A stretch of 64,000 nucleotides of DNA from a virus (Duplodnaviria > Caudoviricetes), in IMG/VR virus record IMGVR_UViG_3300043105_000102, positions 32,001 to 96,000 of that record, one strand, 5' to 3'. How positions within the stretch are numbered: position 1 is the first letter of the stretch; each line of letters opens with the position of its first letter. The notes beneath the pieces are model-generated. The model searched no databases. It had not been told where the DNA came from and saw only the letters and a program-made list of their open reading frames with translations. The position numbers and the translations under genes were made by a program. Positions 1 through 64,000 of the stretch are shown here, one piece after another.

Positions 1-2
1 AC

Positions 3-539
3 CTTAAAGGCAATCATGAGGAGATGCTAGTAAACGCTATGAGACTTCCTCGTAATGATTTTAACTATGAACTATTGAGCTATAACGGCGGTGTAAATAC
101 TTTTTCTCAGTGGGAAAAAGAAGTAGACTCTTTTGGATGGACAAAACGATTGAGCAGATTGCCACTTCGCGCAGAATATACCAATAGTAGTGGCAAAAAG
201 ATTCTTTTATCTCATGCCGGATTCACCCCAACTGTTAAGGGAGAACCTTCTCCTGATGATTTACTCTGGAATAGAAGCCATTTTTTTGACAAGTGGGATG
301 AAGAAAACTTCCCTGACACCTATGTTGTCCATGGGCATACTCCTATACCCTTTGTCTTTGAAGAAGTTGACCCTTATGCTGAAACTATGCCTTTTGCGGC
401 CAAGTGGTATTGTAATGGAAGAAAGGTCTGTCTTGATATGGGGTCTTACGCCACAGGAATGGCCATTCTTCTAAATCTAGATACTTTTGAGGAATGGCTA
501 TTTACTACAGAAAGTTGTCCATTTAGTTGGAATGCTTAA
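3..539 (+). CDS. Ser/Thr protein phosphatase-type metallophosphoesterase (5' end outside window)
   Basis: Frame is open from position 3: LKGNHEEM (GNHE), LSHAG, VHGHTP, LDMG calcineurin-like motifs. Confidence 0.85.
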   Translation, partial: LKGNHEEMLVNAMRLPRNDFNYELLSYNGGVNTFSQWEKEVDSFGWTKRLSRLPLRAEYTNSSGKKILLSHAGFTPTVKGEPSPDDLLWNRSHFFDKWDEENFPDTYVVHGHTPIPFVFEEVDPYAETMPFAAKWYCNGRKVCLDMGSYATGMAILLNLDTFEEWLFTTESCPFSWNA

Positions 540-551
540 TAAAGAGAGGTA

Positions 552-992
552 ATGAATATGACACTGGAACATTTGCAAGTTGAAATGATTAAGGCTATGA
601 AAGAACATAATCAGATTCGTAAGTATGCGATTTCTTCTATGATTGAAGCTGTCAAAAAGAGCGCCATTGATAAGAAGTGCCGAGATAATATTCCTGAAAG
701 TCTGATTGATGAAGTCTTGATTAAAGAGAAGAAAACAACACAGGAAATGATTGATACTTGTCCCGCCAATCGGCAAGACCTGCTGGAAGATTATAAGGCT
801 AAAATGGCGGTTATCAGTGAGTTCGCGCCCACACTTCTGAATGACCCTGCCGCCATTAAACAGGAAATTCTTGATAGTGGTATTCCCGTAGAAAAGAAGA
901 ACCGTGGAAAAATGATGGCGCTATTCAAGGGACGTGCCGATATGAAAGTAGTAAATCAAGTAGTTATGAGCCTTTTGGCGGAAAGGGACTAA
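552..992 (+). CDS. YqeY/GatB-domain protein
   Basis: MIKAMK N-terminus and G..M...KGRADMK.V...V C-terminus typical of YqeY; GAGGT RBS. Confidence 0.8.
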   Translation: MNMTLEHLQVEMIKAMKEHNQIRKYAISSMIEAVKKSAIDKKCRDNIPESLIDEVLIKEKKTTQEMIDTCPANRQDLLEDYKAKMAVISEFAPTLLNDPAAIKQEILDSGIPVEKKNRGKMMALFKGRADMKVVNQVVMSLLAERD

Positions 993-996
993 TCAT

Positions 997-1794
997 ATGC
1001 ATTTCTTTATTGACTTTGAGGCTACTCAATATTCCGAAGAGATCATTTCTGTTGGATGCGTTAGAGAAGATGGAGAAACTTTTTATTCATTGGTAGCCCC
1101 AGTCAGTGGGAAAATCACTCCTTTCATTACTAATTTAACCGGAATTACTTCAAAGATGCTTGAAACAGCTATGTCCCCCAACAATGTATTTGAAATGTTT
1201 TATGATTGGGTCTTTACGAGCGGCGAAGAAACCCCTGAGTTTTATTGTTGGGGAGATAGCGATATTAACTTTATTCGGAATACTTTTAAAAAAGCTACTT
1301 CATTGAAAGCTAGGCTTGCTCTTGGATATATGTGCGGTGACATTAAGGACTATAGCAAAGAGTTCAGCAAGAAGAAAGGCATTGGACTTTTAAAAGTTCT
1401 TCGTATTTTTGAACCAGAAGCTACACAAAATCATAATTCTTTGGATGACGCAGTAATGCTTTATAAGATTTATCAGAACTTTTCGGCTCTTCCCCCGAAA
1501 GAACAAGATAAGATTAAGCTGGGCGTTGCGGGAGAAATTTCTCCTGATAAACCTAAGTGGTTTGAGCTGGATTTGGCGGATGGCGCCATCTGCATTATTA
1601 ACAAGCATAAGCAAGCGTTACATGTTTTTACTAGCATTGATAAAGCTGTAGAATGGATTTTTGAGAATAAAATGATTGGCGATGCCAAAGAGACTGCTGA
1701 CCGCAAAAAGGTAGCAAATAAAATTCTCAAAGCTTGCCGAAAGAATGAAAATTACTTTGAAATGCATTGGGTTCAAGTAAAGAAAGGTGGGTAA
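997..1794 (+). CDS. DEDDh 3'-5' exonuclease (ERI-1/KapD-like)
   Basis: IDFEAT, LTGIT, WGDSD and HNSLDDA exonuclease motifs. Confidence 0.8.
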   Translation: MHFFIDFEATQYSEEIISVGCVREDGETFYSLVAPVSGKITPFITNLTGITSKMLETAMSPNNVFEMFYDWVFTSGEETPEFYCWGDSDINFIRNTFKKATSLKARLALGYMCGDIKDYSKEFSKKKGIGLLKVLRIFEPEATQNHNSLDDAVMLYKIYQNFSALPPKEQDKIKLGVAGEISPDKPKWFELDLADGAICIINKHKQALHVFTSIDKAVEWIFENKMIGDAKETADRKKVANKILKACRKNENYFEMHWVQVKKGG

Positions 1795-1795
1795 T

Positions 1796-3145
1796 ATGAG
1801 TTATTGCGGATATGTAACTACTTTGAAGAATGTGCGGCGCCACCCTAACGCCGACCGGCTTCAGCTAGGAGATTGTTTTGGTAATACGGTTTGTGTCAGC
1901 CTTGACTTTACAGAGGGACAAATTGGAGTTTATTTTCCTTCGGGTGGCCAATTGTCTGTGGAGTTTGCCGAAAAGAATAATCTAGTTCGGCGCAAGGATG
2001 AAAATGGTAAGAATATTGGCGGATATATGGATGGGGAAAAGCGTAATGTGACCGCCATTAAGTTGCGAGGAGAAAAGTCTGATGGTCTTTTCCTACCCCT
2101 GAATTGCTTAGCTTATGCGGGAAACATCAATCAACTAAACATTGGCGATACAATTACTGTATTTAACGGCCATGAGATTTGTCAAAAGTATATTCCTAAG
2201 AAGAAGTCTGGCGGCCAAACTGTTAGAACCAGTAATCACACTCGTAAGGTTAAGACACCTATTGCGCCCTTATTTATTGAACACGCCGATACAGAGCAAT
2301 TGGCCTATAATTTGAGTGCTTTTAAGCCCGGAGATGAAGTAGAGATTACTCTGAAAATGCACGGAAGTTCACAACGTACCGCCCATCTACCTATCTTTAA
2401 GGGTTATAAGCGTTCTTTGTGGGACAAGATTACTCGTAAGATGGGTACCCCTATTTATGATTGGGGATATGTATCAGGCACTCGCCGCACCGTATTAGAA
2501 GATTATGAGGGCGGCTACTATGGTTCTAATGAATTTCGCGAGTCTCATAGTAAGACGTTTGAGAATAAGCTTTGGAAGGGCGAGGAAATTTATTACGAGG
2601 TAGTTGGCTACACTACTACCAAAACGCCCATTATGTCGTCCGGCTCTGTTCCCAAAGAATACCAAAAGCAGTATGGAAAGACCATGGAATTTTCTTATGG
2701 TTGTAGCTCCCTTCCCCGTTTCATCTTTGATGAAACTAATACTTTTATTGAAAAAGAACAGCTCCAGTCTGATATTTATGTTTACCGAATGACTATGACT
2801 AATGAGGATGGAAATATTGTTGAATATTCTCCTGAATTTATGCGCTATCGTTGTGAACAAATGGGGGTTAAGTGTGTCCCTGTACTATGGCGCGGCCGCA
2901 TTCCCGAAGATATTAACTCTGCGGGAGAGTGGATTAAGAAGATTGCTGAAGAATACTATGATGGCCCAGACCCCATCGGAAAGACTCATGTGCGGGAAGG
3001 TGTAGTTTGCCGTATTGTAAATCGCCCCTCTTTCACGGCTTATAAGCATAAGAACTGGTTATTTAAGTATGTTTCTGGAATTATCGTAGAGAAGATTGCC
3101 GATAGTAATGAGACTCTTGATGATGATATTTTGTCGGAGATGTAA
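1796..3145 (+). CDS. RNA ligase, Rnl2/DRB0094-like
   Basis: N-terminal HPNADRL...KLRGEKSDG OB-like module, adenylation motif KMHGSS, EVVG, REGVV and C-terminal K-x-K. Confidence 0.8.
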   Translation: MSYCGYVTTLKNVRRHPNADRLQLGDCFGNTVCVSLDFTEGQIGVYFPSGGQLSVEFAEKNNLVRRKDENGKNIGGYMDGEKRNVTAIKLRGEKSDGLFLPLNCLAYAGNINQLNIGDTITVFNGHEICQKYIPKKKSGGQTVRTSNHTRKVKTPIAPLFIEHADTEQLAYNLSAFKPGDEVEITLKMHGSSQRTAHLPIFKGYKRSLWDKITRKMGTPIYDWGYVSGTRRTVLEDYEGGYYGSNEFRESHSKTFENKLWKGEEIYYEVVGYTTTKTPIMSSGSVPKEYQKQYGKTMEFSYGCSSLPRFIFDETNTFIEKEQLQSDIYVYRMTMTNEDGNIVEYSPEFMRYRCEQMGVKCVPVLWRGRIPEDINSAGEWIKKIAEEYYDGPDPIGKTHVREGVVCRIVNRPSFTAYKHKNWLFKYVSGIIVEKIADSNETLDDDILSEM

Positions 3146-3147
3146 GT

Positions 3148-3584
3148 ATGAGCAAAGTAATAGCTACAATTGGTGCATAAAGAGAGCTGCTGACCCAAAT
3201 TTTAGTACTTATTCTCAGTTGCCTTGGGATAAAAGTTATGAGATTCTTACCGAACTTGTTCTTCCTAGAAAATATCACCATACAAAAGTAACTAATGATT
3301 TAGGAAACTCATATCAAGTTGATTTAGACCCCGAAGCTAATTTTGATTACTTCACTTCATACAGGTTGTTTTCTGATGGAACTTTAATTAGTATTTTTAA
3401 GGCTATTGATGAATGCCTGAAAAACGTATATAGTGGGAAAACTTATAATAAAGACGTTGGTTTACCAACTCACTATACTATTGGTAATTTGGTAGTTTTA
3501 GAGGAGTTTGGAGACTACGGAACTGAGGAAAAGCCTTTTCTACATTCCCGCATTACAGTACTTCTTCCAGTTAAGGCGAGGTAA
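3148..3584 (+). CDS. Hypothetical protein; apparent start ATG 3148 is out of frame with the body (see findings)
   Basis: Long open frame to 3584 has no RBS-associated start. GGAG-8nt-ATG at 3148 gives MSKVIATIGA-stop in another frame. Confidence 0.45.
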
Positions 3585-3588
3585 AAAT

Positions 3589-3891
3589 ATGATAGATAAG
3601 TTGACTTTTAAACAAATGTTGCTTTCGGTTGAAAAATATTGGAATCAAGTTCTTGGGCTTCGCGCTTTGGGATTTGATAGCGATATTCAACCAGTAAATG
3701 AGATGATGAACTATCTTATTGAAGCTATTAGATTGCTGACAAATGATGTAGATAATATCATTGGTTATTTCTGCTGGACACTAGATTTCGGCAAGAGCTG
3801 GAAACATAACGATTATATTGGCAAAGATGGAAAAAATATTTCCCTAAAAAGTTATGATGAACTGTGGGCGGCCTTAGTAGAAAATCAATGA
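3589..3891 (+). CDS. Hypothetical protein
   Basis: GAGGT RBS before ATG 3589 within ORF 3508-3891. Confidence 0.6.
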   Translation: MIDKLTFKQMLLSVEKYWNQVLGLRALGFDSDIQPVNEMMNYLIEAIRLLTNDVDNIIGYFCWTLDFGKSWKHNDYIGKDGKNISLKSYDELWAALVENQ

Positions 3892-3926
3892 CAAAGGAAT
3901 CAAGAGTTCTTGCTTTAAGAGGACTC

Positions 3927-3955
3927 TTGATTTTTTTTTATTTTTTTGTTATAAT
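3927..3955 (+). promoter_or_regulatory. Sigma-A-type promoter
   Basis: TTGATT-17-TATAAT with extended TG. Confidence 0.75.
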
Positions 3956-3988
3956 ATATATAGAGGTTGAGGAAAGGGGTAAATTTAA

Positions 3989-4261
3989 ATGCCGTATCGT
4001 AAAAGTAAGTATTCAGTTGCCGATAATGCCGAACTTGAACTTAGAACCATTGACGTTCTTGCACGTTCTCAAGAAGCCATTACTATTACAGAAATTCAGC
4101 AGCAAGATACTCTTTTGGGAGAGCAATCTTCCCAGAAAATGGCTAGAGTTCTTACAAGTCTCTGCGATATGGGATTCATCACAAAAGCAAAATGTAAATC
4201 TAAAAATCGAATGGTTTATAAGTCTGTCGCTGTGATGAAGGAACAAGGATACGAAATTTAA
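3989..4261 (+). CDS. Small winged-helix DNA-binding protein
   Basis: ITITEIQ...QKMARVLTSLCDMGFITK...MVY wHTH-like pattern. Confidence 0.6.
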   Translation: MPYRKSKYSVADNAELELRTIDVLARSQEAITITEIQQQDTLLGEQSSQKMARVLTSLCDMGFITKAKCKSKNRMVYKSVAVMKEQGYEI

Positions 4262-4272
4262 AGGAGTCTCCA

Positions 4273-4440
4273 ATGAAGAAGAAAGTATATCGCGCAGTAA
4301 TTATTGGCGGGCCTTATATCGGTCTAACAGGTTGGGCCACTCAGATGAACGATTATGGAAAAGTTATTTTCTATCCAGAAGAAGATAACAAGTTTTATCG
4401 TATTTATGTTCAGGCTTTTGATATTCAATATCTCGAATGA
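4273..4440 (+). CDS. Hypothetical 55-aa protein (missing from ORF track)
   Basis: AAGGAG RBS; reads MKKKVYRAVIIGGPYIG...QYLE; fills the gap between neighbours. Confidence 0.65.
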   Translation: MKKKVYRAVIIGGPYIGLTGWATQMNDYGKVIFYPEEDNKFYRIYVQAFDIQYLE

Positions 4441-4446
4441 AAGGAA

Positions 4447-4710
4447 ATGATAAAAATGGCTAAGATGGTACCCCATGACTTCTATTGTATGAACTGTGGG
4501 AAAAAGACCTTTGAGCTTTATAGGAAGGAAGGGTTTCAGCACGGGCGGCTCCACAGAAAGAGACTTTATTGCCCATATTGTCGTTGTGAAGTTAATGCTA
4601 TCGAATGTAAGGATTATCTTGATGTAGTAGAGTTTAAAGAGAACTTTGCGAATGGCGTTTATAAGGAAGAGGCTGAAGCCTCCATCATTGCTTGTAAGGA
4701 GAGTTTGTAA
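4447..4710 (+). CDS. Zinc-ribbon protein
   Basis: CMNC and CPYC pairs. Confidence 0.65.
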   Translation: MIKMAKMVPHDFYCMNCGKKTFELYRKEGFQHGRLHRKRLYCPYCRCEVNAIECKDYLDVVEFKENFANGVYKEEAEASIIACKESL

Positions 4711-5588
4711 TGGCGACGGTAAAAGGTTATAAAGTATTTAATCCAGATTGGACTTGCCGCGATAAGCAGTACACTTGTCCCGGCAGATTTACAGAAGATG
4801 TGACATTAGAACTATGTAATAGCGGGATGCATTTTTGTACTGAACTTGTTGATTGTTTTACTTATTACCCTTTTCTTCCGGGAAATCATGTAGCAGAAGT
4901 CATTGCCCATGGAGATGTTGTAAATAGTAAAAATAAATATTGTACGAACGATTTGGAAGTTGTAAGAGAGCTTTCTTGGTTCGAGGTTCTTGAAAAGGTG
5001 AATACTGGAAAGTATTGTGTTGGGATTGGAAATTCTGGAAGTTACAATACAGGTGGCCATAATAGCGGCCAGTATAATAGTGGCTGTAGAAATACAGGTA
5101 ACTGTAATACAGGGGACGAAAATTCCGGCCATTATAATTCAGGGGATTATAACACTGGTATGCATAATACGGGCAATCATAATTCTGGAAACTGGAATAG
5201 CGGAGATTGGAATACATGCGATGGTACTAGTGGATGCTTTAACACGACAAAAATTTCAAAGATTTATTTATTCAATAAACCCTCTGAGTGGACTTATGAA
5301 ACTTGGGCAAGTAGTGTAGCTCGTCATGTCTTAAATTTTATGCCAGCGATTCATCCTGTTTGGATTCGATATGAAAGTATGAGCGAAGAAGAGAAAAGTA
5401 CCCATCCTGAAGCTGAGTGTACAGGAGGATATTTAAAGACTTCTGAGTATTTAAAGACCGCCGGTCAAACCGCCCGACAAAAATGGTGGGATAGTTTGGA
5501 AGAGGAAGATAAGAAAGCAGTTTTATCCATTCCCAATTTCAATAAAACCATTTTTCAGGAAATTACCGGAATTGATGTAGGAGGGTAA
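4710..5588 (+). CDS. N-x-G-x-x pentapeptide-repeat protein, paralog 1
   Basis: GYKVFNPDWTCRDKQY N-domain, about 16 NxGxx units, WW...IPNF..IF..ITGIDV C-domain. Confidence 0.85.
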   Translation: MATVKGYKVFNPDWTCRDKQYTCPGRFTEDVTLELCNSGMHFCTELVDCFTYYPFLPGNHVAEVIAHGDVVNSKNKYCTNDLEVVRELSWFEVLEKVNTGKYCVGIGNSGSYNTGGHNSGQYNSGCRNTGNCNTGDENSGHYNSGDYNTGMHNTGNHNSGNWNSGDWNTCDGTSGCFNTTKISKIYLFNKPSEWTYETWASSVARHVLNFMPAIHPVWIRYESMSEEEKSTHPEAECTGGYLKTSEYLKTAGQTARQKWWDSLEEEDKKAVLSIPNFNKTIFQEITGIDVGG

Positions 5589-5590
5589 TT

Positions 5591-6499
5591 ATGGAAGTCA
5601 AAGGCTATAAAGTATTTGACCCTGATTGGAGTTGTAGAGATAAACAGTATACTTGCCCGGGAACTTTCGTAGAAGAAGTTGAACTTGAACTTTGCGGCAG
5701 CGGGATGCATTTTTGTACTGAACTTGCCGATTGTTTTAATTATTATTCCTTTAATCCCAAAAATCGTGTTGCAGAAGTAATTGCTCATGGAAATATTTTA
5801 CAAGGAAGAACTAAGTGCTGTACTGATAATTTGGAGATTGTGCGAGAACTTTCTTGGCTCGAAGTCTTGAGTCTTATGAACCAAGGAGAGGGTAATACTG
5901 GACGCAGCAACTTGGGTGACTATAACTCTGGTAACTTCAATGAAGGAAGAAATAATACTGGTGGTTCTAATACTGGTGATTATAATGTAGGAGATCGCAA
6001 TTTTGGTTGTTATAACTCTGGAAGTCATAATAATGGTGATCATAATTCTGGTTATTATAACTTAGGTGACTTTAACGTTGGTAATTATAATCGTGGAGAT
6101 GGCAATATTGGCGAACGTAATAATGGCGATTATAATTCTGGCGATTGGAATTTATGCGACTATTCTACTGGATGTTTTAATACAATTGAGCAGACAATCT
6201 ACCTTTTTAATAAACCCTCTAGTTGGACGAGAGAAGACTGGGAATATAGTAGAGCCAGAAAAATTCTAAGTCTTGCACCTAGACTTAATCCTACTCGATG
6301 GATCTATTGGAAAGAGATTGAAGCTCCTCATCCAGAGGCAAAAATGAGAACAGGGTATTTGGAAAGACAGTGGAAGAGTTCTTCTCCACAGGTATGGTGG
6401 GATAAGTTACCAGAAGCTGATAAGAAAACAATTATGTCTATTCCAAATTTTGACAAAGACATTTTTCAGAGAATTACTGCTATTGACGTGGAGAAATAA
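5591..6499 (+). CDS. N-x-G-x-x pentapeptide-repeat protein, paralog 2
   Basis: Same architecture, about 20 units. Confidence 0.85.
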   Translation: MEVKGYKVFDPDWSCRDKQYTCPGTFVEEVELELCGSGMHFCTELADCFNYYSFNPKNRVAEVIAHGNILQGRTKCCTDNLEIVRELSWLEVLSLMNQGEGNTGRSNLGDYNSGNFNEGRNNTGGSNTGDYNVGDRNFGCYNSGSHNNGDHNSGYYNLGDFNVGNYNRGDGNIGERNNGDYNSGDWNLCDYSTGCFNTIEQTIYLFNKPSSWTREDWEYSRARKILSLAPRLNPTRWIYWKEIEAPHPEAKMRTGYLERQWKSSSPQVWWDKLPEADKKTIMSIPNFDKDIFQRITAIDVEK

Positions 6500-6501
6500 T
6501 T

Positions 6502-7515
6502 ATGGATATTAAGGGCTATAAGGCTTTTGACAAAAATTGGGTTTGTAGAGATAAGCAATATACCTGCCCCGGAACTTTTGTAGAAGATGGCAAGCTTGAA
6601 CTTGGTAAACATGGAATGCATTTCTGTAAGAATCTTATTGACTGTTATAAGTATGCCAATAATGGAGAAATTCATCTTGCCGAGGTAATTGCACATGGGC
6701 AGGTTTTGGAAGAAGGTGACCGATGCTGTACAGACAACCTAGAAATTGTACGAGAACTCTCATTGCAAGAAATTTCTGAACTTACAAATTATGGACAAAA
6801 CTGTAACGGAATTGGCAATGTCGGCTGTCAAAATGATGGTAGTTGGAATACTGGCTACCACAATAAAGGCCATTATAACACTGGCCGCTATAACTACGGC
6901 TCTGAAAATACCGGAGATAATAATTATGGCAATTGCAACGCTGGTAATAATAACAAAGGCCAGTTCAATATTGGCCGCTATAATATTGGAAATAACAATT
7001 GCGGCAGTTATAACCAAGGCGATTACAATGCTGGCGATTACAATACTGGCTGTTATAATAGCGGCAAATATAACGATGGCGGCTATAATACCGGCGACTG
7101 CAACAATGGTAACTTTAATTCTGGTGATTGGAATTTATGCAATTATTCTAACGGATGCTTTAATACCACAGAGCCAACTATTTGTCTTTTTAACAAACCT
7201 TCTCAATGGACTTACAGCGATTGGCTAAAAAGTAAAGCAAAGCATATTTTAGAGGGTATGTGTACTCGTGCCATTACTTGGGTTCCTTATCATGAAATGA
7301 CAGAAGAAGAAAAGGCCGCCCATCCAAAGGGAAATTTTACCCTTGGTTATCTAAAGAGAGTAAAAGATACCTGCTCCCCGCAGGAATGGTGGGATAATTT
7401 GCCCCCTGAAGCAAAAGCAGAAATTCGATCTATTCCTAATTTTGACAGGGTTGTTTTCCAAAATATTACTGGTATTGATGTAGAAGGAGCCAAAAGCAAA
7501 AATGCGAGGGTATAA
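6502..7515 (+). CDS. N-x-G-x-x pentapeptide-repeat protein, paralog 3
   Basis: Same architecture, about 25 units. Confidence 0.85.
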   Translation: MDIKGYKAFDKNWVCRDKQYTCPGTFVEDGKLELGKHGMHFCKNLIDCYKYANNGEIHLAEVIAHGQVLEEGDRCCTDNLEIVRELSLQEISELTNYGQNCNGIGNVGCQNDGSWNTGYHNKGHYNTGRYNYGSENTGDNNYGNCNAGNNNKGQFNIGRYNIGNNNCGSYNQGDYNAGDYNTGCYNSGKYNDGGYNTGDCNNGNFNSGDWNLCNYSNGCFNTTEPTICLFNKPSQWTYSDWLKSKAKHILEGMCTRAITWVPYHEMTEEEKAAHPKGNFTLGYLKRVKDTCSPQEWWDNLPPEAKAEIRSIPNFDRVVFQNITGIDVEGAKSKNARV

Positions 7516-8461
7516 AATTTTTAATCCTGATTGGACTTGCAGAGATAAACAGTATTATTGTCCGGGAACCTTTACTCAAGATGGTAAATTAGAAATTTGT
7601 CATAATGGTATACACTTCTGCCAAGACCTTATTGCTTGCTTTGACTATTACCCTTACGACAAAAAGAATCATGTGGCGGAAGTCATTGCCCTTGGAGAAG
7701 TTATAACCAACCGTAATATCAGTTGTACGAATAACTTAAAAATTGTTAGAGAGATTCCTTGGGAAGAAGTTCTTGAAATAGCAAATTTAGGTAAAGACAA
7801 CGATGGATATAGAAATGTTGGAAATGGTAATGCCGGCAACCTAAATATAGGCCATTATAATAAGGGTTCTTATAATATCGGCCACCAAAATTACGGTAGT
7901 GGTAATAGCGGCAGCTTCAACACTGGATTTTCCAATAGTGGGTATAGTAATTATGGTTCTTATAATACTAATAGGAATAATTCTGGCGACCATAATTCAG
8001 GCTGTTATAATAATGGTGCGGGCAATACTGGCGATAATAACGTAGGAATAGCCAACGCCGGAAGTTTTAATCGAGGTAATTATAATACTGGCTACTGGAA
8101 TAATACTTCTTACTCTGCCGGTTGCTTCTGCACTGAAGAACCAAAATTGATGCTTTTTAATAAGCTCTCTAATTGGACGATGGCAGATTGGGAGCGAAGT
8201 GAAGCCAATTTGATTTTGGCAAAATTCGTTTGCCCCACTCGATGGATTCCATTTCGAGATATGACAGAGGAAGAAAAAAGTCTTCATCCCAGAGCAGAAG
8301 CACAAGCAGGATATTTAAAAACTTTTAAAGAACCAGATTCTAGCCGCAATCAAGAGTATTGGGACGAATTATCGGATGAAGATAAGCAAATTGTTTTGTC
8401 TATTCCTAATTTTGACAGGGTTATTTTTAAGGAAATCATGGGGGTTGACGTATGGAAATAA
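7502..8461 (+). CDS. N-x-G-x-x pentapeptide-repeat protein, paralog 4
   Basis: Same architecture, about 23 units. Confidence 0.85.
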   Translation: MRGYKIFNPDWTCRDKQYYCPGTFTQDGKLEICHNGIHFCQDLIACFDYYPYDKKNHVAEVIALGEVITNRNISCTNNLKIVREIPWEEVLEIANLGKDNDGYRNVGNGNAGNLNIGHYNKGSYNIGHQNYGSGNSGSFNTGFSNSGYSNYGSYNTNRNNSGDHNSGCYNNGAGNTGDNNVGIANAGSFNRGNYNTGYWNNTSYSAGCFCTEEPKLMLFNKLSNWTMADWERSEANLILAKFVCPTRWIPFRDMTEEEKSLHPRAEAQAGYLKTFKEPDSSRNQEYWDELSDEDKQIVLSIPNFDRVIFKEIMGVDVWK

Positions 8462-9393
8462 AGGGATATAAGGTTTTTAATTCAGACTGGACTTGTAGGG
8501 GTAAACAGTATACTTGCCCCGGAAGATTTCAAGAACCCGGTGCGCTAAAGCTTTGCGGCCATGGCATGCACTTCTGCTTGTCTCCTATTGACTGTTTTAG
8601 ATATTATCCTTTCTCTCCTGAAAATCATGTGGCCGAAGTTATCGCTTGTGGCAAAATTAAAATGGGACTAGATAAATGCTGTACAGATTGCTTAGAGATT
8701 GTACGAGAAGTCCCTTGGGAAGAAGTTCTTAGCCTTGTTAATACTGGCAAAGATAATAACGGAGTAGGTAATACGGGAAACAACAATAAAGGCCATCAAA
8801 ATTCAGGTAAATATAATGATGGTGATAGTAATGTAGGTAGCTTTAACGTGGGTTCAAACAATACTGGTAGTCATAACACCGGAGGTAATAACGTCGGCAC
8901 ATTTAATTTTGGAAATTTTAATACCGGTTCTTTCAATTGCGGTTCGAGGAATGCTGGAAGTAAGAATTGGGGCACTAATAACGCCGGCAGTGGCAACATA
9001 GGTATTTTAAATAGTGGCGATTTTAATCTAGGTAATTATAATACTGGTGATTGGAATAAAACTAATTTTTCTGCTGGCTACTTTTGTACTGAGGAACCGA
9101 AGCTGATGTTTTTTAATAAACCTTCAGATTGGACAAGAAGAGACTGGCTCTTTAGTCAAGCAAGAACAATTTTGTATCAATTAGCCGACTGGATGTCATG
9201 GAGTGAAATGTCGGAAGAAGAAAAACACACTGACCCCCACTGTGAAAAGACTGGCGGCTGCCCGAGAACTTTTAAGCCTGAACATAATCAAGAATGGTGG
9301 GATAATTTACCTCCTAGCCATAAGGCAGAGATTATGGCCATTCCAAACTTTGACAAAAACATTTTTGAGGAAATTACGAGTATTAAGGTATGA
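8452..9393 (+). CDS. N-x-G-x-x pentapeptide-repeat protein, paralog 5
   Basis: Same architecture, about 23 units. Confidence 0.85.
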   Translation: MEIKGYKVFNSDWTCRGKQYTCPGRFQEPGALKLCGHGMHFCLSPIDCFRYYPFSPENHVAEVIACGKIKMGLDKCCTDCLEIVREVPWEEVLSLVNTGKDNNGVGNTGNNNKGHQNSGKYNDGDSNVGSFNVGSNNTGSHNTGGNNVGTFNFGNFNTGSFNCGSRNAGSKNWGTNNAGSGNIGILNSGDFNLGNYNTGDWNKTNFSAGYFCTEEPKLMFFNKPSDWTRRDWLFSQARTILYQLADWMSWSEMSEEEKHTDPHCEKTGGCPRTFKPEHNQEWWDNLPPSHKAEIMAIPNFDKNIFEEITSIKV

Positions 9394-9839
9394 CTTTATA
9401 TTTGCTTTGCGGCATTCCAGCTTCAGGGAAATCAAGCTATGCCGCCCAAGTTGATGGAGTATGGGTTTCTCGTGATAAGATAAGATTTAGCCTTATTCGG
9501 CAAGATGAAGAATACTTTTCCCATGAGAAAGAAGTCTTTAATGAATTTGTACGGCAAATTGATAAAGGTCTATCTTCTGATGGTGTTGTATACGCAGACG
9601 CTACTCATTTAAATGAGAAAAGTAGAAACAAACTGCTGAATAGATTAAACCTTAATGGTGTTGATATTGTTGTTATAAACTTTAAGACTCCTTTGGAAAC
9701 TTGCCTTGAGCGCAATTCTAAAAGGGTAGGTAAAGAAAGAGTTCCAGAAGATGTGATGTATAAGATGGCTAGAAGCTTTAAACCCGCTACTTTCTATGAG
9801 AAATATCGCTACAAAGATATAATTACTAAGGAGGATTAA
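9390..9839 (+). CDS. Polynucleotide kinase-like P-loop kinase (AAA_33)
   Basis: GIPASGKS, SRDKIR, DAT and CLERNSKR motifs. Confidence 0.8.
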   Translation: MTLYLLCGIPASGKSSYAAQVDGVWVSRDKIRFSLIRQDEEYFSHEKEVFNEFVRQIDKGLSSDGVVYADATHLNEKSRNKLLNRLNLNGVDIVVINFKTPLETCLERNSKRVGKERVPEDVMYKMARSFKPATFYEKYRYKDIITKED

Positions 9840-9840
9840 C

Positions 9841-10224
9841 ATGGGACTGGATAATGGAATTTATATTAGGAATTTTAAGGAAGTTGCACCTTCTAAAGTT
9901 CCTTGGTTTGTTATGCTTGATGGTGGAGATGTTTGTTATTGGCGCAAATGTTGGGGTATCAGAAGTGCAATTTACAATGCACTTCACGCAGAAGATAATG
10001 GTGAAGAATACGAGTTTAAAGTAGAGGAAGATGATATTCCCGCCATTATTAAGGAATTGGAAAAGTTTTTGGATAAAGATTACTGGAATGAAAATGCGGA
10101 TTCTATCTGGGAATATGAAGATATTCGACCTTCTCTGATTGTGCAGATTAGAAATCTTCTGTGGCTCAGACAGTATATGCTAGAAAATCCAAAAGTAGAA
10201 TGTTATTTCTATGACTCCTACTGA
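9841..10224 (+). CDS. Conserved phage hypothetical protein
   Basis: MGLD...YWRK...YDSY pattern; GGAGG RBS. Confidence 0.65.
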   Translation: MGLDNGIYIRNFKEVAPSKVPWFVMLDGGDVCYWRKCWGIRSAIYNALHAEDNGEEYEFKVEEDDIPAIIKELEKFLDKDYWNENADSIWEYEDIRPSLIVQIRNLLWLRQYMLENPKVECYFYDSY

Positions 10225-10241
10225 TAAGGGAGCTGACTCTA

Positions 10242-10787
10242 TTGGCAATTTATCTAACTTCTGATTTACATCTCGGCCATAACAAAGATTTTATCTACAA
10301 ATCCCGTGGCTTTGAATCAATCCAAGAGCATGATGAAATAATAGTAAAGAGATGGAATGATACTATTACTGAGGAAGATACAGTCTATGTTCTGGGCGAT
10401 TTGATAATGGGCGATATTCCCCAAGGATATAAATATCTTTCTCAGCTAAAGGGTAGAAAGTTCTTTACTATTGGAAATCATGATGGAACTACAAAGCTTC
10501 CTGTCTATAGAGATGCTGAAATTACTAACCTCGGATATGCCATGCCATTAAAGTACAGGAAGTATCATTTTTATTTAACCCATTACCCCACAATTACTAG
10601 TAATTTTGATGGCGGCCTGCCCCTTAAAAAGCAGATTATTAACCTATTCGGCCATACCCACCAAAAAGAAAATTTCTATAACGATAACCCCCTTATGTAT
10701 CATGTAGGGGTAGACTCTCACGATTGCCGCCCAGTATCAATTGACCAAATTATTGCCGAGATAGAGGAGAAGGCCCAAGGATTTTGA
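10242..10787 (+). CDS. Calcineurin-like metallophosphoesterase
   Basis: SDLHLGH, LGD, GNHD, HYP, GHTH, VGVD; TTG start. Confidence 0.85.
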   Translation: MAIYLTSDLHLGHNKDFIYKSRGFESIQEHDEIIVKRWNDTITEEDTVYVLGDLIMGDIPQGYKYLSQLKGRKFFTIGNHDGTTKLPVYRDAEITNLGYAMPLKYRKYHFYLTHYPTITSNFDGGLPLKKQIINLFGHTHQKENFYNDNPLMYHVGVDSHDCRPVSIDQIIAEIEEKAQGF

Positions 10788-10802
10788 CCTTGGGCCTTTC
10801 TT
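10770..10802 (+). terminator. Intrinsic terminator
   Basis: AAGGCCCAAGG/CCTTGGGCCTT stem followed by T-rich tail. Confidence 0.65.
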
Positions 10803-10866
10803 GGATTTCGGTCGTTGCTTCAATCTGTACACCCCTTAGCAATTTTTCCTTCGAAAATGTAATAAA

Positions 10867-10895
10867 TTGATTTTTCGTTAAAAAAATGGTATAAT
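10867..10895 (+). promoter_or_regulatory. Sigma-A-type promoter
   Basis: TTGATT-17-TATAAT with TG. Confidence 0.75.
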
Positions 10896-10923
10896 TTTTT
10901 TACCAAAATTTAGGAGGCTAATT

Positions 10924-11346
10924 ATGAAAATTGAATCTGAGTCTTATACTTTTTCCCCAGAAGGTCATACAACTTGTACCCTAGTAATCAATGGAAAAAC
11001 TTACAAGGGAGAAGCCTTTTGTCATGAGAGGGACAAAGATATGCTTAGTGAGAAAGTTGGTCATACAATTGCTCATGAAAGAGCCTATATCAATTTTCTT
11101 GCCGATTTTAGAGATGGCAAGATTGTTCCAACGCTTGACGCATTGAAGCAATTTTATTATACTATTAACAAAAGTAAGAAATATAATAAAAATTCCTATG
11201 AAAGTAGAATGCTTCAAAGGCAGATTCGTTTAGCCGAGGAAGATTTAGCTACAATTCGTTCTCTAATAGCTGAAGAAAAGCAAGGTTTAAAAGACTATAT
11301 AAATTATAAAGAGGTTTTTTATCAGCGAGTTCGAAAGAAGAGATGA
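10924..11346 (+). CDS. Hypothetical protein
   Basis: AGGAGG RBS; G-A-CH-D motif followed by a coiled coil. Confidence 0.65.
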   Translation: MKIESESYTFSPEGHTTCTLVINGKTYKGEAFCHERDKDMLSEKVGHTIAHERAYINFLADFRDGKIVPTLDALKQFYYTINKSKKYNKNSYESRMLQRQIRLAEEDLATIRSLIAEEKQGLKDYINYKEVFYQRVRKKR

Positions 11347-11579
11347 AAGGAGAATATATGCTTGATTTTATCTTAGGCGTTGTTTTTATCGAAGTAGTTA
11401 TTCCCTTTCTAGAAACTGCAATGACTGCTATAACTATTAAACTAGAAGCATATAAGAGTAAGAAGTCTGTAGAAATTGCTAAGAATAATAGAATAATTCA
11501 GCAACTAAGTGACGAGACAGAAGAGGAACCTAAGAACTTTATTGGGTTTGCGGCTCCAAAAGAGGTGGAGGAAGAATGA
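11343..11579 (+). CDS. Small membrane-anchored hypothetical protein
   Basis: Hydrophobic N-terminus, IGF near C-terminus; overlaps both neighbours. Confidence 0.6.
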   Translation: MKGEYMLDFILGVVFIEVVIPFLETAMTAITIKLEAYKSKKSVEIAKNNRIIQQLSDETEEEPKNFIGFAAPKEVEEE

Positions 11580-12811
11580 GATTTTTAGACACAAGTAGTT
11601 TACTGATATTGAAAGAAAGACTTTTAGATATACAAGAACCAATAGCTATTTCCTCAATTACACTTGTAGAATTAGAAAAAATTAAAAGTTCTCAGAATAA
11701 AAGCTTTGATACTAAGTTGGCGGCCAGAAGAGTTATAAAAATTCTTGAAGAGCATCCTGAAACCTTTAAGACTATATGTTACCAATCTTCTATGAAGCAA
11801 TTTATTGAAGATAAAGAGCTAGATTTGGATAATAATGATATGAAAATTCTGGCTTGTGCGGTTGCGACTAACCAATGTGAAGATGTTACTTTTGTTTCTA
11901 ATGATTTGTCTCTGCGAGTTATTGCAGCCCTATTCTTTGATAAGGAACATATTAAATCAGTGGCCGAAGAAACAGATGAATACACTGGATATTTGGACGT
12001 TTATATGACCGAAGAAGAAATGAGCGATTTTTACTCCAATCCCTATACTAATTTTTATGACCTCAATGTAAATGAATATATTAACGTCTATAATGAAAGC
12101 AAGGTGTTGGTTGATACTCTCTGCTGGACGGGTGAAGGATATAGGCGTCTATCTTTTAAGAACTTTAATTCTCAATGGTTTGGAGAAGTTAAACCCTATA
12201 AGGGAGACTCTTATCAAAGAATGCTGTTTGATAGTTTGGAAAATAATACCTTTACGTTAATTAGAGGTAAGGCCGGAAGTGGCAAAAGTATGATTTCTTT
12301 GGCTTATCTAATGTATAAGCTAGAACGGCACCAAATTGATAAAATTATTATTTTCTGTAACTGTGTTGCGACTAAAGACACTGCAAAACTTGGCTTTTAT
12401 CCGGGGTCTAAAGATGAAAAGTTGCTTGATTCTCAGATAGGTAATTTTCTTATTGGAAAGTTTGGCGGCATTGAGGGAGTAGAGGATCTAATCAATAGAG
12501 GTGTCCTTATGCTTGTTCCTATGGCGGATTGCCGAGGTATGGACATTGGCATTAGAGCCGGAGTTTATATTACAGAAGCCCAAAATACAACTGTTGATAC
12601 TATGAAATTAGTCCTTCAAAGAGTTGGTGAAGATTGCATTTGTATTGTTGAGGGCGATGACAAAACACAGGTTGATTTAGATATATATCAAACTAAGAAC
12701 GGACTAGCAAAAGCTTCGCAAGCTTTTCGAGGAGAAGATTATTATGGAGAAGTTACGCTAAAAAATTGCTATCGTTCTAAAATTGCTAATAGGGCAGAAC
12801 TTATGGGATAA
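11576..12811 (+). CDS. phoH: PIN-PhoH fusion (PhoH2-like)
   Basis: PIN motifs LDTS, ELE, ND..IL, VSND; PhoH motifs GKAGSGKS, GFYPG, RG, EAQN, GD..Q.D, RS.IA. Confidence 0.85.
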   Translation: MRFLDTSSLLILKERLLDIQEPIAISSITLVELEKIKSSQNKSFDTKLAARRVIKILEEHPETFKTICYQSSMKQFIEDKELDLDNNDMKILACAVATNQCEDVTFVSNDLSLRVIAALFFDKEHIKSVAEETDEYTGYLDVYMTEEEMSDFYSNPYTNFYDLNVNEYINVYNESKVLVDTLCWTGEGYRRLSFKNFNSQWFGEVKPYKGDSYQRMLFDSLENNTFTLIRGKAGSGKSMISLAYLMYKLERHQIDKIIIFCNCVATKDTAKLGFYPGSKDEKLLDSQIGNFLIGKFGGIEGVEDLINRGVLMLVPMADCRGMDIGIRAGVYITEAQNTTVDTMKLVLQRVGEDCICIVEGDDKTQVDLDIYQTKNGLAKASQAFRGEDYYGEVTLKNCYRSKIANRAELMG

Positions 12812-12879
12812 AAACAAAGGCCAAAAGCAGGTAATCTTGCTTTTGGCTTTTTTATATATACAAAAGGAGGTATATTACA

Positions 12880-13809
12880 ATGAGTTATACTTTACACAAA
12901 GATTTAAAAGCAAAATCAATAAGCTATGGCGATAGTCGTGCAGCTTCTAGCATTAAATATATAGTTTTTCATTACACTGGAAACAAAACTGATACGGCGA
13001 AAGCAAATGCAAACTATTTTGCTACTAGCAATACAAGAGCGGCTGGCGCCCACTATTTTGTCGATGATACTACGGTATACCAGAGCATTGATGATTTAAA
13101 AATTGCCTATGCTGTTGGAGGTTCCAAAGTCTCTGAAGGGGTAGCGGCTGGCGGAGGTACTTTATATGGCAAATGTACTAATGCAAATAGTATCTCTATT
13201 GAAATGTGCAGCAAGAATGGCGTAATAACTGACGCAACTATTGAGAACGTAGTTACATTAGCTAAAACTTTAATGAAGAAATATAACGTTGATTCAGACC
13301 ATTTATGCACCCACTTTATGGTTACAGGAAAAAGTTGTCCCGGCTGGACTGGTTGGATTAAAAAGGACTTATCCAAATGGAACTCCTTAAAGGCTAAATT
13401 GACTAGTACAACTACTTCTACTAAAGTTACCTATAAGACTGTTTCTTATTCCGTCAAGGTGACAGCAAGTGATGGGCTTAATTGCCGGAAAGAGCCAGAT
13501 TCTAAAGCCACAAAAGTAAAGACATATGCCTACGGTACTGTACTGAAAATTACCAGAGAGCAGGATGGTTGGGGCTATACCGGAGAAGGATGGGTTTCTC
13601 TGTCCTATACTGAAAAAGTTAGCTCTGAATATAAAGTTAAAGTGACCGCCACAAGTTTGAATATTCGTAGTGGGGCCGGAACCTCTTACTCTGTAGTTGG
13701 CACAGTCAGCAAGGATGAAGTTTATACCATTGTGGAAGAAAAGAATGGCTTCGGCAAACTAAAGTCTGGCGCAGGATGGATTTCTTTGTCTTATGTTAAG
13801 AAGGTTTAA
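12880..13809 (+). CDS. Endolysin: Amidase_2 plus two SH3b domains
   Basis: IVFHYT, AHYFVD, SISIEMC, H..VTGK.CPG; LNCR...GWVSL and LNIRSG...GWISL. Confidence 0.9.
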   Translation: MSYTLHKDLKAKSISYGDSRAASSIKYIVFHYTGNKTDTAKANANYFATSNTRAAGAHYFVDDTTVYQSIDDLKIAYAVGGSKVSEGVAAGGGTLYGKCTNANSISIEMCSKNGVITDATIENVVTLAKTLMKKYNVDSDHLCTHFMVTGKSCPGWTGWIKKDLSKWNSLKAKLTSTTTSTKVTYKTVSYSVKVTASDGLNCRKEPDSKATKVKTYAYGTVLKITREQDGWGYTGEGWVSLSYTEKVSSEYKVKVTATSLNIRSGAGTSYSVVGTVSKDEVYTIVEEKNGFGKLKSGAGWISLSYVKKV

Positions 13810-14077
13810 AATTTCTACTTCAAAAGCGTTAATCTGCTTTCTGTTTTTGAACTGCATAGTAATTGAAATTTTTACAGGGTGGGTTACAGTCCAAAGTATA
13901 AATATTGCTTTAGCTTTGGGCTGCGCCCCCGACTTTACTCCTTTAAATTCTTTAATAGGAGCAGTAGTTGGAGAAGTCATTGGGTTTGCCATTTATGCTA
14001 TGAAAGCCGCCAAAGAAAATTCTCAAGGTGGAATTACTTATGAAACCACTATGGCCAATTTAAATAGTTCTGGCTAA
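13793..14077 (+). CDS. Two-TM membrane protein, candidate holin
   Basis: Two hydrophobic segments and a KA.KEN motif; directly downstream of the endolysin. Confidence 0.55.
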   Translation: MLRRFKISTSKALICFLFLNCIVIEIFTGWVTVQSINIALALGCAPDFTPLNSLIGAVVGEVIGFAIYAMKAAKENSQGGITYETTMANLNSSG

Positions 14078-14081
14078 TTAA

Positions 14082-14123
14082 AAGGCTCTAAGAAAATTTT
14101 TCTTAGAGCCTTATTCTTATTTT
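14082..14123 (+). terminator. Intrinsic terminator
   Basis: AAGGCTCTAAGAAA/TTTCTTAGAGCCTT stem plus T-rich tail. Confidence 0.6.
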
Positions 14124-14139
14124 GTTAAATAGATTTTAG

Positions 14140-14168
14140 TTGATTTTTGGGACAAAATATGATATTAT
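14140..14168 (+). promoter_or_regulatory. Sigma-A-type promoter
   Basis: TTGATT-17-TATTAT with TG. Confidence 0.65.
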
Positions 14169-14198
14169 ATATACAGAATTAAGGAAGGAGAATTTATA

Positions 14199-16377
14199 AT
14201 GGCTGATAAAACTCTATATAATGAAAAGAGTATAGAAAGTCTAACTCCATTAGAGTTCACGAGATTGCGCCCAGGAGTATACGCCGGGGATACAACTTAT
14301 TCAACTCAGCTTTTAGTAGAAATCATTTCTAATTCTGTTGATGAATATAGACTAAATCACGGAAATAAGATTGAAGTTACTATTAACGGCGACATTGTTA
14401 AAGTAAGAGATTATGGCCAAGGGTTTATTGCCAACTCTTATAGACCTGATGGAAAGACCATTCTTGAAGCTGCCTTTAGTGTATTAAATACTTCTGGCAA
14501 GTACAGAGATGACGGTACTTACGAAGGAACTTCTCTTGGCTCTTTCGGAATTGGTAGATAAAACTGCCTGTTATACCTTTTCCTGCTTATCACAGGGGTA
14601 TATATACATCTAATAAATAGTATATATGCTAACGGGGAAACCTAAAAATTTTATAAAGTTCATGGTAATCCCGTGGCAAGATTGATAGATAATCAATAAG
14701 CTGTATCGACTATCCTCGGAGCGGAGGAGTAGAACTACTATTGATACGTGGTTCGAAATGGGTATTCTTATTATAAAATATATAATAAGTAAGATATAGT
14801 CAGGTCTTATGGAAACATAAGAATAACCGAGTAAAATTACTACCTTTCTTTCACATTGGCTAACAGTTTCTACTTATAGAGATAGCCAAAGAGAAGAAAT
14901 CCATTTTAAAGAGGGCGTTTTCGACAAGAGATATGATGGAGCGCCCAAGAGCCTCGAGGCTAAGGAAGATGTAGCTAGAGGCGGCACAGAAGTTACGTGG
15001 CAACCTAGCGAGGAGTTCTTTACTCATACGGAAGTAGATATTAGTGCTGTCAAGGATTTGTTTAAAACAATTTCTTGTCTATGCCCCGGATTGACTATTG
15101 AACTTGATTATAACGGCGAGAAAACTACTTATTATTCTCAGAACGGGTTGAATGATTTAGTTGATGGTATCGTCAAAGATAAAGAAGCAATTAGTAATCG
15201 TTTTCAAATGAACTTTGAGAATGGCAAGAATAAGATGGATATGGTAATGACTTATGTATCCAGCTATTCTTCTATAATGATTCCTTATGTAAACACTGGT
15301 TTGACTGAGAAAGGCCCGCACATTACCCAAATTAAGACTCTTCTAACTAGAGAATTTAATAAATTCTTTAGAGAAAAGAATTGGTTGAAAGAGAAAGATG
15401 CCAATCTTAGTGGTGAAGATATTCAAGAAGGATTGTGCGTAGTCTTTAATATTACTGCTTCCAATGTTTCTTATAATGCACAGGTAAAGAGTACTATCAC
15501 GAAAATTGATATGGCCCCCTTTACTACAGCTCTAACCGAAAACCTTCAAGACTGGCTTAAAGTTAATGAGAAGGAAGTTAAGATTATTGCTGATAAGGCC
15601 TTGTCCGCTCGAAAAGCTAGAGAAGCTGCTAAGAAAGCTAGAGAAGCCGCAAGGGCGCCAAAAGAAAAGGGTCTTAAGGCTAAGATGGCGTTAAGCGATA
15701 AGTTCATTGATTGTGTTAGTAAGAGTCCAAAAGAAAGAAAGCTATTCTTGCTTGAGGGACTAAGTGCTGGCGCAGCCGCCGTTGAAGCTAGAAATCCTAA
15801 GACAGACTGTATCTACCTTTTAAGAGGTAAAATTATTAGCCCTCTAAAGAATGATACAACAAAGATTCTTGCAAACCAAGAAATGTCTGACTTGGTAAAG
15901 ATTATTGGCGGTGGCTTTGGAGCCGACTTTGATTTAAGTAAATGCAACTTTGACAAGATTGTAATCTTTAGTGATAGTGATTCAGACGGCGACCAGATTT
16001 GTTTGTTGTTAATGGGATTCTTCTATACTTATATGCGGCCTTTAGTAGAAGCTGGAAAGCTTTATAGAGGAGCCGCCCCTTTGTATACTGTAAAGCAAGG
16101 TAAGGAAGAACGATATTTCTATACTGATAAAGAATATAGAGATTGGTTTTCAACAGCTACTGGGAAGTTTTCTGTGTTGCGCGGCAAGGGTGTTGGAGAG
16201 CTGGAAGCTACAGACCTTCATAGACTTTGTTTTGCCACTGAAAGATTTAAGCGTTTATGTGTTTCTGATTTGGAACAAACTACAAAAATGTTGGACATTT
16301 TCTTGGGTACAGCTGTAGTTCCTAGACGCAATTATATCTATGATAACGCCGAAGATTTAGGGTTTAATATGGAGTGA
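14199..16377 (+). CDS. gyrB: Type IIA topoisomerase B subunit; exons 14199-14555 and 14830-16377 (634 aa)
   Basis: RLRPGVY, EIISNSVDE, DYGQG; splicing restores GSFGIG|SKITTFLS; TOPRIM EGLSA, LRGK, DSDSDG. Confidence 0.9.
14556..14829 (+). mobile_element. Group I intron, ORF-less (274 nt), in gyrB
   Basis: P1 GGU|AG pairs with CUGCC (U-G); GCTAACGGGGAAACC, TCGACTA and AAGATATAGTC core elements; terminal G14829 restores frame. Confidence 0.9.
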
Positions 16378-18755
16378 AGAATTATATGAGTGACATTTTT
16401 GAAGTAGATTTTAATGAAGAGGGCCGTAAAGACTTCTTAACTTACTGTGAGGAAATTCTTACAGATAGAGCAATTCCATCCGCCGAAGATGGATTACTTA
16501 GCTCCCAGAGAAAGCTAATCTGGACTATGGAAAATTATCTCAAGATGGATTCTAAATCTAAGACAAAGAAATGCAACTCTATTGTGGGTTCAACCTTGAT
16601 GACTTCCTATGTCCATGGTAATGCGGCTTGTTATGGCGTTCTGGTAAAGATGGTTCAGCCCTTCCTTATGAGGTACCCCCTCTTGGATGGGCAAGGCGCT
16701 CTTGGTACACAAGAATCTAATGATATGGTAGCTTCAGACCGTTATACAGAAGCTAAACCTTCTAAGTTTGCCGATTTAATGATGGAAGGTTATGAAAAGA
16801 ATGTTGTACCTACCAAAAGAACCTATAACGATGAATATGACGAGCCAGTAGTTTTGCCAAGTTTGTTTCCAAATGCTATTTGTAATGGTAAACAGACAGT
16901 AGCTATTGGATTGGCCCATAATAGTCTCCCCCACTGTCTGACAGAAGTTTGTGACGCCATTATCAAGTATATCCAGACCAATGGCCAAATGACTATTGAC
17001 GAACTTCTGGAGATTATGCCCGGCCCGGATTTCCCTTTGGACTCAACTGTAGTTAATCAGAAAGTAATTAAAGAGGCTTTTTTGACTGGACATTCATCTC
17101 AATCTCTTAGAGTCCGTGGAAATTACGAGATTAAAGGCGACTTGATTATCTTTAATACAATTCCTTATCGGGTGTATAGAAATAAGATTAAGGAACAGAT
17201 TAGAGATAATATTGACGAATTTGACAAAATTATTGACGATTTTGATGATGAATCAAACTTGGGCGTGAATAGACTTGTTTTCCATCTAAAGAAAGGCGTA
17301 AGTCCTAAAGTTGCTCTTGGCAAAATTTTTGCTTTGACAGATTTAGAGACAACCCTTTCTTACAATATGAACTATATTATCAATGGAACCCCTAAGTTGT
17401 GTTCTATGTTCGACCTGATTGATGCTTATGTCCAACACCAAAATGTTGTTTTGATTAAGGCCGCCGAATATGATAAGGGAAAGGCTGAAACCAGAAAGCA
17501 CGTTCTTGAAGGACTTTTGGTAGCTCTTGGAAATATTGATATGGCAATTAAGATTATCAGAGGGTCTGATAACAAGAGCGCCGCCGTTGAAGGTTTGACT
17601 GGATATTTTACCATTGACAGTATTCAGGCCAATGCTATTCTTGATATGAAGCTTTCTCGTTTGACTAAGTTGGATAAGAAAGAACTGGAAGATGAATTGT
17701 TAGAGAAGATTCAGATTATTAATAGCTGTAATAAGATTATTGAAGATTCTGATTATCGTAATTCAATTCTAATTTCTAAAATAACTGATATGCGGAACAA
17801 GTATGGAGATAAGCGCCGCACAACTCTCATTGACCTTGACGAACCAAAAGAAGAGGCTATTGAAATAGAGCCTGAAAAATGTGTCGTAATTATGACTAAG
17901 GACGGCAACATTAAACGTGTACCTTCTACTAACTTCAAGGTTCAACACAGAAATGGTAAAGGCGTAAAAAATCTAGGTGAAATTGTTTCGGCGACTATCC
18001 GCACTAATACAATTGATTCTCTTATGGTCTTTAGTGACAAGGGAAGAATGTATAGAATTTCTGTTAATGAAATCCCAGAGACTACAAAGGGTCAGCCAAT
18101 TAAGTCTTTGATTAGTATGGAAGTTGGCGAAAACCCCACTTTGATTTACTCTATTTATAGAGATACTGATGCTAAGTATGTCCTTTTCACCACTGCTAAT
18201 GGAACTGTTAAAAAGACTCCTTTGGAAGAATATGTAAAAACTAAAAAGAAGTCTGGCATTGCCGCCATTACTCTAAGAGAAGGAGATAAATTGGCTTCTG
18301 TCAATTTAATCAAAGATGAAAATCTAATTTTGATTACTAAGTCAGGAATGGCAATTCAATTTAATTCTAGTGAAATAGGAACTAGTTCTAGAGCAACTAC
18401 GGGAGTAAAAGGAATCTCTCTAAAAGAAGGAGATTTTGTAGTAGCGACTCTACCTGTACGTAATAAGACAGATGACTTGGCCATCTTTACAGAGAGAGGT
18501 CTTGGTAAAAGAGTTCCTATTAAAGAGTTCCCTGTCCAAAAGAGGGCAGGAAAGGGTTTGATTGCATATAAGCCCACCCCTACCTCTGGCAACGTTATTT
18601 CTGGAAGTTTAATTTCAAATGAAGATTCTGTTCTAATTGTTGGTGACAATAGTGGTATCTGTATTTCGGCTAAAGACATTCCTATTTCAGGTCGAGCGTC
18701 TGTTGGAATCCAATTGATTAAGAATAATCAAGTTATGGCAGTTAGCAAGGTATAA
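16374..18755 (+). CDS. gyrA: Type IIA topoisomerase A subunit (start may be ATG 16386)
   Basis: RAIP..EDGL, HG, DRYTE catalytic Tyr, GPDFP, GyrA-box-like QHRNGKG and C-terminal beta-pinwheel repeats. Confidence 0.9.
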   Translation: MKNYMSDIFEVDFNEEGRKDFLTYCEEILTDRAIPSAEDGLLSSQRKLIWTMENYLKMDSKSKTKKCNSIVGSTLMTSYVHGNAACYGVLVKMVQPFLMRYPLLDGQGALGTQESNDMVASDRYTEAKPSKFADLMMEGYEKNVVPTKRTYNDEYDEPVVLPSLFPNAICNGKQTVAIGLAHNSLPHCLTEVCDAIIKYIQTNGQMTIDELLEIMPGPDFPLDSTVVNQKVIKEAFLTGHSSQSLRVRGNYEIKGDLIIFNTIPYRVYRNKIKEQIRDNIDEFDKIIDDFDDESNLGVNRLVFHLKKGVSPKVALGKIFALTDLETTLSYNMNYIINGTPKLCSMFDLIDAYVQHQNVVLIKAAEYDKGKAETRKHVLEGLLVALGNIDMAIKIIRGSDNKSAAVEGLTGYFTIDSIQANAILDMKLSRLTKLDKKELEDELLEKIQIINSCNKIIEDSDYRNSILISKITDMRNKYGDKRRTTLIDLDEPKEEAIEIEPEKCVVIMTKDGNIKRVPSTNFKVQHRNGKGVKNLGEIVSATIRTNTIDSLMVFSDKGRMYRISVNEIPETTKGQPIKSLISMEVGENPTLIYSIYRDTDAKYVLFTTANGTVKKTPLEEYVKTKKKSGIAAITLREGDKLASVNLIKDENLILITKSGMAIQFNSSEIGTSSRATTGVKGISLKEGDFVVATLPVRNKTDDLAIFTERGLGKRVPIKEFPVQKRAGKGLIAYKPTPTSGNVISGSLISNEDSVLIVGDNSGICISAKDIPISGRASVGIQLIKNNQVMAVSKV

Positions 18756-18760
18756 AATTT

Positions 18761-18793
18761 TGGAGAGAGGGATTTTTATCCTTCTCTCCATTT
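18761..18793 (+). terminator. Intrinsic terminator
   Basis: TGGAGAGAGGGAT/ATCCTTCTCTCCA stem. Confidence 0.6.
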
Positions 18794-18820
18794 GACTTTC
18801 GTAAAAAAATATTGTATAAT
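18792..18820 (+). promoter_or_regulatory. Sigma-A-type promoter with no downstream ORF
   Basis: TTGACT-17-TATAAT. Confidence 0.7.
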
Positions 18821-18862
18821 CTTTCGTAGAAAGATTAGTCCATTATCCCTTTTCCGCCAAAC

Positions 18863-18998
18863 AATTATATATTATATATAATTACTATTAAACTTGAAAT
18901 AAGGGTAACTAAATAAACTATATTATTTCAAGTTTAATAGTAAAGCTAAAATATATATTATCTTTTTGTCCCTAATATTATATAATATTAGGGACAAA
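18863..18998. repeat. Cluster of perfect inverted repeats
   Basis: 10-bp IR at 18863-18883; 21-bp arms at 18882-18902 and 18923-18943; perfect 34-bp palindrome at 18965-18998. Confidence 0.9.
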
Positions 18999-19004
18999 CT
19001 TATA

Positions 19005-19038
19005 AGAGAAGGGGGCGCAAGCCCCCTTCTCTTTCTTT
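19005..19038 (+). terminator. Intrinsic terminator
   Basis: AGAGAAGGGGGC-GCAA-GCCCCCTTCTCT followed by TTCTTT. Confidence 0.8.
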
Positions 19039-19065
19039 GACTTTAATATAAAAATATAATATAAT
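19037..19065 (+). promoter_or_regulatory. Sigma-A-type promoter
   Basis: TTGACT-17-TATAAT. Confidence 0.75.
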
Positions 19066-19078
19066 ATATTATATAGAA

Positions 19079-21010
19079 ATGGAGGGAAATAAATTGGATA
19101 TAAGAGAAAAGATTGATTTCTTAAATTATCATACCAAGTTATACGATTCTGGAAAACCTGAAATTTCTGATTCTGAATGGGATAAAATCTATTTTGAAGT
19201 AGCACAATATGAAAGGGACACTGGGGATATTTATCCTGATTCCCCCACCCAAAAGATTAGCTATAATGTAGTTTCTAATTTGAAGAAAGTCCGCCATAAC
19301 CATCCAATGTTGTCACTTGATAAGACAAAAGACTGGAGTGAATTTTTGGATTACTTTGGGACAGAAGATTTGGTTGGAATGGTAAAGCTGGACGGCCTTA
19401 CTTGCTGCTTAACTTATCAGGATGGTAAATTGGTTTCTGCTGAGACAAGAGGCAATGGAGAGGTTGGAGAAGATATTTTTCATAATGCACTGGTAATTTC
19501 TTCCATTCCTAAGAGAATTGATTATAAAGATGAATTGGTTGTTGATGGAGAAGTTGTCTGCAAAGCCGCCGATTTTGAGTCTTATGCCGAGGAATATGCT
19601 ACTCAGCGTAATTTCGCCAGTGGTTCTATTCGACTTTTGGATTCAAAAGAGTGTGAAAAGCGTAACCTAACTTTTGTAGCTTGGAATGTTGTTAAAGGAA
19701 AGGGCGAAACTGTTATTTCAAGATTCTATCTTTTGAGCCAGCTTGGATTTACAGTTGTACCTTGGACTTCTGGGTTTGACTTGGACGCAAAGGAATTTCT
19801 AGTTGAACAGGCTGAAAAGGCCGGTTATCCAATAGATGGATTAGTAGGACGCTTTAACGATGTTGCTTATGGAGAAAGCCTTGGCCGCACAACTCACCAT
19901 AGTAAGGCAGCATATGCATTCAAGTTTTATGATGAAACGTATTCCACAAAATTAAAGAACATTGAATGGAGCTTGGGGCGCACAGGAATTTTAACGCCAG
20001 TGGCAGTTTTTGACCCTGTTGTAATTGATAGTGCCGTAATTGAAAAAGCTTCTTTGCATAATGTTAGTGTAATGCGTGAAGTTTTAGGAGATTGTGCTTA
20101 TTTAGGCCAACCCCTTGAAATTATAAGAGCTAATCAAGTAATCCCGCAGGTTCAAAGTGCCGTCAAAAAAACTCACGGTGAAATGATTCCAGTAGATAGA
20201 ATTGATAAGTGTCCAGTTTGCGGGAAGCCCCTTAACCTTGCAATTAGTGAGTCTGGGGTTGTAAATATGGTTTGCGACAATCCATCATGCGAAGGTAAGC
20301 TTGTTAATATTTTTGACCATTTCTGCGGCAAAAGTGGATTGGATATTAAGGGACTTTCTAAGACCAATTTGGAAAAACTAATTAACTTAGGTTGGCTGGA
20401 AAATCTATCTGATATTTTCAATTTGTCTTGCCATAAGGAAGAATGGAAAAAACAAATAGGTTTCGGCCCCAAGTCTGTAGAGAATATTCTTGCAGCCATT
20501 GAAGAAAGCCGCCGCACAGAGCTTTGGAGAGCTATTTCTGCGGCCAGTATTCCATATATTGGTGTAACAGCTTCCAAGCAATTAGCTGATTACTTTGGGA
20601 GTTATGAAGCTTTTCGTGATGCTACCAAAAGCAACTTTGATTTTAGCGCCATAGAAAATTTTGGTAGTGTAATGGGGGCCGCCCTTAAGGATTACGATTA
20701 TCAAGAATTAGACAAGATTATTTCTGATTATCTTACTTTTGGCCCAAAAGAAGAAAAGCCAAAGATTAGTAATATGGATGGTTTAACTTTCGCCATTACC
20801 GGTAAAGTTCATCTTTATAGGAACAGATCGGCTTTACAGAAAGAGATTGAGTCTCGTGGTGGAAAAGTTACTGTAGGGGTATCTTCTCATACAAATTATC
20901 TAATTAACAATGATAATACAAGCTCTACGGCAAAGAACCAAGCTGCCAAAAAGCTTAATATCCCTATTATTACAGAAAAAGAATTTGTAGAAAAATTTCT
21001 TGATATTTAA
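19079..21010 (+). CDS. ligA: NAD-dependent DNA ligase
   Basis: HPMLSLDK, KLDG, TRGNG..GED, DGLV, GRTG, Zn finger CPVC...C...C, HhH and BRCT domains. Confidence 0.95.
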   Translation: MEGNKLDIREKIDFLNYHTKLYDSGKPEISDSEWDKIYFEVAQYERDTGDIYPDSPTQKISYNVVSNLKKVRHNHPMLSLDKTKDWSEFLDYFGTEDLVGMVKLDGLTCCLTYQDGKLVSAETRGNGEVGEDIFHNALVISSIPKRIDYKDELVVDGEVVCKAADFESYAEEYATQRNFASGSIRLLDSKECEKRNLTFVAWNVVKGKGETVISRFYLLSQLGFTVVPWTSGFDLDAKEFLVEQAEKAGYPIDGLVGRFNDVAYGESLGRTTHHSKAAYAFKFYDETYSTKLKNIEWSLGRTGILTPVAVFDPVVIDSAVIEKASLHNVSVMREVLGDCAYLGQPLEIIRANQVIPQVQSAVKKTHGEMIPVDRIDKCPVCGKPLNLAISESGVVNMVCDNPSCEGKLVNIFDHFCGKSGLDIKGLSKTNLEKLINLGWLENLSDIFNLSCHKEEWKKQIGFGPKSVENILAAIEESRRTELWRAISAASIPYIGVTASKQLADYFGSYEAFRDATKSNFDFSAIENFGSVMGAALKDYDYQELDKIISDYLTFGPKEEKPKISNMDGLTFAITGKVHLYRNRSALQKEIESRGGKVTVGVSSHTNYLINNDNTSSTAKNQAAKKLNIPIITEKEFVEKFLDI

Positions 21011-21028
21011 GAAATTTTATGGTATAAT
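21000..21028 (+). promoter_or_regulatory. Sigma-A-type promoter
   Basis: TTGATA-17-TATAAT with TG. Confidence 0.7.
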
Positions 21029-21056
21029 AATCATATCAAAATTAAGGAAGGAAAAA

Positions 21057-21251
21057 ATGAGAAAGAAAGAGTTAAGAGAACTGGCCAAGAAAATCGCCGT
21101 ACAAGAGCGTATTATTCAAGAAAGTTCCGACCAAAAAGCCATCAATAGAGCTATGGAGGCAATTGTGACACTTTCTAGTAAAGTTTCTTCGTTAAGTGAT
21201 ATTACCATTGTAGATGAAATGGTACAGGATATTTTGAAAGAGAAAAATTGA
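21057..21251 (+). CDS. Small hypothetical protein
   Basis: AAGGA RBS before ATG 21057 within ORF 21000-21251. Confidence 0.6.
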   Translation: MRKKELRELAKKIAVQERIIQESSDQKAINRAMEAIVTLSSKVSSLSDITIVDEMVQDILKEKN

Positions 21252-21276
21252 TTTTACAATTTTTTTATGATATAAT
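21248..21276 (+). promoter_or_regulatory. Sigma-A-type promoter
   Basis: TTGATT-17-TATAAT with TG. Confidence 0.75.
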
Positions 21277-21335
21277 ATCTGCATAAGCTAAGAAAGCTAA
21301 AAATAATTTTTAATATTTAAAAGGAGATTTTTAAT

Positions 21336-21608
21336 ATGGCTAAGAGAATGTCTGAGAATTGTAAGTTGGTTCTGGATTATCTGAAGGAGATTCATGGTTC
21401 CAAGGTGACTTCTGCTGATGTGGCTTCCGTACTGGGTCTGGCTACTCGTAGTGTTGACGCACTGTTTACTTCCCTTCAAAACAAGGGTCTGGGCGTCCGT
21501 ACTCCCACAGAGATTGAGACTGAGGATGGCGGCCGTAAGACCGTTAAGTTCCTGTCCCTGACTCCCGAGGGACTTGCATATACTGAGCCTGAAGATGACG
21601 CAGAGTAA
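21336..21608 (+). CDS. Small winged-helix DNA-binding protein
   Basis: VTSADVASVLGL...SL..KGL...LTPEG; own promoter and terminator. Confidence 0.65.
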   Translation: MAKRMSENCKLVLDYLKEIHGSKVTSADVASVLGLATRSVDALFTSLQNKGLGVRTPTEIETEDGGRKTVKFLSLTPEGLAYTEPEDDAE

Positions 21609-21621
21609 TTAATTCCTAAAA

Positions 21622-21654
21622 AAGAAGAGGTAGTTCCCTACCTCTTCTTTTTTT
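21622..21654 (+). terminator. Intrinsic terminator
   Basis: AAGAAGAGGTAG/CTACCTCTTCTT plus T-run. Confidence 0.75.
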
Positions 21655-21672
21655 AAAGAGGAGCGATAAAAA

Positions 21673-22446
21673 TTGAAAGTTGAAAATAGTCAAGTGTATA
21701 ATTTTGAGAATGCCCTCAGAGGGATGCGCAACCCTAAGAATAGTTGGAAATTGAGTGATAGTGAATATGGAATGTGTGACATTGACGACATTTCTATTCC
21801 TACTTTAAATACTTATCAAAAGTACCATGGTGAGGGCGCCACTTTAACGCCAGAAGAATACACAGAATTGGCAAACAAGATTATGATTAGACGTAATGGT
21901 AATATTTGTGAGTACGCGGCCATCGGCCCCAAGGATATGAAGTTGGCACAAACTCTTATCAAGGCCGGCCCAGAGCATCGTAAATTTTTGCGGCAAATTT
22001 TCGTAACTGCGGATATTACTACAAGCCTTTTTCACTGGAAAGAGTTGGATACCTATAAAGTAAGCACTGTCGCCAATTCTACTTCTACTATGCATAAACT
22101 TACAAGCAATCCTATTACGATTGATTGTTTTGAAACTGACGATTGCGAAGATATTGAAGTTTATGATGGTGCTACAACAGGTGAGTTTTTTACACAAGTA
22201 ATTGACCATTGTGAGCAGTTGCGCCAAAAGTTTCTAGAAACTGGTGATAAGCGCTATTGGAAAGAGCTAATACGCTTACTGCCCGAATCTTGGCTCCAAA
22301 CTCGTACTTGGACAGCTAATTATGAAACATTGCAAGCTATTTATCACCAGAGAAAATGCCATCGTTTGACAGAGTGGCATACTTTCTGCTCTTGGATTGA
22401 GACTTTACCTTACGCAAAAGAACTTATTTGTGATGTTGACTTTTAA
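21673..22446 (+). CDS. ThyX-like (flavin-dependent thymidylate synthase fold) protein, divergent
   Basis: H.KFLR, ELD, S.STMH, LLP, N...L...R..H...EW spacing resembles ThyX, but the RHR motif is absent. Confidence 0.55.
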   Translation: MKVENSQVYNFENALRGMRNPKNSWKLSDSEYGMCDIDDISIPTLNTYQKYHGEGATLTPEEYTELANKIMIRRNGNICEYAAIGPKDMKLAQTLIKAGPEHRKFLRQIFVTADITTSLFHWKELDTYKVSTVANSTSTMHKLTSNPITIDCFETDDCEDIEVYDGATTGEFFTQVIDHCEQLRQKFLETGDKRYWKELIRLLPESWLQTRTWTANYETLQAIYHQRKCHRLTEWHTFCSWIETLPYAKELICDVDF

Positions 22447-22464
22447 AGTAAAAAATGATATAAT
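22436..22464 (+). promoter_or_regulatory. Sigma-A-type promoter
   Basis: TTGACT-17-TATAAT with TG. Confidence 0.75.
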
Positions 22465-22492
22465 ATATGTATAAAATAAAGAAAGCGAGTTA

Positions 22493-22852
22493 TTGGGAAT
22501 GAGTAAGAAAGAAGAGTTCATTAGTTATATTGAAAACCTGATGAAGCTTCAACCAGAGGTTCCTATGCCGGAAGGTGCCAAAATTTATTGGGAAGCTTTT
22601 CGGTGTGAGGAAGAGACTGAAAAGCCACTTTTTACTTGTAATGGAAAACTTATCCTAGAATTTTTGAAGGAACACGTTGAGGATATGCCATCCCTCAAGG
22701 CAAAAGACATTGGAGAGCATCTTCTTATTTCTTCAAGAGCAGTAACAGGAGCCATTAGAAAATTGGTTACTGATGGTTACGTTGAAAAAGTTGGTAAAGA
22801 CCCTGTATTTTATTCGTTGACTGAAAAAGGTAAAAATTTGAATTTGGACTAA
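22493..22852 (+). CDS. Winged-helix DNA-binding protein (MarR/CodY-CTD-like)
   Basis: AKDIGE.L.ISSR.V.GAIRKLV.DGYVEK...YSLTEKG. Confidence 0.7.
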   Translation: MGMSKKEEFISYIENLMKLQPEVPMPEGAKIYWEAFRCEEETEKPLFTCNGKLILEFLKEHVEDMPSLKAKDIGEHLLISSRAVTGAIRKLVTDGYVEKVGKDPVFYSLTEKGKNLNLD

Positions 22853-22867
22853 AGGAGAAAATATATA

Positions 22868-23797
22868 ATGAAAAAGATGATTAACCGTACCCATATTTCC
22901 GGCTTGCTGCACGATCACTCTTTGCAGAAGCGTGTAACTGGTAAGGATTCCAAGAATCCCAATACTGAGTATATTACCGGTGACATTAATATTGCGACCG
23001 ATAATGCCCACGAGAATGTTGTTCCTGTTCATTTTTCTTATGTTACAGCTAAGACCGCTAAGGGACAAGAGAACCGCAACTTTAAGATTCTGAACGATAT
23101 TTTTGAGGGTAAAATTAGAACGATTGTCGATAGTGGCTTTGATGGGGCCGCCAAGATTTCGGTGGACTCTGCTATTGGACTGAATGAGTTTTATTCTGAC
23201 CGGAATGGTACTGATGAATTGGTGAGCGCTCGCCGCAATGAAGGTGGGTTTATTACTTTGGTTAATGCCTTGGAGCCTAATGAAAAGACTCGTGCCACCT
23301 TTGAGACTGATATGATTATTACTGGTGTAACTGTTCTGGATGCCGATGAAGAGCGTGAGTTGCCCGAACGTGCCAACGTGAAGGGCGCCATCTTTAATTT
23401 CCGTAATGACGTTCTACCTGTAAGCTTCACAGCTCTGAATCCCCAAGCTATTAACTACTTTGAAGGACTGGAAGCTTCTTCTTCTTCCCCAATTTTTACT
23501 AAGGTAAAGGGTGAGCAGGTTTCTCAGACCATTAGGCGCAACATTAAGGAAGATTCTGCTTTTGGCGAAGCTTCTGTTAGAACTGTAATTTCTTCTCGTA
23601 AGGATTACGTTATTACTTGGGCGGCGCAGGATGTTTATGATTGGGATGACGAGTCTACAATCTTGGCTTCTGAGTTGGTTAAGGCTCTTTCCGATAGAGA
23701 GCTTCATCTGGCCGAATTGAAGCAGCGTAGTGAGGAGAGCAAGATGCGTAGCGTCAAGTCTGCTCCCGCGACCAAAGAGGGCGTATTTAATTTCTAA
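22868..23797 (+). CDS. Putative single-stranded DNA-binding protein
   Basis: Beta-rich, C-terminal aromatic tail, directly upstream of a Sak4-like ATPase; function inferred from context. Confidence 0.5.
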   Translation: MKKMINRTHISGLLHDHSLQKRVTGKDSKNPNTEYITGDINIATDNAHENVVPVHFSYVTAKTAKGQENRNFKILNDIFEGKIRTIVDSGFDGAAKISVDSAIGLNEFYSDRNGTDELVSARRNEGGFITLVNALEPNEKTRATFETDMIITGVTVLDADEERELPERANVKGAIFNFRNDVLPVSFTALNPQAINYFEGLEASSSSPIFTKVKGEQVSQTIRRNIKEDSAFGEASVRTVISSRKDYVITWAAQDVYDWDDESTILASELVKALSDRELHLAELKQRSEESKMRSVKSAPATKEGVFNF

Positions 23798-23849
23798 TTG
23801 TTTAGGGAGAAGGGTTTAATCCCTTCTCCCAGAAGAAAGGGGAACAGAA

Positions 23850-24839
23850 ATGGCTATTAACTTATTGAAAATTGAGCCGCATCGTGTAAGTCGGCAACTT
23901 AGTGGATATATTACTTTTATTTATGGCCCCGCCAAAGTAGGTAAGACAACTTTTGGTACCCATATGCCCGGACATTTGATCTTGGCTGCTGAGAAGGGTT
24001 ATTCAGCATTGCCCGGAGCCATGGTTCAGGATATTAGTTCTTGGGGAGAACTTAAACAAGTTGTTAGAGAGCTGAAGAAACCCGAAGTCAAAGAGGTATA
24101 CAAGTCTTTGATTATTGATACAGTAGATATTGTTAGTGAGCTTTGCCAGAAGTACATTTGTAGTCAGCTTGGAATCGAAAATATTGGAGATGGCGGCTGG
24201 GCTACCAACGGTTGGGCAAAGTATAAGCGTGAGTTCGAGGAAACTTTCAGAGTCCTTGCGCAACTTGGGTATTCTATCGTATTTATCTCCCATGATAAGG
24301 AGAAGAGCATTCAGCCCCAGAACGGCACCCAGTATCAGCAAATTGGAGCTTCTGTTCAGAGTTCAGCTCTTTCTATTGTTGAGAACATGAGCGATATTAT
24401 TGGTTATGCCCATCCAAAGGTTATGCCCGATGGCTCCTCAAAGGTCGTACTGACGTTGCGTTCTCCTGATAATAGCGTTCGTTGTGGTTGCCGATTCAAG
24501 TACATTAGACCGGAAATTGATTTTAGCTATGAGGCTTTGACCGAAGCTCTGACTGAGGCAATCGATAAAGAAGCTAATGAAAATCATGGTCAATATATTA
24601 CGAACGAACAGCAGGCTACCGTTGCTGTTAAGGAATATGACTATGAGGGGCTTATGAATGAGTTCCAAGAGTTGGTTGGCCAACTGATGAATAAGGATAA
24701 GAATTATTATGGGCCGCGCATTACTCAGATTATTGAAAAGTATTTGGGTAAGGGCAAGAAGATTGCAGAAGCCACCATTGAACAGGCTGAACTTATCTAT
24801 CTGGTTGTAACAGAAATTAAAGAAGATTTGATGGCATAA
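23850..24839 (+). CDS. Sak4-like AAA_24 ATPase (recombination/annealing)
   Basis: YGPAKVGKTT, EKG, IIDT, FISH, D.IGY. Confidence 0.8.
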   Translation: MAINLLKIEPHRVSRQLSGYITFIYGPAKVGKTTFGTHMPGHLILAAEKGYSALPGAMVQDISSWGELKQVVRELKKPEVKEVYKSLIIDTVDIVSELCQKYICSQLGIENIGDGGWATNGWAKYKREFEETFRVLAQLGYSIVFISHDKEKSIQPQNGTQYQQIGASVQSSALSIVENMSDIIGYAHPKVMPDGSSKVVLTLRSPDNSVRCGCRFKYIRPEIDFSYEALTEALTEAIDKEANENHGQYITNEQQATVAVKEYDYEGLMNEFQELVGQLMNKDKNYYGPRITQIIEKYLGKGKKIAEATIEQAELIYLVVTEIKEDLMA

Positions 24840-24883
24840 GACTTAAAAATCGACCTAGACCTCTCTAGGTCGATTTCCTATAA

Positions 24884-24912
24884 TTGATTGATTATAAAAA
24901 TTATGTTATAAT
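24884..24912 (+). promoter_or_regulatory. Sigma-A-type promoter after a terminator hairpin (24848-24876)
   Basis: TTGATT-17-TATAAT with TG. Confidence 0.7.
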
Positions 24913-24936
24913 AATTATAGGAAAAGAGGTGTCTTA

Positions 24937-25587
24937 GTGGCCCACTCAGTTATTTGCTGCTATTGCGGCAGAGGTTTTGACAGAGACAAGGAGAAGTACG
25001 TCAAAGCTACTTCAAGAAGATATAGTCATGCAAAGTGTGCTATAGAGAATGCCGAAAAAAATAATTTACCTATTCCAGAAGTAATTACTCCTGTTGAATA
25101 TGTAAATTGTGTTTTTTGCAAAAAGAAATTAGACAAAAATGGTGTTGGCTGCATACAACTTAGCCCTAATAGATATGCTCATTTAGAGTGCGCCAGTAAG
25201 CCAAAAACCGAAAAAGAATCTTTAGAAGAATATATTATGGAATTATTCGAATGTGAGTATATACCCCCTAGAATCCAGAAGCAGATAACGCAGTATATAG
25301 AGCAATATCATTTTACCTATTCGGGCATCCATAAGGCTCTAACTTATTTTTTTGAAGTTAAGAAAAATCCAGTAGAAAAAGAGTCTCCAACTTTAGGCAT
25401 TGTGCCATATTGCTATAAAGAAGCGTTTACTTACTACTATTCAATCTGGGAAGCCAAACAGAAGAATAAAGGAAAATCTTTTGAAGATTATGTGCCAAAA
25501 GAAATTGTGATAAATATTTCACCACCGGAGAGAAAAAATAGAAAACAAAAAGTATTCTCTTTTTTGGATGAAGAGGAGGATGGTTAA
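24937..25587 (+). CDS. Zn-binding protein upstream of the helicase (possible loader/initiator)
   Basis: Two CxxC...HxxC units; TAATG-coupled to the helicase gene. Confidence 0.55.
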   Translation: MAHSVICCYCGRGFDRDKEKYVKATSRRYSHAKCAIENAEKNNLPIPEVITPVEYVNCVFCKKKLDKNGVGCIQLSPNRYAHLECASKPKTEKESLEEYIMELFECEYIPPRIQKQITQYIEQYHFTYSGIHKALTYFFEVKKNPVEKESPTLGIVPYCYKEAFTYYYSIWEAKQKNKGKSFEDYVPKEIVINISPPERKNRKQKVFSFLDEEEDG

Positions 25588-28500
25588 TGCCGTCAAAGTA
25601 TATAGATAATACAGCTATTATTCAAGTAATTGGCTGTACCTTTAGAAACCCAGAACTAACAGAAAAGTATATAATTACCGATGAAGATTTCCCTAATGAG
25701 TTTTATAGAATTGTCTTTGGGGCCATTTATAAAGTCTATAGTCTTGGAGCTGAGAAGATAAGTCTTGAAAATATTTCTGATTTTCTTTCTTCCCGACCCA
25801 AGAGTGAAGCAATCTATAAGAAAGAAAAAGGGGAAGAATGGCTAATGAGAGCCGTTGAAGCTTGCAATCCTCTTTCTTTTGACTATTATTATAAACGATT
25901 AAAGAAAATGAGTTTGTTACGTGCGTTTGATAATTGCGGCGTTGATGTTACAGATATTTACGATCCTGATAATATCTTAGACGCCAAGAAGAAACAATTG
26001 CAAGAAGAAACATTAGATAATTCAACTCTGGAAGAAATAGCCGATAGAGTTAATACTAAGATAGATGATATTCGTATGCAATATGTAGATAATTCCACTA
26101 CCGAAGCCGCCCAAGCAGGAGAAGGAATTTTCGAAATAATTGATAGATTTAAGCAACAACCAGAAGTAGGAGTGCCTTTGTACGGCGGTCTAGTTAATAC
26201 TATTACAAGGGGCGCAAGGCTAAAGAAGTTCTATTTGCGCTCGGCCGCCACGGGAACAGGCAAAGCTATTCCTAACTCAGTTACTATTCCTACTCCTGCG
26301 GGAAACAAGAAAGTAGGAGATATTAAAGTAGGAGATTACCTTTTCGGCCAAGATGGTAAGCCTACTAAAGTCATTGCGGTACATCCGCAACCAGAGCCAA
26401 AAGAAATATGGCGAATTACCTTTAGTGATAATAAAGTCGCTGAATGTTGTAGTGAACACCTTTGGGAAATATACGATAGTAAGACCGAAGGGCCGCAAGT
26501 AAAAACCGTAGATGAAATTTATACAACCATGTGTGACTATATGCACAGGCCTCGCTCTGGCGGAATGTATCAAGTTAAAGTTAGAATTAACAGGCCTGCG
26601 GAATATCCAGCTAAAAAATATAAGTTACCGCCCTATGCAATGGGGGCTTTAGTCAGTCGTATCCAATATAAGTTTAAGAATCAGACAAGACGCTTATATT
26701 TCTGTGCTGAAAATCCAGAAGTAGTTCAAGCTGTTTGTGATTCTCTTGGAGATTATATTTATTCCCCTGCCAAAGATTATCCTGATACTTATATTTTCCG
26801 CAAGAAAACTTACATGGGGCATATAATTGAGTTGGAAGATATTTTTAATAACTATCCAGAACTGCTTCAACTTAATGCCAATAATAGAGTATTGCCGAGT
26901 GAATATTTGTATGGGTCAATCCCGCAGAGAGAAGAATTATTGGCTGGACTCATGGATGCAAGTGGCGAAATTGATAAATTTGGTCGATGCGTTTTTAATA
27001 CTTCAAGTTCTTATTTGAAAGACAATGTAATAGAACTGTGCCGCAGTTTGGGTTATTTGACCTCTTGCGAAGTTGAAACCCATTATGATGGATTTAACAA
27101 ATATTCAGTTATTATTCCAAACGCTCCTTCTGAAATTTTTTCAATTAAAAGTAAGCGTAAAGGATATAAGGAACAAAACGTAGAAGAATTTTCAGTTATC
27201 CGTAGTATTGAAGCTACTGGCAAAATGGCCGAAATGACTTGTTTTACTGTAGATAACGAATCTCATTTGTTCTTAATGAACGATTATATTGTTACTCACA
27301 ATACTCGTTCTATGGTCGGAGACGCTTGTTATATTGGCTGTAATAAGATTTATGATGAAACTTTTGGATGGATTAAGACAGGGGCGGCCCAACCTACTCT
27401 TTTTATTACGACCGAACAGGAATTGGAAGAAATTCAAACAATGATGTTAGCTTTTCTTTCGAATGTTAATGAGACTCATATTTTGAATGGTCAGTATGAA
27501 GAAGGGGAAGAAGAGCGTGTGCTTGAGGCCGCAAGGGTACTAAAGTCTAGTCCTCTATATATAGAAGATCTACCAGATTTTTCATTACAAGACGTTGAAA
27601 ACACAATTAAGAAAAATATAAGAGAACATGATGTAAAATATGTGTTCGACTCTATTGAAAGAGTGTCGGGACAATGAAACACTTTTCCACTAATCAGTGG
27701 GGTTATACAATAATTTGTATAGCTAACGGGGAATCCTAAACCTTTTTGGCATGGAAATCCCGTGGCAAACCTTTATTCTTTATGTTTTCCTTTAAGAAAA
27801 AGATAATTAAAACTTACAGAATTATAAAGAATAATTGAAGCTGTATCGACTATTTCCTAGGCCTTATGGGCAGGAAAGTACCAGTACTATTGATACGTAC
27901 TCTGATTTTAGGAAACGAAGTCAGTTAAATGGGGAAAAGGTGTCCTTATTATTTTATAGTAAGTAAAAGATAGTCAGCGCTTATGGAAACATAAGAAAAT
28001 CGTGCCACGATTATATTCACACAAGTCTAAAGATTCTTGAAGAAATCACTAGACGCAGCGGTGGAATTAAATTACGAGAAGATAATGTTCTATTTATGTT
28101 ATCTACTAAATTGAAAGATATTTGTAATCAATATGGCGTTTTTATTTTGTCAGCAACTCAGTTAAATTCTGGGTATGTAGATTCTGAAACACCAGACCAA
28201 AATTTGTTAAGAGGTATGTAACAGTGCCTTAATATATCTTATCCAGCTCATCACTGGGGTTCTACTTCCTTTTGGAGTAGAGCTAACGGGGGAACCTAAG
28301 TTAAAGCAATAATATGGTAATCCCGTCTCAGCTTAATAAATAAGTGGGGCTATCGACTATCCCTTATGTTGAAATGCAGGGGAGTAGGGCTACTATTGAT
28401 ACGTAGCTAGATTTTAGGAAACGAAGTCTATGAAAACCGAAAGAGATATAACTATTAGTATAGTTAAAATATAGTCAGTACCAATAGAAATATTGGAGTT

Positions 28501-28792
28501 TACGGCAAAATCTATAGCAGATAAAATTGACGTAGGCAGTATTATTCTACAAGTTGATTCAAAGGATTTAGAAGCCCTTGAGCCTATCCTATCTAGTAAT
28601 ATTTTTGAACCACCAACTTTAAAGATTTCCTTTTATAAGAACCGCCGAGGTCAATATAAAGGAGTCTATTTATGGTGTAAAGCCAATTTAGGATGTTGTA
28701 GAATCCAGCCAATGTTCTGTACTACTTTTGATTACGAGATTATTAATTTGGATAGTACCAGAATTATTGTCAATGAGAAAAGCGCTTTTTAA
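25587..28792 (+). CDS. dnaB: DnaB-like replicative helicase; exons 25587-27646, 28005-28215, 28505-28792; 852-aa precursor, 506 aa after intein removal
   Basis: Walker A TGTGK|T split by the intein; spliced KYVF|HDYIH (Walker B), ATQLN, LLRG|AKSIADKID, KNRRG. Confidence 0.9.
26265..27302 (+). mobile_element. Class 3 intein (346 aa) with LAGLIDADG-type domain in the DnaB P-loop
   Basis: Starts with Ala (K|AIPNS), ends VTHN|T; WCT signature SEHLW, TCFTV, VTHN; LAGLMDASG motif. Confidence 0.9.
27647..28004 (+). mobile_element. Group I intron, ORF-less (358 nt), dnaB-I1
   Basis: U|CGAC pairs with GUCGG; core motifs present; terminal G28004; TT|C restores Phe. Confidence 0.88.
28216..28504 (+). 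mobile_element. Group I intron, ORF-less (289 nt), dnaB-I2
   Basis: AGGU pairs with GCCU; AAATATAGTC; terminal G28504. Confidence 0.9.
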
Positions 28793-28810
28793 AAAAAGGA
28801 GAATAATGTA

Positions 28811-28978
28811 ATGAAAGCAGGATATATTGAATACGAAATGCCCAAGCAAGTTGCGGAGAATTACCTGAAAGATAGAAAGGGGCCTGAAGCTCGAATGGAT
28901 CCCCAAAAATATCTTTGTAAAATTGTCAACGAACATTATGGGCTAAAGGGATATTGTATTAAGGTGCATTTGTCTTAA
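28811..28978 (+). CDS. Hypothetical 55-aa protein (missing from ORF track)
   Basis: AAGGAG RBS; reads MKAGYIEYEMP...KVHLS. Confidence 0.65.
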   Translation: MKAGYIEYEMPKQVAENYLKDRKGPEARMDPQKYLCKIVNEHYGLKGYCIKVHLS

Positions 28979-28995
28979 AACTCTAGGGGGTTGCC

Positions 28996-30111
28996 ATGCC
29001 AATCAATTACGATAAAGAAGAAGTTAGAAGCCAACTAACTAGAGAGAATATCTTTGAGCTTATGGATGAACTTGGCGGCAACCCCTCTTATTCTTCTGGC
29101 TGTATTATTTCAGATACTATCTGTCATAATCTTCCGGGAGAAGGAAGCCATAAACTGTATTATTATTTTAATAGTGAATTGTATATCTGTTTTACTGGGG
29201 GCTGCGAGGAACATACGTTCGATGTCTTTGACCTTGTGCGCAAAGTGGCTAAAATCCAATGGGGCAAGAATTTTGATTTAAACGATTCAATTAGATGGAT
29301 TTGTCAAAGATTTGGCATTTTAGGAACAGAGCAGGAAGAAGAAGTCCAAAAGTCTCCAGATTGGGATCTTCTAGCTAACTACGAGCGAATCCAAGAGCTA
29401 AAGAAAGAGAGACGTTCGCCCGAAATAATCTTAAAAGAATATGATGATACAATTCTAAAAAATCTTAATTACAATTTAATTATTACCCCTTGGCGCCAAG
29501 AGGGGATTTCACAGAAAGCAATTGAATTAAACCGCATAGGTTACTTTTTGGGCGGCGATCAAATAACAATCCCCCACTTTGATAGGAATAATAGATTTAT
29601 AGGGTTGCGCGGCAGAACCCTTTGCCAAGAAGATGCTGATAGATTTGGTAAGTATAGACCTTTAAAGGTCAACAATATTCAATACAACCATCCTCTTGGA
29701 TATAATCTATATAACCTAAATTTCTCTAAAGACAATATTAGGAAGATGGGGAAAGCCGTTGTCTTTGAGTCAGAAAAATCTACTTTACAGTATAAATCTT
29801 ATTTTGGGGCTGAGAATGATATTTCTGTGGCCTGTTGCGGTTCAAATATTTCAGCTTATCAAATAAAACTATTACTAGATGCTGGCGTTAAAGAAGTTGT
29901 AGTAGCCCTTGACCGCCAGTTCCAAGAAATTGGCGATAAAGAGTTTAAGCATTTAACTAGTAGTCTAATTAGGTTAAATGAAAGATATAAAAATTACGTA
30001 AATATTAGTTTTATTTTTGATAAGCATATGATTACTGACTATAAGGCTAGTCCAACAGACCAAGGGCCAGAAACTTTTTTACAGCTATATAAAGAAAGGA
30101 TTATCTTATGA
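28996..30111 (+). CDS. DNA primase
   Basis: CHN...C...C Zn domain, IPH...G.RGR, KY, LYNL, FESEKS, ALD TOPRIM. Confidence 0.85.
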   Translation: MPINYDKEEVRSQLTRENIFELMDELGGNPSYSSGCIISDTICHNLPGEGSHKLYYYFNSELYICFTGGCEEHTFDVFDLVRKVAKIQWGKNFDLNDSIRWICQRFGILGTEQEEEVQKSPDWDLLANYERIQELKKERRSPEIILKEYDDTILKNLNYNLIITPWRQEGISQKAIELNRIGYFLGGDQITIPHFDRNNRFIGLRGRTLCQEDADRFGKYRPLKVNNIQYNHPLGYNLYNLNFSKDNIRKMGKAVVFESEKSTLQYKSYFGAENDISVACCGSNISAYQIKLLLDAGVKEVVVALDRQFQEIGDKEFKHLTSSLIRLNERYKNYVNISFIFDKHMITDYKASPTDQGPETFLQLYKERIIL

Positions 30112-30431
30112 GATATGGAATTTGGTGGTATAATGACAGGGAAGCTGCTATTTGGTATCTTCAAAATGTTATAGTAAAAGCATATGATGCGATTGGAATA
30201 GAAGTTAGTCGAAGTAAGACTTCAAAGCAGGATAGCTGTACCTTTGTTGAGTTTAAGAATGGGGACATATATAACGTAATGAAAGCTTCAGATGCTAAGA
30301 GAGGTGTTGCCTTAAATGTCTCAATTATTGAATGCGGCATGCCAACAGAGCTAATTCACGATATTATTAAGCCTTGTACCAAGTTTCAGCCTCGGACAAT
30401 AACCTATTATATTCAAGAAAATAGATTATAA
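30108..30431 (+). CDS. Hypothetical protein
   Basis: 107-aa ORF overlapping the primase stop (ATGA). Confidence 0.6.
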   Translation: MRYGIWWYNDREAAIWYLQNVIVKAYDAIGIEVSRSKTSKQDSCTFVEFKNGDIYNVMKASDAKRGVALNVSIIECGMPTELIHDIIKPCTKFQPRTITYYIQENRL

Positions 30432-30491
30432 GGAGCGATTTTATTAAGGAAAAGAAAGAGGTATTCCATATGAAAGGAGGTTGAATTTCAT

Positions 30492-32249
30492 ATGGAATAT
30501 CAACTAAGAACATCATTGCTCCCACAAGAAAAGAATTATACAGTGGTTGAACGGGTGTTCGCAAATAGAGGTATTGAACCTAAAAACATTAGTCATTACC
30601 TTCACACAACCGATAATGATATATTAGACCCTAGTTTAATAACTAATATCAAAGAGGGGGCGGCCATGCTAGTCCGCCATATCCAACAGAAAGATAAAAC
30701 TATGGTAATTGTTGATTCTGATGCTGATGGATTTACAAGTTCGGCCTTTTTATTGAACTATCTTAATTGCCTTTTTCCGAGTTTTATAAAAGATAATGTG
30801 GAATATGCCCTCCACGAGGAAAAGACCCACGGTATTATTCTTGACGCTATTACAGAGGATACTAAGCTAGTTATTGTGCCGGACGCCAGTAGTAATGAAT
30901 ACGAAATTCATAAGCAGCTTAAAGATAGAGGTTGCGATGTTTTATGTATTGATCATCATCAAGCTCCAAAGGTTTCAGAGTATGCTTGTGTAATAAATAA
31001 TCAATTATGTGATTATCCCACAAAATCTTTATCAGGCGTTGGAATGGTTTATAAGTTTTGTAGTTATCTGGATGAATTGTTGGAAACTAATTATGCCGAT
31101 AACTTTTTAGATTTGGCTGCTGTTGGAATCTTGGCCGATATGATGTCCTTAAAGGATTATGAGACAAAGCATATCATAAATAAAGGTCTTAATAATGTTC
31201 AGAATCCTTTTTTGAAGGAAATCTGTGACGCCCAAGCCTATTCTATTAGCAGGGCAGGAGGGTTATGCCCTTTTGCAGTTAGCTTTTATATAGCCCCCCA
31301 AATTAACGCCACAACTAGAGTGGGGACTATGGAAGAAAAGATTCTACTTTTTGAATCCATGCTAGACTTTAAGGGCTATGAAGAAATTCCTTCGACCAAA
31401 AGAGGATGCAAAGGAAAATTTGAAACAAAGGCCGCCCAAGCTTGCCGCAACTGTACTAAGATTAAAAGGCGCCAATCTGAAGTAGTCGAATCTAGTTTGG
31501 ATATTATAGAAAACATCATAGAAGAAAAGAATTTAGCAGAGAACAAAGTTATTGCTGTTAAATTACAAAAAGAACAAGTAGTAAATAGAAGTCTAACTGG
31601 CTTAATCGCCAACCAGCTTATGGCTAAATATAAACATCCTATTTTAATTCTCCTTAAAGGAGAAGATGGAACTTGGTCAGGGTCTGGTAGAGGGTTTGAC
31701 ACAGTAGGCTTTAACAATTTTAGGGATTTTATCGAACAGAGTGGTTTAGCCGAATATAGTCAAGGACATCCAGATGCTTTTGGAACTTCCTTTACAGAAG
31801 AAAACTTTAAAGCTTTTATAGAATACTCAAATAAGGTTTTAAAAGATTGCGCCTTTTTACCGTATCTTACTGTAGATTTTATTTGGGATTCTAATAACTT
31901 CTCTGGGAAAGATATTATAGAATTGGCTAAATTAAATTGTATCTGGGGGCAAGGGCTTGAGAAACCTTATATAATGATAAGGGACATTCATGTTACCCCT
32001 GATTCAGTAAATTTACTATCTAGAGATAAAAACCCCACGCTAAAGATTACTCTTAATAATGGAGTTAGTCTTATAAAATTCAAGTCGTCCGAGGAAGAAT
32101 ACCAGTCTTTGCTGGCTAGTTCTGACCTTGGAAGTGTAGACATTAATGTTATTGGAACTTGTAAAATTAATGAATGGAATGGTATTATCAGTCCGCAAAT
32201 GGAAATCGAACAATATGAAATTGTAAGAAAAGTTGATTATTTCTTTTAA
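30492..32249 (+). CDS. recJ: RecJ-like ssDNA exonuclease
   Basis: DSDADG, HG, DHH, LSGVG, ADMM, P.INA..R, GSGR, GH..AFG. Confidence 0.92.
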   Translation: MEYQLRTSLLPQEKNYTVVERVFANRGIEPKNISHYLHTTDNDILDPSLITNIKEGAAMLVRHIQQKDKTMVIVDSDADGFTSSAFLLNYLNCLFPSFIKDNVEYALHEEKTHGIILDAITEDTKLVIVPDASSNEYEIHKQLKDRGCDVLCIDHHQAPKVSEYACVINNQLCDYPTKSLSGVGMVYKFCSYLDELLETNYADNFLDLAAVGILADMMSLKDYETKHIINKGLNNVQNPFLKEICDAQAYSISRAGGLCPFAVSFYIAPQINATTRVGTMEEKILLFESMLDFKGYEEIPSTKRGCKGKFETKAAQACRNCTKIKRRQSEVVESSLDIIENIIEEKNLAENKVIAVKLQKEQVVNRSLTGLIANQLMAKYKHPILILLKGEDGTWSGSGRGFDTVGFNNFRDFIEQSGLAEYSQGHPDAFGTSFTEENFKAFIEYSNKVLKDCAFLPYLTVDFIWDSNNFSGKDIIELAKLNCIWGQGLEKPYIMIRDIHVTPDSVNLLSRDKNPTLKITLNNGVSLIKFKSSEEEYQSLLASSDLGSVDINVIGTCKINEWNGIISPQMEIEQYEIVRKVDYFF

Positions 32250-32306
32250 GAAAATACTGTTCTAGTACACAATCCGACTTAAACAAATTAGAAGGAGAAA
32301 TGTATT

Positions 32307-33041
32307 ATGAAAAAGATTTTTTTATGCGTTATTGCTTTTTTAACGGTTTTTTCCTTAAGCGTTAATGCGATGGCTTATAGTAAGGAAGAACTTACTGAAT
32401 TGATTAATGAATGTGAAACTAAATTACCGTATGCTTATTCTATGGCCGAAGCCTGCGAAGGGCTTGGCTATAGCGAAGACCATCTTGTATCAGTAATTGC
32501 TTCACAAGAGATTTTTAATTTAGAAAGCTCTCTTAAGGCATACCGCAAAGAGTATAACGAAATAATTGAGGAAGAGAAAAAAGAAGCTGAACTTAAAAGT
32601 ATCCAAAAGAAGAAAGATGAATATCCAGTGGCTACAACTATATGGTATTATTTAAAGGGTCAAGGCTATAATAATTATGTGGCGGCCGGCATTTTAGGTA
32701 ACATTATGGCCGAGGTTGGCGGCCAATCTTTAGACATTCAACCTTCCCTTTCTAACAATAGTTATTATGGGATGTGTCAATGGAGTAAAAAGTATTATCC
32801 GCAAGCAAATGGACTAAGCCTTGGCGGCCAATGCGAGTTTTTAACAAGTACTATTGAATATGAGTTCAACACTTATGGATACAAGTATCAAAGCGGTTTT
32901 AATTATTCTCAATTTTTAACTTTAGACAATGAAAGAGCTGCAAGTTTGGCGTTTGCTAAATGCTATGAGCGCTGCGGCTCAGGTTCTTATTCAGTCAGAC
33001 AAAATAATGCTACTAAAGCACTCGAATATTTTACTAGCTGA
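32307..33041 (+). CDS. Secreted cell-wall hydrolase (phage tail lysozyme-like domain)
   Basis: Signal peptide, coiled coil, AAGILGN..AE, YG.CQW, F...YER. Confidence 0.75.
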   Translation: MKKIFLCVIAFLTVFSLSVNAMAYSKEELTELINECETKLPYAYSMAEACEGLGYSEDHLVSVIASQEIFNLESSLKAYRKEYNEIIEEEKKEAELKSIQKKKDEYPVATTIWYYLKGQGYNNYVAAGILGNIMAEVGGQSLDIQPSLSNNSYYGMCQWSKKYYPQANGLSLGGQCEFLTSTIEYEFNTYGYKYQSGFNYSQFLTLDNERAASLAFAKCYERCGSGSYSVRQNNATKALEYFTS

Positions 33042-33170
33042 TTTTAAGGGGAGAGATTTAATATCTCTCCCCTATTTTTGGTTTTGCTGGTCTGGTGGCA
33101 GGTGGAGGCATTGCTCGAAAACAGGATTAAAAATGGCCTTTAGAAATTTTGCGGCCAAAAATCCTCTTTA

Positions 33171-33199
33171 TTGATTTTCTTAGTAAAAAAGAGTATAAT
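33171..33199 (+). promoter_or_regulatory. Sigma-A-type promoter
   Basis: TTGATT-17-TATAAT. Confidence 0.7.
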
Positions 33200-33228
33200 A
33201 TATATAGAAAGTAAAAGGAGTAATAGAT

Positions 33229-33384
33229 ATGGATAAAGACCCTTTCTTAGACCAACTAGAAAAAAGTGCTAAGTATTTTAATGAGCGCAAATTTAACACA
33301 TATATCTATAATATTCTTTGCTTGAAATGTAAACTTGCATTTAGGCTATTGGCCGCCATAGTTAAAGGAGGAAAACATGGTTAG
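33229..33384 (+). CDS. Hypothetical 51-aa protein (missing from ORF track)
   Basis: AAGGAG RBS directly after the promoter. Confidence 0.55.
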   Translation: MDKDPFLDQLEKSAKYFNERKFNTYIYNILCLKCKLAFRLLAAIVKGGKHG

Positions 33385-33577
33385 TTATGTGACTGAGGTA
33401 TGCTATAAAGATTTTAAAGCTTTGTTGGATGATTACCAGAAGATAAAGCATCATTACCCGCTCTTTATTATTATGAGCGATTTGACCCATAAAGACCTTC
33501 AAAATGATGGCTGGAATAGCCCTGACAATGTTGCTATTTGTGAAAAGTTCGGATATGGCGAAATAACCTTTATTTGA
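33377..33577 (+). CDS. Hypothetical protein
   Basis: AGGAGG RBS. Confidence 0.6.
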   Translation: MVSYVTEVCYKDFKALLDDYQKIKHHYPLFIIMSDLTHKDLQNDGWNSPDNVAICEKFGYGEITFI

Positions 33578-33602
33578 TTTAGACAGAGAAATATGGTATA
33601 AT
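33574..33602 (+). promoter_or_regulatory. Sigma-A-type promoter
   Basis: TTGATT-17-TATAAT with TG. Confidence 0.7.
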
Positions 33603-33620
33603 ATAAGAAAAGGAACTATT

Positions 33621-33860
33621 ATGTTTAAAGAAAACTCCGCAGAAGAGCTAACTGAGGAACGTAAACTTAAAGAATATATATATGATAGTTTGTGCTTAAG
33701 ATATAAGATTGCCAGAGAAGCACAGGCAAGACATGAGGTAAATACTCATTATAATGGCAATATAAAAACAGCCATAGAAGCTGCTAAAAGAGATGAAATG
33801 AGATTTTATCAAATTTTGGATGATGTAATTTTTAATATGGAAGGAGGAAATAAAATTTGA
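33621..33860 (+). CDS. Hypothetical protein
   Basis: AAGGA RBS after the promoter. Confidence 0.6.
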   Translation: MFKENSAEELTEERKLKEYIYDSLCLRYKIAREAQARHEVNTHYNGNIKTAIEAAKRDEMRFYQILDDVIFNMEGGNKI

Positions 33861-35382
33861 TTCTTACTAATAAGCAAGAAGAAGGTTTGAAGATTATTGT
33901 AGCCAGATACAAAGCAGGAGAAAAATATACTGTTGTATCTGGCTACGCTTAAAAGCTGGTGTCGGTAAAAGCGTTTTAGTTAGATTTGCTGTTGAAGCTT
34001 TGGGGGTGCCAGAAGATACAGTAGCTTATGCTACATATACGGGCAAGGCCGCCGAAGTTTTACGCAAAAAGGGTAATAAGGGGGCTATCACACTTCATAA
34101 GCTTCTATATAACTGCTATCCTCGTAAAGATGGCGGATTTTATAGAGAACCTAAAAAATATTTGGACTATAAAGTTGTTGTTGCTGACGAGTGTAGTATG
34201 ATCCCTAAGACTATGGTAGACCTTCTTTTGAAGCATAATGTTTATGTATTATTCTTAGGTGACCCGTTTTAAAGCACTGGGACGGGCTAAAATAATCTAA
34301 TTGCGGGAACCTCCTGAGAGTTCACTCTACTAACTTATTATAGTGATATGAATAAGGGCAAAGGGTAATGCCGGAGATTTAAGTAAAAACGAGTGAAATT
34401 GGACAATCCGCAGCTAAGTTTCTAAAAGGTTTTAGAAAAAAGTTCAACGACTATCGAAAAGTATTTAATTACTGAGTAGAGTACACTGCAAGTTTATGGC
34501 AGTGGAAATGGTTATCCTAGAAGATATAGTCTGCTCTCACGAGAAATTGTGAGCTTGGATATTCCAAGAGATAAGGTTTGCGCCCTTATCTAAACAGGGA
34601 GGCAGCTCCCACCAATAAATAAAGATGAAGCAAATGACCTTCTAGAGCATCCTCATATCTTTCTTGATGAAGTATTGCGCCAAGCTGCTGACTCAGAAAT
34701 TATTCGAATGACTATGAAAATCCGTAACAATGAGCCTATTCCTTATTTCAAAGGAACTGATGTTATGGTAATTCCAAAAGCAGAGTTAGTAAACTCTTGT
34801 TATACTTGGGCCGATCAAGTATTGGTCGCCACGAATAGGACTAGAAAATCTATCAACACTCAAGTTAGAAAGATGAAGGGACTCAGTGGGTTGCCGCAAG
34901 ATGGAGACAAGATTATCTGTTTGTCAAACTATTGGGACGATATTTCTATGACCGGAGATGCCCTAGTAAATGGCACTACTGGAACTGTACGCAACCCGGT
35001 AGGAAGAGTAAAGAAGGTTCCTTATTTCTTTAATATTCCCGAAAATTCCATTCATAGCATCCAATTCGACTTTGAAACAGAAGAAGGCTCTTGTTTCAGT
35101 GGCATTGAAATGGATGAAAAATTAATTCAAACTGGAAGAAAGGCTGTTGAAGATTATAGTGTTGCTTATCGTTTGAAAAGCTACGAAAAGAAAACCGGAG
35201 AAGAGTTTATTCCCAAAGAGTTTGACTATGGGTATGCTATTACGACTCATAAAGCCCAAGGTAGTTCTTGGCCAAAAGTACTAGTAATAGAAGAGCATTT
35301 TCCAACTATTCAAGAGGAACACGCCCGCCATTTGTATACTAGCTGTACAAGAGCTTCTTCTCGGTTAGTTTTGGTACGTTAA
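33857..35382 (+). CDS. Dda/RecD-like SF1B helicase; segments 33857-33949, 33958-34269, 34603-35382 (394 aa if the 8-nt gap is skipped and the intron spliced)
   Basis: AGGAGG RBS plus TTG; LT.KQ, GYA[8 nt]GVGKS, TGKAA, TLHKLLY, DECSM, GDPF|QLPP, RQ, YAITTHKAQGS, YT..TRA. Confidence 0.85.
34270..34602 (+). mobile_element. Group I intron, ORF-less (333 nt), in the Dda-like helicase (boundaries could both shift 1 nt left)
   Basis: CCCGUUU pairs with GGACGGG; AATTGCGGGAA, AATCCGCAGC, TTCAACGACTA, AAGATATAGTC; terminal G. Confidence 0.9.
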
Positions 35383-35948
35383 TGAATTTAGTAACAATTG
35401 ATTTCGACATAATTATGGCGCCTAGCATTGAAAGTTATAATAATCAAGTTTCTACTAGTCGGCCAATAGAAAAGATAAAAGAAGATTTTCCTTTTCTTCC
35501 AGAGTTTCCGGCTGATTTGTATATCTATGAGTATCTTACGAGATATATTTTAAGTGTTGCTAAACAGAATAAGAAAATATATTTTATTGACGACCATAGT
35601 GAAGTAGTTCAATTTTTTGAGACGCCCCCTTATAGCCTGTATAATATAGACCACCATCATGATATAGGCTATAATTGGGGAGCTTCACGTGATTGCGGCA
35701 ATTGGGTAAGATTTCTTTGGAAAGAAGGAAAAATTACTTCTTACACTTGGATAAACGATGAAAATTCTCAAAAAGCGCCAAAAAGAATCCAAAAGTACTT
35801 AACAGAAGAAAAGAACATTAGAGAGACTAATTTAGAATTATTAGCGCCAGAAACAGATGTTTTGGTATTATGTGCCTCTTATGAATGGGTGCCGCCCCTG
35901 TACCATCCTTTATTTTTGGCGTGGAAAACCATGATTGAATTTATCTAA
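35382..35948 (+). CDS. Hypothetical protein (UPF0489/arginase-like metal motif)
   Basis: TIDFD, NID.HHD, CGNWV. Confidence 0.55.
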   Translation: MNLVTIDFDIIMAPSIESYNNQVSTSRPIEKIKEDFPFLPEFPADLYIYEYLTRYILSVAKQNKKIYFIDDHSEVVQFFETPPYSLYNIDHHHDIGYNWGASRDCGNWVRFLWKEGKITSYTWINDENSQKAPKRIQKYLTEEKNIRETNLELLAPETDVLVLCASYEWVPPLYHPLFLAWKTMIEFI

Positions 35949-35963
35949 AAATTGTAGTATAAT
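35935..35963 (+). promoter_or_regulatory. Sigma-A-type promoter
   Basis: TTGAAT-17-TATAAT. Confidence 0.7.
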
Positions 35964-35993
35964 AGTAATAGTAAAGGGGATGATTAACACATT

Positions 35994-38900
35994 ATGAAGA
36001 TACGAAACTACCCCGGTAGCCTTCATAATCACTAGATACTGATTATAGTAATTTGCGACTTCGTGACTCTATTAACCGATATGATAAGCTTATTGATTAT
36101 GCTATTGAGTTAGGCCACGAAGTTATTGCTTTTACAGAGCATGAATCAGTTTCTAATGCGGTAAAAATCCAAAAGTATTACAAGAAGATTAAGTCCGACC
36201 ATCCCGATTTTAAAGTAATTCTGGGTAATGAGATTTATCTATGCCGAAATGGATTAAATAATGAAAATTTTGTTTCGGGAGAAGATAGATATTGGCACTT
36301 TATACTTTTGGCGAAAGATGCTATTGGCCATCAGCAAATAAGAGAAATTTCTACTAGAGCGTGGAAGCGTTCCTATAAGGCTAGGGGAATGCGGCGAGTC
36401 CCCACTTATTATCAAGATCTTGAAGAAATAATTGGGGCTAATCCCGGCCATGTTATTGGGTCTAGTAGTTGCCTTGGCGGCTATTTACCTTTTTTAATTC
36501 TTAAATATAGAGATAGCAGCAGCGACCAACTCTTATGGCTAGAAAGAATTAACCAATGGACTAATAGTATAGAACAGATTTTCGGAAAAGGAAACTTCTT
36601 TTTAGAGCTTCAGCCCTCAGAATCAAAGGAACAAACTTATGTAAATGAGTTTTTGGTTTCTTTTTCCTCTCAGGCAAATATTCCATATATTATCACAACG
36701 GATTGAAAAATAATGCTTATGAAGATTATTAAAGGAATAGAAGGAGGTGAAAAAATGCGTAGTTTAAAGTCTTTTTCGGCAGAAGAAAAACAGCAAATTT
36801 TGAACGATAAAAGAGAAAACCCATTCAAAAGATATTAGATAAAATCTATAGTAACGTACCCTTTTTTGCTTAAAGCGAAAATACATAAGCATTATAAATG
36901 ACAGTCGAGTTAAGCTGTGAAGCTTAATGTTAATCCCCGCTAACCCAGATTGCAATGGGGTGTGAGCCAATGGCTTGCTAACGGTTGAACTCCTGCAAAG
37001 GACAATCCCGTGCTAAATTACTGTAAAGTATAAATGTGTAACGACTAGTTCGGAGGAACGTAGAATGGAGATGCTACCATTCGAAAGACGGGGCATCTGT
37101 TTGAAGCAGCAGATGAAAATATAGTCTATTCTTTATAGCAATATAAAGTATTAAAGAGTCATTATGCTAGAAGGGAAGATAGACCAATTCATAAGGCCTA
37201 TTTGAATGCAGAAGATGGCGATAGAGAAGTTGATTCTTTTTATGCAACGACTTATATGATGGATACAGAGGAACTAGAGAGCCATTTAAGCTTAACAGAC
37301 GAACAACTAGAAATAGCTTATCAGAATATTAGGAAAATAAAAGAAATGTGTTCTGATTATAGCCTGTTAAAGCCTTTGAAGATTCCTGAGTTAGTTTGGA
37401 AAGAGCCATCTTATTTAATTAGTCCAAGCACTTATTATAAACAGATTCCTTATCTTCAAACCTTTGTTGAATCAGAGTATCGTGGAGATAATCTATTGGC
37501 ACAACATGTTGCAGATAGATTATCTTGGGATACAACACTTCAAAATCAAAAAACTTATGATGCACTAGATGAATGTTTAGAGATGACTTGGAAATCATCT
37601 TTAGTCAATAAAACACATTGGAGTGCCTACTATTTAAATCTACAAAAAATAATTGATATTGTCTGGGATGCTGGAAGTCTGGTGGGGCCATCAAGAGGTT
37701 CTGGTACTGGGTTAGTAACTAAGCTCAGTTAAAAATTCGTGAACTATATTGCTCATAGGTGTCTAGTATAATTACTAGGCTAACGGTTCAGAAAGCAGTA
37801 ATGTTATTATGAGTAAGGGAACCTAAGTCTTTAACAAAGATAAGGAAATACCGTGTCAAGTTTGCTGATTATATTAAGCAAAAAGATGTAGAGACTATCG
37901 AAAGGTGTAATAGCTGAGTAGAGTAAAGTGGAAGATGAGCTACCACTTGAAGCGCGAATTACTTATATATTAAGTAAAGAGATAGTCCATGCTATATAGA
38001 AATATATAGTGTTCAGTTGTCTTACTATATGTATTGAATATTATACAGATAAACGCATTGCGTGAAACTACCAAGACAAAAAGTTGGAGATTTCTTAATC
38101 CTAGTCGAGTATCAGTTTTGGATATTGATGTAGATATAGAAGGCTCAAAGCGTGAAAAAGTTTTACAAGCTCTAAGAGATAATTATGGAGAAGATTATGT
38201 AGCTAACGTTATTACTTTTGGCGTTGAAAAGTCCAAATCAGCTATCCTTACTGGTGCAAGAGGACTAGGCATGGACAATAATGACGCACAGTATTTTTCT
38301 TCTTTAATTCCTTCTGACAGAGGTATCACTAGAACTTTACACCAATGTTATTATGGAGATAAAGAAAATGGTTTTGCGCCCATACCTCTATTTGTCAAGG
38401 AAATGGACGAACATCCAGACTTATGGAACGTGGCGCAAAAGATTGAAGGATTGATTTGCCAGATGGGTATTCACGCTGGGGGAGTTATTTTCGTAGATGA
38501 ACCTTTTACCAACTCCACTGGCTTAATGCGGGCGACAGATGGTACAATTATAACAGCTTATGACCTCCATGATTCAGAAGATGTGAGTCAACGAAAGTTA
38601 AGGCTCCTAAATGCTTAATCACTTATCAGTGATGTTATATAGGCTCTTAGAAATAAGGTAAGTAAAAAATACCTATATGGCACCGGGGAAACCTAAGTCA
38701 AAAATGATATGGCAATCCCGGACTAAATTGGGTAGCTTCCAGCTATCCATAAATGTCTATCGACTATCCCTCGGAAGGGGAGTAGAATTACTATTGATAC
38801 GTAATTCAAAACAGCATTCTCTTTAAAAGAGTAAGATATAGTCAGTACCATTGGAAACAATGGAACAATACGCTTATCAAGTACGACCTATTATCGGTTG

Positions 38901-41900
38901 AAGGATTTGATAAAATCCATACTTGCTTAGATTTGCTTTGTGATAATGGATTGGTTGAAAGAAAGCCCACATTAAGAGAAACATATGAATCAACTATTGG
39001 CATTTACAATCTTGAAAGAAAAGATCCTAGAATGTGGAAAATGATTTGGAATCATGAGATCGAATCATTATTCCAAATGGAAAAACAGAGTGGTGTTCAA
39101 GGAATTGCTTTAACAAAGCCTCAAAGTGTAGACGATTTAGCCCACTTAAATTCAGTAATCCGGCTAGTAGCACAAGATAAGGGCGCTGAACAACCACTAA
39201 GTAAATTTGCTCGTTTTAAAAACGATATTACCTTATGGTATAAGGAAATGGAAGATGCCGGATTGACCCAAAAGGAACAAGACCTTTTAAAAGAATATCT
39301 CTCAGGGTCATATGGTATTTGCGAAGCACAAGAACTATTTATGGAGTTAGTTCAAATTCCTGAATGTGGCGGATTTGACTTAAACTGGGCCGACAGGCTA
39401 AGAAAGAGTATTGCTAAGAAAAATCCAGCCGAATTTGAACAATTAACAAAGGAATATTATGCACAAGTTGAAGCCAAAGGACTAAGCCAAAATTTATGTA
39501 AATACGTATGGCAAAATTTGGTCGGGATAAGCCGTGGGTAAAAATTTGCTCCCTGTAATAGAAATATTACTTGAACAATGCCGAGAATTGCTGGAAAGCT
39601 AAGTCGAAAGATATGCCAATCAGCAGCCGAGCCATTTAGCTAATGGAAGGTTCAACGACTATTCAGAAAGAAGTAGGAGAAATCCGAAGTACGGCACATC
39701 GTTATTCTACCATGATTTTAGATTAAAGGAGGTGTAAAAATGGATCAACAACAGATAATTGATTGGTATGTTAAAGATGGATTTTCAATAAATTATATTG
39801 CAAAAAATCTACTACATTGCCGTGCAAGTACTATTAGTAAAATTTTAAAAGAAAATAATATAGTCATTAAAAAAGGCGCTACTAAAAAAGTAAATATTAA
39901 TCAAGAGAAAGAAATTATTGAACTATATACTAAAGAACATTATACGCAAAAAGAATTAGCCGAAAAGTTCCATCGTAGTACTGATACAATTCATAAAATT
40001 CTTATTAAAAATAGTGTAGCTATTATTAGTCAACCCAAGATTAACAAAAATCAAATAGACACTTATTTTGATATAATAGATACAGAAGAAAAAGCATATT
40101 GGCTTGGATTTATTTTCGCTGATGGTAATATTTTTAACAATCAATTAACAATAGAAATTCATGAGCGGGATAGGGAGTTGCTAGAAAGATTTAAAATAGC
40201 GCTAAATTTAAACGGAAAAATTTCTCATAGAGTCAGAAAAAATACTTCTGTATGTTCTGTCAGAGTTGTAAGTAAACATCTATGTGAAACTTTGAGTAAG
40301 TACGGAATAGTACCTAACAAAACTTATGTTACTAAACATTTACCACAAGTTCCTGAAACAATGTTACCACATTTCTTACGAGGATTAATTGATGGTGATG
40401 GTTGGATTAGTACAGACAAATCTGGACATTATCATATTGGGTTTGTTAGTCACTTCCCTTCAGTGTGTGAAGATTTTAAAAGGTATTGCAATATATTAAC
40501 CGATGGAAAATGTAGAGCTGCAATTACACGCAAAGATAAAAATTATTCTGGATATTGTTTTCAAATTCAGAGCAAAGAAGCTACAAAATTGATAGCTACA
40601 ATTTTGTATAAAGACAATACAATTTGTCTTAGTCGAAAGTATCGGAGGGTAGAGCCGTTACTTGACTGAAAAAACGATGAAGATATAGTCTTGGGCGATA
40701 ACCAGTTATGAAAATAACATTCGCTCAGACGGCTTTAATTTGAGTCATACATTAGCATATTCCCTTGTGGCACTCCAAGAGATGAACTTAGCATTTAAGT
40801 ACCCTATTGTTTATTGGAACTGCGCTTGCTTGATAGTTGATAGCGGTAGCGTTGGTTCTGGAACAGATTATAATAAGATAGCTATAGCTATTGGTAAGAT
40901 GCGGAAAGCCAACATTAAAGTTAGTTTGCCTGATATAAACCAATCAGACTTTGGATTCAAACCCGATGAAAAGAATAATAGAATCCTGTGCGGACTTAAG
41001 AGTCTGGCAAATGTTGGCGATGAAGTAGTCATAAAAACTATTGACAACCGTCCTTATGTATCTCCAAAAGACTATTTGGATAAAGTTCATCCTAATAAGC
41101 AAGCTATGATTTCCTTGATTAAAGGAGGGGCTTTTGATTCTCTTATGGATAGAAAGCTTTGCATGGCTTGGTATATTTGGGAAACTTGTAATAAAAAGAG
41201 TAAAATTAACCTACAGAATATGTCGGGATTGATTAGATACAATCTTCTTCCCGAAGAAACAGAAGAACAAGTCATGGCGCGCCGAGTTTATGAGTTTAAT
41301 AGATATTTGAAAAGTAGCTTTAAGCAAGGTGACAAATATATATTAACCAATCGGGCTATTAGCTTTTTGAACGAACTGGGCATAGAACCAAGTTTTGATT
41401 CTGGACTTTATTTACCGATTAAAAAATGGGAAAAGGTCTATCAAAAATGGATGGACGTATTTAGAGAGTGGATGGCCGCCAACCACGATAAAATACTCCA
41501 AAAAGTAAATGATAATGTTTTCCGTGAAGATTGGGAGAAGTATGCTCTTGGTAATTATTCTAGTTGGGAAATGCAATCTTTGTGTTTCTATTATCATGAA
41601 CACGAACTCGCCCATGTTAATAATAATCTTTATGGCTTCGCTGACTTCTCTAAGCTTCCAGAAGAACCAGAAATTGTAAAGACCTTTGGGAGCGGTGGAA
41701 AAATTTTCCAGTTGCATACGATTTGCGGCACTTGTATTGCAAAAGACAAAAACAAGAGTACTGTTAGCTTATTAACTACAACCGGAGTAGTTAATATTAA
41801 GTTCAGAAAAGAATACTTCTCTATTTTTGATAAACGTATCTCAGAAATTGGCGCCGATGGTACTAAACATTGTATTGAAGAATCTTGGTTTAGTAGAGGT

Positions 41901-42068
41901 AGTATGATAGCGGTTCAAGGCATTCGTTCGGGAGATAATTTTGTACCAAAGAAATATAAAAGTTCAAATTCCCATGAGCTATATAAGATTGATAAAGTTT
42001 ATCCTGATGGCCGACTTGCTTTGCGCCATGATAGATATAAAGGAGAGGAGTCTGAAAGTAATGACTAA
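35994..42068 (+). CDS. dnaE: DNA polymerase III alpha; segments 35994-36032, 36038-36703, 37157-37712, 38017-38588, 38873-39539, 40729-42068 (1279 aa)
   Basis: PHP LHNH[5 nt]TDYS, TEH, TTD|SHY; SRGSGTG|F; RFLNP.R...DIDVD; HAGG; |LIKYDLL; FQME; RG|YGFN.SH..AYS. Confidence 0.92.
36704..37156 (+). mobile_element. Group I intron (453 nt), dnaE-I1, with an ORF remnant in the P1 loop
   Basis: GAU|UG pairs with CAGUC near 36902; GCTAACGG, TAACGACTA, AAATATAGTC; terminal G37156. Confidence 0.88.
37713..38016 (+). mobile_element. Group I intron, ORF-less (304 nt), dnaE-I2
   Basis: ACUGGGU pairs with GCUCAGU; GAGACTA, AGAGATAGTC; T|TT restores Phe. Confidence 0.9.
38589..38872 (+). mobile_element. 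Group I intron, ORF-less (284 nt), dnaE-I3
   Basis: GAGU pairs with GCUC; TCGACTA, AAGATATAGTC; terminal G38872. Confidence 0.9.
39540..40728 (+). mobile_element. Group I intron (1189 nt), dnaE-I4, encoding a LAGLIDADG endonuclease
   Basis: AATTGCTGGAA, AATCAGCAGCC, TTCAACGACTA, AAGATATAGTC; T|AC restores Tyr. Confidence 0.92.
39740..40669 (+). CDS. Intron-encoded two-motif LAGLIDADG homing endonuclease with N-terminal HTH repeats
   Basis: WLGFIFADG and FLRGLIDGDG; AGGAGGT RBS. Confidence 0.9.
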   Translation: MDQQQIIDWYVKDGFSINYIAKNLLHCRASTISKILKENNIVIKKGATKKVNINQEKEIIELYTKEHYTQKELAEKFHRSTDTIHKILIKNSVAIISQPKINKNQIDTYFDIIDTEEKAYWLGFIFADGNIFNNQLTIEIHERDRELLERFKIALNLNGKISHRVRKNTSVCSVRVVSKHLCETLSKYGIVPNKTYVTKHLPQVPETMLPHFLRGLIDGDGWISTDKSGHYHIGFVSHFPSVCEDFKRYCNILTDGKCRAAITRKDKNYSGYCFQIQSKEATKLIATILYKDNTICLSRKYRRVEPLLD

Positions 42069-42282
42069 AGAAAAGATTTTGCTAAAATATAGGTCTAAAG
42101 AAGTAACCCATATCTACGTAACAGCAATTCCTAATGAAATTGATAAGCACCAATTAAGGCTATCAAAGACTAAAGATTTCCTTATCCCTACTTGGGAATT
42201 TCCGATTAACATTTATAGGTTTGAAGATTATGGAAAAACTTGGGCCTTTACCGAAGAAGAACTGAGGAAAGAAAATGTATAA
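42061..42282 (+). CDS. Hypothetical protein
   Basis: GAGGAG RBS; D.GKTW..T.EE motif. Confidence 0.6.
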   Translation: MTKEKILLKYRSKEVTHIYVTAIPNEIDKHQLRLSKTKDFLIPTWEFPINIYRFEDYGKTWAFTEEELRKENV

Positions 42283-42844
42283 ATATTGTATTATTGCTTT
42301 AATTGGAAAGGCCGGAAGTGGGAAAGACACATTACTGAAAGAGCTTTTAAAGGTTGAACCAAAGCTAAGGAGTATTGTAAGTTATACCACTCGGCCCCCA
42401 CGCCAAGGAGAACTAGATGGAATAGATTATCACTTTGTCTCTGGGGAAGTATTCGCGGCCAAACTTCTAAATGAAGAACTTCTTGAGGCTAGTTTCTTTA
42501 ATGATTGGTTCTATGGGACTGGCTATGATAGTTTAAAGCCCGGAGCAATTCATGTCGGAGTTTTTAATCCTGATGGGGTTGATTCCCTTAAAGCCCATAA
42601 AGATATTCTTACAGTTGTTTATTATCTTGACGTAAAAGATAAAGAAAGACTGTTGCGGCAATTGAATAGAGAAGATGACCCTGATGTTAATGAAATTATC
42701 CGTAGATTTAAGGCCGATGAAGTAGACTTTGACGAAATAGATTTCTCCTATAATCTTTTGGTTAATGATAATACAGAAGATTTGCGCGAAAACCTTAAAA
42801 TTATTACCTCAGACCTAGCTCTTTTTGAAAGCAAAATTGGATAA
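42275..42844 (+). CDS. gmk: Guanylate kinase
   Basis: GKAGSGKD, TTRPPR.GE.DG.DYHF, YGT. Confidence 0.9.
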   Translation: MYKYCIIALIGKAGSGKDTLLKELLKVEPKLRSIVSYTTRPPRQGELDGIDYHFVSGEVFAAKLLNEELLEASFFNDWFYGTGYDSLKPGAIHVGVFNPDGVDSLKAHKDILTVVYYLDVKDKERLLRQLNREDDPDVNEIIRRFKADEVDFDEIDFSYNLLVNDNTEDLRENLKIITSDLALFESKIG

Positions 42845-42858
42845 ACATTAGGTAATAA

Positions 42859-42906
42859 AAGCTATATATAGTATGGATGCCCAAAAATTCATACTATATA
42901 TAGCTT
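42859..42906 (+). promoter_or_regulatory. Tandem NrdR-box-like operators
   Basis: aagCTATATATAGtat (42859) and ataCTATATATAGctt (42891), 32 bp apart, just before the nrdD RBS. Confidence 0.7.
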
Positions 42907-42924
42907 ACAGGAGGAATGTAAAAA

Positions 42925-45900
42925 ATGAATATATTGAAAAGAAACGGCGCAGAAGTCCCTTTCGATGGGCAGAAAATTCAGAATGCAATTATTAAAGCTA
43001 TGGCCGAAGTTGGCGGCGGCCAAGATACAACAATTGCAGGAGACATAGCCGCCAAAGTTGAAGCTGACATCACTAAGAGTCCAGAAAAAGCAAATGTTGA
43101 ATCTATTCAAGATTTAGTAGAGGATTATTTGATGCAATCTGGGCGGAGAGATGTTGCTAGAACTTATATTAGATACAGATATAAAAAAGAAAATGAACGA
43201 GCTTTACAAGAAGATTTAAATCTTCGTTTTAGAAAGTTCAATGCTTTAATTTCCGGTGAGGATGAAGAATCTAAAAAGGAGAACAGCAATAAAGATACTC
43301 GTATTATCCCTACTATGAGAGACTATATTGCGGGCTTCTCTTGCCGAGATATAGCAAAGAACTATTTTTCAAAAGAGATTTGGGATGCTCATGAAGCTGG
43401 AATTATCCATATTCATGATACCGATTATAGTCCGGCTATGCCGATGTATAACTGCTGTTTAATCAATCTTGAAGATATGCTTCAAAATGGTACGGTTATT
43501 AGTAAGACTATGATTGAAAAGCCTAAATCTTTTAGGACTGCTTGTACTGTAACTACTCAAATTATTACCCAAGTAGCAAGTAGTCAATACGGTGGAAATA
43601 CGATAAATCTTGCACACTTAGCGCCTTTTGTTGATATTTCAAGACAAAAGATTCGTGAAAAAGTGAAAAATGAAATCATCGAAACTGAGGGAAACCTAGA
43701 TAAGATAGATGAAATTACTGAAAAACAAGTCCTTGAGGAAATTAAGGATGGAATACAAACTATTCAGTATCAGCTTATTACAATGAGTACAACTAATGGT
43801 TAAAAAATGGCCACGCTAAGATGGGGACATCTTAGAGGAGTAGACGGCTAACCTACAAATGTAGGGTGTCTAGATATTTCCTATTTAGGCTAACGGTGAA
43901 CACTAAAATATTTTTAATTTAAGATATAAATATTCTAAGGTAAAGGAGGGGGAAATTTGATAATATATAAAATAACTAATGATTTTAACAATAAAGTCTA
44001 CATTGGGCAGACTATATATAACGATCTTAAAAAGCGAATTAAAACTTATAAAAGTGAAATTCAATTTAGAGATGGTACAAGGCCAATCATTCAAGAGATA
44101 AGGAAACATGGTATAGACCATTTCACTTGGGAAGTTCTTGAAAAAGATATTAATAGTCAACAAGAGCTGGATGAAAAAGAAATTGCCTATATTAAAGAAT
44201 ATAAAAGTTTAACATCTCAAAATGGGTATAATGCAGATGTTGGTGGAAGAGGACAAGGGCCTCGTTCTGAAGAAACAAAAAAGAAAATAGGAGATGCACA
44301 ACGAGGGAAATTAAACCATATGTACGGAAAAACCGGAGCAAAAAATGCTACTTCTAAGAAAGTCATGGAATTAACAACCGGAAAAACCTATGAATCAGCT
44401 TGCGAAGCAGCAAGAGATCTTGGAATCAATTTTTCTCATATTTGTGCCACAGCTAGAGGCAAAAGAGGCAGTACAAAAGGATATGTTTTCTTATATGTTG
44501 ATGAAAATGGTCATTTAATTATACCAAATAGAATGACTAAAATTAAAAATCCCTCTTTAAGAAAAAAGCTTCATAATTTATACCCGAATCTATTTTAAAT
44601 TAAAATATCATGTCAATACCGTGCCAAGCTTCTACCTATGTAAGAAGAAGGTGTAACGACTATCCCTTATTGGGAGTAGGATTAAGGTGGAAGCCCTTAA
44701 CCCGAAAGACCGTCCATCTAGAACAGATGAAAAGATAGTCTAAGCTATTTAGAAATAAATAGAGGGGTCTGCAAGCCCCATTTACGTCAATTTTTATGTG
44801 GATTGACTCTGATTACGATAAACAATTACAACACGATTTAGCTCTTGTTATTAAAGAAGTTTTAAAACAGCGCATAGAGGGAGTAAAGAATGAAAAAGGT
44901 GTACCTATTACTACAGCTTTTCCCAAATTACTTTATTGCCTTGACGAGAATAATATTCATGAAGACTCTGAATATTGGTACTTAACAGAACTGGCCGCAG
45001 AATGTAGTGCAAAGCGTTTAGTACCAGATTATATCTCAGCTAAGAAAATGCGTGAACTTAAGAATGGAAACGTATTCGGCTGCATAAACAATAACTGTGC
45101 CTAATGATAGCGATATTATTAGAAAACTTGTCTAAACGGAGAAAGTCTTTTAACTAAGATAACTTACCGTGCTAAAAAGAAAGCCTAACGACTATCCCCG
45201 AAGGGGGAGTAGAATACAAGCTGTTGGTATTCGAAATGGCAAGCTTCTCAATAAAAAGAGAAGGTGATATAGTCTAATCTGCATATATAATCCATAAAAT
45301 GCAGCAGTTCATAAGAGAACGTAATAGATGTAGCGAATCTATTGGAATGTTAATGGGGATGCCGAAGTTTCCTTCAAGATTATATTGACCCAGAAACTGG
45401 AAAACATAAATTCTGGGGTCGATTCAACCAAGGGGTCTGTACTTTAAATCTTGCCGATGTAGCTCTATCTTCTGGTGGAGATTTTGACAAATTTTGGAAA
45501 ATTATGGATGAAAGGCTCCAAATGTGTTATGAAGTTTTAATGGTTCGTCATAACGTATTAAAAGGTACCAAGTCTGATGTGGCGCCAATCCTTTGGCAGC
45601 ATGGTGCTTTAGCAAGACTTGCTCCCGGAGAAACCATTGATAAGTTGCTTTATAACGATTATAGTTCTATTTCATTAGGATATGCTGGACTGTATGAATG
45701 TATCCATTATATGACTGGTGGTTCCCAACTAGATGAAAAAGGATATAATTTTGGTATGGAAGTTATGAAGTGCCTTAAAAGTGCTACCGATAAGTGGAGA
45801 GAAAAAACCAATATTGGGTTCTCCCTTTATGGCTCTCCCATTGAAACAACCACTCAAAAATTCGGTAAAGGCCTTAAAAAGAGATTTGGAATTATTAAAG

Positions 45901-47306
45901 GGATTACTGACAAGAACTACGTCACTAACTCCTATCATATTACGCCCTCTCAGCATATTGACGCCTTTAACAAGCTGAGAATTGAATCTAGGTTCCAAGA
46001 ACTTAGTTTGGGTGGTTAGCCTAAATAGCTACCCTGAAATTATGTGAACGCAAGAAAAAGCGGTGTTTAACCTTATGGTTAAGCTAACGGGGAACACTTA
46101 ATTGGAAATCCCGTGCCAAGCCTTATCTTATAAGGAAGGTGTACAGACTATCCCGCAAGGGAGTAGGACGGATTTTATCACCGTTCGAAGTGCATAAAAA
46201 GTGAAGCAGAGGGTACCTGCTACTTTAAGATATAGTCGAAAGGAAAATAATATGTATAAATGTGAAATTTGTGGTAAAGAAAGTTTTAAGAAAATACGAT
46301 TAGGTGGATATACACTTTGTAGTAAGCATATGCACCAGCTCCATTCTTATGGTAAATTTTTAGACGATAACCCAAGAACTCAAAATGATTTAAACGAGTA
46401 TAAAGTTGTTGGCGATATAGCTATTTTTAATTTATACGATGGAACCACTTCTGAGAAAATTGACGAATTTATTATTGACTCAGAAGATGTTGAAAAAGTT
46501 AAATATCATAAATGGAGACTTAGTCATAGTCATGTTGTAACGGGATTACCTTACAAAGGAACTCAAAGAGAACTAAGCTGGGTTATTTTAGGATTGGACA
46601 ATAGATTAAAAGAGAATGAGAATAAAGTTGTAGACCATATTGATTGCGACCCTAGAAATAATCGTAAATCTAATTTAAGGATTTGCTCACAAGCAGAAAA
46701 CGTAAGAAATAAAAGCTTTGTAAGTAACAATTCCTCTGATTTTATTGGGGTTAGCTATAGCAAAAAGAAAGATAGATATGACCCAGAAATTAGAATAAAT
46801 AAGCAGAGGTGCCATTTAGGGTATACAAAGACTTTAGAAGAAGCTGTATATAAGCGTCTAATAGCAGAAGAATTACTATTTGATGGCTTTAACAATGAAG
46901 CTGAATCTAATAGAAAAAGAGAATTTACCAAAAGTCTTCCACAAGAAGTAAAACAAGAACTTTACCAAACCACAATAAACAAATTAAAAGCTAAAAACCT
47001 TTGGCAATAAGCTACATTGAAACCCCAAATATGACAAAAAATATTCCAGCGGTTTTGGAAGTTATTAAATTTATATACGATAATATTATGTACGCTGAAA
47101 TCAATACTATGACAAGTTATTGCCATATATGCGGTTGTACAGATATTAAAATGGGTGATGATTTGAAATTCCATTGTCCAGAATGCGGCAATGATGATTT
47201 TGAGAAAATGAATATTGCTTTACGTGTCTGTGGGTACATAAGTACGAATCCCTTCTGTGAAGGACGTGCCGAAGACATCTATGCAAGGGTCGATCATTTT
47301 GATTAA
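42925..47306 (+). CDS. nrdD: Anaerobic (class III) ribonucleotide reductase; exons 42925-43800, 44772-45085, 45356-46016, 47004-47306 (717 aa)
   Basis: ATP cone, ENSN, HIHD, NCC, QYGG, TNG|QAPF, FPK, GC-M|GCRS, GRFN.G, GG|AISY, CxxC..CxxC, glycyl-radical motif RVCGYI. Confidence 0.95.
43801..44771 (+). mobile_element. Group I intron (971 nt), nrdD-I1, encoding a GIY-YIG endonuclease
   Basis: UGGU pairs with GCCA; TAACGACTA, AAAGATAGTC; terminal G44771. Confidence 0.92.
43957..44598 (+). CDS. Intron-encoded GIY-YIG homing endonuclease with NUMOD3/NUMOD1-like DNA-binding modules
   Basis: IIYKITN...YIGQT, E..YI, GYN, SEETKKKI, N.MYGK, YES..EAAR.LG. Confidence 0.9.
   Translation: MIIYKITNDFNNKVYIGQTIYNDLKKRIKTYKSEIQFRDGTRPIIQEIRKHGIDHFTWEVLEKDINSQQELDEKEIAYIKEYKSLTSQNGYNADVGGRGQGPRSEETKKKIGDAQRGKLNHMYGKTGAKNATSKKVMELTTGKTYESACEAARDLGINFSHICATARGKRGSTKGYVFLYVDENGHLIIPNRMTKIKNPSLRKKLHNLYPNLF
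45086..45355 (+). mobile_element. Group I intron, ORF-less (270 nt), nrdD-I2
   Basis: GCAU pairs with GUGC; TAACGACTA, GATATAGTC; AT|G restores Met in CMGCRS. Confidence 0.9.
46017..47003 (+). mobile_element. Group I intron (987 nt), nrdD-I3, encoding an HNH-AP2 endonuclease
   Basis: GGUGGU pairs with GCUACC; CAGACTA, AAGATATAGTC; terminal G47003. Confidence 0.9.
46252..47010 (+). CDS. Intron-encoded HNH endonuclease with AP2-like domain
   Basis: VDHID.DP.NNRKSNLR.C...EN; GVSY...HLG...EEA; stop codon lies in the downstream nrdD exon. Confidence 0.88.
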   Translation: MYKCEICGKESFKKIRLGGYTLCSKHMHQLHSYGKFLDDNPRTQNDLNEYKVVGDIAIFNLYDGTTSEKIDEFIIDSEDVEKVKYHKWRLSHSHVVTGLPYKGTQRELSWVILGLDNRLKENENKVVDHIDCDPRNNRKSNLRICSQAENVRNKSFVSNNSSDFIGVSYSKKKDRYDPEIRINKQRCHLGYTKTLEEAVYKRLIAEELLFDGFNNEAESNRKREFTKSLPQEVKQELYQTTINKLKAKNLWQ

Positions 47307-47341
47307 GGGCGAACCTTTGAAATACGAATACGAGAAAAGAG

Positions 47342-47842
47342 GTGGTTATAAAGCCTATGCGTTATAATACTATTAAGAAGAACGATATAGCTAATTGCCC
47401 GGGGGTAGCAGTTTCTGTCTATCTTCAGGGTTGCCCCCATCACTGCTATAAATGCTTCAACCAAGAGACTTGGGATTTTAATGGCGGCAAAGAGTTTACA
47501 GACGAAACCCTAAACGATATTATTACTGGACTAACTGAAAATGGCGTTAAACGTTCTCTCTGTCTTTTGGGAGGAGAACCTCTTTGCCCAGAAAATCAAC
47601 CTCTGACGTATCTAATAATTAGTTCAGTAAAAGAAAAGCTGCCAGATACAAAAATATATATATGGACAGGATATTATCTTGACCAACTTTTAAAGTCCAA
47701 AAGCCAACTACTAGATCAGATTTTGGAACTTACAGATTGTGTTGTAGATGGGCCGTATATTGATGCTTTAAGAGATATTAGACTGCCCATGCGTGGCTCA
47801 AGTAATCAGAACATAAACTATTTAAAAAAAGAAAAGAGGTAA
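47342..47842 (+). CDS. nrdG: Anaerobic RNR activase (start may be ATG 47357)
   Basis: CPHHCYKC radical-SAM motif, GGEP, WTGY, DG.Y, RGSSNQ. Confidence 0.92.
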   Translation: MVIKPMRYNTIKKNDIANCPGVAVSVYLQGCPHHCYKCFNQETWDFNGGKEFTDETLNDIITGLTENGVKRSLCLLGGEPLCPENQPLTYLIISSVKEKLPDTKIYIWTGYYLDQLLKSKSQLLDQILELTDCVVDGPYIDALRDIRLPMRGSSNQNINYLKKEKR

Positions 47843-47848
47843 TGTCTT

Positions 47849-48349
47849 ATAGAAACTATTCATGTATTAGCAGAAACTTGTTTAGATAGCTTAAAGAATG
47901 TAGAAGAAAATCAATTAGCTTTTCTTGAAGATAAGAAAGAATATAGGTATTTTAAAGATGGCGAATGGCGCTCCCCCATAAGAGGGAAGGCCGCCAATAG
48001 CAATTTCTCTATGAGCGTTTATGAAATGAATCAGCAAATAGTTTCCCAATTACCAGATTTAACCAGTGACCAAAAGAAAGAGTTCAAAAAGAAGCTTGAA
48101 GATTGGGTTGGTGCCCAACCTAATTCCCGATTCTTCTTGCTCTATGGAAAAGACATTGGATATTTCACCTTATTTGAAAGAAGCTCTAGTACCCAAGAAA
48201 AGATAGCTGATATATTTATGGAATGCTTTGATAATATCGGCCCCATAAAAACTTACGATATTACTTCTTCGGCCATTGAAGTTTGGGCTAACTCAACGGT
48301 ATTTTATTTCTTTAATTATGATAACGGAGTTGAAAAATTTAATGGATGA
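47849..48349 (+). CDS. Hypothetical protein, paralog of 48672-49190; probable ATA start
   Basis: Frame is open from 47843 and aligns with the paralog N-terminus (AFLEDKKEYRYFKDGEWR vs AFIEDVQEYRVYLNGEWR); GAGGT lies 8 nt before ATA. Confidence 0.65.
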   Translation: METIHVLAETCLDSLKNVEENQLAFLEDKKEYRYFKDGEWRSPIRGKAANSNFSMSVYEMNQQIVSQLPDLTSDQKKEFKKKLEDWVGAQPNSRFFLLYGKDIGYFTLFERSSSTQEKIADIFMECFDNIGPIKTYDITSSAIEVWANSTVFYFFNYDNGVEKFNG

Positions 48350-48578
48350 AAAAGTAATTGCTTGTTATCTAGCTCTTTTTGAAAGGTACCAACCTATTTA
48401 TCTTCCTGATGGAACAAGAGAAAGATGCTTAATTGGTGAAGTAGAAAGCTTTATTCTAAAAGCGTGTGAGAATTTTGACTGTTATAAAGTTCACTTCTAT
48501 GGGAACGAACTTTATATCCAAAAGCTAATTGAAACCATGTCAGAAGAAAATCCTAAACTGGAATTTGAAGTAAACTAA
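48342..48578 (+). CDS. Hypothetical protein
   Basis: GGAG RBS before ATG 48342. Confidence 0.55.
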   Translation: MDEKVIACYLALFERYQPIYLPDGTRERCLIGEVESFILKACENFDCYKVHFYGNELYIQKLIETMSEENPKLEFEVN

Positions 48579-48613
48579 AAAAAATAAAGTCAACTCTATC
48601 TTTTTTGGTAGAG

Positions 48614-48642
48614 TTGACTTTTTTCTTGTTTTATGGTATAAT
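48614..48642 (+). promoter_or_regulatory. Sigma-A-type promoter overlapping a terminator hairpin (48585-48624)
   Basis: TTGACT-17-TATAAT with TG. Confidence 0.75.
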
Positions 48643-48671
48643 ATAAATATAGATGAAAGGAGTTCTGTCTT

Positions 48672-49190
48672 ATGAATTGTGATTTTCAAATGATTGATAT
48701 AGCTACAGAGGAAGATTTAGATACCGTTATGGGACATAGAGAAGGTATGGTAGCCTTTATAGAAGATGTTCAAGAATATAGAGTATATTTAAATGGCGAA
48801 TGGCGGCCAGTAGAAGAACAATCAGCAGAGAACGGCGGTCTAGCCCTAAATCTGTATGAGGTAAACCGCCAGATCGTTTCCCAGCTACCAAACTTTAGTG
48901 AAGAGCAGAAAAAAGATTTTAAGACAGCTCTTTCTTTCTGGATTGACCCAGAAGTCAATTACTATTTACTTATGGGGCAAGAGACTAGTACTTCTATGCT
49001 ATTTGTGCGGGAAGCTGGTTCTGAGGAATCTTTGGTAGACCTATTATATGAAAGTTTTGATGAAATAGGTCTTATTAAAGATTATGAAATAATTGATGAA
49101 AACGCTTTGGAAGTTTGGATGGACTGCTTTGGGCTGGTTTCTTGTTTCTATCTTGTTAATTACGAAAATGGCGTAAGAAAATTTAAGTGA
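48672..49190 (+). CDS. Hypothetical protein, paralog of 47849-48349
   Basis: Shared YE.N.QIVSQLP, IG.IK.Y, A.EVW and NY.NGV.KF motifs. Confidence 0.7.
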   Translation: MNCDFQMIDIATEEDLDTVMGHREGMVAFIEDVQEYRVYLNGEWRPVEEQSAENGGLALNLYEVNRQIVSQLPNFSEEQKKDFKTALSFWIDPEVNYYLLMGQETSTSMLFVREAGSEESLVDLLYESFDEIGLIKDYEIIDENALEVWMDCFGLVSCFYLVNYENGVRKFK

Positions 49191-49200
49191 GGTTTTTAAA

Positions 49201-49449
49201 ATGGATAAATATTTAATCAAGTCAACAAACGTATATAGAGTCCCTACTGTTGAAGATGCTTTGAAATTGCGGGACGAGCTTCAAAATACAGAAAATGGAG
49301 AGCTGACAAACTTTAGCTATACTACTAAGTATATTAAGGCTAAGGGTGAAATTATTGAGGAATATCAATTGGTAAAGACCTGTATTGAGTTTACTTCTGA
49401 GAAAGATCCTGAACTCCATATTCAAGCTAAGTATGAAATGGAGTACTAA
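49201..49449 (+). CDS. Hypothetical protein
   Basis: GAGGT RBS, 82 aa. Confidence 0.65.
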   Translation: MDKYLIKSTNVYRVPTVEDALKLRDELQNTENGELTNFSYTTKYIKAKGEIIEEYQLVKTCIEFTSEKDPELHIQAKYEMEY

Positions 49450-49454
49450 TATAA

Positions 49455-50238
49455 ATGGCAAAGTTCGAAAAGATTTCTAAATACGAAAATATCAATATCA
49501 ATCTCCCAGTGCGCAAAACTGCTGATTCCGCAGGCTATGATTTTGAAGTGGCCGAAGATACTCTAGTACTTCCTTATGATGAACTTGGACTTGATTTACT
49601 TAGTGAATATGTCGGGCCAGAAGGAAGTAGAGAACTTGAACCTCTTACTTTGGAAGAAACTGCGGCCTTAACTAAGAAAGCAGAGTCTAAACCTACTTTA
49701 GTTCCTACTGGAATTAAATGCCAACTAGACCCCGGAACTTATTTAGAGTTAAGTGTGCGCAGCTCTTGCCCCCTTAAATATTGGCTTATTTTAGCTAATG
49801 GAGTCGGTAGAATAATGCCGACTATAAATTGAGTAAAATCGGTGAAACCCTCCAATAGATAGGGCAATACCGAGGTAAACTTCTAAATTACGAAAGGTTA
49901 GAAGTCACCGTAGAGCGTAGGCAATGAATAAATATAATTTGCCCAAGAGTACTCAACAATATAATTGAAAATGTACGCCGAACTTATACGATGGTAAAGT
50001 ATAAGAACTAGAGGATAAAAAGCCTCTAGGGTAACAAATGGTTATTGACAGAGATTACTATAATAATAGCGACAATGAGGGGCATATCTTTTTCCAGATT
50101 ATAAACTTATCGCCATTCCCCATTATTCTTAAAAAGGGCGATATAATTGGCCAAGGCATTATTAAGTCATATTTAAAAGTTGAAAATGATGATGCTGCTG
50201 GAGAGCGCACCGGCGGCTTTGGTAGTACTTCTAAGTGA
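49455..50238 (+). CDS. dut: Trimeric dUTPase; exons 49455-49808 and 50041-50238 (183 aa)
   Basis: SAGYD, PTG, RSS, NGVG|VIDRDY, IGQG, RTGGFGST. Confidence 0.92.
49809..50040 (+). mobile_element. Group I intron, ORF-less (232 nt), in dut
   Basis: AGUCGGU pairs with GCCGACU; AAATCGGTGAAAC, AATACCGAG; variant P7 GAGCGTA/GTACGCC; terminal G50040. Confidence 0.88.
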
Positions 50239-50720
50239 GCCATCTATTAGCTTTAGACCAAAGTAGTAGAATTACTGGTTGGTCAGTATTTATAGATGGG
50301 GAACTAAAAGAATATGGCAAATTTACTTTAAGTCAGTCTGACGTTGGAGAGAGACTATTCTCCCTAAGAGAAAAAGTTAAAGAGCTAATTGATAAATATG
50401 AAATTGATGAACTAATCTTTGAAGATATTCAACTTCAAGGAAATGTATCAAATAATGTAAAGACTTTTAAAGTTCTGGCGGAAGTCTATGGGACTATTGA
50501 GGAATTGGCTACTGAATTAGCCATCCCGCATTTCTCAGTATTAGCAGTTACTTGGAAAGCCGGGTTAGGTATTAAAGGTTCTTCAAGAGCTATCCAAAAG
50601 GCCAAAGCGCAAGAATACGTTTTAAATACTTATAACGCAAAAGTTACTTCTGATGAAGCCGATGCTATTTCTATTGGCGCCTATTGGGTAGGCCAAGATA
50701 AAGGCTTTAATTGGTCATAA
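50235..50720 (+). CDS. RuvC-like Holliday junction resolvase
   Basis: LALDQS..TGW, FED, WK, K, DEADAI.I. Confidence 0.85.
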   Translation: MSHLLALDQSSRITGWSVFIDGELKEYGKFTLSQSDVGERLFSLREKVKELIDKYEIDELIFEDIQLQGNVSNNVKTFKVLAEVYGTIEELATELAIPHFSVLAVTWKAGLGIKGSSRAIQKAKAQEYVLNTYNAKVTSDEADAISIGAYWVGQDKGFNWS

Positions 50721-50723
50721 AAA

Positions 50724-50762
50724 CAAAAAAAAAGAGGGTTAGGAATTTCTTCCTAACCCTCT
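50724..50762 (-). terminator. Terminator at the convergence of the two arms
   Basis: AGAGGGTTAGGAA/TTCCTAACCCTCT stem with an A-run on its left. Confidence 0.75.
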
Positions 50763-50767
50763 AAAAT

Positions 50768-51223
50768 TTACACAGCAACTTTAGTCGCCAAAACGGCGAG
50801 CTTCTTTTGCATTAACTGTTTTTCTTCGATACTGGCTTCTTTGGCCATATCTAAAATTTCTTCGCTAAGTTCATGAATGTAGCCCTCAAGATGTTCCATT
50901 TGAGTTTCTTTATCCATATGATGCTCTCTGGCTTTCATATATTCGTGTTTATGCTCCTCTAAAGGAGTGGGCGAATAGTCAAAGTGAGTATCTTCTGGCA
51001 TCCCTTTTCTCTCAAGAATACGAATAAGCTCTCTTTCTTCATCTTCTTGAGTCTCTTTATGTTCCATTGCTTCTACTACAGAATGATAATACATAGCTTC
51101 GTTTAAGTCTTTAATCATGTCAATAACTTCGCCCAATTCGTGCGCATCAACGCATTCTAAATTGGACATTTGATTTTCGACTTGCTGAACAAGATGTTCT
51201 TTAATAGTTTTTAATCTGTACAA
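50768..51223 (-). CDS. Cassette gene E: helical Glu/His-rich hypothetical protein
   Basis: ELGEVIDMIKDL.EA.YY motif; TTG start. Confidence 0.7.
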   Translation of the reverse strand: MYRLKTIKEHLVQQVENQMSNLECVDAHELGEVIDMIKDLNEAMYYHSVVEAMEHKETQEDEERELIRILERKGMPEDTHFDYSPTPLEEHKHEYMKAREHHMDKETQMEHLEGYIHELSEEILDMAKEASIEEKQLMQKKLAVLATKVAV

Positions 51224-51224
51224 T

Positions 51225-51674
51225 TTAAGCCACCCTCTCTATAATAATATTAGCGTTTTGAACATTTACAGAAGTAGTTCCAACATTTTTAACGCTTATT
51301 TGAGAGCAGCAATTACTCGGCACATCCAAGAAAATACTTGTAAATACACAATTGTAATCTCCTGTTGCTCCGGGAGTTGAAATCATTTTTGTTGTGAGAA
51401 TAGGTTCTCCATCCAAGGAAATTGCTAAAGCTACTGGGGCCGGAGTTGTAGTGGCGGCTTCTGATGCGCCAGTAGTAGAACTGGGTGAAGCAATATTTGC
51501 GCCAAAAGTAACTCTAAATCTGGCGCGGCATTGCTGAGTTATTCCTCTCAGAATTACTAAACCGCTACCCTCTCTATTATAGATTATTGAGCAGTTTCCC
51601 GGAATAGCAACTTCAGAAAAGAGAACATTCTGATTAGCACTTACTAATTGAACTGCATTTGCTGTTAGTTCCAT
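51225..51674 (-). CDS. Cassette gene D: beta-sandwich protein resembling BclA C-terminal/C1q-TNF-like domains
   Basis: Q.V..NQNVLF, F.VTF.ANI, LAI..DGE, ISV.N...NAN..IERV; fold is inferred. Confidence 0.6.
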   Translation of the reverse strand: MELTANAVQLVSANQNVLFSEVAIPGNCSIIYNREGSGLVILRGITQQCRARFRVTFGANIASPSSTTGASEAATTTPAPVALAISLDGEPILTTKMISTPGATGDYNCVFTSIFLDVPSNCCSQISVKNVGTTSVNVQNANIIIERVA

Positions 51675-51694
51675 ATCTCTTTACCTCCCAACTA

Positions 51695-53490
51695 TTATCC
51701 GTTGCACCCAAAAGATAGAGGATAACCAGTATAAGGATTGGCTACGGGGTATGCAGGAACGGGGCAGGGCTTAAGCTCATTCACCAGATAAGCATTCTGA
51801 GCTTGCTGAGAAATCTGGAAATTAGCAGTCTGCAATTGACTATCCTTGGCGGCCAGACGATCACGCAAGTCTTGCATTGTGTTAGCATTGATTAAAGCTC
51901 TAGTTTGTTCGGCTTCATTGTGAATAGCGGCAGTAATATCGCAAGTATTACGGTAATTCTCTGCTCTAACGCTATCTATATTGCGGTTTGTGTCACCAAT
52001 TTGTTATCTTATAGGCTCTTTATCCTATAACTCATATAGTTTCCTATATGTTCAGACTATATCTTCTTCCCTAATTATTATTAGGGAGTTCGGCACTCGT
52101 GTTGGTATTATTGTTTGTCATAACTCAACCATTAGTCGTTGAACCTTCTAATTACTTTTACTGACTTTCATTAGCTTGGCTGCTGATTAGCATACTTACA
52201 AATGTAAACTTAGCTTTCCAGCAATTCACCGAATTATTTTTCTAATAGTTACCTATTAGGCTGCCATGATTGTTTAGCAGCAAGACTGCATCGCATAACG
52301 GCTATCCGCAATATTAGAGTTTACAGTATCGAAGCCTTGAGAGACAGCACTAAATCCTGTGCATAAATCACGCTGTAAACTGCCAAAGTTGTTCAGGAGA
52401 GTAGTGTTGTTGGAATAAAATCCATCACACAAACCTTGCTGAATGCCACGAACGCCATTTTCAACTTGCTGGAAGTTCATGTCTTGGCAAAGCTCTCCTC
52501 TGGTCAGGGCGCCTTGAGTTGAAGCATTGTTATTGCCCCAACCATTTCCTCCCCATCCGCCGCCCATAAAGACGAACAGGAAAAGTATAATTATCCCATT
52601 GCTGTTATCCTACTGGCTTTTTGTCCAGTAGCTCTTATAGTTTATAGTTCCTATAAGTTCAGCGCACCTTTTCTACTCCAATATTAGAGTAGTCGCGGCC
52701 TCTTGGAAAAACTAAATAGTTCTGAGTTATTAAAAAACTCTGCTTTATATCTATTGCAGAAATGAAAAAGTATAATTATGTACTTTACTGCGGCTGCTGT
52801 TTAAAACTCTAGTAATAGCACGTTTGTTAATGTTTAAAAGCGCACTAGCTTCAGAAGTACTCATAAAAACAAATTTTTCACCTGTAGTTAAATTTGTTGC
52901 TAAAATCGGTTTACTCTTTATCTGGTCTTTTTCTTTTGTCCATTCAAGATTTTCGACTTTATTGTTAAGTGGATTTCCATCTTTGTGCTTAACATAAGGG
53001 AGAATATTTGGATTATCAAGAAAATATAAGGCCACAAGTCGATGGATTCTAAAAGTCTTTTTAAGCCCATCTTGGCAAAAGGTATACGTTAAATAACCTT
53101 CGTTGTTCATGTGCGGTTCCAAAATTTTCCCATTTTTAACATTTTTGATATTACCACAGTTTGAAACAGCATAATTATTGAACGCATCAATAATTATATA
53201 CTTTTCCATTTCGTATACTCCTTTAATTGACTTTATATAGTAGTCTTAAAGGACTACAACATATTCAGTATGTCTGCGCGTTGCCCCTGACTGTAGTTCT
53301 TACAGCCTTCGGTTCTGATTCCCATCTCAGGGTTCCAGCTTAATTCCGCGATTATTCGATACAAGTTACCTTGTAAAGTGGCAAATATTTATACTTACCA
53401 AGCTCCCATGCCATCGCCAAATCCCTCACGATTGGCACCAGAAGCAGTTGCAATGTCGGCTAAAGAATAGCCACTGTTTTGATTGAACAT
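51695..53490 (-). CDS. Cassette gene C: membrane-segment/coiled-coil Cys-Cys-Cys protein; exons 53490-53397, 52596-52276, 51996-51695 (238 aa)
   Basis: AAGGAGG RBS; splicing gives GMGAW|WIIILFLFVF-GGGWGG and MQSCC|CDTNRNID; C-terminal PCPVPAYPVANPY. Confidence 0.85.
51997..52275 (-). mobile_element. Group I intron, ORF-less (279 nt), gene C-I2
   Basis: GCUGCU pairs with GGCAGC; minus-strand AATTGCTGGAA, AATCAGCAGCC, TTCAACGACTA, AAGATATAGTC; T|GT restores Cys. Confidence 0.9.
52597..53396 (-). mobile_element. Group I intron (800 nt), gene C-I1, with an HNH gene
   Basis: UGGU pairs with GCCA; AATTAAGCTGGAACCC, AATCAGAACC, CAACGCGCA/AAGGTGCGCT; T|GG restores Trp. Confidence 0.85.
52751..53209 (-). 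CDS. Intron-encoded NUMOD4-HNH endonuclease (possibly degenerate)
   Basis: Y.VSN.G, GYL, IHRLVA..F, HKDGN..NN...NLEW, F.S..EA...L. Confidence 0.85.
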   Translation of the reverse strand: MEKYIIIDAFNNYAVSNCGNIKNVKNGKILEPHMNNEGYLTYTFCQDGLKKTFRIHRLVALYFLDNPNILPYVKHKDGNPLNNKVENLEWTKEKDQIKSKPILATNLTTGEKFVFMSTSEASALLNINKRAITRVLNSSRSKVHNYTFSFLQ

Positions 53491-53524
53491 AATAATGTCC
53501 TCCTTGTAGAAAAATAATATTTAT

Positions 53525-53770
53525 TTAAATCCCAAGCATTTGCTTAAAGGAATTAAATTCTTTATCAAAGTCTAAGCCTCTTTGACTACATAGATTCCTA
53601 GCAATTTGTTCGATCTCAGCAGTTCTATTATTTTTAGCTAAATTTAATAGATTCGCTCCCATTGGAGTGTTTTGCATTTGACTCTCAAGAAATTGTAAAA
53701 TTACTTGCTGGGGGTTTTGTCCAGATTTAACCATCTGAATTAAAGCCATTGGGTTATAATTGTTCGCCAT
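53525..53770 (-). CDS. Cassette gene B: Gln/Met/Asn-rich small helical protein
   Basis: NPM..NPQQ...QIARNLC..RG.D; GGAGG RBS. Confidence 0.7.
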   Translation of the reverse strand: MANNYNPMALIQMVKSGQNPQQVILQFLESQMQNTPMGANLLNLAKNNRTAEIEQIARNLCSQRGLDFDKEFNSFKQMLGI

Positions 53771-53782
53771 CTTTCTCCCTCC

Positions 53783-54151
53783 TTAAAAACTATAATTATT
53801 ATTAGTTTCGGTAGTTTCCTGTTGGGGAGTAGTTGGCGTCAATATAGATTTTATTTGCGCCATAGCGGCGTCAAATTCTTCTCTAGTTACATATGAACCT
53901 TGTGTTGGTGTTGTTGGAATTTCTTTCAACTCATACATACATAGAGATGGAGTACCATCCATATTAATTTGTTTGGTATAGATTCTTTTGTTCGCTAAAT
54001 CAGGAAAAAAGAATACTGAACCATCAAAGTCTATTGTCGTTGCACGAACTTCGTCCAGTGAAGATACTGGGCGGCCTTTTAATCCAATAGTAGGATTAAA
54101 AGTAGAAGAGGGTCGTAACGGCGTTTGCTGCTGATAATAATTTGGATACAT
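53783..54151 (-). CDS. Cassette gene A: hypothetical protein
   Basis: YYQQQ N-terminus, GRPV...EV.A..I..DGS..FFP...IY.KQ..DG, YVTREEFD. Confidence 0.7.
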   Translation of the reverse strand: MYPNYYQQQTPLRPSSTFNPTIGLKGRPVSSLDEVRATTIDFDGSVFFFPDLANKRIYTKQINMDGTPSLCMYELKEIPTTPTQGSYVTREEFDAAMAQIKSILTPTTPQQETTETNNNYSF

Positions 54152-54294
54152 TTTCAGAGCAACCTTCTTTCATGAAAAATTTTTAACCCCTTCAAAGTCA
54201 AAGAATATGTTATAATCTTTTATGCTTTTAGTCATTTTTATTTTATTTACTAGCCTATTATTAATCCCGACTAGTAAGGGGACTCGAAAGAGAT

Positions 54295-54693
54295 TTAGCC
54301 CTCTTTCTCTTTATTCACTTTTGCTTCGATAAGATTTCCAATATAAATTGTTAAATCTCCGTATGTTTGTTCTAGGTAATTTTTACCCTCTTCGCCCAAA
54401 ATTTGAAGAACTGCATTTAGTGTCTTTTGGAACGCTTCTTTTTGGGCTTCTGGCCCAAATTCGCTACTTTCCTTTAAGCTGTTTACATAAGTTTGATTAG
54501 TAGCAATAACACAAGTCTCTACCGTCTCAAGTAACATATCAGTATACTTCTTTACCATTTCATTATCTGTAGTTTTGTCTATTTCTACTTTCTTACTTTG
54601 CAATAATTTAACAATATAAGTTGTTAAAATTCCCAAAAGAGGCACTATACAAAGCTCAAATATTTGGGACAAAATTTTTAAACCTTCATCCAT
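54295..54693 (-). CDS. Putative holin (LL-H-like)
   Basis: One N-terminal TM segment; V.ATNQTYV..LK...IEA.V. Confidence 0.65.
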   Translation of the reverse strand: MDEGLKILSQIFELCIVPLLGILTTYIVKLLQSKKVEIDKTTDNEMVKKYTDMLLETVETCVIATNQTYVNSLKESSEFGPEAQKEAFQKTLNAVLQILGEEGKNYLEQTYGDLTIYIGNLIEAKVNKEKEG

Positions 54694-54708
54694 AAAATTT
54701 TCCTCCTT

Positions 54709-55260
54709 TTAACTATTAGTAACGCTCGTTCCACAATATTTCCATCCACTATTATATACCATGGCCGCCGCAGGTTTCCATCCGCCATTATATACGTAAG
54801 GAATAGCTGGATTCCATTTGCCGTCACTGTAAATATACACTCTGGGAACTACAAGTTTAAAAGTTTTACTAATGGAAACATAATTATCAGTAGAGGTACT
54901 ATTATTCCATTTATATAGGTTCTGTCTAGCAAAAACTTTTATATTAGCTGTAGTTGTGCTTGGAGTGGCATGATTTACTACTGTGGTACCGTTGTAGTAA
55001 TATCTTGTCCATAAGTTACCCGGATTATTAATAGTGGCCATGGTACCGCTACTAACTTTAACTCCTCCAACACAAACGTACCAAGTTCTGTGTGTATTGT
55101 CTATTGTGGCTGAAACATTTGCTCCTCCTGTTATATAAACATTTATAGCAACTGTTGAAGCTATTCCGTTGGTGGATATTTGGTTGCAACGAATGTGAAA
55201 ATACATTGTAGAAGAATCTCCAGTATCGCTTGTATAATCTTTATATGCTAAACTCGCCAT
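54709..55260 (-). CDS. Putative virion/tail-fibre-associated protein
   Basis: Thr/Asn-rich beta protein with three YxxxxWK repeats; downstream of the tail fibre. Confidence 0.5.
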   Translation of the reverse strand: MASLAYKDYTSDTGDSSTMYFHIRCNQISTNGIASTVAINVYITGGANVSATIDNTHRTWYVCVGGVKVSSGTMATINNPGNLWTRYYYNGTTVVNHATPSTTTANIKVFARQNLYKWNNSTSTDNYVSISKTFKLVVPRVYIYSDGKWNPAIPYVYNGGWKPAAAMVYNSGWKYCGTSVTNS

Positions 55261-55344
55261 CTTAAAAACTTTTTCCTTTCGTACTTTTTAATTTAAAAAG
55301 TTGAAAAAATCTTTATAGATTTTGAAGAGGTCTTCTCCCCTTCG

Positions 55345-55566
55345 ATATACTATGAAAAATCTCGAATCAAAAATTTAACTTCTTGTCCAAAAATTTTTCT
55401 GTAAGGGATAGGAGGTTTCCGTCCTCTATAGATACTTAATTTTTATTGGACTCATTTTATCTCTTTCTGTCCAAAAATTTTTCTCCTTAAACCGAGGGCG
55501 GAAGCCCTCTACCTCTTACAGTATATCTTGAAAAATCTCAAAGGTATTTTAAAACTTTTTGCCCGG
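55345..55566 (-). repeat. Three tandem degenerate units of about 85-90 bp, each a candidate late promoter followed by a hairpin
   Basis: GGNCAr box at 55388, 55472 and 55564, each with a YAWRNTA-like box starting 34 nt later. Confidence 0.55.
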
Positions 55567-55578
55567 AAATTTCGAATT

Positions 55579-58500
55579 TTAAATTTTGAAGAAAATTGCC
55601 CCTTTAGTAGTAGTGGAGGGAAGCGCTGTTCCCCAGAAGTTAGCAGAATTGCCATCAGTACTTGTGTTGCCCAATATTATTGCATTAGTTGTAGTCCAAC
55701 CTAGATAAAGGTTTCCAGAAGCTGCATTAAGTGAAACATTGCCACTACCGTGATCCATCCTCAAGACATTGTACGTTGACCCATCATACGTTGTGTTAAT
55801 CCTTCTATTTGACCCGACAAAGGCTATATTACCACTTATATTGATAAAGCTAGAAAAATATCCACTTCCTCCCACATAAAGAGTATGAGTAGGTGTACCA
55901 GCACCAGCGCTAGTTAAATCTATAGTAGTTGTTGTTGAGTTAACTCCTAAATGAGTTCCATCGCAGTACATTGTAGCATTAGCTAAAGTAGTAGCAGCAC
56001 TTGAATAAATTAGCCTATTGGCCGTCCAACTAGTTTTACCAGTTCCACCCAAGTTAACAGCTAATGTTGAAGACAAAGTTGTAGCTGTATCTGCATTACC
56101 CTTTAAGTAGACATTACTAGTATCAGCATATACCATCCACTTATTTAAAGTATCACTATAAAGTCCATGATTAGTATTTCCACTACCAACACCCATCCAA
56201 ACTGTTGAGCCGCCAGTTCTTGTAGCGGTAAACTCACTGTAGTCTCCACTAGCAGAGGTTACAGTAAGTCTATTCTCATCATTATCAATACTCATATTAC
56301 TGGCGGAACTTATTGCGCCACTCGCTGAATAATAGGCTAAATGACTTGTAGTACCAGAGTTAACAGTGGAACTAAGAGAATAAGTGCAAGCCGTTGCTCT
56401 ACCATTGGCTGCTATATATACTGGTTTAGTTGAGCTACCTATAGCCGAATTGCTACTTCCATGGATTAAGTACATTGTTCCAGCATAGTTGGGTAAGTAA
56501 ACAGATCTATTACTACCGTTAGGTTGAGGAATAATGTCTTGATAATAACTTCCAGATCCATATAATCTAATTCTACCGGTCGCATTATTTGCACCAGAAC
56601 CAGAAGTACTAGTAACAGATGTGTCATTACCTAACTGCAAATAAACATAACCAGTAGTTCCAGCATTAGTGCCATCTCCTGCCGTACCAATGGTGCTAAC
56701 CCAAGCTCGCGCATAAGTAGTGCCAGAATTTTGCAAATAATAGCCGCCTTGAGTACTAGTACGATTTAAAGTAAAGTTTGTACTAGAAGTTACACCAGAA
56801 GAATTAGCTTGAAAGTAAGTTCCGCTTGAACCTACTTGGAGAGTACCATCTGTCCGTAAAGTACCAGTATTTTGATATATACTTTTATTTCCATAAGTTC
56901 TAATCCAACTAGTATCGGACATATACCAACCGCCGCCATAGTCTTCACTATACCAACCAGTTGAACCCTTAGTCCTTATCCAAGAATTACTAATTAAAGA
57001 ACCAGTAGAAATATCATAACTAGTATTCGTATATCCAACATTCAAATGGTTTAAAGTAGTATATCCAGAAGTATCTAATAAAGTTATTTGGTGCGCGACT
57101 GCATTACTTGTATTATATTGCCTTGCAACAATTTGTTCTCCCGCTCCGCCATCATCACCGGTAGCTATCTCAAGAACTGTATCAGATTCACTTGTTCCTG
57201 TAACTCTTATCCAGCCTTGGTCATTAGCTGTAGCAGGATTAGAAATAACAAGACCGTTGCTGTGTAAACGTGAAGTAGCTGTAGCTAAACCAGATACTTT
57301 TCCAGCAGATAAACTCATTGCACTTGTGGCGATTAAATATGGTGAGGAAAAGTAGGAAGTAGCGTTGACAATAGGTGACACTACTTGTGTTCCGGCAAAT
57401 ATTTCACCATCAATTGCCATGTTAGCTGTCAAAACATTGGAAGTAGTAGAGCCAGCTTTTACATAGAAAGAGACATCACCTGAATCAGTAATAGTAGTTG
57501 CAGACCCGCCAGATGGCGTATATGTATAAGCAGTAGACTTCCAGCTCTGTCCGTATACGATAGTACCTCCACGGCTATTATTCCATGTAGATTTAGCTGT
57601 AGAACAGTTTGCTCCAACATTTTGCCATAAAGTTGCAGTCGATGCATTACCAGATAAAGTACCTGTAATAGTATACCCACCAGTGATACTCTTATTGTAA
57701 GGGTCAATTACTAATGGTGTTCCAACCCCTGTTATAGTGGTTCCATCAGCAGACCCCGTGCCACAAATTCTAAAAGTGCTATTATATTGGTCTAAAATTA
57801 TTCCAGCTTGAGCGGTATTAGCCGTAGAAGCATTTAAATGAATCTCTCCGCCCTCTCCCGAAAGTGGGGTCAAATTTAAAGCGGTATTTCTAATTACTCC
57901 TAAATAACAAAGGTTAGAAGAAGTACCACTATAAGCACCATTCCAATAAGCTATTTGTGATATGTCTGGAACATAGCTATTATTTGTACCCCATCCAAGC
58001 GTAGTTACATTTGTAGCAGATTTAATACCCGGCACGGTACGACCGGTACAAGTAGTAATTGTGCCACTATTTAAATAAACTGGTGTAGTAGTACTACCAA
58101 CTGTACTACTGCTTTCTGTTGGGACACCCGCATTTAAGTACCATAATTTAGTTCCGCTACCTTTCGAGGAAGTATAAGAACTAATAGTATTACTTGCGGA
58201 ATAATAAGCTAATGTATTGGTCGTACCACTACTTGCCGAACTAATTCCTAATGGAATATTGTCAGAAGCTGTAGTAGTAATTGTATATGTAACTCCTCTT
58301 ATGGTAGAGCCACCATCAGCGACAGAAGTATATACCTCATAACTGGTTAATTTATCAGAAGATGTTGTATTACTGACCTCCGAACTCGTTACTAACGTCC
58401 ATACTCTTCCATTAGAAACATTTTCAACTATAGCTCTAGCATAAGTAGAACATTTATAATAAATATCTGCAACAACATTGTCCCCAGTCGTTCCATAAAG

Positions 58501-61500
58501 TCCACCCTGAAGAGCATCTTCAGCTATATTATGTCTATAAAGCCATACAATACTAAGACCGCATGCCGCGCCAGATGCGTTCGTTCTTGCGGCGATTTTT
58601 GCAAGACCTTCTCCTCCACCATGATACAGATGTCTAATTCTAATTAAGGAACATCTATCTATCCAAGTACCAGTCCCAACAGTTATTGTAGCAATTCTAT
58701 GCCAAGGATAATTAGATGTATTAACACTAGAAATGATAGCCTGATAATTCAATGCTGTAATAGTAATATTAGCACTCCCGTCAAACGAAGCCGAACCCTG
58801 CAAATTGCCATCTAATGCTATATTTCTAGCTGTAGCCAATTTGGTCGCAGTGGCTGAATTACCTGAAATATCACATATACCGGTGGAATTTTTGATTTTA
58901 AAAGGCCTAAGAGTATTCCAAGAACCCTCTTGATTGCCAGAATTGGTCAATAAGAAATATGTGCTATCTCCATCATTTCTAAGAATTACTCCATAGTTCC
59001 CATATACCATCCTAAAGCTATTTTGACTAGTTGAATAAATTTCGCTTTCGAAAGTTTTTATTCCCGCAAAGGTTTGTCCTCCAGTAGTAACTAATCCTGC
59101 TACACTGGTTGAGGCTGCTGGAACAGTAATTAAAGTTCCATCACTTTCACTACCTTTTATCCCTCTAAAAGTAAAAGTAGTACCATTAGAAGTAACTTGT
59201 TTTAAATCTTTTAAATAAGTTGTATTTATATTATTACCAGCAGAATCAGAAGTCGCCTTAGATGCAGTACCTGAAATATTTTCAACAACTAAAGTTTTTG
59301 TAGAAGGATTGTAGGTGAAGTTAGAATTATAAACAGGCTTACCATTAACGCCACTATAGGCAAACCAAACAGGACGAGCAGCATTATCTGTGCCAGTACC
59401 AATTCCAGCATAATTAAATCCATTACTTGCATTAATAGTTAAACTACCGCTACTATCAATAGTCTTAGCCCCAGTAAGAGTCTGCGCCCCAGTAGTAATC
59501 AAACCTGCTACACTAGCGCTTGCATTTGGAATCGTTACAGAAGAGCCGTCCTTGCTATTAGCGTAAACACCTTTAATAGAAAATTCTGTTCCAGTACTAG
59601 TAGCTTTAGCTATTGAGCCTAAATATTTTCCATCCGAAGTACTTTTGGAATAAACATAATTAGTATAGTTACCATTATCTAATGGAATGTAATAAACATT
59701 ACTCCAAGTACCATCATCAGCCAGCGTGGGAACAGCAATTCTAAAATTCCTATATCCGACTTTATTTGTAGCGTCCCAGCCAGTAGAAATATAAGTATTA
59801 CCCGTGTGAGCGGTAGAAGTACCACTAGCCGCACCCAACCAAAAATTAGTTTCATTATTTTTAGCTAAAGCGTAAGTACGACCGGCAGCATCTTTTCCGT
59901 AAAGGCCAATATTTACCTTAGAAAAAGTAATATTCCCAGTCATCGTACCACCAGCTAAAGGAAGAAAAGCTGGGCTAATAGTAGTATCGGTACCAGTGGC
60001 CGCGCCATTAGAATCATATCTCTTAAGTACGATAGAAGTATTATTAGAACCGAGAGCTATTGTAGTATTAGGCCCTAATAAAGTCGGCTTTCCAGTTACA
60101 TTTCCCCAAGCTACTGCGGAAGCTGTTCCTGCTGTAAATACTTCATATCCATCTTCACTTGTAAGTTTTGTTTCATCTTTAACAAAATACATTTTACCGG
60201 TAGAAGTAACTTTAACAACATCGCCATTTTGAACTGTACTTGTTGTCAACGCTAAACGAGCTGTATCATCAGCAACTACAGTAAGTCTTTCTAAAGCTGC
60301 TTGTGGAATATATTTTAAATCAATTAACTTACTACTATTTAAAGGAACAAAATTACCAATAGTAGTTGTTGAGCCTACTCCGTTAGTGGTTGATAACGTA
60401 TATTCATCTGAAACATTAACTGACTTTATATATGTTGAAGCAATATTTTGTCCGGCAGAGTCAGAAGTCGCTTTGGCGGCCAGTCCATTTAAATCTCCAT
60501 TAAAGGTTGTAGCATACATATTTGCCCATTTGAATTTAGCGCCACCAACTGAACCAGTATTATCGGCACTTGGATAAAATTCTCTATAATAAGGTTTAAG
60601 CCAAATTGAGCCGCCTTTGGAATGTGAGAAAACAATAGACTCTTCACCATCATCACTAACAAGAAGAATTAACGAACCATTATTGTTGGCAGTTTGACGA
60701 TAAAAAATTGAAGCACCATCTGTTCCACCCGTCCATTTAATGCCTTTGCTATCTGTTGGATTAGAACTAAAAGTAGTATCAGCAAAGGCAATGTTTCCAG
60801 TCATGGTACCTCCGGCCAAAGGTAAATCTTCTGAAGCATGGCCGGTTATGCTTGCTTTAATAGTCGAAGGTAAATAAAGATTTACTTCTCCGTTACCATT
60901 AACATCTACTCCGGGGCCTGAGTTATCCCCAGAAGTATCTTTTATACGAAAAGTTCTTGCGGTTTCCCAAGTACTTGCTGTTGTAGCGTTTCCAGACAAC
61001 GAACCAGAAAATTTGGTAGTTGTAAGAGTACCAGTACTAGGGTTAAAAGTTAAATTACTGTTTTTCCTAGCTCCTTCGGTTCTGGTCGTATTATCAGCAG
61101 TATTTGAAAATAATACTTCATAATTAGCGTTAGTAGAAGTAACTGTTTGAGTTACGTTCTTGTCTTGTGTTGTTAGAGTTGAAGTAGAACCATCACCTTT
61201 AGTAACAGTTACTGTTTGTCCACTAGCCGTAACTCCACTAACATATTTACTACGAATTGTTGTAGAATCACCAGTTGCATAATCAGTATTTCTAGCGTAA
61301 TTTACTATTTCTCCAAAGGTACCATTTTTTGTTGCGTAAATGGGATGATTCTGTATTAAGCACATGTTAGTAGTAGAATAAGTCATTCCCAGTAGCATAT
61401 AAGAATAATTCGTATCGCTAGTTGTCTGAGTTAGGGGAGTAGTACTAATAGGAGTAAACGTATTACCTGAGAGAGTTCCTTTAATATATATCGGCTTATA

Positions 61501-62307
61501 AGCTACTGGCGTAGTATCAAAAGAACTGACGGCTTGCATATTCGTAAAATTAAACGAATACATCAAGTAGTTATTATATCCAATTCCAGAAGCGGCAATA
61601 TTACTACCAGCCCAGTAAATAGGATAAGTAATGTCAAAAGCCTTGCCTGAATTTAAATTATTGTAACCAGAATCAGTTCCCACAATAATATTATTAGATG
61701 TGATTGCCGTATTAGCTTTTATGCCAAGAGAATATCTAATATAAGTATTGTCTATATAAAACTGAGAAGTAATCCACCAACCCGTATAGCTTGTTCCATT
61801 AATGATAACGCTTGAACGGTATACCATTCTTACGATATTCCCAGAACTATAATGTGTCGTTAACCTGCTGGCGCCATTAAAATAGACATTCTTCGCACCA
61901 GTAGCAGAACCATCAGACAAGTTTAAATTAAGAGTAGTTCCGCCACTTGCTCCACCTGTATTCATCCAATAGTCAATAATTAAACCATCATAAAGCTCTG
62001 TAATCCCTGTACCAAATAAACTGCCAGTCCAAGTTCCGGCTGTAGTTCCTGTGCCAATTACGAAAGTATTAGATTTTAATGTTAAAGTAGGATTTGAAGA
62101 TTCATCTAAATTGACTGAACCTTTTTCAACGCCATTAACTGTTACGCCTCTGGCGGCCGTGGTCATTTTTACTCTAGTATCACTGTCTTTATCAAAATAA
62201 ATAGAACCTTCGTTGTTATCATTGGTCGCAAAATAAACTTTACCAGATTCTTTTGTCGTTGGCAAATTTTTTTCAAGACCAGTTGAAAATTTTACTTTAT
62301 CGGCCAA
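55579..62307 (-). CDS. Long mosaic tail fibre / receptor-binding protein (2242 aa)
   Basis: Ser/Thr/Gly-rich; duplicated LPLAGGTMTGNI, GNA.TA linkers and other tail-fibre modules. Confidence 0.85.
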   Translation of the reverse strand: MADKVKFSTGLEKNLPTTKESGKVYFATNDNNEGSIYFDKDSDTRVKMTTAARGVTVNGVEKGSVNLDESSNPTLTLKSNTFVIGTGTTAGTWTGSLFGTGITELYDGLIIDYWMNTGGASGGTTLNLNLSDGSATGAKNVYFNGASRLTTHYSSGNIVRMVYRSSVIINGTSYTGWWITSQFYIDNTYIRYSLGIKANTAITSNNIIVGTDSGYNNLNSGKAFDITYPIYWAGSNIAASGIGYNNYLMYSFNFTNMQAVSSFDTTPVAYKPIYIKGTLSGNTFTPISTTPLTQTTSDTNYSYMLLGMTYSTTNMCLIQNHPIYATKNGTFGEIVNYARNTDYATGDSTTIRSKYVSGVTASGQTVTVTKGDGSTSTLTTQDKNVTQTVTSTNANYEVLFSNTADNTTRTEGARKNSNLTFNPSTGTLTTTKFSGSLSGNATTASTWETARTFRIKDTSGDNSGPGVDVNGNGEVNLYLPSTIKASITGHASEDLPLAGGTMTGNIAFADTTFSSNPTDSKGIKWTGGTDGASIFYRQTANNNGSLILLVSDDGEESIVFSHSKGGSIWLKPYYREFYPSADNTGSVGGAKFKWANMYATTFNGDLNGLAAKATSDSAGQNIASTYIKSVNVSDEYTLSTTNGVGSTTTIGNFVPLNSSKLIDLKYIPQAALERLTVVADDTARLALTTSTVQNGDVVKVTSTGKMYFVKDETKLTSEDGYEVFTAGTASAVAWGNVTGKPTLLGPNTTIALGSNNTSIVLKRYDSNGAATGTDTTISPAFLPLAGGTMTGNITFSKVNIGLYGKDAAGRTYALAKNNETNFWLGAASGTSTAHTGNTYISTGWDATNKVGYRNFRIAVPTLADDGTWSNVYYIPLDNGNYTNYVYSKSTSDGKYLGSIAKATSTGTEFSIKGVYANSKDGSSVTIPNASASVAGLITTGAQTLTGAKTIDSSGSLTINASNGFNYAGIGTGTDNAARPVWFAYSGVNGKPVYNSNFTYNPSTKTLVVENISGTASKATSDSAGNNINTTYLKDLKQVTSNGTTFTFRGIKGSESDGTLITVPAASTSVAGLVTTGGQTFAGIKTFESEIYSTSQNSFRMVYGNYGVILRNDGDSTYFLLTNSGNQEGSWNTLRPFKIKNSTGICDISGNSATATKLATARNIALDGNLQGSASFDGSANITITALNYQAIISSVNTSNYPWHRIATITVGTGTWIDRCSLIRIRHLYHGGGEGLAKIAARTNASGAACGLSIVWLYRHNIAEDALQGGLYGTTGDNVVADIYYKCSTYARAIVENVSNGRVWTLVTSSEVSNTTSSDKLTSYEVYTSVADGGSTIRGVTYTITTTASDNIPLGISSASSGTTNTLAYYSASNTISSYTSSKGSGTKLWYLNAGVPTESSSTVGSTTTPVYLNSGTITTCTGRTVPGIKSATNVTTLGWGTNNSYVPDISQIAYWNGAYSGTSSNLCYLGVIRNTALNLTPLSGEGGEIHLNASTANTAQAGIILDQYNSTFRICGTGSADGTTITGVGTPLVIDPYNKSITGGYTITGTLSGNASTATLWQNVGANCSTAKSTWNNSRGGTIVYGQSWKSTAYTYTPSGGSATTITDSGDVSFYVKAGSTTSNVLTANMAIDGEIFAGTQVVSPIVNATSYFSSPYLIATSAMSLSAGKVSGLATATSRLHSNGLVISNPATANDQGWIRVTGTSESDTVLEIATGDDGGAGEQIVARQYNTSNAVAHQITLLDTSGYTTLNHLNVGYTNTSYDISTGSLISNSWIRTKGSTGWYSEDYGGGWYMSDTSWIRTYGNKSIYQNTGTLRTDGTLQVGSSGTYFQANSSGVTSSTNFTLNRTSTQGGYYLQNSGTTYARAWVSTIGTAGDGTNAGTTGYVYLQLGNDTSVTSTSGSGANNATGRIRLYGSGSYYQDIIPQPNGSNRSVYLPNYAGTMYLIHGSSNSAIGSSTKPVYIAANGRATACTYSLSSTVNSGTTSHLAYYSASGAISSASNMSIDNDENRLTVTSASGDYSEFTATRTGGSTVWMGVGSGNTNHGLYSDTLNKWMVYADTSNVYLKGNADTATTLSSTLAVNLGGTGKTSWTANRLIYSSAATTLANATMYCDGTHLGVNSTTTTIDLTSAGAGTPTHTLYVGGSGYFSSFINISGNIAFVGSNRRINTTYDGSTYNVLRMDHGSGNVSLNAASGNLYLGWTTTNAIILGNTSTDGNSANFWGTALPSTTTKGAIFFKI

Positions 62308-62369
62308 TTTATATCCCCCTTTCTCTAATATTAGAAAAGGGGAGCTTATCTGAAGCTCCCCTTAAAAAT

Positions 62370-62600
62370 TTAATCTTTGTTAATAGAAGCTATAACTTTC
62401 TCCTTGAAGGCTTCGTAATCAGCATCAATTGTAGATTTATTATCTAAATACTTTTCAAAATCTTCAATATTATCATTTAAAGAAAGTCTATTTTCCTGTG
62501 AATAATTTGCGTAGAAATTAGCAACAACCTCATCATTTTCAGTCTTGCTAGTTGCATTAAAGTTAATATTCATATCATTAATAACTAACATAAGGTTCAT
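62370..62600 (-). CDS. Small hypothetical protein with its own sigma-A promoter and terminator
   Basis: AAGGAGG RBS; TTGACT-18-TAAAAT at 62644-62615; hairpin at 62336-62362. Confidence 0.6.
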   Translation of the reverse strand: MNLMLVINDMNINFNATSKTENDEVVANFYANYSQENRLSLNDNIEDFEKYLDNKSTIDADYEAFKEKVIASINKD

Positions 62601-62744
62601 TCCTCCTTATTTTTATTTTACCATATTTTTCTATGGTAAGTCAAATTTTTGTTCAAGTAATATAGTTTTTCTTCCAGCTATTTTTATACTTTTTGACCAA
62701 GAGAAAAAGAAAAAGGGAGAGTATTGCTACTCTCCCTTCCTTGA

Positions 62745-63365
62745 TTATAAATCAATCCAGTATAAATCTTTTTCACTCGCAACTTTTGCGTAATAAGCCA
62801 CTTGCTCAACATAGTCAGCTAAAGTATCTGAATTACTGTCATAATCAGTTCCTTCATCCATTCCATGTAAAACCTTACTTGTGGCGGGTAAGGTATTTAA
62901 ATTATACGTTAAGAATTTAGCCGTACTATCCAAAGTATAAAATCTAATTGTAAAAGTAACATCTCCAGCGGCTTTAGTGGCGGAACCCTCAATGACCCAA
63001 GGAAAAAGTATCATTGGTTCATCTATACCGGCTTCGGGATTTAAAGTAGAATAAGTATCTACATCATAGAAAGGTACTGCATAAACTCTACCTTCTCCGG
63101 CAGCATTGATATATTGAATCACACAAGTAGTATTTGTCAAATCAATATTATCATAATATCTAGGAACTTTAAAATAGATAATTTCTGACCGATGGTCAGT
63201 TTCCACACTAAGAAATTCAGGAGCGTTAATTTTTCTAGTCGCTAAATCTATATCGTAAATGGTTTCTGTACTTGGCAATAAAACAGCTAAACTGGGAGCG
63301 TTTTCATCTTGAATTTTATAAAGTAATTTATAATATTCTTCAGCAGTGGTAATCATAGATAACAA
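62745..63365 (-). CDS. BppU-like baseplate upper protein domain
   Basis: D..SE.I.F..PRYYD.IDL, I.Y.NA, W.I...AT..AG.V.F.IRF. Confidence 0.65.
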   Translation of the reverse strand: MLSMITTAEEYYKLLYKIQDENAPSLAVLLPSTETIYDIDLATRKINAPEFLSVETDHRSEIIYFKVPRYYDNIDLTNTTCVIQYINAAGEGRVYAVPFYDVDTYSTLNPEAGIDEPMILFPWVIEGSATKAAGDVTFTIRFYTLDSTAKFLTYNLNTLPATSKVLHGMDEGTDYDSNSDTLADYVEQVAYYAKVASEKDLYWIDL

Positions 63366-63386
63366 AACCCTCCTTTATTGCTAAAA

Positions 63387-64000
63387 TTAAGCTTCAACAA
63401 TATTGAAGAATCTGGAGCATCTATCGGCAGTAGTTCCATTGTAAGTATTAGTAACCTGACAATAGAAATATCCAGTAGTGGTTGGAGTATAAGTGGGGGC
63501 AGTTGCGCCAGAAAGAATCGTATCGCCATTAAATTTATACTCACCAGCATCGGCCAGAGCTAAGTCCTTCTCTAAAGTACTATTTCCGGCATAATATCTG
63601 TACCACTGATAAGTGATTGTATCTTCATCAGTTCTCTGAATAGGCTCACCGCTATCAGCAGGGAAAGAAGCTGTAACAGAAAGGCCTGTCTTAGCAACCT
63701 CATTCAGAGTATAATCGTCAGTGTAGCCCTCTGAAATAGTAACGTCAAGTCTAGTGGCGGGATGAGTCACACGGCAAATATTACTCTCAGTGTCTATAGT
63801 CTCTTTATTAACATTATTAGTAGCAATGACCTTGTAATAACCATCTCCAACGGCGCCCTCGGCACTCTCTTCCTCAGAACCCACAATAGTATAAGTATCT
63901 AAGGTAGCATCCTCAATAGCTTCAAATTCTGTAGCTCCGGGAGCTTTACGATACCACTGATAAGTAATCTTTCCGGCATCGGTAACAGAAGCTTTAATCT
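63387..64000 (-). CDS. Ig-like repeat structural protein (5' end outside window)
   Basis: Repeated ITYQWYR...GAT...Y...G.Y.C.VTN motifs. Confidence 0.7.
   Translation of the reverse strand, partial: IKASVTDAGKITYQWYRKAPGATEFEAIEDATLDTYTIVGSEEESAEGAVGDGYYKVIATNNVNKETIDTESNICRVTHPATRLDVTISEGYTDDYTLNEVAKTGLSVTASFPADSGEPIQRTDEDTITYQWYRYYAGNSTLEKDLALADAGEYKFNGDTILSGATAPTYTPTTTGYFYCQVTNTYNGTTADRCSRFFNIVEA

Follow-up and report, generated by a model that had tools for sequence, protein, structure and literature searches.

Fourteen predicted group I introns, probably selfish homing elements, in seven genes of a phage with an SPbeta-like replication module

Seven genes of a phage genome are interrupted fourteen times within the stretch of 64,000 nt analysed here (the window), and the features of these interruptions support their assignment as group I introns, placed in the enzyme genes at conserved catalytic motifs. 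The reading we favour, with a probability of about 85%, is that they are selfish homing elements. The split genes are gyrB (one intron), dnaB (two), a Dda/RecD-like helicase gene (one), dnaE (four), nrdD (three), dut (one) and a cassette gene, gene C (two). All fourteen had been proposed in an earlier sequence-only reading, and all were found at essentially the coordinates it implied, on the basis of homology, U/G boundaries and reading frame; its total of about 7.0 kb compares with a measured 7,023 nt.

The window comes from a complete genome of 155,944 bp with direct terminal repeats, assembled from a metagenome. The replication module is SPbeta-like, with homologs of YorI, YorK and YorL, and the relatives of the phage are from human gut samples. 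Over the whole genome there are at least 18 introns, including one in terL and one in tRNA-Leu(UAA), the latter at the classic cyanobacterial site.

Exons, splice junctions and an intein

Table 1. Predicted group I introns and the DnaB intein. Positions are those of the window; ^ marks the insertion point; the last column names relatives against which the junction is gapless.
Feature	Position	Strand	Length	Insertion site	Open reading frame	RF00028	Gapless against
gyrB intron	14556-14829	+	274 nt	GIG^SKITTFLS, ATP-lid region	none	44.2 bits, E 3e-11	L023, L024
DnaB intein	26265-27302	+	~346 aa	GTGK^...HN^T, Walker A	LAGLIDADG-type homing endonuclease domain		
dnaB intron 1	27647-28004	+	358 nt	KYVF^HDYIH, Walker B	none	17.3 bits (weak)	L016
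dnaB intron 2	28216-28504	+	289 nt	LLRG^AKSIADKID	none	29 bits, E 2.9e-5 (local search)	L016, L020
Dda/RecD-like helicase intron	34270-34602	+	333 nt	GDPF^QLPP	none	67.1 bits	L016, L011
dnaE intron 1	36704-37156	+	453 nt	TTD^SHY, PHP motif	27-codon mini-ORF in a 164-nt insert in the P1 loop	44.2 bits over 36884-37148	12 relatives
dnaE intron 2	37713-38016	+	304 nt	SRGSGTG^FVLLY	none	31.7 bits	
dnaE intron 3	38589-38872	+	284 nt	SEDVS^LIKYDLL	none	45.8 bits	
dnaE intron 4	39540-40728	+	1189 nt	ISRG^YGFNLSH	LAGLIDADG endonuclease, 39740-40669 (Pfam LAGLIDADG_3, E 6.5e-11)	42 bits (5' part), 15.9 bits (3' part)	
nrdD intron 1	43801-44771	+	971 nt	TTNG^QAPF	GIY-YIG/NUMOD3, 43957-44598, in P5 loop (Pfam GIY-YIG, NUMOD3)	no match	L016 (79% identity)
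nrdD intron 2	45086-45355	+	270 nt	C^MGCRS, Met codon split AT^G	none	33.9 bits, E 4e-8	L016, L003
nrdD intron 3	46017-47003	+	987 nt	SLGG^AISY	HNH, 46201-47010 (Pfam HNH_3)	22.1 bits, E 9e-4 (local search)	L016 (81% identity)
dut intron	49809-50040	+	232 nt	NGVG^VIDRDY	none	14.8 bits	
gene C intron 1	53396-52597	-	800 nt	GAW^WIIIL	HNH/NUMOD, 53209-52751, between P7.2 and P3' (Pfam HNH_3, NUMOD4, NUMOD1)	no match	
gene C intron 2	52275-51997	-	279 nt	QSCC^CDTNRN	none	93.4 bits, E 1e-22	L007, L026, L027

Intron boundaries were set by the U/G rule combined with homology. With the boundaries so placed, the 5' exon ends in U and the intron in G (the terminal guanosine, or omega-G, of the 3' splice site) in all fourteen cases, and an in-frame stop lies 1-11 codons past every 5' splice site. 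The seven spliced coding sequences are open and in frame with a single terminal stop, and all fourteen junction peptides are gapless against intron-less homologs in related phages. The early stops, frame restoration and exact junctions of the sequence-only reading were thus borne out, as were the motif sites that it gave in gyrB, dnaB and the helicase gene, in dnaE, and in nrdD and dut (Table 1). Furthermore, the exon pieces are colinear with SPbeta YorL, SPbeta YorI and the NrdD of an Enterocloster phage, and the Pfam coordinates run on from one exon to the next, at positions 30-70 and then 71-257 of DNA_pol3_alpha in dnaE and at 1-154, 153-251, 263-470 and 471-562 of NRDD in nrdD.

The DnaB intein is a fifteenth selfish insertion among these genes. 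The alignment with SPbeta YorI stops at GTGK and restarts at TRSMV, and the inserted segment matches Pfam Hom_end and Hom_end_hint. Further stop-containing micro-inserts were seen close to the 5' ends of the helicase gene and dnaE.

As the genome is a metagenome assembly, the interruptions might be thought to reflect a chimeric contig joining intron-plus and intron-minus variants, or a misjoin at repeats. We consider this exceedingly improbable, given that the frame is exactly restored at every insertion, that the introns are not repeats of one another (short pieces reach no more than about 80% similarity), and that orthologous introns occupy the same sites on independent contigs from other samples.

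Ribozyme cores and P1 helices

Searches with the group I covariance model (Rfam RF00028), run on the whole genome and locally, gave a clear match for eight of the fourteen introns and a weak one for four, while two were recognised only by hand. The eight were found in the whole-genome search with E values from 5.6e-26 to 1.7e-7; gene C intron 2, at 93.4 bits, and the helicase intron, at 67.1 bits, exceed the gathering score, and the other six score 31.7-45.8 bits (E 1e-11 to 2e-7). The local searches placed both dnaB introns, nrdD intron 3 and the dut intron at 14.8-29 bits, below 30 in every case, the dut intron being the weakest of those scored. The two that RF00028 never matched, nrdD intron 1 and gene C intron 1, are both split by an open reading frame.

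The intron sequences group into three or four families with an IA-like architecture. One of these, comprising the gyrB intron, both dnaB introns and dnaE intron 3, was folded jointly with RNAalifold; the consensus recovered P2, P4-P5, P7, P7.1, P7.2, P8 and P9, with 18 of the 43 predicted pairs changed on both sides. The sample is small, so these compensatory changes are indicative and not a statistical proof. In the same four introns two hairpins (P7.1/P7.2) directly follow GACUA, a feature of subgroup IA. Gene C intron 1 likewise has both hairpins, and the dut intron has one.

A P1 helix with a U-G pair, which the sequence-only reading ascribed to every intron, could indeed be drawn in all fourteen (5-9 bp), and in nine the G of the guide sequence is found 8-14 nt past the 5' splice site. 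Several of these helices are short, however, and taken singly they often do no better than shuffled sequences, so that P1 lends its support in aggregate. Among the helices drawn are GAGGU^AU over GUGCCUU (dnaB intron 2), GCUGCU^A over UGGCAGC (gene C intron 2), GAU^UG over CAGUC, extended by 12 bp in the minimum-energy fold (dnaE intron 1), and two of 9 bp, in the helicase intron (with U-G) and nrdD intron 3.

The weak scorers (dnaB intron 1, the dut intron, nrdD introns 1 and 3, and gene C intron 1) could instead be decayed ribozymes, in which case a helper in trans would be needed or the gene would be dead. Their RF00028 scores of 15-22 bits or lack of any match point in that direction, as do the 3' splice site of nrdD intron 3, about 770 nt past P7, and the micro-inserts of the helicase gene and dnaE. 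Nevertheless, dnaB intron 1 has every core helix in common with the gyrB intron and dnaE intron 3, both of which score well, and aligns with these and dnaB intron 2 through P4, P7, P7.1, P7.2 and P9. The dut intron is compact and without P2, but its helices (P1, P3-P7, P7.1, P8, P9 and P9.1, with P7 formed by GCGUA/UACGC) are all fully paired, and its ortholog in L016 is 82% identical. Likewise, gene C intron 1 is paired at P1-P7.2, P9 and P9.1, P8 aside (one arm was mis-specified in the script), and shows compensatory changes in P1, P2, P6, P7, P9 and P9.1 relative to an ORF-less ortholog in L027 (G001). Moreover, the exons remain open and 63-81% identical to those of relatives. We therefore regard decay as unlikely. 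In nrdD intron 1, P4 arms (5' ACGGUG and 3' UACCGU) flanking the open reading frame and P7 arms (GACUA/UAGUC) can be recognised by eye. The core of nrdD intron 3 occupies its first ~230 nt, and the HNH gene takes up the 3' tail, ending 7 nt into exon 4; we take this layout, with the open reading frame downstream of the whole core, to resemble that of sunY.

Endonuclease cargo and site occupancy among relatives

Homing endonuclease genes are found in four of the fourteen introns (one LAGLIDADG, one GIY-YIG and two HNH). The other ten are ORF-less, which makes self-homing impossible for them now. The introns of this genome resemble one another at 70-80% in short core pieces, so no recent spread within the genome is visible; a 49-nt core stretch of dnaE intron 4 matches introns in the DNA polymerase genes of E. 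coli phages at 96% identity.

All fourteen sites lack an intron in one or more relatives, and seven are occupied in others, among them dnaB site 1, dnaE sites 2, 3 and 4, the dut site and gene C site 1. At dnaE site 2, the orthologs of L016 and L011-13 match the intron described here at 86-91% identity on either side of a 1.1-kb insert, whose GIY-YIG gene is intact in L016 and truncated in L011. The ortholog of dnaE intron 3 in L016 has no open reading frame and matches along the full 284 nt at 88% identity, and that in L014 carries a GIY-YIG gene; at dnaE site 4 the LAGLIDADG intron of this genome is replaced in L015 by a GIY-YIG intron. In dnaB, the orthologous first-site intron of L020/L021 has an insert whose longest open reading frame is 91 aa, with a GIY-YIG-like motif recognised by eye only. 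The dut gene is intron-less in L011, L012 and L020. The relatives thus offer a natural series per site (empty, ORF-less, with an intact endonuclease, with a decayed one, with one of a different family), from which the homing cycle can be read directly within a single polymerase gene. Introns also occur in relatives at further sites (dnaE aa 436, nrdD aa 420 and 558, gyrB aa 573), and belong to similar intron families.

In one relative, G002, rated 100% complete, RF00028 had no match anywhere. This relative has undivided gyrB, dnaB and gene C, and its dnaE reads straight through the four positions that hold introns in the phage described here, save for one 180-nt break near aa 870.

At identical sites the same introns may lack an endonuclease gene, carry one, or carry a decayed or different one. 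This is the signature of selfish homing, and together with the site-by-site occupancy and the apparently intron-free G002 it argues for selfish homing elements. Splicing itself, and homing as the mode of spread, we infer from sequence. Each intron would be removed from the mRNA, before protein can be made, by guanosine-initiated self-splicing, with the 5' site marked by the U-G P1 helix and the 3' site by the terminal G. During mixed infection the endonucleases would cleave alleles lacking the intron, at sites that encode conserved motifs, and the intron would be copied in as the break is repaired. Their genes would afterwards decay and vanish, which may account for the ten ORF-less ribozymes.

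The sequence-only reading had proposed a coordinated checkpoint, in which GTP/Mg- and translation-dependent splicing would jointly gate gyrase, helicases, polymerase, reductase and dUTPase according to host state. Sensor or 'on-switch' roles of phage introns are debated as an open hypothesis, and the checkpoint idea, itself not new, is discussed as unproven in one survey (PMC11878797). In its favour, six of the seven split genes act in replication or dNTP supply, although gene C is not a replication gene, and terL and tRNA-Leu are split as well. By the introns in their genes, much of the replisome and dNTP supply would depend on splicing. A permissive Rfam scan of positions 13000-55000 found no riboswitch family adjoining any intron, which counts against the checkpoint; a known example of a ligand-gated group I intron is the C. 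difficile c-di-GMP ribozyme. Conserved homing sites by themselves predict a bias to conserved motifs of essential genes, which also argues against it. Moreover, close relatives differ in which sites are occupied, the complete G002 has no detectable intron, and the gain, decay and swap of endonucleases fit parasites. A coordinated checkpoint is therefore very unlikely.

It is doubtful, though conceivable, that this clade of Firmicute-infecting gut phages not only tolerates but exploits a replisome nearly saturated with group I introns. A shared splicing gate on replication would be one way; more plausibly, the set of introns and endonucleases would be turned as a weapon against co-infecting relatives, converting or excluding them.

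Intron load compared with other phages

The load is among the heaviest seen in phages, though precedented. Phage T4 has three group IA introns in three genes, td, nrdB and nrdD (sunY, with I-TevII). In both phages, group IA introns interrupt genes of nucleotide metabolism, nrdD among them, and some of the introns encode GIY-YIG endonucleases; the two differ in number (three introns in three genes against fourteen in seven in this window), and the T4 nrdD intron is not at the nrdD intron 1 site but about 10 codons upstream of it.

A survey of Bastillevirinae (NAR 2025; PMC11878797) counted 45 introns over all genomes and no more than 6 in any one of them; the genes they interrupt are PolA, terL, nrd and thymidylate synthase genes. 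Herelleviridae resemble the present phage in having several IA-type introns per gene (three in Twort orf142) and uneven occupancy among relatives; HNH, GIY-YIG and LAGLIDADG endonucleases are encoded in their introns too, and the ORF-less ones measure about 250-350 nt. They differ in load, the survey maximum of 6 comparing with at least 18 here, four of them in a DnaE-type polymerase.

CrAss-like Zeta genomes carry up to 14 introns and 3 inteins, and the authors did not decide between adaptation and runaway parasitism as the explanation (Yutin et al., 2021; PMC7886860). Named targets there are core genes such as MCP, and MCP, PolB and primase in Delta-group relatives (PMC7886860). Those introns were inferred mainly from endonuclease domains (PMC7886860), whereas ribozyme cores and exact junctions are defined here and ten introns are ORF-less. 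The crAss-like phages have PolA or PolB and Bacteroidetes hosts, in contrast to the SPbeta-like DnaE replisome of this phage, whose nearest named relatives infect Clostridia and Bacillus. Massive infestation of the Zeta type also occurs, then, in an unrelated, SPbeta-like gut lineage.

The load had been called exceptional. It does stand far above the three of T4 and the Bastillevirinae maximum of 6 (PMC11878797), but crAss-like Zeta genomes reach 14 (PMC7886860), and two relatives have 9 and 7 RF00028 matches at E<=0.001, compared with 12 here, so that 'exceptional' has to be qualified. Well-studied intron-rich phages reach only about 6, and at least 18 introns in 156 kb would place this among the most intron-dense phage genomes described. 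The extreme load is here fully mapped, with junctions, ribozyme families and endonuclease cargo, for the fourteen introns in the window of the at least 18 in the genome.

The intron hosts also lie off the usual phage list: gyrB, dnaB, the DnaE-type polymerase, the Dda-like helicase and dut are not named as such in the accessible portions of the phage-intron review and survey literature. Gene callers shatter such split genes, so a replisome of this kind will be missed in annotations unless introns are modelled.

SPbeta has the closest named replisome, with YorL 33-43% identical per exon in addition to YorI and YorK. Its yorL and yorI are uninterrupted, and its known introns and intein are in the class Ib reductase genes.

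Split genes and group I cores

The virus record is 155,944 bp long, carries direct terminal repeats and is rated complete; the window covers its bases 32001–96000. The nearest relatives of its replication genes are in Bacillus phage SPbeta (YorL-type DnaE, YorI DnaB and YorK RecJ), while the closest counterparts of NrdD and gene C come from unannotated phage contigs of human faeces and from Clostridioides/Enterocloster phages. The host is probably a member of the Clostridia.

The sequence-only reading had placed 14 introns in seven genes (gyrB, dnaB, a helicase gene, dnaE, nrdD, dut and gene C), and the 14 interruptions were borne out by Pfam continuity, homolog colinearity and gapless junctions. 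Each of the seven genes is fragmented in stop-to-stop frames. The pieces of dnaE fall consecutively on Pfam DNA_pol3_alpha (profile 30–70, then 71–257), as do those of nrdD on Pfam NRDD (1–154, 153–251, 263–470 and 471–562). Against SPbeta YorL, dnaE resolves into five colinear pieces (residues 8–238, 239–434, 439–630, 625–835 and 846–1302), and nrdD into four exactly abutting pieces against an Enterocloster-phage NrdD (10–296, 297–398, 399–631 and 632–710). Likewise, dnaB is colinear with YorI, the helicase with a RecD-like helicase of an Enterococcus phage, and gene C with uninterrupted gene C homologs.

Boundaries were chosen by enumerating all pairs with an exon-final U, an intron-final G and an open frame, and then picking by homolog length. 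The introns so delimited total 7,023 nt (n = 14), and the exon-final U and intron-final G are consistent with open frames and homolog lengths at every one. The early in-frame stops and exact frame restoration described from the sequence were also recovered, with a stop 1–11 codons past the 5′ splice site in all 14 introns and all seven spliced frames open to a single terminal stop; the proposed region ends, 14556 and 53396, coincide exactly with the bases at which the first and last introns begin. Junction peptides are gapless against uninterrupted genes in related IMG/VR contigs in 14 of 14 cases, several at 63–81% identity, and a GGT glycine codon immediately precedes eight of the introns. 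For gene C intron 1 (introns are numbered by order in the gene), a start at 53399 (803-nt version) was dropped for 53396, the only start that yields a U-G P1 (UGGU/AAG over UUUGCCA, the slash marking the splice site) and one that matches GAWW in the relative L028. The exon–exon junctions predicted in this way lie at 14555/14830, 27646/28005, 28215/28505, 34269/34603, 36703/37157, 37712/38017, 38588/38873, 39539/40729, 43800/44772, 45085/45356, 46016/47004, 49808/50041, 53397/52596 and 52276/51996. We infer that the 14 introns are themselves spliced.

Just two of the 14 introns passed the Rfam gathering threshold, gene C intron 2 at 93.4 bits and that of the helicase at 67.1 bits, so that the default cut-off grossly underestimates their number. 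A genome-scale search with RF00028, the Rfam group I intron model, added dnaE3, gyrB, dnaE1, dnaE4, nrdD2 and dnaE2 (31.7–45.8 bits, E 1e-11 to 2e-7). The group I assignment was thus upheld by Infernal for eight of the 14 genome-wide and, more weakly, for four more in local searches (dnaB2, 29.0; nrdD3, 22.1; dnaB1, 17.3; dut, 14.8 bits); nrdD1 and gene C intron 1, both with ORF-split cores, had no RF00028 match in whole-genome or local searches.

Fold support was obtained by RNAalifold and scripted helix checks (family alignment of 405–475 columns). The introns of gyrB and dnaE3 belong to a single family with dnaB1 and dnaB2, with P4/P4′ blocks ACGGGG and CCCGU, P7 arms GACUA and UAGUC and a P9 capped by GAAA. 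RNAalifold of these four recovered P2, P4–P5, P7, P7.1, P7.2, P8 and P9, with 18 of the 43 predicted pairs changed on both sides; P7.1 and P7.2, a pair of hairpins following the 5′ strand of P7, are a mark of subgroup IA. A second family comprises the dut intron (P7 GCGUA/UACGC), where P1 and P3–P9.1 are all fully paired, and gene C intron 1 (P7 GCGCA/UGCGC), where P1–P7.2, P9 and P9.1 are paired and P8 was read off the sequence; the script's first-occurrence matching had misplaced the 3′ arms of P7 and P8 in the latter, and both were read from the sequence. Compared with its ORF-less ortholog (P7 GCAUA/UAUGC) in the related phage genome G001, gene C intron 1 displays compensatory changes in P1, P2, P6, P7, P9 and P9.1. 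The dut intron and both gene C introns have a common 3′ end, made up of P9, P9.1 and a GAUAACA..G tail; gene C intron 2 has the top Rfam score.

The automatic P1 search placed guide sequences for gyrB, dnaE1, dnaE2 and dnaE3 implausibly far away; folding or visual inspection gave closer helices. In dnaE1 the P1 loop is enlarged by 164 nt of inserted sequence that contains a mini-ORF of 27 codons, and in the minimum-energy fold GAU/UG pairs with CAGUC, with the splice-site U-G and a 12-bp extension. By eye, the GIY-YIG ORF of nrdD1 lies in the P5 loop, flanked by ACGGUG and UACCGU. The entire nrdD3 core falls within the first ~230 nt and an HNH ORF occupies the tail; this ORF (window 46201–47010, +) crosses the 3′ splice site (47003/47004) and its stop lies 7 nt into nrdD exon 4, so that the endonuclease frame overlaps the splice site.

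Megablast against phage records gave no nucleotide-level relative, the sole match being a 49-nt intron core in E. coli phage polymerase introns. The matching segment, in the P4–P6 region of the dnaE4 core (window 39585–39633, +), is 96% identical and sits inside the DNA polymerase I genes of phages KBNP1711, LAMP and Bas89, which hints that the core may be widely common to very distant phages.

Endonuclease cargo, introns outside the window and total load

Pfam identified four intron endonuclease genes, in dnaE4 (LAGLIDADG_3), nrdD1 (GIY-YIG with NUMOD3), nrdD3 (HNH_3) and gene C intron 1 (HNH_3, NUMOD4 and NUMOD1), together with an intein (Hom_end) that interrupts Walker A of DnaB. Relatives of the G002 group (G002 being another related phage genome) are without an intein at the DnaB P-loop.

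Coordinates of the intein and of split genes in L008 and L009, stretches of the same phage outside the window
Feature	Location	Strand	Details
DnaB intein	window 26265–27302	+	~346 aa, LAGLIDADG-type endonuclease domain, in P-loop, Ala start, HN/T end
terL, two introns (three exons)	L008 4658–7670, genome ~144.7–147.7 kb	-	G002 TerL maps to three pieces
Gene upstream of terL	L008 7643–9978, genome ~147.6–150.0 kb	-	double-HNH/NUMOD4 ORF, L008 8232–9167
tRNA-Leu(UAA) gene	L009 8295–9340 = genome 26295–27340		926-nt group I intron, L009 8330–9255, RF00028 match

The first terL intron (~260 nt) scores 47 bits with RF00028; the second (~0.9 kb) carries an HNH/NUMOD ORF in frame with the last (nuclease) exon, forming a single 545-codon open frame. 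The gene upstream of terL is probably split by one intron, its HNH ORF being flanked by partial RF00028 matches (genome 149066–149203 and 148127–148249); its exons show weak homology to the G002 counterpart, which limits the call to probable. The tRNA-Leu(UAA) intron lies between U34 and A35, with an HNH ORF at L009 8470–9147, and the joined halves give a canonical 85-nt class II tRNA-Leu; the U34/A35 split is presumably the anticodon position of the classic cyanobacterial/plastid tRNA-Leu intron. Altogether, group I introns number at least 18 in the genome and take up about 10 kb, 6–7% of its length.

T4 has three introns, compared with 14 in this window, and its nrdD intron lies ~10 codons upstream of the nrdD1 site, which rules out a shared position. 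A 2025 survey puts phage introns in the literature at just over 100 and itself found 45 across Bastillevirinae, where no genome has more than 6 and the affected genes are limited to those for polymerase, terminase, reductase and thymidylate synthase (PMC11878797); a group I intron database paper is without phage-specific information (PMC11835236). Human-gut crAss-like Zeta genomes, which belong to another lineage and have other target genes, carry as many as 14 introns and 3 inteins, and whether this infestation is adaptive or runaway parasitism was left undecided (Yutin et al., 2021; PMC7886860). The load, earlier called exceptional, therefore equals or slightly exceeds the published maximum, but the phenomenon was already known; this phage is a notable, well-resolved example of it and not a new mechanism.

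Intron turnover among relatives

For the comparison, 12 related dnaE loci were fetched. Each of the 14 sites is vacant in at least one relative. Among the fetched stretches (L-numbers), with sites J1–J4 numbered by order in the gene, occupancy was seen at dnaB J1 (L020/L021), dnaE J2 (L011–L013, L016), J3 (L014, L016) and J4 (L015), dut (L016) and gene C J1 (L027), and relatives carry introns at sites vacant here (dnaE aa 436, nrdD aa 420 and 558, gyrB aa 573). The dnaE2 and dnaE3 introns are 86–93% identical to their orthologs on both flanks of a ~1-kb insert; the GIY-YIG enzyme specified by this insert is intact in L016 and L014 and truncated in L011, with NUMOD3 alone kept; the L016 ortholog of dnaE3 is ORF-less (88% identity). 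The dnaE J4 endonuclease is of GIY-YIG type in L015 versus LAGLIDADG in this phage.

The count in related phages that the sequence-only reading had proposed gave 12 RF00028 matches here at E ≤ 0.001, versus 9 in G001 (156 kb), 7 in the related genome G003 (136 kb, 79% complete) and 0 in G002 (145 kb, 100% complete). In G002 neither gyrB nor dnaB nor gene C is interrupted, and dnaE runs on through all four positions that hold introns in this phage, apart from a single 180-nt break near aa 870.

Introns within this genome are just ~70–80% alike over short core pieces, which argues against a recent burst; no intron copies were found elsewhere in the genome, and on both grounds recent intragenomic spread was ruled out.

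The interpretation offered from the sequence is upheld in part. We regard selfish homing elements as the account of the introns, with a probability of roughly 0.85. Such elements would pass through a cycle of invasion, endonuclease decay and loss; the site polymorphism and the endonuclease gain and decay show, at the level of sequence comparison, the pattern predicted for them, and this pattern shows that the lineage can do without the introns. Placement at catalytic motifs is what homing-site conservation predicts. That the introns are instead kept for a selected regulatory role, as the coordinated GTP/Mg checkpoint on host state proposed earlier would have it, has a precedent as an existing, unproven hypothesis in the survey (PMC11878797), but gains no support from these data and appears very improbable here: a permissive Rfam scan of window 13000–55000 found no sensing element beside any intron, occupancy is polymorphic among relatives, one of which (G002) is apparently intron-free, and one target, gene C, is a non-replication gene.

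Stop-led micro-inserts in the helicase and dnaE genes

The helicase frame is broken in Walker A (window 33947–33960, +), which reads GCT, TAA, then AA GCT GGT; when 8 nt are skipped, SGYAGVGKS results. In relatives a stop-initiated micro-insert follows the same Ala codon, of 8 nt in L016 (TGAAATCC; ~5800–5850) and of an in-frame 6 nt (TGAACT) in L011 (~6090–6125) and L020 (~6510–6545). Insert removal restores GYAG(V/T)GKS in every case, and the matched landing codon of this phage is not kept in the relatives. Because the insert is conserved at one codon across genes of 46–64% identity, the comparison argues for some recoding or bypass, and against an assembly error or dead gene.

A second family of stop-led micro-inserts occurs in the intron-rich dnaE, where the PHP motif (window 36030–36036, +) reads MKIRNYPGSLHNH, then TAG, then a frame shift, and removal of 5 nt gives LHNHTDYS. 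TAG-initiated inserts of 4 nt (L011/L012), 11 nt (L016) and 8 nt (L022) lie at the same three codons in relatives, and PGSLHNHT is unbroken in L014, L017, L018 and L020.

Follow-up and report, generated by a model that had tools for sequence, protein, structure and literature searches.

Within the window, the whole 64,000-nt stretch of DNA analyzed here, a Dda/RecD-like superfamily 1 helicase gene (SF1B) opens on the plus strand at TTG 33857, and the strong ribosome binding site originally predicted for it can be read directly from the sequence as the Shine–Dalgarno motif GGAGG (33843–33847), which ends 9 nt before the start codon. All further parts of the gene lie on the same strand. The first coding segment (33857–33949; 31 codons), which is collinear with the N-termini of uninterrupted homologs, runs to S-G-Y-A, so that frame 0 closes with GGC TAC GCT (33941–33949) and is followed directly by TAA (33950–33952). 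This stop and the next 5 nt make up an 8-nt gap, TAAAAGCT (33950–33957), recognized from the sequence and from comparison with relatives, past which the +2 frame reads GGT GTC GGT AAA AGC (GVGKS). The second coding segment (33958–34269; 104 codons, frame +2) extends from GVGKS to LGDPF and matches the Pfam families AAA_19 and AAA_30. It is separated from the last exon by a group I intron between GDPF and QLPP (34270–34602; Rfam RF00028 at 34259–34553, 67 bits), the limits of which were set by homolog collinearity; the last exon starts with QLPP (34603–35382; 259 codons plus the stop) and matches UvrD_C_2. The AAA_30/AAA_19 core with its Walker A motif and the UvrD_C_2 C-terminal domain, found by Pfam across both window segments, identify the product as an SF1B Dda/RecD-like enzyme, and its homologs carry Dda-like or RecD-like helicase annotation. 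The original prediction of a stop-containing 8-nt gap inside the Walker A motif, with all helicase motifs 3′ of it intact, is therefore borne out. The output of gene callers for this helicase consists of the 31-residue stub and truncated fragments. The intron site (GDPF/QLPP) coincides with the split point of the Bacillus phage BpSp helicase, and a second group I intron at Rfam gathering score lies on the minus strand of the window at 52033–52285.

Hairpins can give rise to template-switch artefacts, and the gap lies beside an inverted repeat. An assembly or sequencing artefact, which had been listed among the alternatives, is nevertheless of negligible probability, since a contig produced by a second assembler (Logan, run SRR11793810; L006) is 100% identical to the window over 1801 nt spanning the gap, homologous gaps with diverged sequence are present in contigs from many unrelated samples and runs, and an artefact would not alter codon usage in the manner described below.

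Omission of the 8 nt yields GYAGVGKS, as predicted, in exact collinearity with the uninterrupted homologs L002 and L003 (393 residues; ...ISGYAGTGKS) and with database homologs, among which GYAGTGKS occurs in 164 of 186 full-length proteins and the 8-residue loop shows no length variation. In the nearest non-identical relative (L009; 60% identity) the same position reads GCC, then TGAAATCC, then GGC GTA GGA AAA TCA; the stop is retained, as TGA for TAA, and GVGKS is retained through synonymous changes. Truncated database proteins led to three further gapped cases (7, 8, and 6 nt), an IUPAC pattern scan of IMG/VR to another 13 gapped loci, and a protein-based scan to 80 loci, five of them gapped, giving a compared set of 18 distinct gapped and 56 distinct ungapped helicase sites. 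The gap is 5 nt long in three of the 18, 6 nt in five, 7 nt in three, and 8 nt in seven; it is placed directly after the Ala codon of S/A-G-Y-A in every one, and its first codon is always a stop (TAA in 13, TAG in three, and TGA in two). Removal of the gap leaves two coding segments that join to give exactly GYAG[VT]GKS, matching the 56 sites at which the same position is empty. No stop-less insertion at the gap site was seen in the protein-based sample, where the sole other interruption of the P-loop is an intein. The insertion is thus not private to the window genome. Exact-pattern scans of IMG/VR and the JGI metagenomes for alleles nearly identical to this one, whether they contain the 8 nt or not, detected none once the genome's own records were excluded, and in GenBank phages the matches of a DNA search were confined to the intron. 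Among the cultured GenBank phages matched, none has the gap; the nearest, found by protein search, are ∼36% identical and ungapped. The helicase of phage AR9 is encoded as one CDS, and that of BpSp is split solely at the intron site. A lost group I intron, the 5′ stub of which had been offered as an alternative origin of the gap, does not fit these data, as the gap is conserved, possesses its own hairpin, and shows no intron features.

That hairpin, which was absent from the original prediction, is the conserved structure at the locus. Its 14-bp stem is formed by perfect pairing of GTAGCCAGATACAA (33899–33912, plus strand), which encodes V-A-R-Y-K, with TTGTATCTGGCTAC (33933–33946), the latter running to the final base of the Tyr codon, one base 5′ of the GCT codon for Ala31 (33947–33949), which is termed the take-off codon here. 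The surrounding 80 nt (33896–33975) fold at −31 kcal/mol (z = −5.7). A hairpin with its 3′ arm ending at base −1 of the take-off codon was found in 18/18 gapped and 0/56 ungapped loci, the mean terminal paired run being 10.3 in the former versus 0.9 in the latter, and the 60 nt upstream have a mean folding energy of −19.4 versus −6.8 kcal/mol (Mann–Whitney p = 5e-10). When 17 gapped loci are aligned, pairing extends to 85% of cells, as opposed to 20–45% with the partners slid against each other, and the closing pair shows covariation (A-U in eight loci, G-C in six). The apparent uniformity of the 3′ arm is inflated by ascertainment, in that a DNA pattern with TCTGGCTAY fixed served to find, or to find again, 16 of the 18 gapped loci; however, L059 and L061, which came from protein similarity, differ in that stretch, the equivalent hairpin of L059 is made from different codons, and the structure is shared by all loci recovered through protein similarity (the window, L009–L012, L059, and L061).

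Codon choice at the take-off position is likewise distinctive. The third base of this codon was left free in the DNA search pattern, yet the codon is GCC or GCT in 18/18 gapped loci compared with 17/56 ungapped ones (Fisher p = 6e-8), the Ala codon of the latter being GCA in 26, GCT in 15, GCG in 13, and GCC in two. The proposed landing site is the last triplet of the gap, in the window a second GCT (33955–33957, within TAAAAGCT, plus strand). Of 16 distinct gaps, eight end in GCN and the others in ACT, TCC, or GTN, each of these one mismatch from GCN; the triplet agrees with the G or the C of GCN at position 1 or 2 in 16/16, and both last-triplet tests gave p of about 2e-6. All of these triplets encode small residues. 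Other signals known from recoding sites were sought in the gapped loci. No take-off stem-loop including the stop was found, the gap being too short and the flank pairings weak and not conserved; the ACGCU/GGUGU stem that had been suggested to loop out the 8 nt in the window can be drawn but is one of these weak pairings, and it is not conserved across the gapped family. A conserved internal Shine–Dalgarno sequence of the gene 60 type and a slippery heptamer were also absent, and no nascent-peptide signal was evident, the N-terminal 31 residues being alike in gapped and ungapped homologs. A dedicated take-off tRNA in the form of a phage tRNA-Ala(GGC) was considered and rejected, since none occurred among 30 tRNA loci (a subset of the tRNA matches) read in four other genomes with the gap. 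The window genome itself carries, outside the window, a cluster of 12 phage tRNA genes (C1:24060–27659; L106) that includes tRNA-Ala(GGC), an isoacceptor for GCY. Two other gapped genomes (those of L013 and L019) encode a tRNA with anticodon CUA, an amber suppressor labeled tRNA-Pyl by ARAGORN; their helicase gaps open with TAA, not TAG.

The genes that carry the gap are functional rather than dead or erroneous. Their downstream frames span 359–372 codons and are intact wherever the contig permits. Between gapped genes, dN/dS is 0.10–0.28 downstream and 0.11–0.38 in the 30 upstream codons, with synonymous sites near saturation, while ungapped pairs give 0.075–0.09 downstream; purifying selection hence acts on both sides of the gap, and in the N-terminal 31 codons it reaches the last codon. 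The maintenance of ∼360 open codons over such distances in DNA of 37% G+C indicates that the gene is not decaying. Dda-type helicases are often non-essential, and several of the gapped genes sit on long branches, so that an inactivating indel left by endonuclease damage or local duplication and tolerated by virtue of other helicases might be envisaged. Such a pseudogene is nonetheless highly improbable given frames of this length in more than 12 diverged lineages at the selection and saturation values above, given that the stop, the hairpin, and GCY are conserved, unlike the features of a decaying gene, and given that the same device recurs in the gene for the replicative polymerase. The particular duplication that had been suggested, TAAAAGC at 33966–33972, is a real repeat but constitutes the G-K-S codons.

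The second occurrence lies in dnaE, on the plus strand of the window (35991–36049), where ATG 35994 opens 13 codons ending in L-H-N-H. A 9-bp hairpin (35991–36029), the arms of which are ATTATGAAG (35991–35999) and CTTCATAAT (36021–36029), includes this ATG and ends at the base before a CAC codon (His13; 36030–36032), the putative take-off codon. CAC is followed by a 5-nt gap, TAGAT (36033–36037), delimited by homolog comparison (take-off codon and gap together, 36030–36037). If decoding resumes after TAGAT, ACT (36038) GAT TAT AGT gives T-D-Y-S and the PHP motif HxH[ST]xYS is restored. The dnaE gene of L009 has CAT at this point, an 11-nt gap opening with TAG, and the same hairpin, so that both dnaE gaps (2/2) open with a stop; 33 other dnaE homologs are ungapped and are without the terminal helix. 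The presumed landing triplets, GAT for CAC in the window and TAT for CAT in L009, match CAY at positions 2–3.

A genome-wide search for other cassettes (a hairpin ending 3 nt before a stop, then an open frame) returned many chance matches, of which the two strongest extra candidates fail: one is a hairpin that sequesters the ribosome binding site at the start of a recJ-like gene and the other is internal to an ordinary ORF. Within the window genome, no cassettes hold up apart from those in the helicase gene and in dnaE. The recJ-like hairpin, a perfect 16-bp structure at 30460–30501 of the window that covers the Shine–Dalgarno sequence and the ATG, looks like a translation-initiation control element rather than a coding gap.

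On the basis of the conserved position, the hairpin, and the codon bias, the gap is probably a non-coding stretch that ribosomes cross by programmed short translational bypass. In the window helicase, the ribosome would translate 31 codons, unwinding the 14-bp hairpin of coding sequence, and would then pause when TAA enters the A site, the P site being occupied by peptidyl-tRNA-Ala paired to GCT. At that point the hairpin's 3′ arm would lie just behind the P site, where its re-zipping could favor forward movement of the mRNA; peptidyl-tRNA would quit GCT, the ribosome would slide 8 nt, and the tRNA would re-pair with the second GCT. Decoding would restart at GGT to give one polypeptide with a canonical GYAGVGKS P-loop. 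Across the family, tRNA-Ala would leave GCY at an A-site stop, slide 5–8 nt, re-pair with a cognate or near-cognate triplet, and allow decoding to restart at GGN, and dnaE would be served by the same device. Pairing of mRNA behind the ribosome has been proposed as a driver of forward gene 60 bypassing (bioRxiv 10.1101/2024.12.09.627546; reviewed in PMC5009743), and refolding upstream hairpins have been found to stimulate forward (+1) shifts (PMC3639245); the fixed position of the hairpin fits both ideas. Against such a hop must be counted that half of the gaps have no cognate landing triplet and that in dnaE it would take place after 13 codons only, making peptidyl-tRNA drop-off a risk. The minimal programmed hop of the original prediction is strongly preferred by the comparative evidence over an intron stub, a duplication, or an assembly error, although two of its details, the matched GCT/GCT pair and the flank stem, are seen in the window and do not extend to the whole family.

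The net shift needed differs with gap length (+2, +1, or 0), and this bears on whether another recoding event might generate a P-loop with extra residues, by restart at the last triplet (adding one A, T, V, or S), by a +1, +2, or −1 shift (adding two or three residues, e.g., GYA-KA-GVGKS), or, in the in-frame cases, by stop readthrough. Read in the downstream frame, the gap encodes L-K-A in the window and L-K-S in L009, with synonymous Leu codons, AKAGVGKS still conforms to [AG]x4GK[ST], and both the small residues specified by the last triplets and the capacity of upstream hairpins for +1 stimulation would suit such an event. It is nevertheless unlikely, as every gap length would demand its own shift at sites with no slippery sequence, as the loop length of GYAGTGKS is invariant in the database homologs, and as HxH[ST]xYS of dnaE would be disrupted. 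Furthermore, the in-frame 6-nt gaps of five lineages each still open with a stop and all three stop codons are used, so that no single frameshift or suppressor tRNA covers the family.

Two further explanations, each very improbable, dispense with recoding. In the first, an event at the level of RNA (editing, processing and religation, or transcriptional slippage) removes or bypasses the gap and the mRNA is continuous, in which case the hairpin could be a recognition element for an RNA enzyme. To our knowledge, no mechanism excises 5–11 nt in bacteria or phages; the A runs (3–4 A) are too short for slippage and are missing in many gaps (e.g., TAGGTG and TAACT), and the requirement for a stop together with the tRNA-like match of the last triplet to the take-off codon points to the ribosome. 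In the second, the gene is split and yields two products, a peptide of 31 residues and a C-terminal protein with its own initiation, which either assemble or make do without the N-terminal part. Split topoisomerase and NrdA halves that work in T4-like phages (bioRxiv 10.1101/2022.08.31.505936) provide a precedent, and the gap of L012 ends in GTG, a possible start. Most gaps, however, contain neither a start codon nor a Shine–Dalgarno sequence, and no ATG, GTG, or TTG opens the window +2 frame before TTG 34000, which is already past the P-loop. The motif would also be cut in its middle, and the selection that reaches the last of the 31 N-terminal codons argues against a dispensable peptide.

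A programmed bypass is also linked to a homing endonuclease in what is the best reading of the comparative data. A free-standing HNH endonuclease gene (∼175 residues; PHROG 2255, E = 1e-22 to 4e-24) is located directly upstream of the helicase start in 7/18 gapped and 0/56 ungapped loci (Fisher p = 2e-5), abutting or overlapping the start of the gapped gene (L059:973–1497, L010:922–1440, L012:394–936, L061:134–214, and in L016, L017, and L018). In L017 and L018 its open frame comprises 96 codons compared with 167 residues aligned by tblastn, and this copy may be broken. A nuclease-like DUF5889/DUF2726 gene downstream of L015 and L019 was discounted, since it neighbors gapped and ungapped helicases alike and so is unlinked. 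The gapped L059, which has the HNH gene, and the ungapped L051, which does not, share 85–94% identity in the gene body, diverge over the first 100–200 nt, and are unrelated upstream. In L029 (358–2601), L030, and L064, a LAGLIDADG intein of ∼355 residues, ending ...THN|T and recognized by its LAGLIDADG motifs, occupies the same P-loop after GTGK, 12 nt 3′ of the gap site, which indicates that helicase P-loop DNA is a homing target. The gap therefore probably exists, by analogy with the T4 system described below, because it interrupts the DNA sequence targeted by a homing endonuclease while leaving the protein unchanged. An HNH gene of the PHROG 2255 family is absent from the window genome, which makes this rationale indirect there; that genome would carry the cassette but not the nuclease. 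Eleven changes of gap state are needed on the helicase tree, at least six of them forced by well-supported branches, a patchy distribution that fits a mobile module or one repeatedly gained and lost.

A close known system is that of T4 gene 60, where the bypass insert shields the DNA from the HNH endonuclease MobA and persists after endonuclease loss, and which was termed unique in a 2022 preprint (Manning and Atkins; bioRxiv 10.1101/2022.08.31.505936). The present cassettes share with gene 60 a coding gap that interrupts a conserved enzyme motif in a gene for replication, a stop immediately 3′ of the take-off codon, a proposed landing triplet similar to that codon, and a 5′ stem-loop; there is also a link to a free-standing HNH gene, the cassette persists in genomes without the endonuclease, and its distribution on the gene tree is patchy. 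The gaps here are 5–11 nt rather than 50 nt and have no take-off stem-loop within them and no conserved mini-Shine–Dalgarno, a cognate landing triplet is found in half of the cases, and two genes of one genome are affected. Whereas the 5′ stem-loop of T4 is not conserved between clades, the 5′ hairpin here is strictly conserved and much stronger, and it directly adjoins the take-off codon. The gene, the phage group, and the position of the endonuclease (here upstream of the whole gene) differ as well, and a sequence relationship between the two cassettes is not expected.

The nearest known case is the terminase of Streptomyces phage Hau3, in which 7–10-nt inserts open with the rare codon UUA, a 5′ stem-loop has been proposed, and bypassing was confirmed by mass spectrometry in E. 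coli with UAA replacing UUA (PMC10732093). In both systems, short frame-breaking inserts separate residues that adjoin each other in homologs, the gap opens with a codon that is slow to be decoded in the A site, a 5′ stem-loop is the proposed stimulator, and a phage can have more than one site. In Hau3, the trigger is a rare sense codon tied to host physiology and the inserts occur in 3 of 100 genes, whereas the candidate cassettes described here always have a true stop, occupy at least 18 lineages with the hairpin at a fixed position, and are linked to an endonuclease. In synthetic E. coli stop-hops, which are summarized in later accounts as artificial constructs of low efficiency (Weiss et al., 1987, cited in PMC5009743 and PMC10732093), peptidyl-tRNA similarly passes over the stop next to its codon and lands on a matched codon a few nucleotides further on. 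A 2016 review anticipated shorter counterparts of known bypass elements and knew of no natural in-frame stop-hop (PMC5009743), for which the 6-nt in-frame gaps would be candidates. The byp elements of Magnusiomyces capitatus mitochondria, as outlined in the same review, are 27–55 nt, are triggered by an unused codon, and are apparently context-independent, with no adjacent hairpin in that outline (PMC5009743); they resemble the present cassettes in that many short inserts are tolerated by bypassing with take-off/landing pairs that are often imperfect (two out of three), and differ from these phage gaps of 5–11 nt with an abutting hairpin. No earlier description of a hairpin–codon–stop–gap cassette was found in full-text literature searches.

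Efficient natural bypassing has so far been known almost solely from T4 gene 60 and its homologs, the yeast mitochondrial byps, and one Streptomyces phage candidate. If the bypass proposed here is correct, it would add many natural variants with 5–11-nt gaps, three stop codons, and cognate and near-cognate landing triplets, governed by one dominant, easily mutated stimulator (the abutting 5′ hairpin). Genes of this type are currently called split ORFs or pseudogenes in phage and metagenome data. Somewhat better than evenly balanced is the broader proposition that minimal bypass cassettes, each consisting of a coding hairpin, a sense codon, a stop, and 2–8 further nucleotides, are widespread and linked to homing endonucleases, and that, with hairpin refolding as the motor, they place endonuclease-proof insertions in the most conserved motifs of several replication genes; in that case the cassette would provide a portable element of ∼60 nt for direct tests of the mechanics of ribosome sliding. 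The cassette also suggests that recoding may serve phages as a form of immunity against homing endonucleases and inteins.

Follow-up and report, generated by a model that had tools for sequence, protein, structure and literature searches.

A stop-led five-nucleotide gap in the dnaE gene of an uncultured phage points to short programmed translational bypassing

Results

The dnaE gap is real and breaks a conserved motif

The window analyzed here is a 64,000-nt stretch (positions 32,001 to 96,000 of IMG/VR record IMGVR_UViG_3300043105_000102) of a complete 156-kb genome of an uncultured phage with terminal repeats. In this window, the 5′ part of dnaE is interrupted by five nucleotides, TAGAT, which probably act as a functional coding gap passed over by ribosomes in a short programmed bypass, analogous to that of T4 gene 60 with mobA. 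The anatomy of the site, its recurrence in relatives, its statistical association with hairpins and nuclease genes, and the purifying selection flanking the helicase gap are observed, whereas the hop itself, its efficiency, the role of an adjacent hairpin, and an immunity function are inferred. The features of the two gapped genes are summarized in Table 1.

Table 1. Coordinates of the gapped dnaE and helicase genes in the window
Feature	Position	Strand	Description
dnaE take-off hairpin, 5′ arm	35991–35999	+	ATTATGAAG; contains the ATG start (35994–35996); 9-bp helix with 36021–36029
dnaE take-off hairpin, 3′ arm	36021–36029	+	CTTCATAAT; its last base adjoins the take-off codon
dnaE coding part 1	35994–36032	+	13 codons, MKIRNYPGSLHNH, with the HxH of PHP motif I
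dnaE take-off codon CAC (His13)	36030–36032	+	Last frame-0 codon matching relatives; putative take-off role
dnaE coding gap TAGAT	36033–36037	+	Stop TAG 36033–36035; proposed landing GAT 36035–36037
dnaE exon 1 after the gap	36038–36706	+	Resumes at ACT, TDYSNLRLRD...; PHP domain (Pfam PHP, E = 3.5e-20); relatives aligned
Rest of dnaE	36707–42068	+	Exons within 37139–37732, 38010–38618, 38798–39541, 40689–42068
dnaE group I introns (n = 4)	Rfam cores 36884–37148, 37756–38009, 38614–38864, 39534–39696	+	
LAGLIDADG ORF in the last dnaE intron	39740–40669	+	
Helicase coding part 1	33857–33949	+	TTG start, ...YTVVSGYA; take-off GCT 33947–33949
Helicase take-off hairpin	Arms 33899–33912 and 33933–33946	+	14 bp, abuts the take-off codon; −25.9 kcal/mol, z −8.2
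Helicase coding gap	33950–33957	+	TAAAAGCT; stop TAA; landing GCT 33955–33957, identical to the take-off codon
Helicase after the gap	33958–35382	+	Resumes at GGT 33958, GVGKS...; one group I intron at ~34259–34553

The stop codon lies directly 3′ of codon 13 of dnaE. Uninterrupted relatives read ...SIHNHTDVSNYRLRD or ...GSLHNH[ST]DYSNLRLRD in the alignment, so that the canonical LHNH-TDYSNLRLRD is recovered when exactly 5 nt are skipped; the frame from ACT 36038 reads TDYSNLRLRDS. The two-part ORF is colinear with the uninterrupted relatives only if 36033–36037 is skipped, and the same applies to the gap at 33950–33957 in the Dda-like helicase gene. The −1/+2 frame of dnaE is closed by TAA at 36026–36028 and open from 36029 to 36706. 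The first in-frame start 3′ of the gap is TTG 36053, and the earlier observation that no RBS precedes it was borne out by the sequence. The TAGAT region was found at 100% identity in the Logan assemblies SRR11793810 and SRR11793811, and a third, SRR11792607, carries the same insert in a variant strain (99.3% identity over 1139 nt). Because three independent SRA assemblies contain the same insert, assembly error is excluded. These assemblies, together with the uninterrupted relatives, establish as real the TAG-led insert that the initial annotation had described in the PHP motif. Its suggested identity with the first bases of the gyrB intron would be a 5-nt match, a length expected by chance.

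The companion event in the helicase had been noticed as well; it is real, with its take-off codon, gap, and resumption point corrected to those in Table 1. The called helicase ORFs of two relatives (L030 and L031) match Pfam AAA_19, AAA_30, and UvrD_C_2. The flanks of this gap evolve as coding sequence, with pN/pS values of 0.40 upstream and 0.28 downstream (pS ~0.6–0.7), and purifying selection is acting on both sides.

Both genes are otherwise intact across five precisely framed, genuine group I introns. The Rfam RF00028 search found only these five introns in the two genes and no match at the micro-gaps. A whole-genome frameshift scan against two related genomes returned no events other than those in the helicase and dnaE; one further signal, close to genome position 147 kb, was rejected as an indel in a region that is probably minus-strand coding. 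A genome pattern scan for the full architecture returned the helicase site and chance matches, and missed dnaE because its first version required an exact third-base landing match and its second an SD within 16 nt of the start. The 12 phage tRNAs include no suppressor, no tRNA with an odd anticodon, and no tRNA-His; quintuplet or suppressor decoding is therefore not supported. A DNA search of the INPHARED phage collection gave no match, and a metagenome contig search gave three relatives, all distant and uninformative.

Gaps recur in relatives under shared rules

Among the best 80 of 557 IMG/VR relatives, 20 dnaE loci carry a gap of 4–12 nt in the same 13-codon stretch, and four of four further contigs picked for their late-starting gene calls also contain one. 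Each gap-bearing dnaE has a single gap, at one of four sites within YPGSLHNHTxYSN, and lengths of 4, 5, 6, 7, 8, 10, 11, and 12 nt were found. One relative (L033) has TGAAT at the very site of the TAGAT in the window. The helicase census covered 78 loci among 244 IMG/VR relatives, and 21 of the 78 have a gap of 5–8 nt at the site seen in the window, after the Walker A Ala codon of SGYA|GxGKS.

In all of the approximately 30 distinct gap alleles of the two genes, a stop (TAG, TGA, or TAA) comes first and immediately follows the last canonical codon, an arrangement expected by chance at ~5% per allele. The placement of the stop immediately after the last in-frame codon, pointed out in the initial annotation, is thus a rule of the device across alleles. 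Many alleles close the gap with a triplet that equals the take-off codon or is synonymous with it (TCT/TCT twice, TCG/TCG, CAT/CAT, AAC/AAC twice, AAT/AAC, GCT/GCT, and GCC/GCA). About half of the alleles are cognate, and the remainder are near-cognate: the triplet either shares two of its three positions with the take-off codon (the third by base class) or could be read by the anticodon with a G·U wobble at the middle position, for example in AAT/AGC and GCC/GTA. In the window, CAC and GAT match at codon positions 2 and 3 only. This partial match had been raised as a concern: the mismatch at position 1 stands, but the His take-off codons of the family have NAU or CAA as the landing triplet in all alleles but one (CAT, in L061/L107), which answers the concern.

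The gap lengths span all three frame classes, including in-frame gaps of 6 and 12 nt with a stop, and two relatives with near-identical flanks (L163 and L164) have gaps of 7 and 8 nt, respectively. The fixed net shift of −1 (+2) suggested by the two events in the window is therefore not a rule. Since re-pairing is independent of frame and frameshifting is not, the mixture of frame classes counts for bypass. No conserved sequence was found inside the gaps across the aligned dnaE and helicase alleles. The comparative data strongly support the earlier proposal that the two events share one recoding mechanism and are not random decay. They do not support its other suggestion, collapsed introns: the gaps have no intron features, and their length of 4–12 nt, leading stop, and codon-matched ends fit re-pairing by the ribosome, not splicing.

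A hairpin abuts the proposed take-off codon

The dnaE hairpin formed by 35991–35999 and 36021–36029 has 9 bp, −9.3 kcal/mol, and a z score of −3.8; its stability is modest. The same 5′ arm is present in relatives gapped at the same site (L033 and L037, and shifted by 1 nt in L113). The conserved structure is this hairpin, which abuts the take-off codon and differs from the stem at 36025–36031/36040–36046 that had been proposed to hold the insert in an 8-nt loop. The 7 bp of the latter are present, but it is weak (−3.9 kcal/mol, z −1.1; 32 of 200 shuffles were as stable), consists of the HNH and TDY codons themselves, and is missing in two of four same-site relatives (L113 and L037); it is not supported as the device. 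A gene 60-like A-site stem-loop is not evident at the dnaE gap, where the candidate 3′ stem has a z score of −1.1.

A helix of 7–10 bp ending 0–2 nt before the take-off codon was found in all 22 distinct gap-bearing dnaE 5′ regions. At the same sites of gapless dnaE genes, the mean helix length was 4.7 bp, and at least 7 bp were reached in 4 of 195 cases (p = 1e-14 versus gap-bearing). The helix moves with the gap site through matching changes in the leader and at synonymous codon positions. In the helicase, the take-off hairpin is present in 13 of 13 distinct gap-bearing relatives and 0 of 47 distinct gapless ones. Folding energies were −17 to −26 kcal/mol in the former and −1 to −14 kcal/mol in the latter (U = 0, p = 4e-8); if the gap-bearing helicase 5′ ends derive from one ancestral cassette, the independence assumed in the hairpin statistics may be weakened. 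Compensatory changes occur at 7 of 18 base pairs of the helicase helix, a number equalled in 0 of 500 shuffles, with the full helix specified by hand (RNAalifold on the helicase set gave the outer stem only).

In relatives, gaps fall at mosaic junctions, some beside nuclease genes

In four pairs of relatives (L040/L042, L061/L052, L107/L055, and L034/L036), the boundary of the sequence mosaic coincides exactly with the gap. The dnaE of the window has no near-identical gapless partner among the relatives. Of 25 gap-bearing loci, 6 have a free-standing GIY-YIG (L061, L107, L113, and L075) or HNH (L051 and L036) gene directly upstream, compared with none of 60 gapless loci (p = 4e-4). In the window, the ORF upstream of dnaE (35382–35948) had no Pfam or PHROG match, and no recognizable homing endonuclease adjoins dnaE. 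This ORF is unrelated to the upstream ORF of L033, which has the same gap site, indicating no common cassette. Many gap-bearing and gapless pairs are nearly identical downstream, and some gaps are therefore young and not yet under long selection.

Discussion

Proposed mechanism

Here, we propose a short translational bypass as the mechanism by which the dnaE gap is passed. Translation would initiate at ATG 35994 and proceed until peptidyl-tRNA-His occupies CAC in the P site and UAG enters the A site, where the ribosome would pause. The anticodon may then be released, and after the mRNA slides by 5 nt, the tRNA would re-pair with the near-cognate GAU through codon positions 2 and 3. Decoding would restart at ACU 36038 to yield a single DnaE chain with LHNH-TDYS intact. 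The predicted junction peptides of the bypass products are NYPGSLHNHTDYSNLR for dnaE and YTVVSGYAGVGK for the helicase, in which GCU-UAAAAGCU-GGU behind the 14-bp hairpin would be a second instance of the device, with full agreement between landing and take-off codons. The hairpin ending before the take-off codon may drive or bias the forward slide as the mRNA leaves the ribosome; the 5′ stem-loop of T4 gene 60 has been suggested to play such a part (bioRxiv 10.1101/2024.12.09.627546). Because the 3′ arm of the dnaE hairpin would be inside the ribosome at take-off, its mode of action is conjectural. The nascent chain of 13 residues is too short to make a tunnel signal of the gene 60 type likely. 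The mismatch of the landing GAU with the tRNA-His anticodon at the first codon position counts against bypass.

Alternative explanations

Termination at TAG followed by reinitiation would reduce the 13 codons to a leader and produce, from TTG 36053 or another downstream start, a DnaE without the HxH of PHP motif I. The choice of TTG 36053 by gene callers, its position as the first in-frame start, the overlap of TTG or GTG with the stop in some relatives (cATTGAc in L034), and the tolerance of a degenerate PHP site by E. coli DnaE (PMC3666897) are all in its favor. Nevertheless, TTG 36053 has no RBS, and in relatives a strong SD precedes the upstream ATG. The HxH is conserved in at least 90% of the dnaE family, indicating a need for the 13 codons 5′ of the gap, and alleles sharing one gap cassette differ in their YPGSLH codons by synonymous changes only. 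In the helicase, the 31 upstream codons are under purifying selection; reinitiation would discard one half of Walker A, and the vicinity offers no start codon. It also leaves unexplained the cognate landing triplets and the hairpin abutting the last sense codon, and we regard it as unlikely. A dead gene or artefact, in which a phage that is defective or depends on its host carries an inactivating indel or the assembly is wrong, is the least probable of the alternatives. The genome is a metagenome assembly without an isolate and some gaps are young, but the agreement of the three assemblies, the intactness of both genes across their introns, and the selection flanking the helicase gap are difficult to reconcile with decay, as is the presence of gaps under strict shared rules in approximately a quarter of the related genomes.

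A mixture of conventional recoding events could also bring the ribosome past the stops: a −1 frameshift in the window (LHNH-LD-TDYS, peptide NYPGSLHNHLDTDYSNLR), +1 frameshifts at gaps of 4, 7, and 10 nt, and readthrough at those of 6 and 12 nt. This is compatible with the net −1/+2 shift in the window, and the stop could serve as a "shifty stop." However, there is no slippery heptamer (CAU AAU CAC UAG), the 3′ stem is weak, and the TAA at 36026–36028 confines a −1 shift to a single codon at which tRNA-His cannot re-pair. The product would carry added residues inside a metal-binding motif that is never interrupted in relatives. Near-identical genes switch frame class, and three separate mechanisms would be required for one anatomy. 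Conventional recoding is very improbable. Removal at the RNA level, whether the insert is a micro-intron, derives from a group I intron that has collapsed, or is cut out of a hairpin loop with ligation of the ends, would restore the frame before translation and is even less probable. Five genuine group I introns reside in these two genes, and a hairpin can be drawn with the gap in its loop. On the other hand, 4–12 nt is too short for a ribozyme core, Rfam matched the real introns only, and the loop hairpin is weak and absent from L113 and L037. Splicing also does not explain the stop-first rule and the codon-matched gap ends, and the gaps share no conserved internal sequence. We retain short bypass as the preferred reading.

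Comparison with known systems

The proposed bypass resembles the +5/+6 "stop hops" that Weiss, Dunn, Atkins & Gesteland reportedly observed in E. coli reporters in 1987, in which the peptidyl-tRNA leaves a codon beside a stop and re-pairs with a matching codon 5–6 nt downstream independently of frame. Those sites are said to have been synthetic, with no stimulatory structure, and to have hopped at ~1%; if unstimulated hops run at ~1% in E. coli, the yield of bypass may be low. In contrast, the sites described here are natural, conserved, structured, and located in essential genes.

In the terminase of Streptomyces phage phiHau3, two 10-nt inserts after a rare UUA codon were proposed to be passed by short bypasses, which were partly verified by mass spectrometric detection of the junction peptide in E. 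coli (PMC10732093). The systems share short inserts in an essential phage gene, a slow A-site codon, nearby stem-loops, and a landing codon. In phiHau3 the ribosome pauses at a sense codon whose rarity is linked to the physiology of the host, an arrangement seen in a few related (pro)phages, whereas here the pause codon is a stop, the hairpin position is fixed, and dozens of alleles in two genes are linked to mosaic junctions and nuclease genes. The byp elements of Magnusiomyces capitatus mitochondria, as cited in PMC10732093 from Lang et al. 2014, are GC-rich, structured, and 27–55 nt long. As proposed for the present gaps, they are bypassed inserts that occur naturally and in number in conserved genes, are mobile, and have take-off and landing codons that match; they belong to mitochondrial translation, and the cited account links them neither to homing endonucleases nor to a 5′ hairpin abutting the take-off codon.

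Another close system is the translational bypass of T4 gene 60, which is accompanied by a homing-endonuclease cassette, mobA (Huang et al. 1988; Bonocora et al. 2011; Manning & Atkins, bioRxiv 10.1101/2022.08.31.505936). The gap of gene 60 is 50 nt long versus 4–12 nt here, and its hairpin lies 9 nt upstream of the take-off codon, whereas the present ones abut it (0–2 nt). Its A-site take-off stem-loop, SD-like GAG, and long nascent-peptide signal are not evident here, where landing may be near-cognate (CAC to GAU). The genes (dnaE and a Dda-like helicase) and the nucleases (GIY-YIG and HNH) also differ.

Origin of the gaps and implications

The gaps probably arose, and have been kept, as termini of recombination or homing-endonuclease cassettes. 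Such a cassette would take over the 5′ end of the gene, with the gap disrupting a conserved nuclease target, as in T4 mobA/gene 60; by this reasoning, immunity of the gapped site to the nuclease would be its function. A broader reading, which we favor with more reserve than the bypass itself, is that a modular, transferable recoding device is routine across a large uncultured phage clade, probably of Firmicutes. Its parts would be a sense codon with a hairpin directly against it, a stop that follows at once, a gap of no more than 12 nt, and a landing triplet that is cognate or near-cognate. Cassettes of homing endonucleases or of recombination would plant it in catalytic motifs of replication genes (the PHP HxH of DnaE and Walker A of the Dda-like helicase), mismatches at the first or middle landing position would be tolerated, and the gap would shield the site from cleavage while ribosomes hop it.

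Programmed bypassing is a textbook rarity, represented by T4 gene 60 and its homologues, the yeast mitochondrial byps, and one partly verified phage terminase. The window and its relatives would add dozens of natural alleles of a much shorter bypass in two essential genes. Their variation resembles a designed experiment, with gaps of 4–12 nt, three stops, cognate versus near-cognate landing, and a hairpin that tracks the take-off site, and it makes testable what triggers take-off, what drives the forward slide, and how strict P-site re-pairing is. For annotation, gapped genes are called as truncated or as pseudogenes, an example being the 217-aa call from TTG 36053. In the arms races of homing endonucleases, the gap may mark immunity to cleavage, and for the mosaicism of phage genomes, the junctions fall within conserved motifs. 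If the proposal is true, short-range bypassing would be a common natural mode of decoding and not a curiosity of T4.

Interrupted dnaE and helicase genes

The source virus record comprises 155,944 bp with direct terminal repeats, its completeness was rated 100%, and the GC content is ~36%. Four group I introns lie between the dnaE pieces, and a LAGLIDADG ORF is found inside one of these introns. Re-reading of the sequence gave the dnaE layout described in the initial annotation: ATG 35994 opens 13 codons (MKIRNYPGSLHNH), which are followed by TAG 36033. A TAA at 36026-28 blocks the other frame, in which reading from ACT 36038 gives TDYSNLRLRDS. Relatives in cultured phages (Arcanobacterium TPWB06, Staphylococcus vB-SscS-F1, and Leuconostoc phiLM33_01) have ...SIHNHT..SN.RLRD inside the first 20 residues, and the closest IMG/VR DnaE relatives (64-69% identity) have an uninterrupted ...GSLHNH[ST]D.SNLRLRD. 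Because the motif is unbroken in both groups, alignment with related phage dnaE genes confirms that the window gene contains exactly 5 extra nt, as had been proposed. The companion insert noted in the helicase is equally real: ...YTVVSGYA (GCT 33947-49) is followed by TAAAAGCT and then GGT-GTC-GGT-AAA-AGC, and helicase relatives have an unbroken SGYAGTGKS or SGFAGSGKS. Since three separate runs have the identical dnaE gap sequence in their Logan assemblies, including one run from a variant strain with 8 mismatches/1139 nt, an assembly artefact is excluded.

Positions of the features (window coordinates unless marked genome C1)
Feature	Position	Strand	Description
Dda-like helicase	33857-35382		a short way upstream of dnaE; contains one more group I intron
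Helicase take-off hairpin	arms 33899-912 + 33933-946		-25.9 kcal/mol, z -8.2
ORF between helicase and dnaE	35382-35948		188 aa; no recognisable domain, no Pfam or PHROG match
Mini-ORF	35980-35997		five codons (ATG ATT AAC ACA TTA TGA); starts directly 3' of an AAAGGGG SD-like run
dnaE (Pol III alpha)	35994-42068	+	pieces with, in order, domains PHP, DNA_pol3_alpha, finger, and HHH
dnaE take-off hairpin	arms 35991-99 + 36021-29		-9.3 kcal/mol, z -3.8
12-tRNA gene cluster	genome C1:24060-27659		upstream of the window; Thr, Glu, Ala-GGC, Asn, Met, Pro, Arg, Ser (two), Cys, Gly, Lys
~110-nt extra segment within conserved DNA	genome C1:146800-147400		compared with G001:108600-109150 (related genome); probably in a minus-strand gene; may be a small intron or another kind of insert

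The TGA of the mini-ORF overlaps the dnaE ATG (ATGA), and initiation of dnaE may be coupled to this mini-ORF because the SD-like run lies 14 nt from ATG 35994. The dnaE start codon itself falls within the 5' arm of the take-off hairpin. In dnaE intron 1, the variant strain of SRR11792607 (L032:1020-1419, compared with window 36707-36830) matches the window at 99.3% up to 36827 and then diverges. Its intron holds an ORF, with HTH motifs as well as LAGLIDADG-like ones, that the window intron lacks, so that members of one phage population are polymorphic for the presence of an intron ORF.

Distribution and rules of the gaps

The HxH motif is conserved at 90% or more over the DnaE family. Among 121 short DnaE exon-1 homologues, ~20 gene calls start inside or 3' of this motif, and the DNA of four such late-start calls is interrupted at three positions within the HxH-bearing motif by gaps (5, 8, 10, and 8 nt) that each begin with a stop. 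The best 80 of 557 IMG/VR relatives were each fitted to the consensus YPGSLHNHTDYSNLRLRDSI, with one gap of ≤45 nt allowed. Gaps were found in 20 of the 80 loci, and the other 60 were uninterrupted. When the window and the four late-start contigs are added to the gapped loci, 19 distinct alleles at four sites result. The same fitting applied to 78 of 244 IMG/VR helicase relatives detected gaps in 21 loci, all after the Ala codon of SGYAGxGKS.

Gap alleles and dnaE helix arms by site
Site	Gap alleles	Helix arms
dnaE, after His6	TAGTGCAA, TAGTTCAA, TGACCCAA, TGACTCAA, TAGTTTATTCAT	AAACTACY/GGTAGTTT
dnaE, after Asn7	TAGC, TAAAC, TGAAC, TAGGGAGC, TAGGGTGAAC	ATGAAGACT/AGTCTTCAT
dnaE, after His8	TAGAT (window), TGAAT, TAGCTAT, TAGTGGAGTAT	ATTATGAAG/CTTCATAAT
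dnaE, after Ser12	TAGTCT, TAGTTCT, TAGTGTCG, TAGAAGAACT	ATTGAGTA/TACTCAAT
Helicase, after Ala	TGAAATCC, TAAAAGCA, TAAAAGCT, TAAATGCA, TAAAGGCA, TAAGTA, TAGGTA, TAAGGTA, TAAACT, TAACT, TAGTT	

Both genes are also gapped in IMGVR_UViG_3300035499_000343 (155,986 bp; loci L037 and L117), which is among the closest relatives by size and identity. Its gaps differ from those of the window: the dnaE gap, also after His8, is TAGTGGAGTAT, and the helicase gap is TGAAATCC. Thus, both devices are retained although the sequences of their gaps are exchanged. In the helicase relatives L147, L157, and L173, the region upstream of Walker A is off consensus (...DYIVTHNTT...), suggesting a larger insertion (intron, intein, or nuclease gene, for example) at or near the same site.

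In all dnaE and helicase alleles, the first three bases of the gap are a stop codon, read in the incoming frame and immediately 3' of the last canonical codon. This rule was not built in, because the fitting procedure gives gap content no score. The last triplet of the gap (proposed landing triplet) is identical or synonymous to the last sense codon before it (proposed take-off codon) in about half of the alleles, and the remaining ones, except GCC to GTA, match at two of three positions (the third by base class). GCC to GTA could pair via a middle U.G wobble, and AAT to AGC via a middle G.U. His take-off codons are combined with landing on NAU or CAA, the cognate CAT occurring in L061/L107 only. 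As a rough estimate from the allele tables, this agreement has p ~1e-8 for ~14 independent dnaE events, with a chance of ~0.28 each for at least two matching positions. Gap lengths occur in each of the three frame classes; even the gaps of 6 and 12 nt, which keep the frame, contain a stop. The almost identically flanked L163 and L164 have gaps of 7 versus 8 nt.

Among the dnaE alleles of site 6, variation affects the two middle bases and which stop is used, and CAA and YPGSLH are constant save synonymous Pro-codon changes. Among 15 gap-bearing helicases, pN/pS was 0.40 (at pS 0.57) for the 27 codons 5' of the gap and 0.28 for the 60 codons 3' of it, so both parts evolve as protein-coding, each in its own frame.

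A hairpin abutting the proposed take-off codon

A hairpin of -17 to -26 kcal/mol, with its 3' arm ending at the take-off codon, was found in 13/13 distinct gap-bearing helicase sequences, versus -1 to -14 kcal/mol in 47 distinct gapless ones (U=0, p=4e-8). Compensatory changes occur in 7 of its 18 pairs, a level reached by 0/500 shuffles, and 72% of cells are paired versus 27-47% in slid controls. In dnaE, a 7-10-bp helix ends 0-2 nt 5' to the take-off codon in 22/22 distinct gap-bearing 5' regions; gapless genes average 4.7 bp at equivalent sites, and 4/195 reach 7 bp (p=1e-14). The dnaE helix shifts along with the gap site, with leader codons and synonymous codon choices altered to fit. The loop hairpin originally drawn around the dnaE gap did not hold up: it is weak (z -1.1), is outcompeted by the upstream hairpin in a 68-nt fold, and is missing from L113 and L037.

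Proposed mechanism

These observations are compatible with TAGAT in the window dnaE being skipped by a short translational bypass. The ribosome would pause on the stop UAG after CAC, peptidyl-tRNA-His would let go of CAC, the mRNA would slide by 5 nt, and the tRNA would re-pair on GAU, so that decoding restarts at ACU. At take-off, the 3' arm of the hairpin lies in the E-site and exit region, and if it pairs with the 5' arm, which is exposed by then, this could bias the mRNA towards forward movement. The same idea underlies the 'driver' role proposed for the gene 60 5' stem-loop, located 9 nt from the take-off codon (bioRxiv 10.1101/2024.12.09.627546).

Reinitiation after the stop, a mixture of frameshift and readthrough, removal of the gap at the RNA level, and a dead gene were considered instead of bypass. 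Each of these fails on several rules, leaving several of those shared by the gaps unexplained. Decoding by a suppressor or unusual tRNA finds no candidate, as neither type, nor a tRNA-His, is present among the phage's 12 tRNAs. The phage tRNA-Ala(GGC) reads GCU, the take-off and landing codon of the window helicase, and the codon from which relatives would take off at site 7 is read by its tRNA-Asn.

Origin of the gaps

Gap-bearing dnaE genes are scattered over a tree of the 200 residues 3' of the gap; the tree requires 16 changes, and supported branches force at least 7 of these. Several pairs near-identical downstream are unlike in gap state or site (L040/41 versus L042/43, L061/107 versus L052-57, and L034 at site 6 versus L036 at site 12). 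These are 90-100% identical from the gap onward, and their 5' side is diverged or unrelated. The break lies exactly at the gap, which therefore marks a mosaic junction. With the replaced 5' segment come a leader, a hairpin arm, and synonymous codons that belong to it.

Directly upstream of dnaE, a GIY-YIG+HTH gene is located in L061, L107, L113, and L075 (split), whereas L051 and L036 have an HNH gene; homologues of these were found there in 0/60 gapless loci (Fisher p=4e-4 versus gap-bearing). This architecture, mosaic with an upstream nuclease gene, is shared with the mobA/gene 60 element, in which the insert includes a homologous segment that has diverged, and the landing codon forms its end (bioRxiv 10.1101/2022.08.31.505936). 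In relatives, the position of the window ORF is taken by methyltransferases or by nuclease genes of the GIY-YIG or HNH type; the L033 ORF located there shows no relationship to that of the window. Because the window ORF has no recognisable domain, a nuclease link of the window dnaE gap is suggested only through the relatives.

Inserts of 10 nt after UUA were described in the phiHau3 terminase (PMC10732093). In the literature on gene 60, the phiHau3 terminase, and recoding reviews, we found no report of bypass gaps in DnaE or Dda-like helicases. Under the bypass reading, the window and its relatives add two such devices in one genome, some of the shortest gaps (4-5 nt), for which landing would be near-cognate, a sharp rule on hairpin position (next to the take-off codon), and switches of frame class between near-identical genes.
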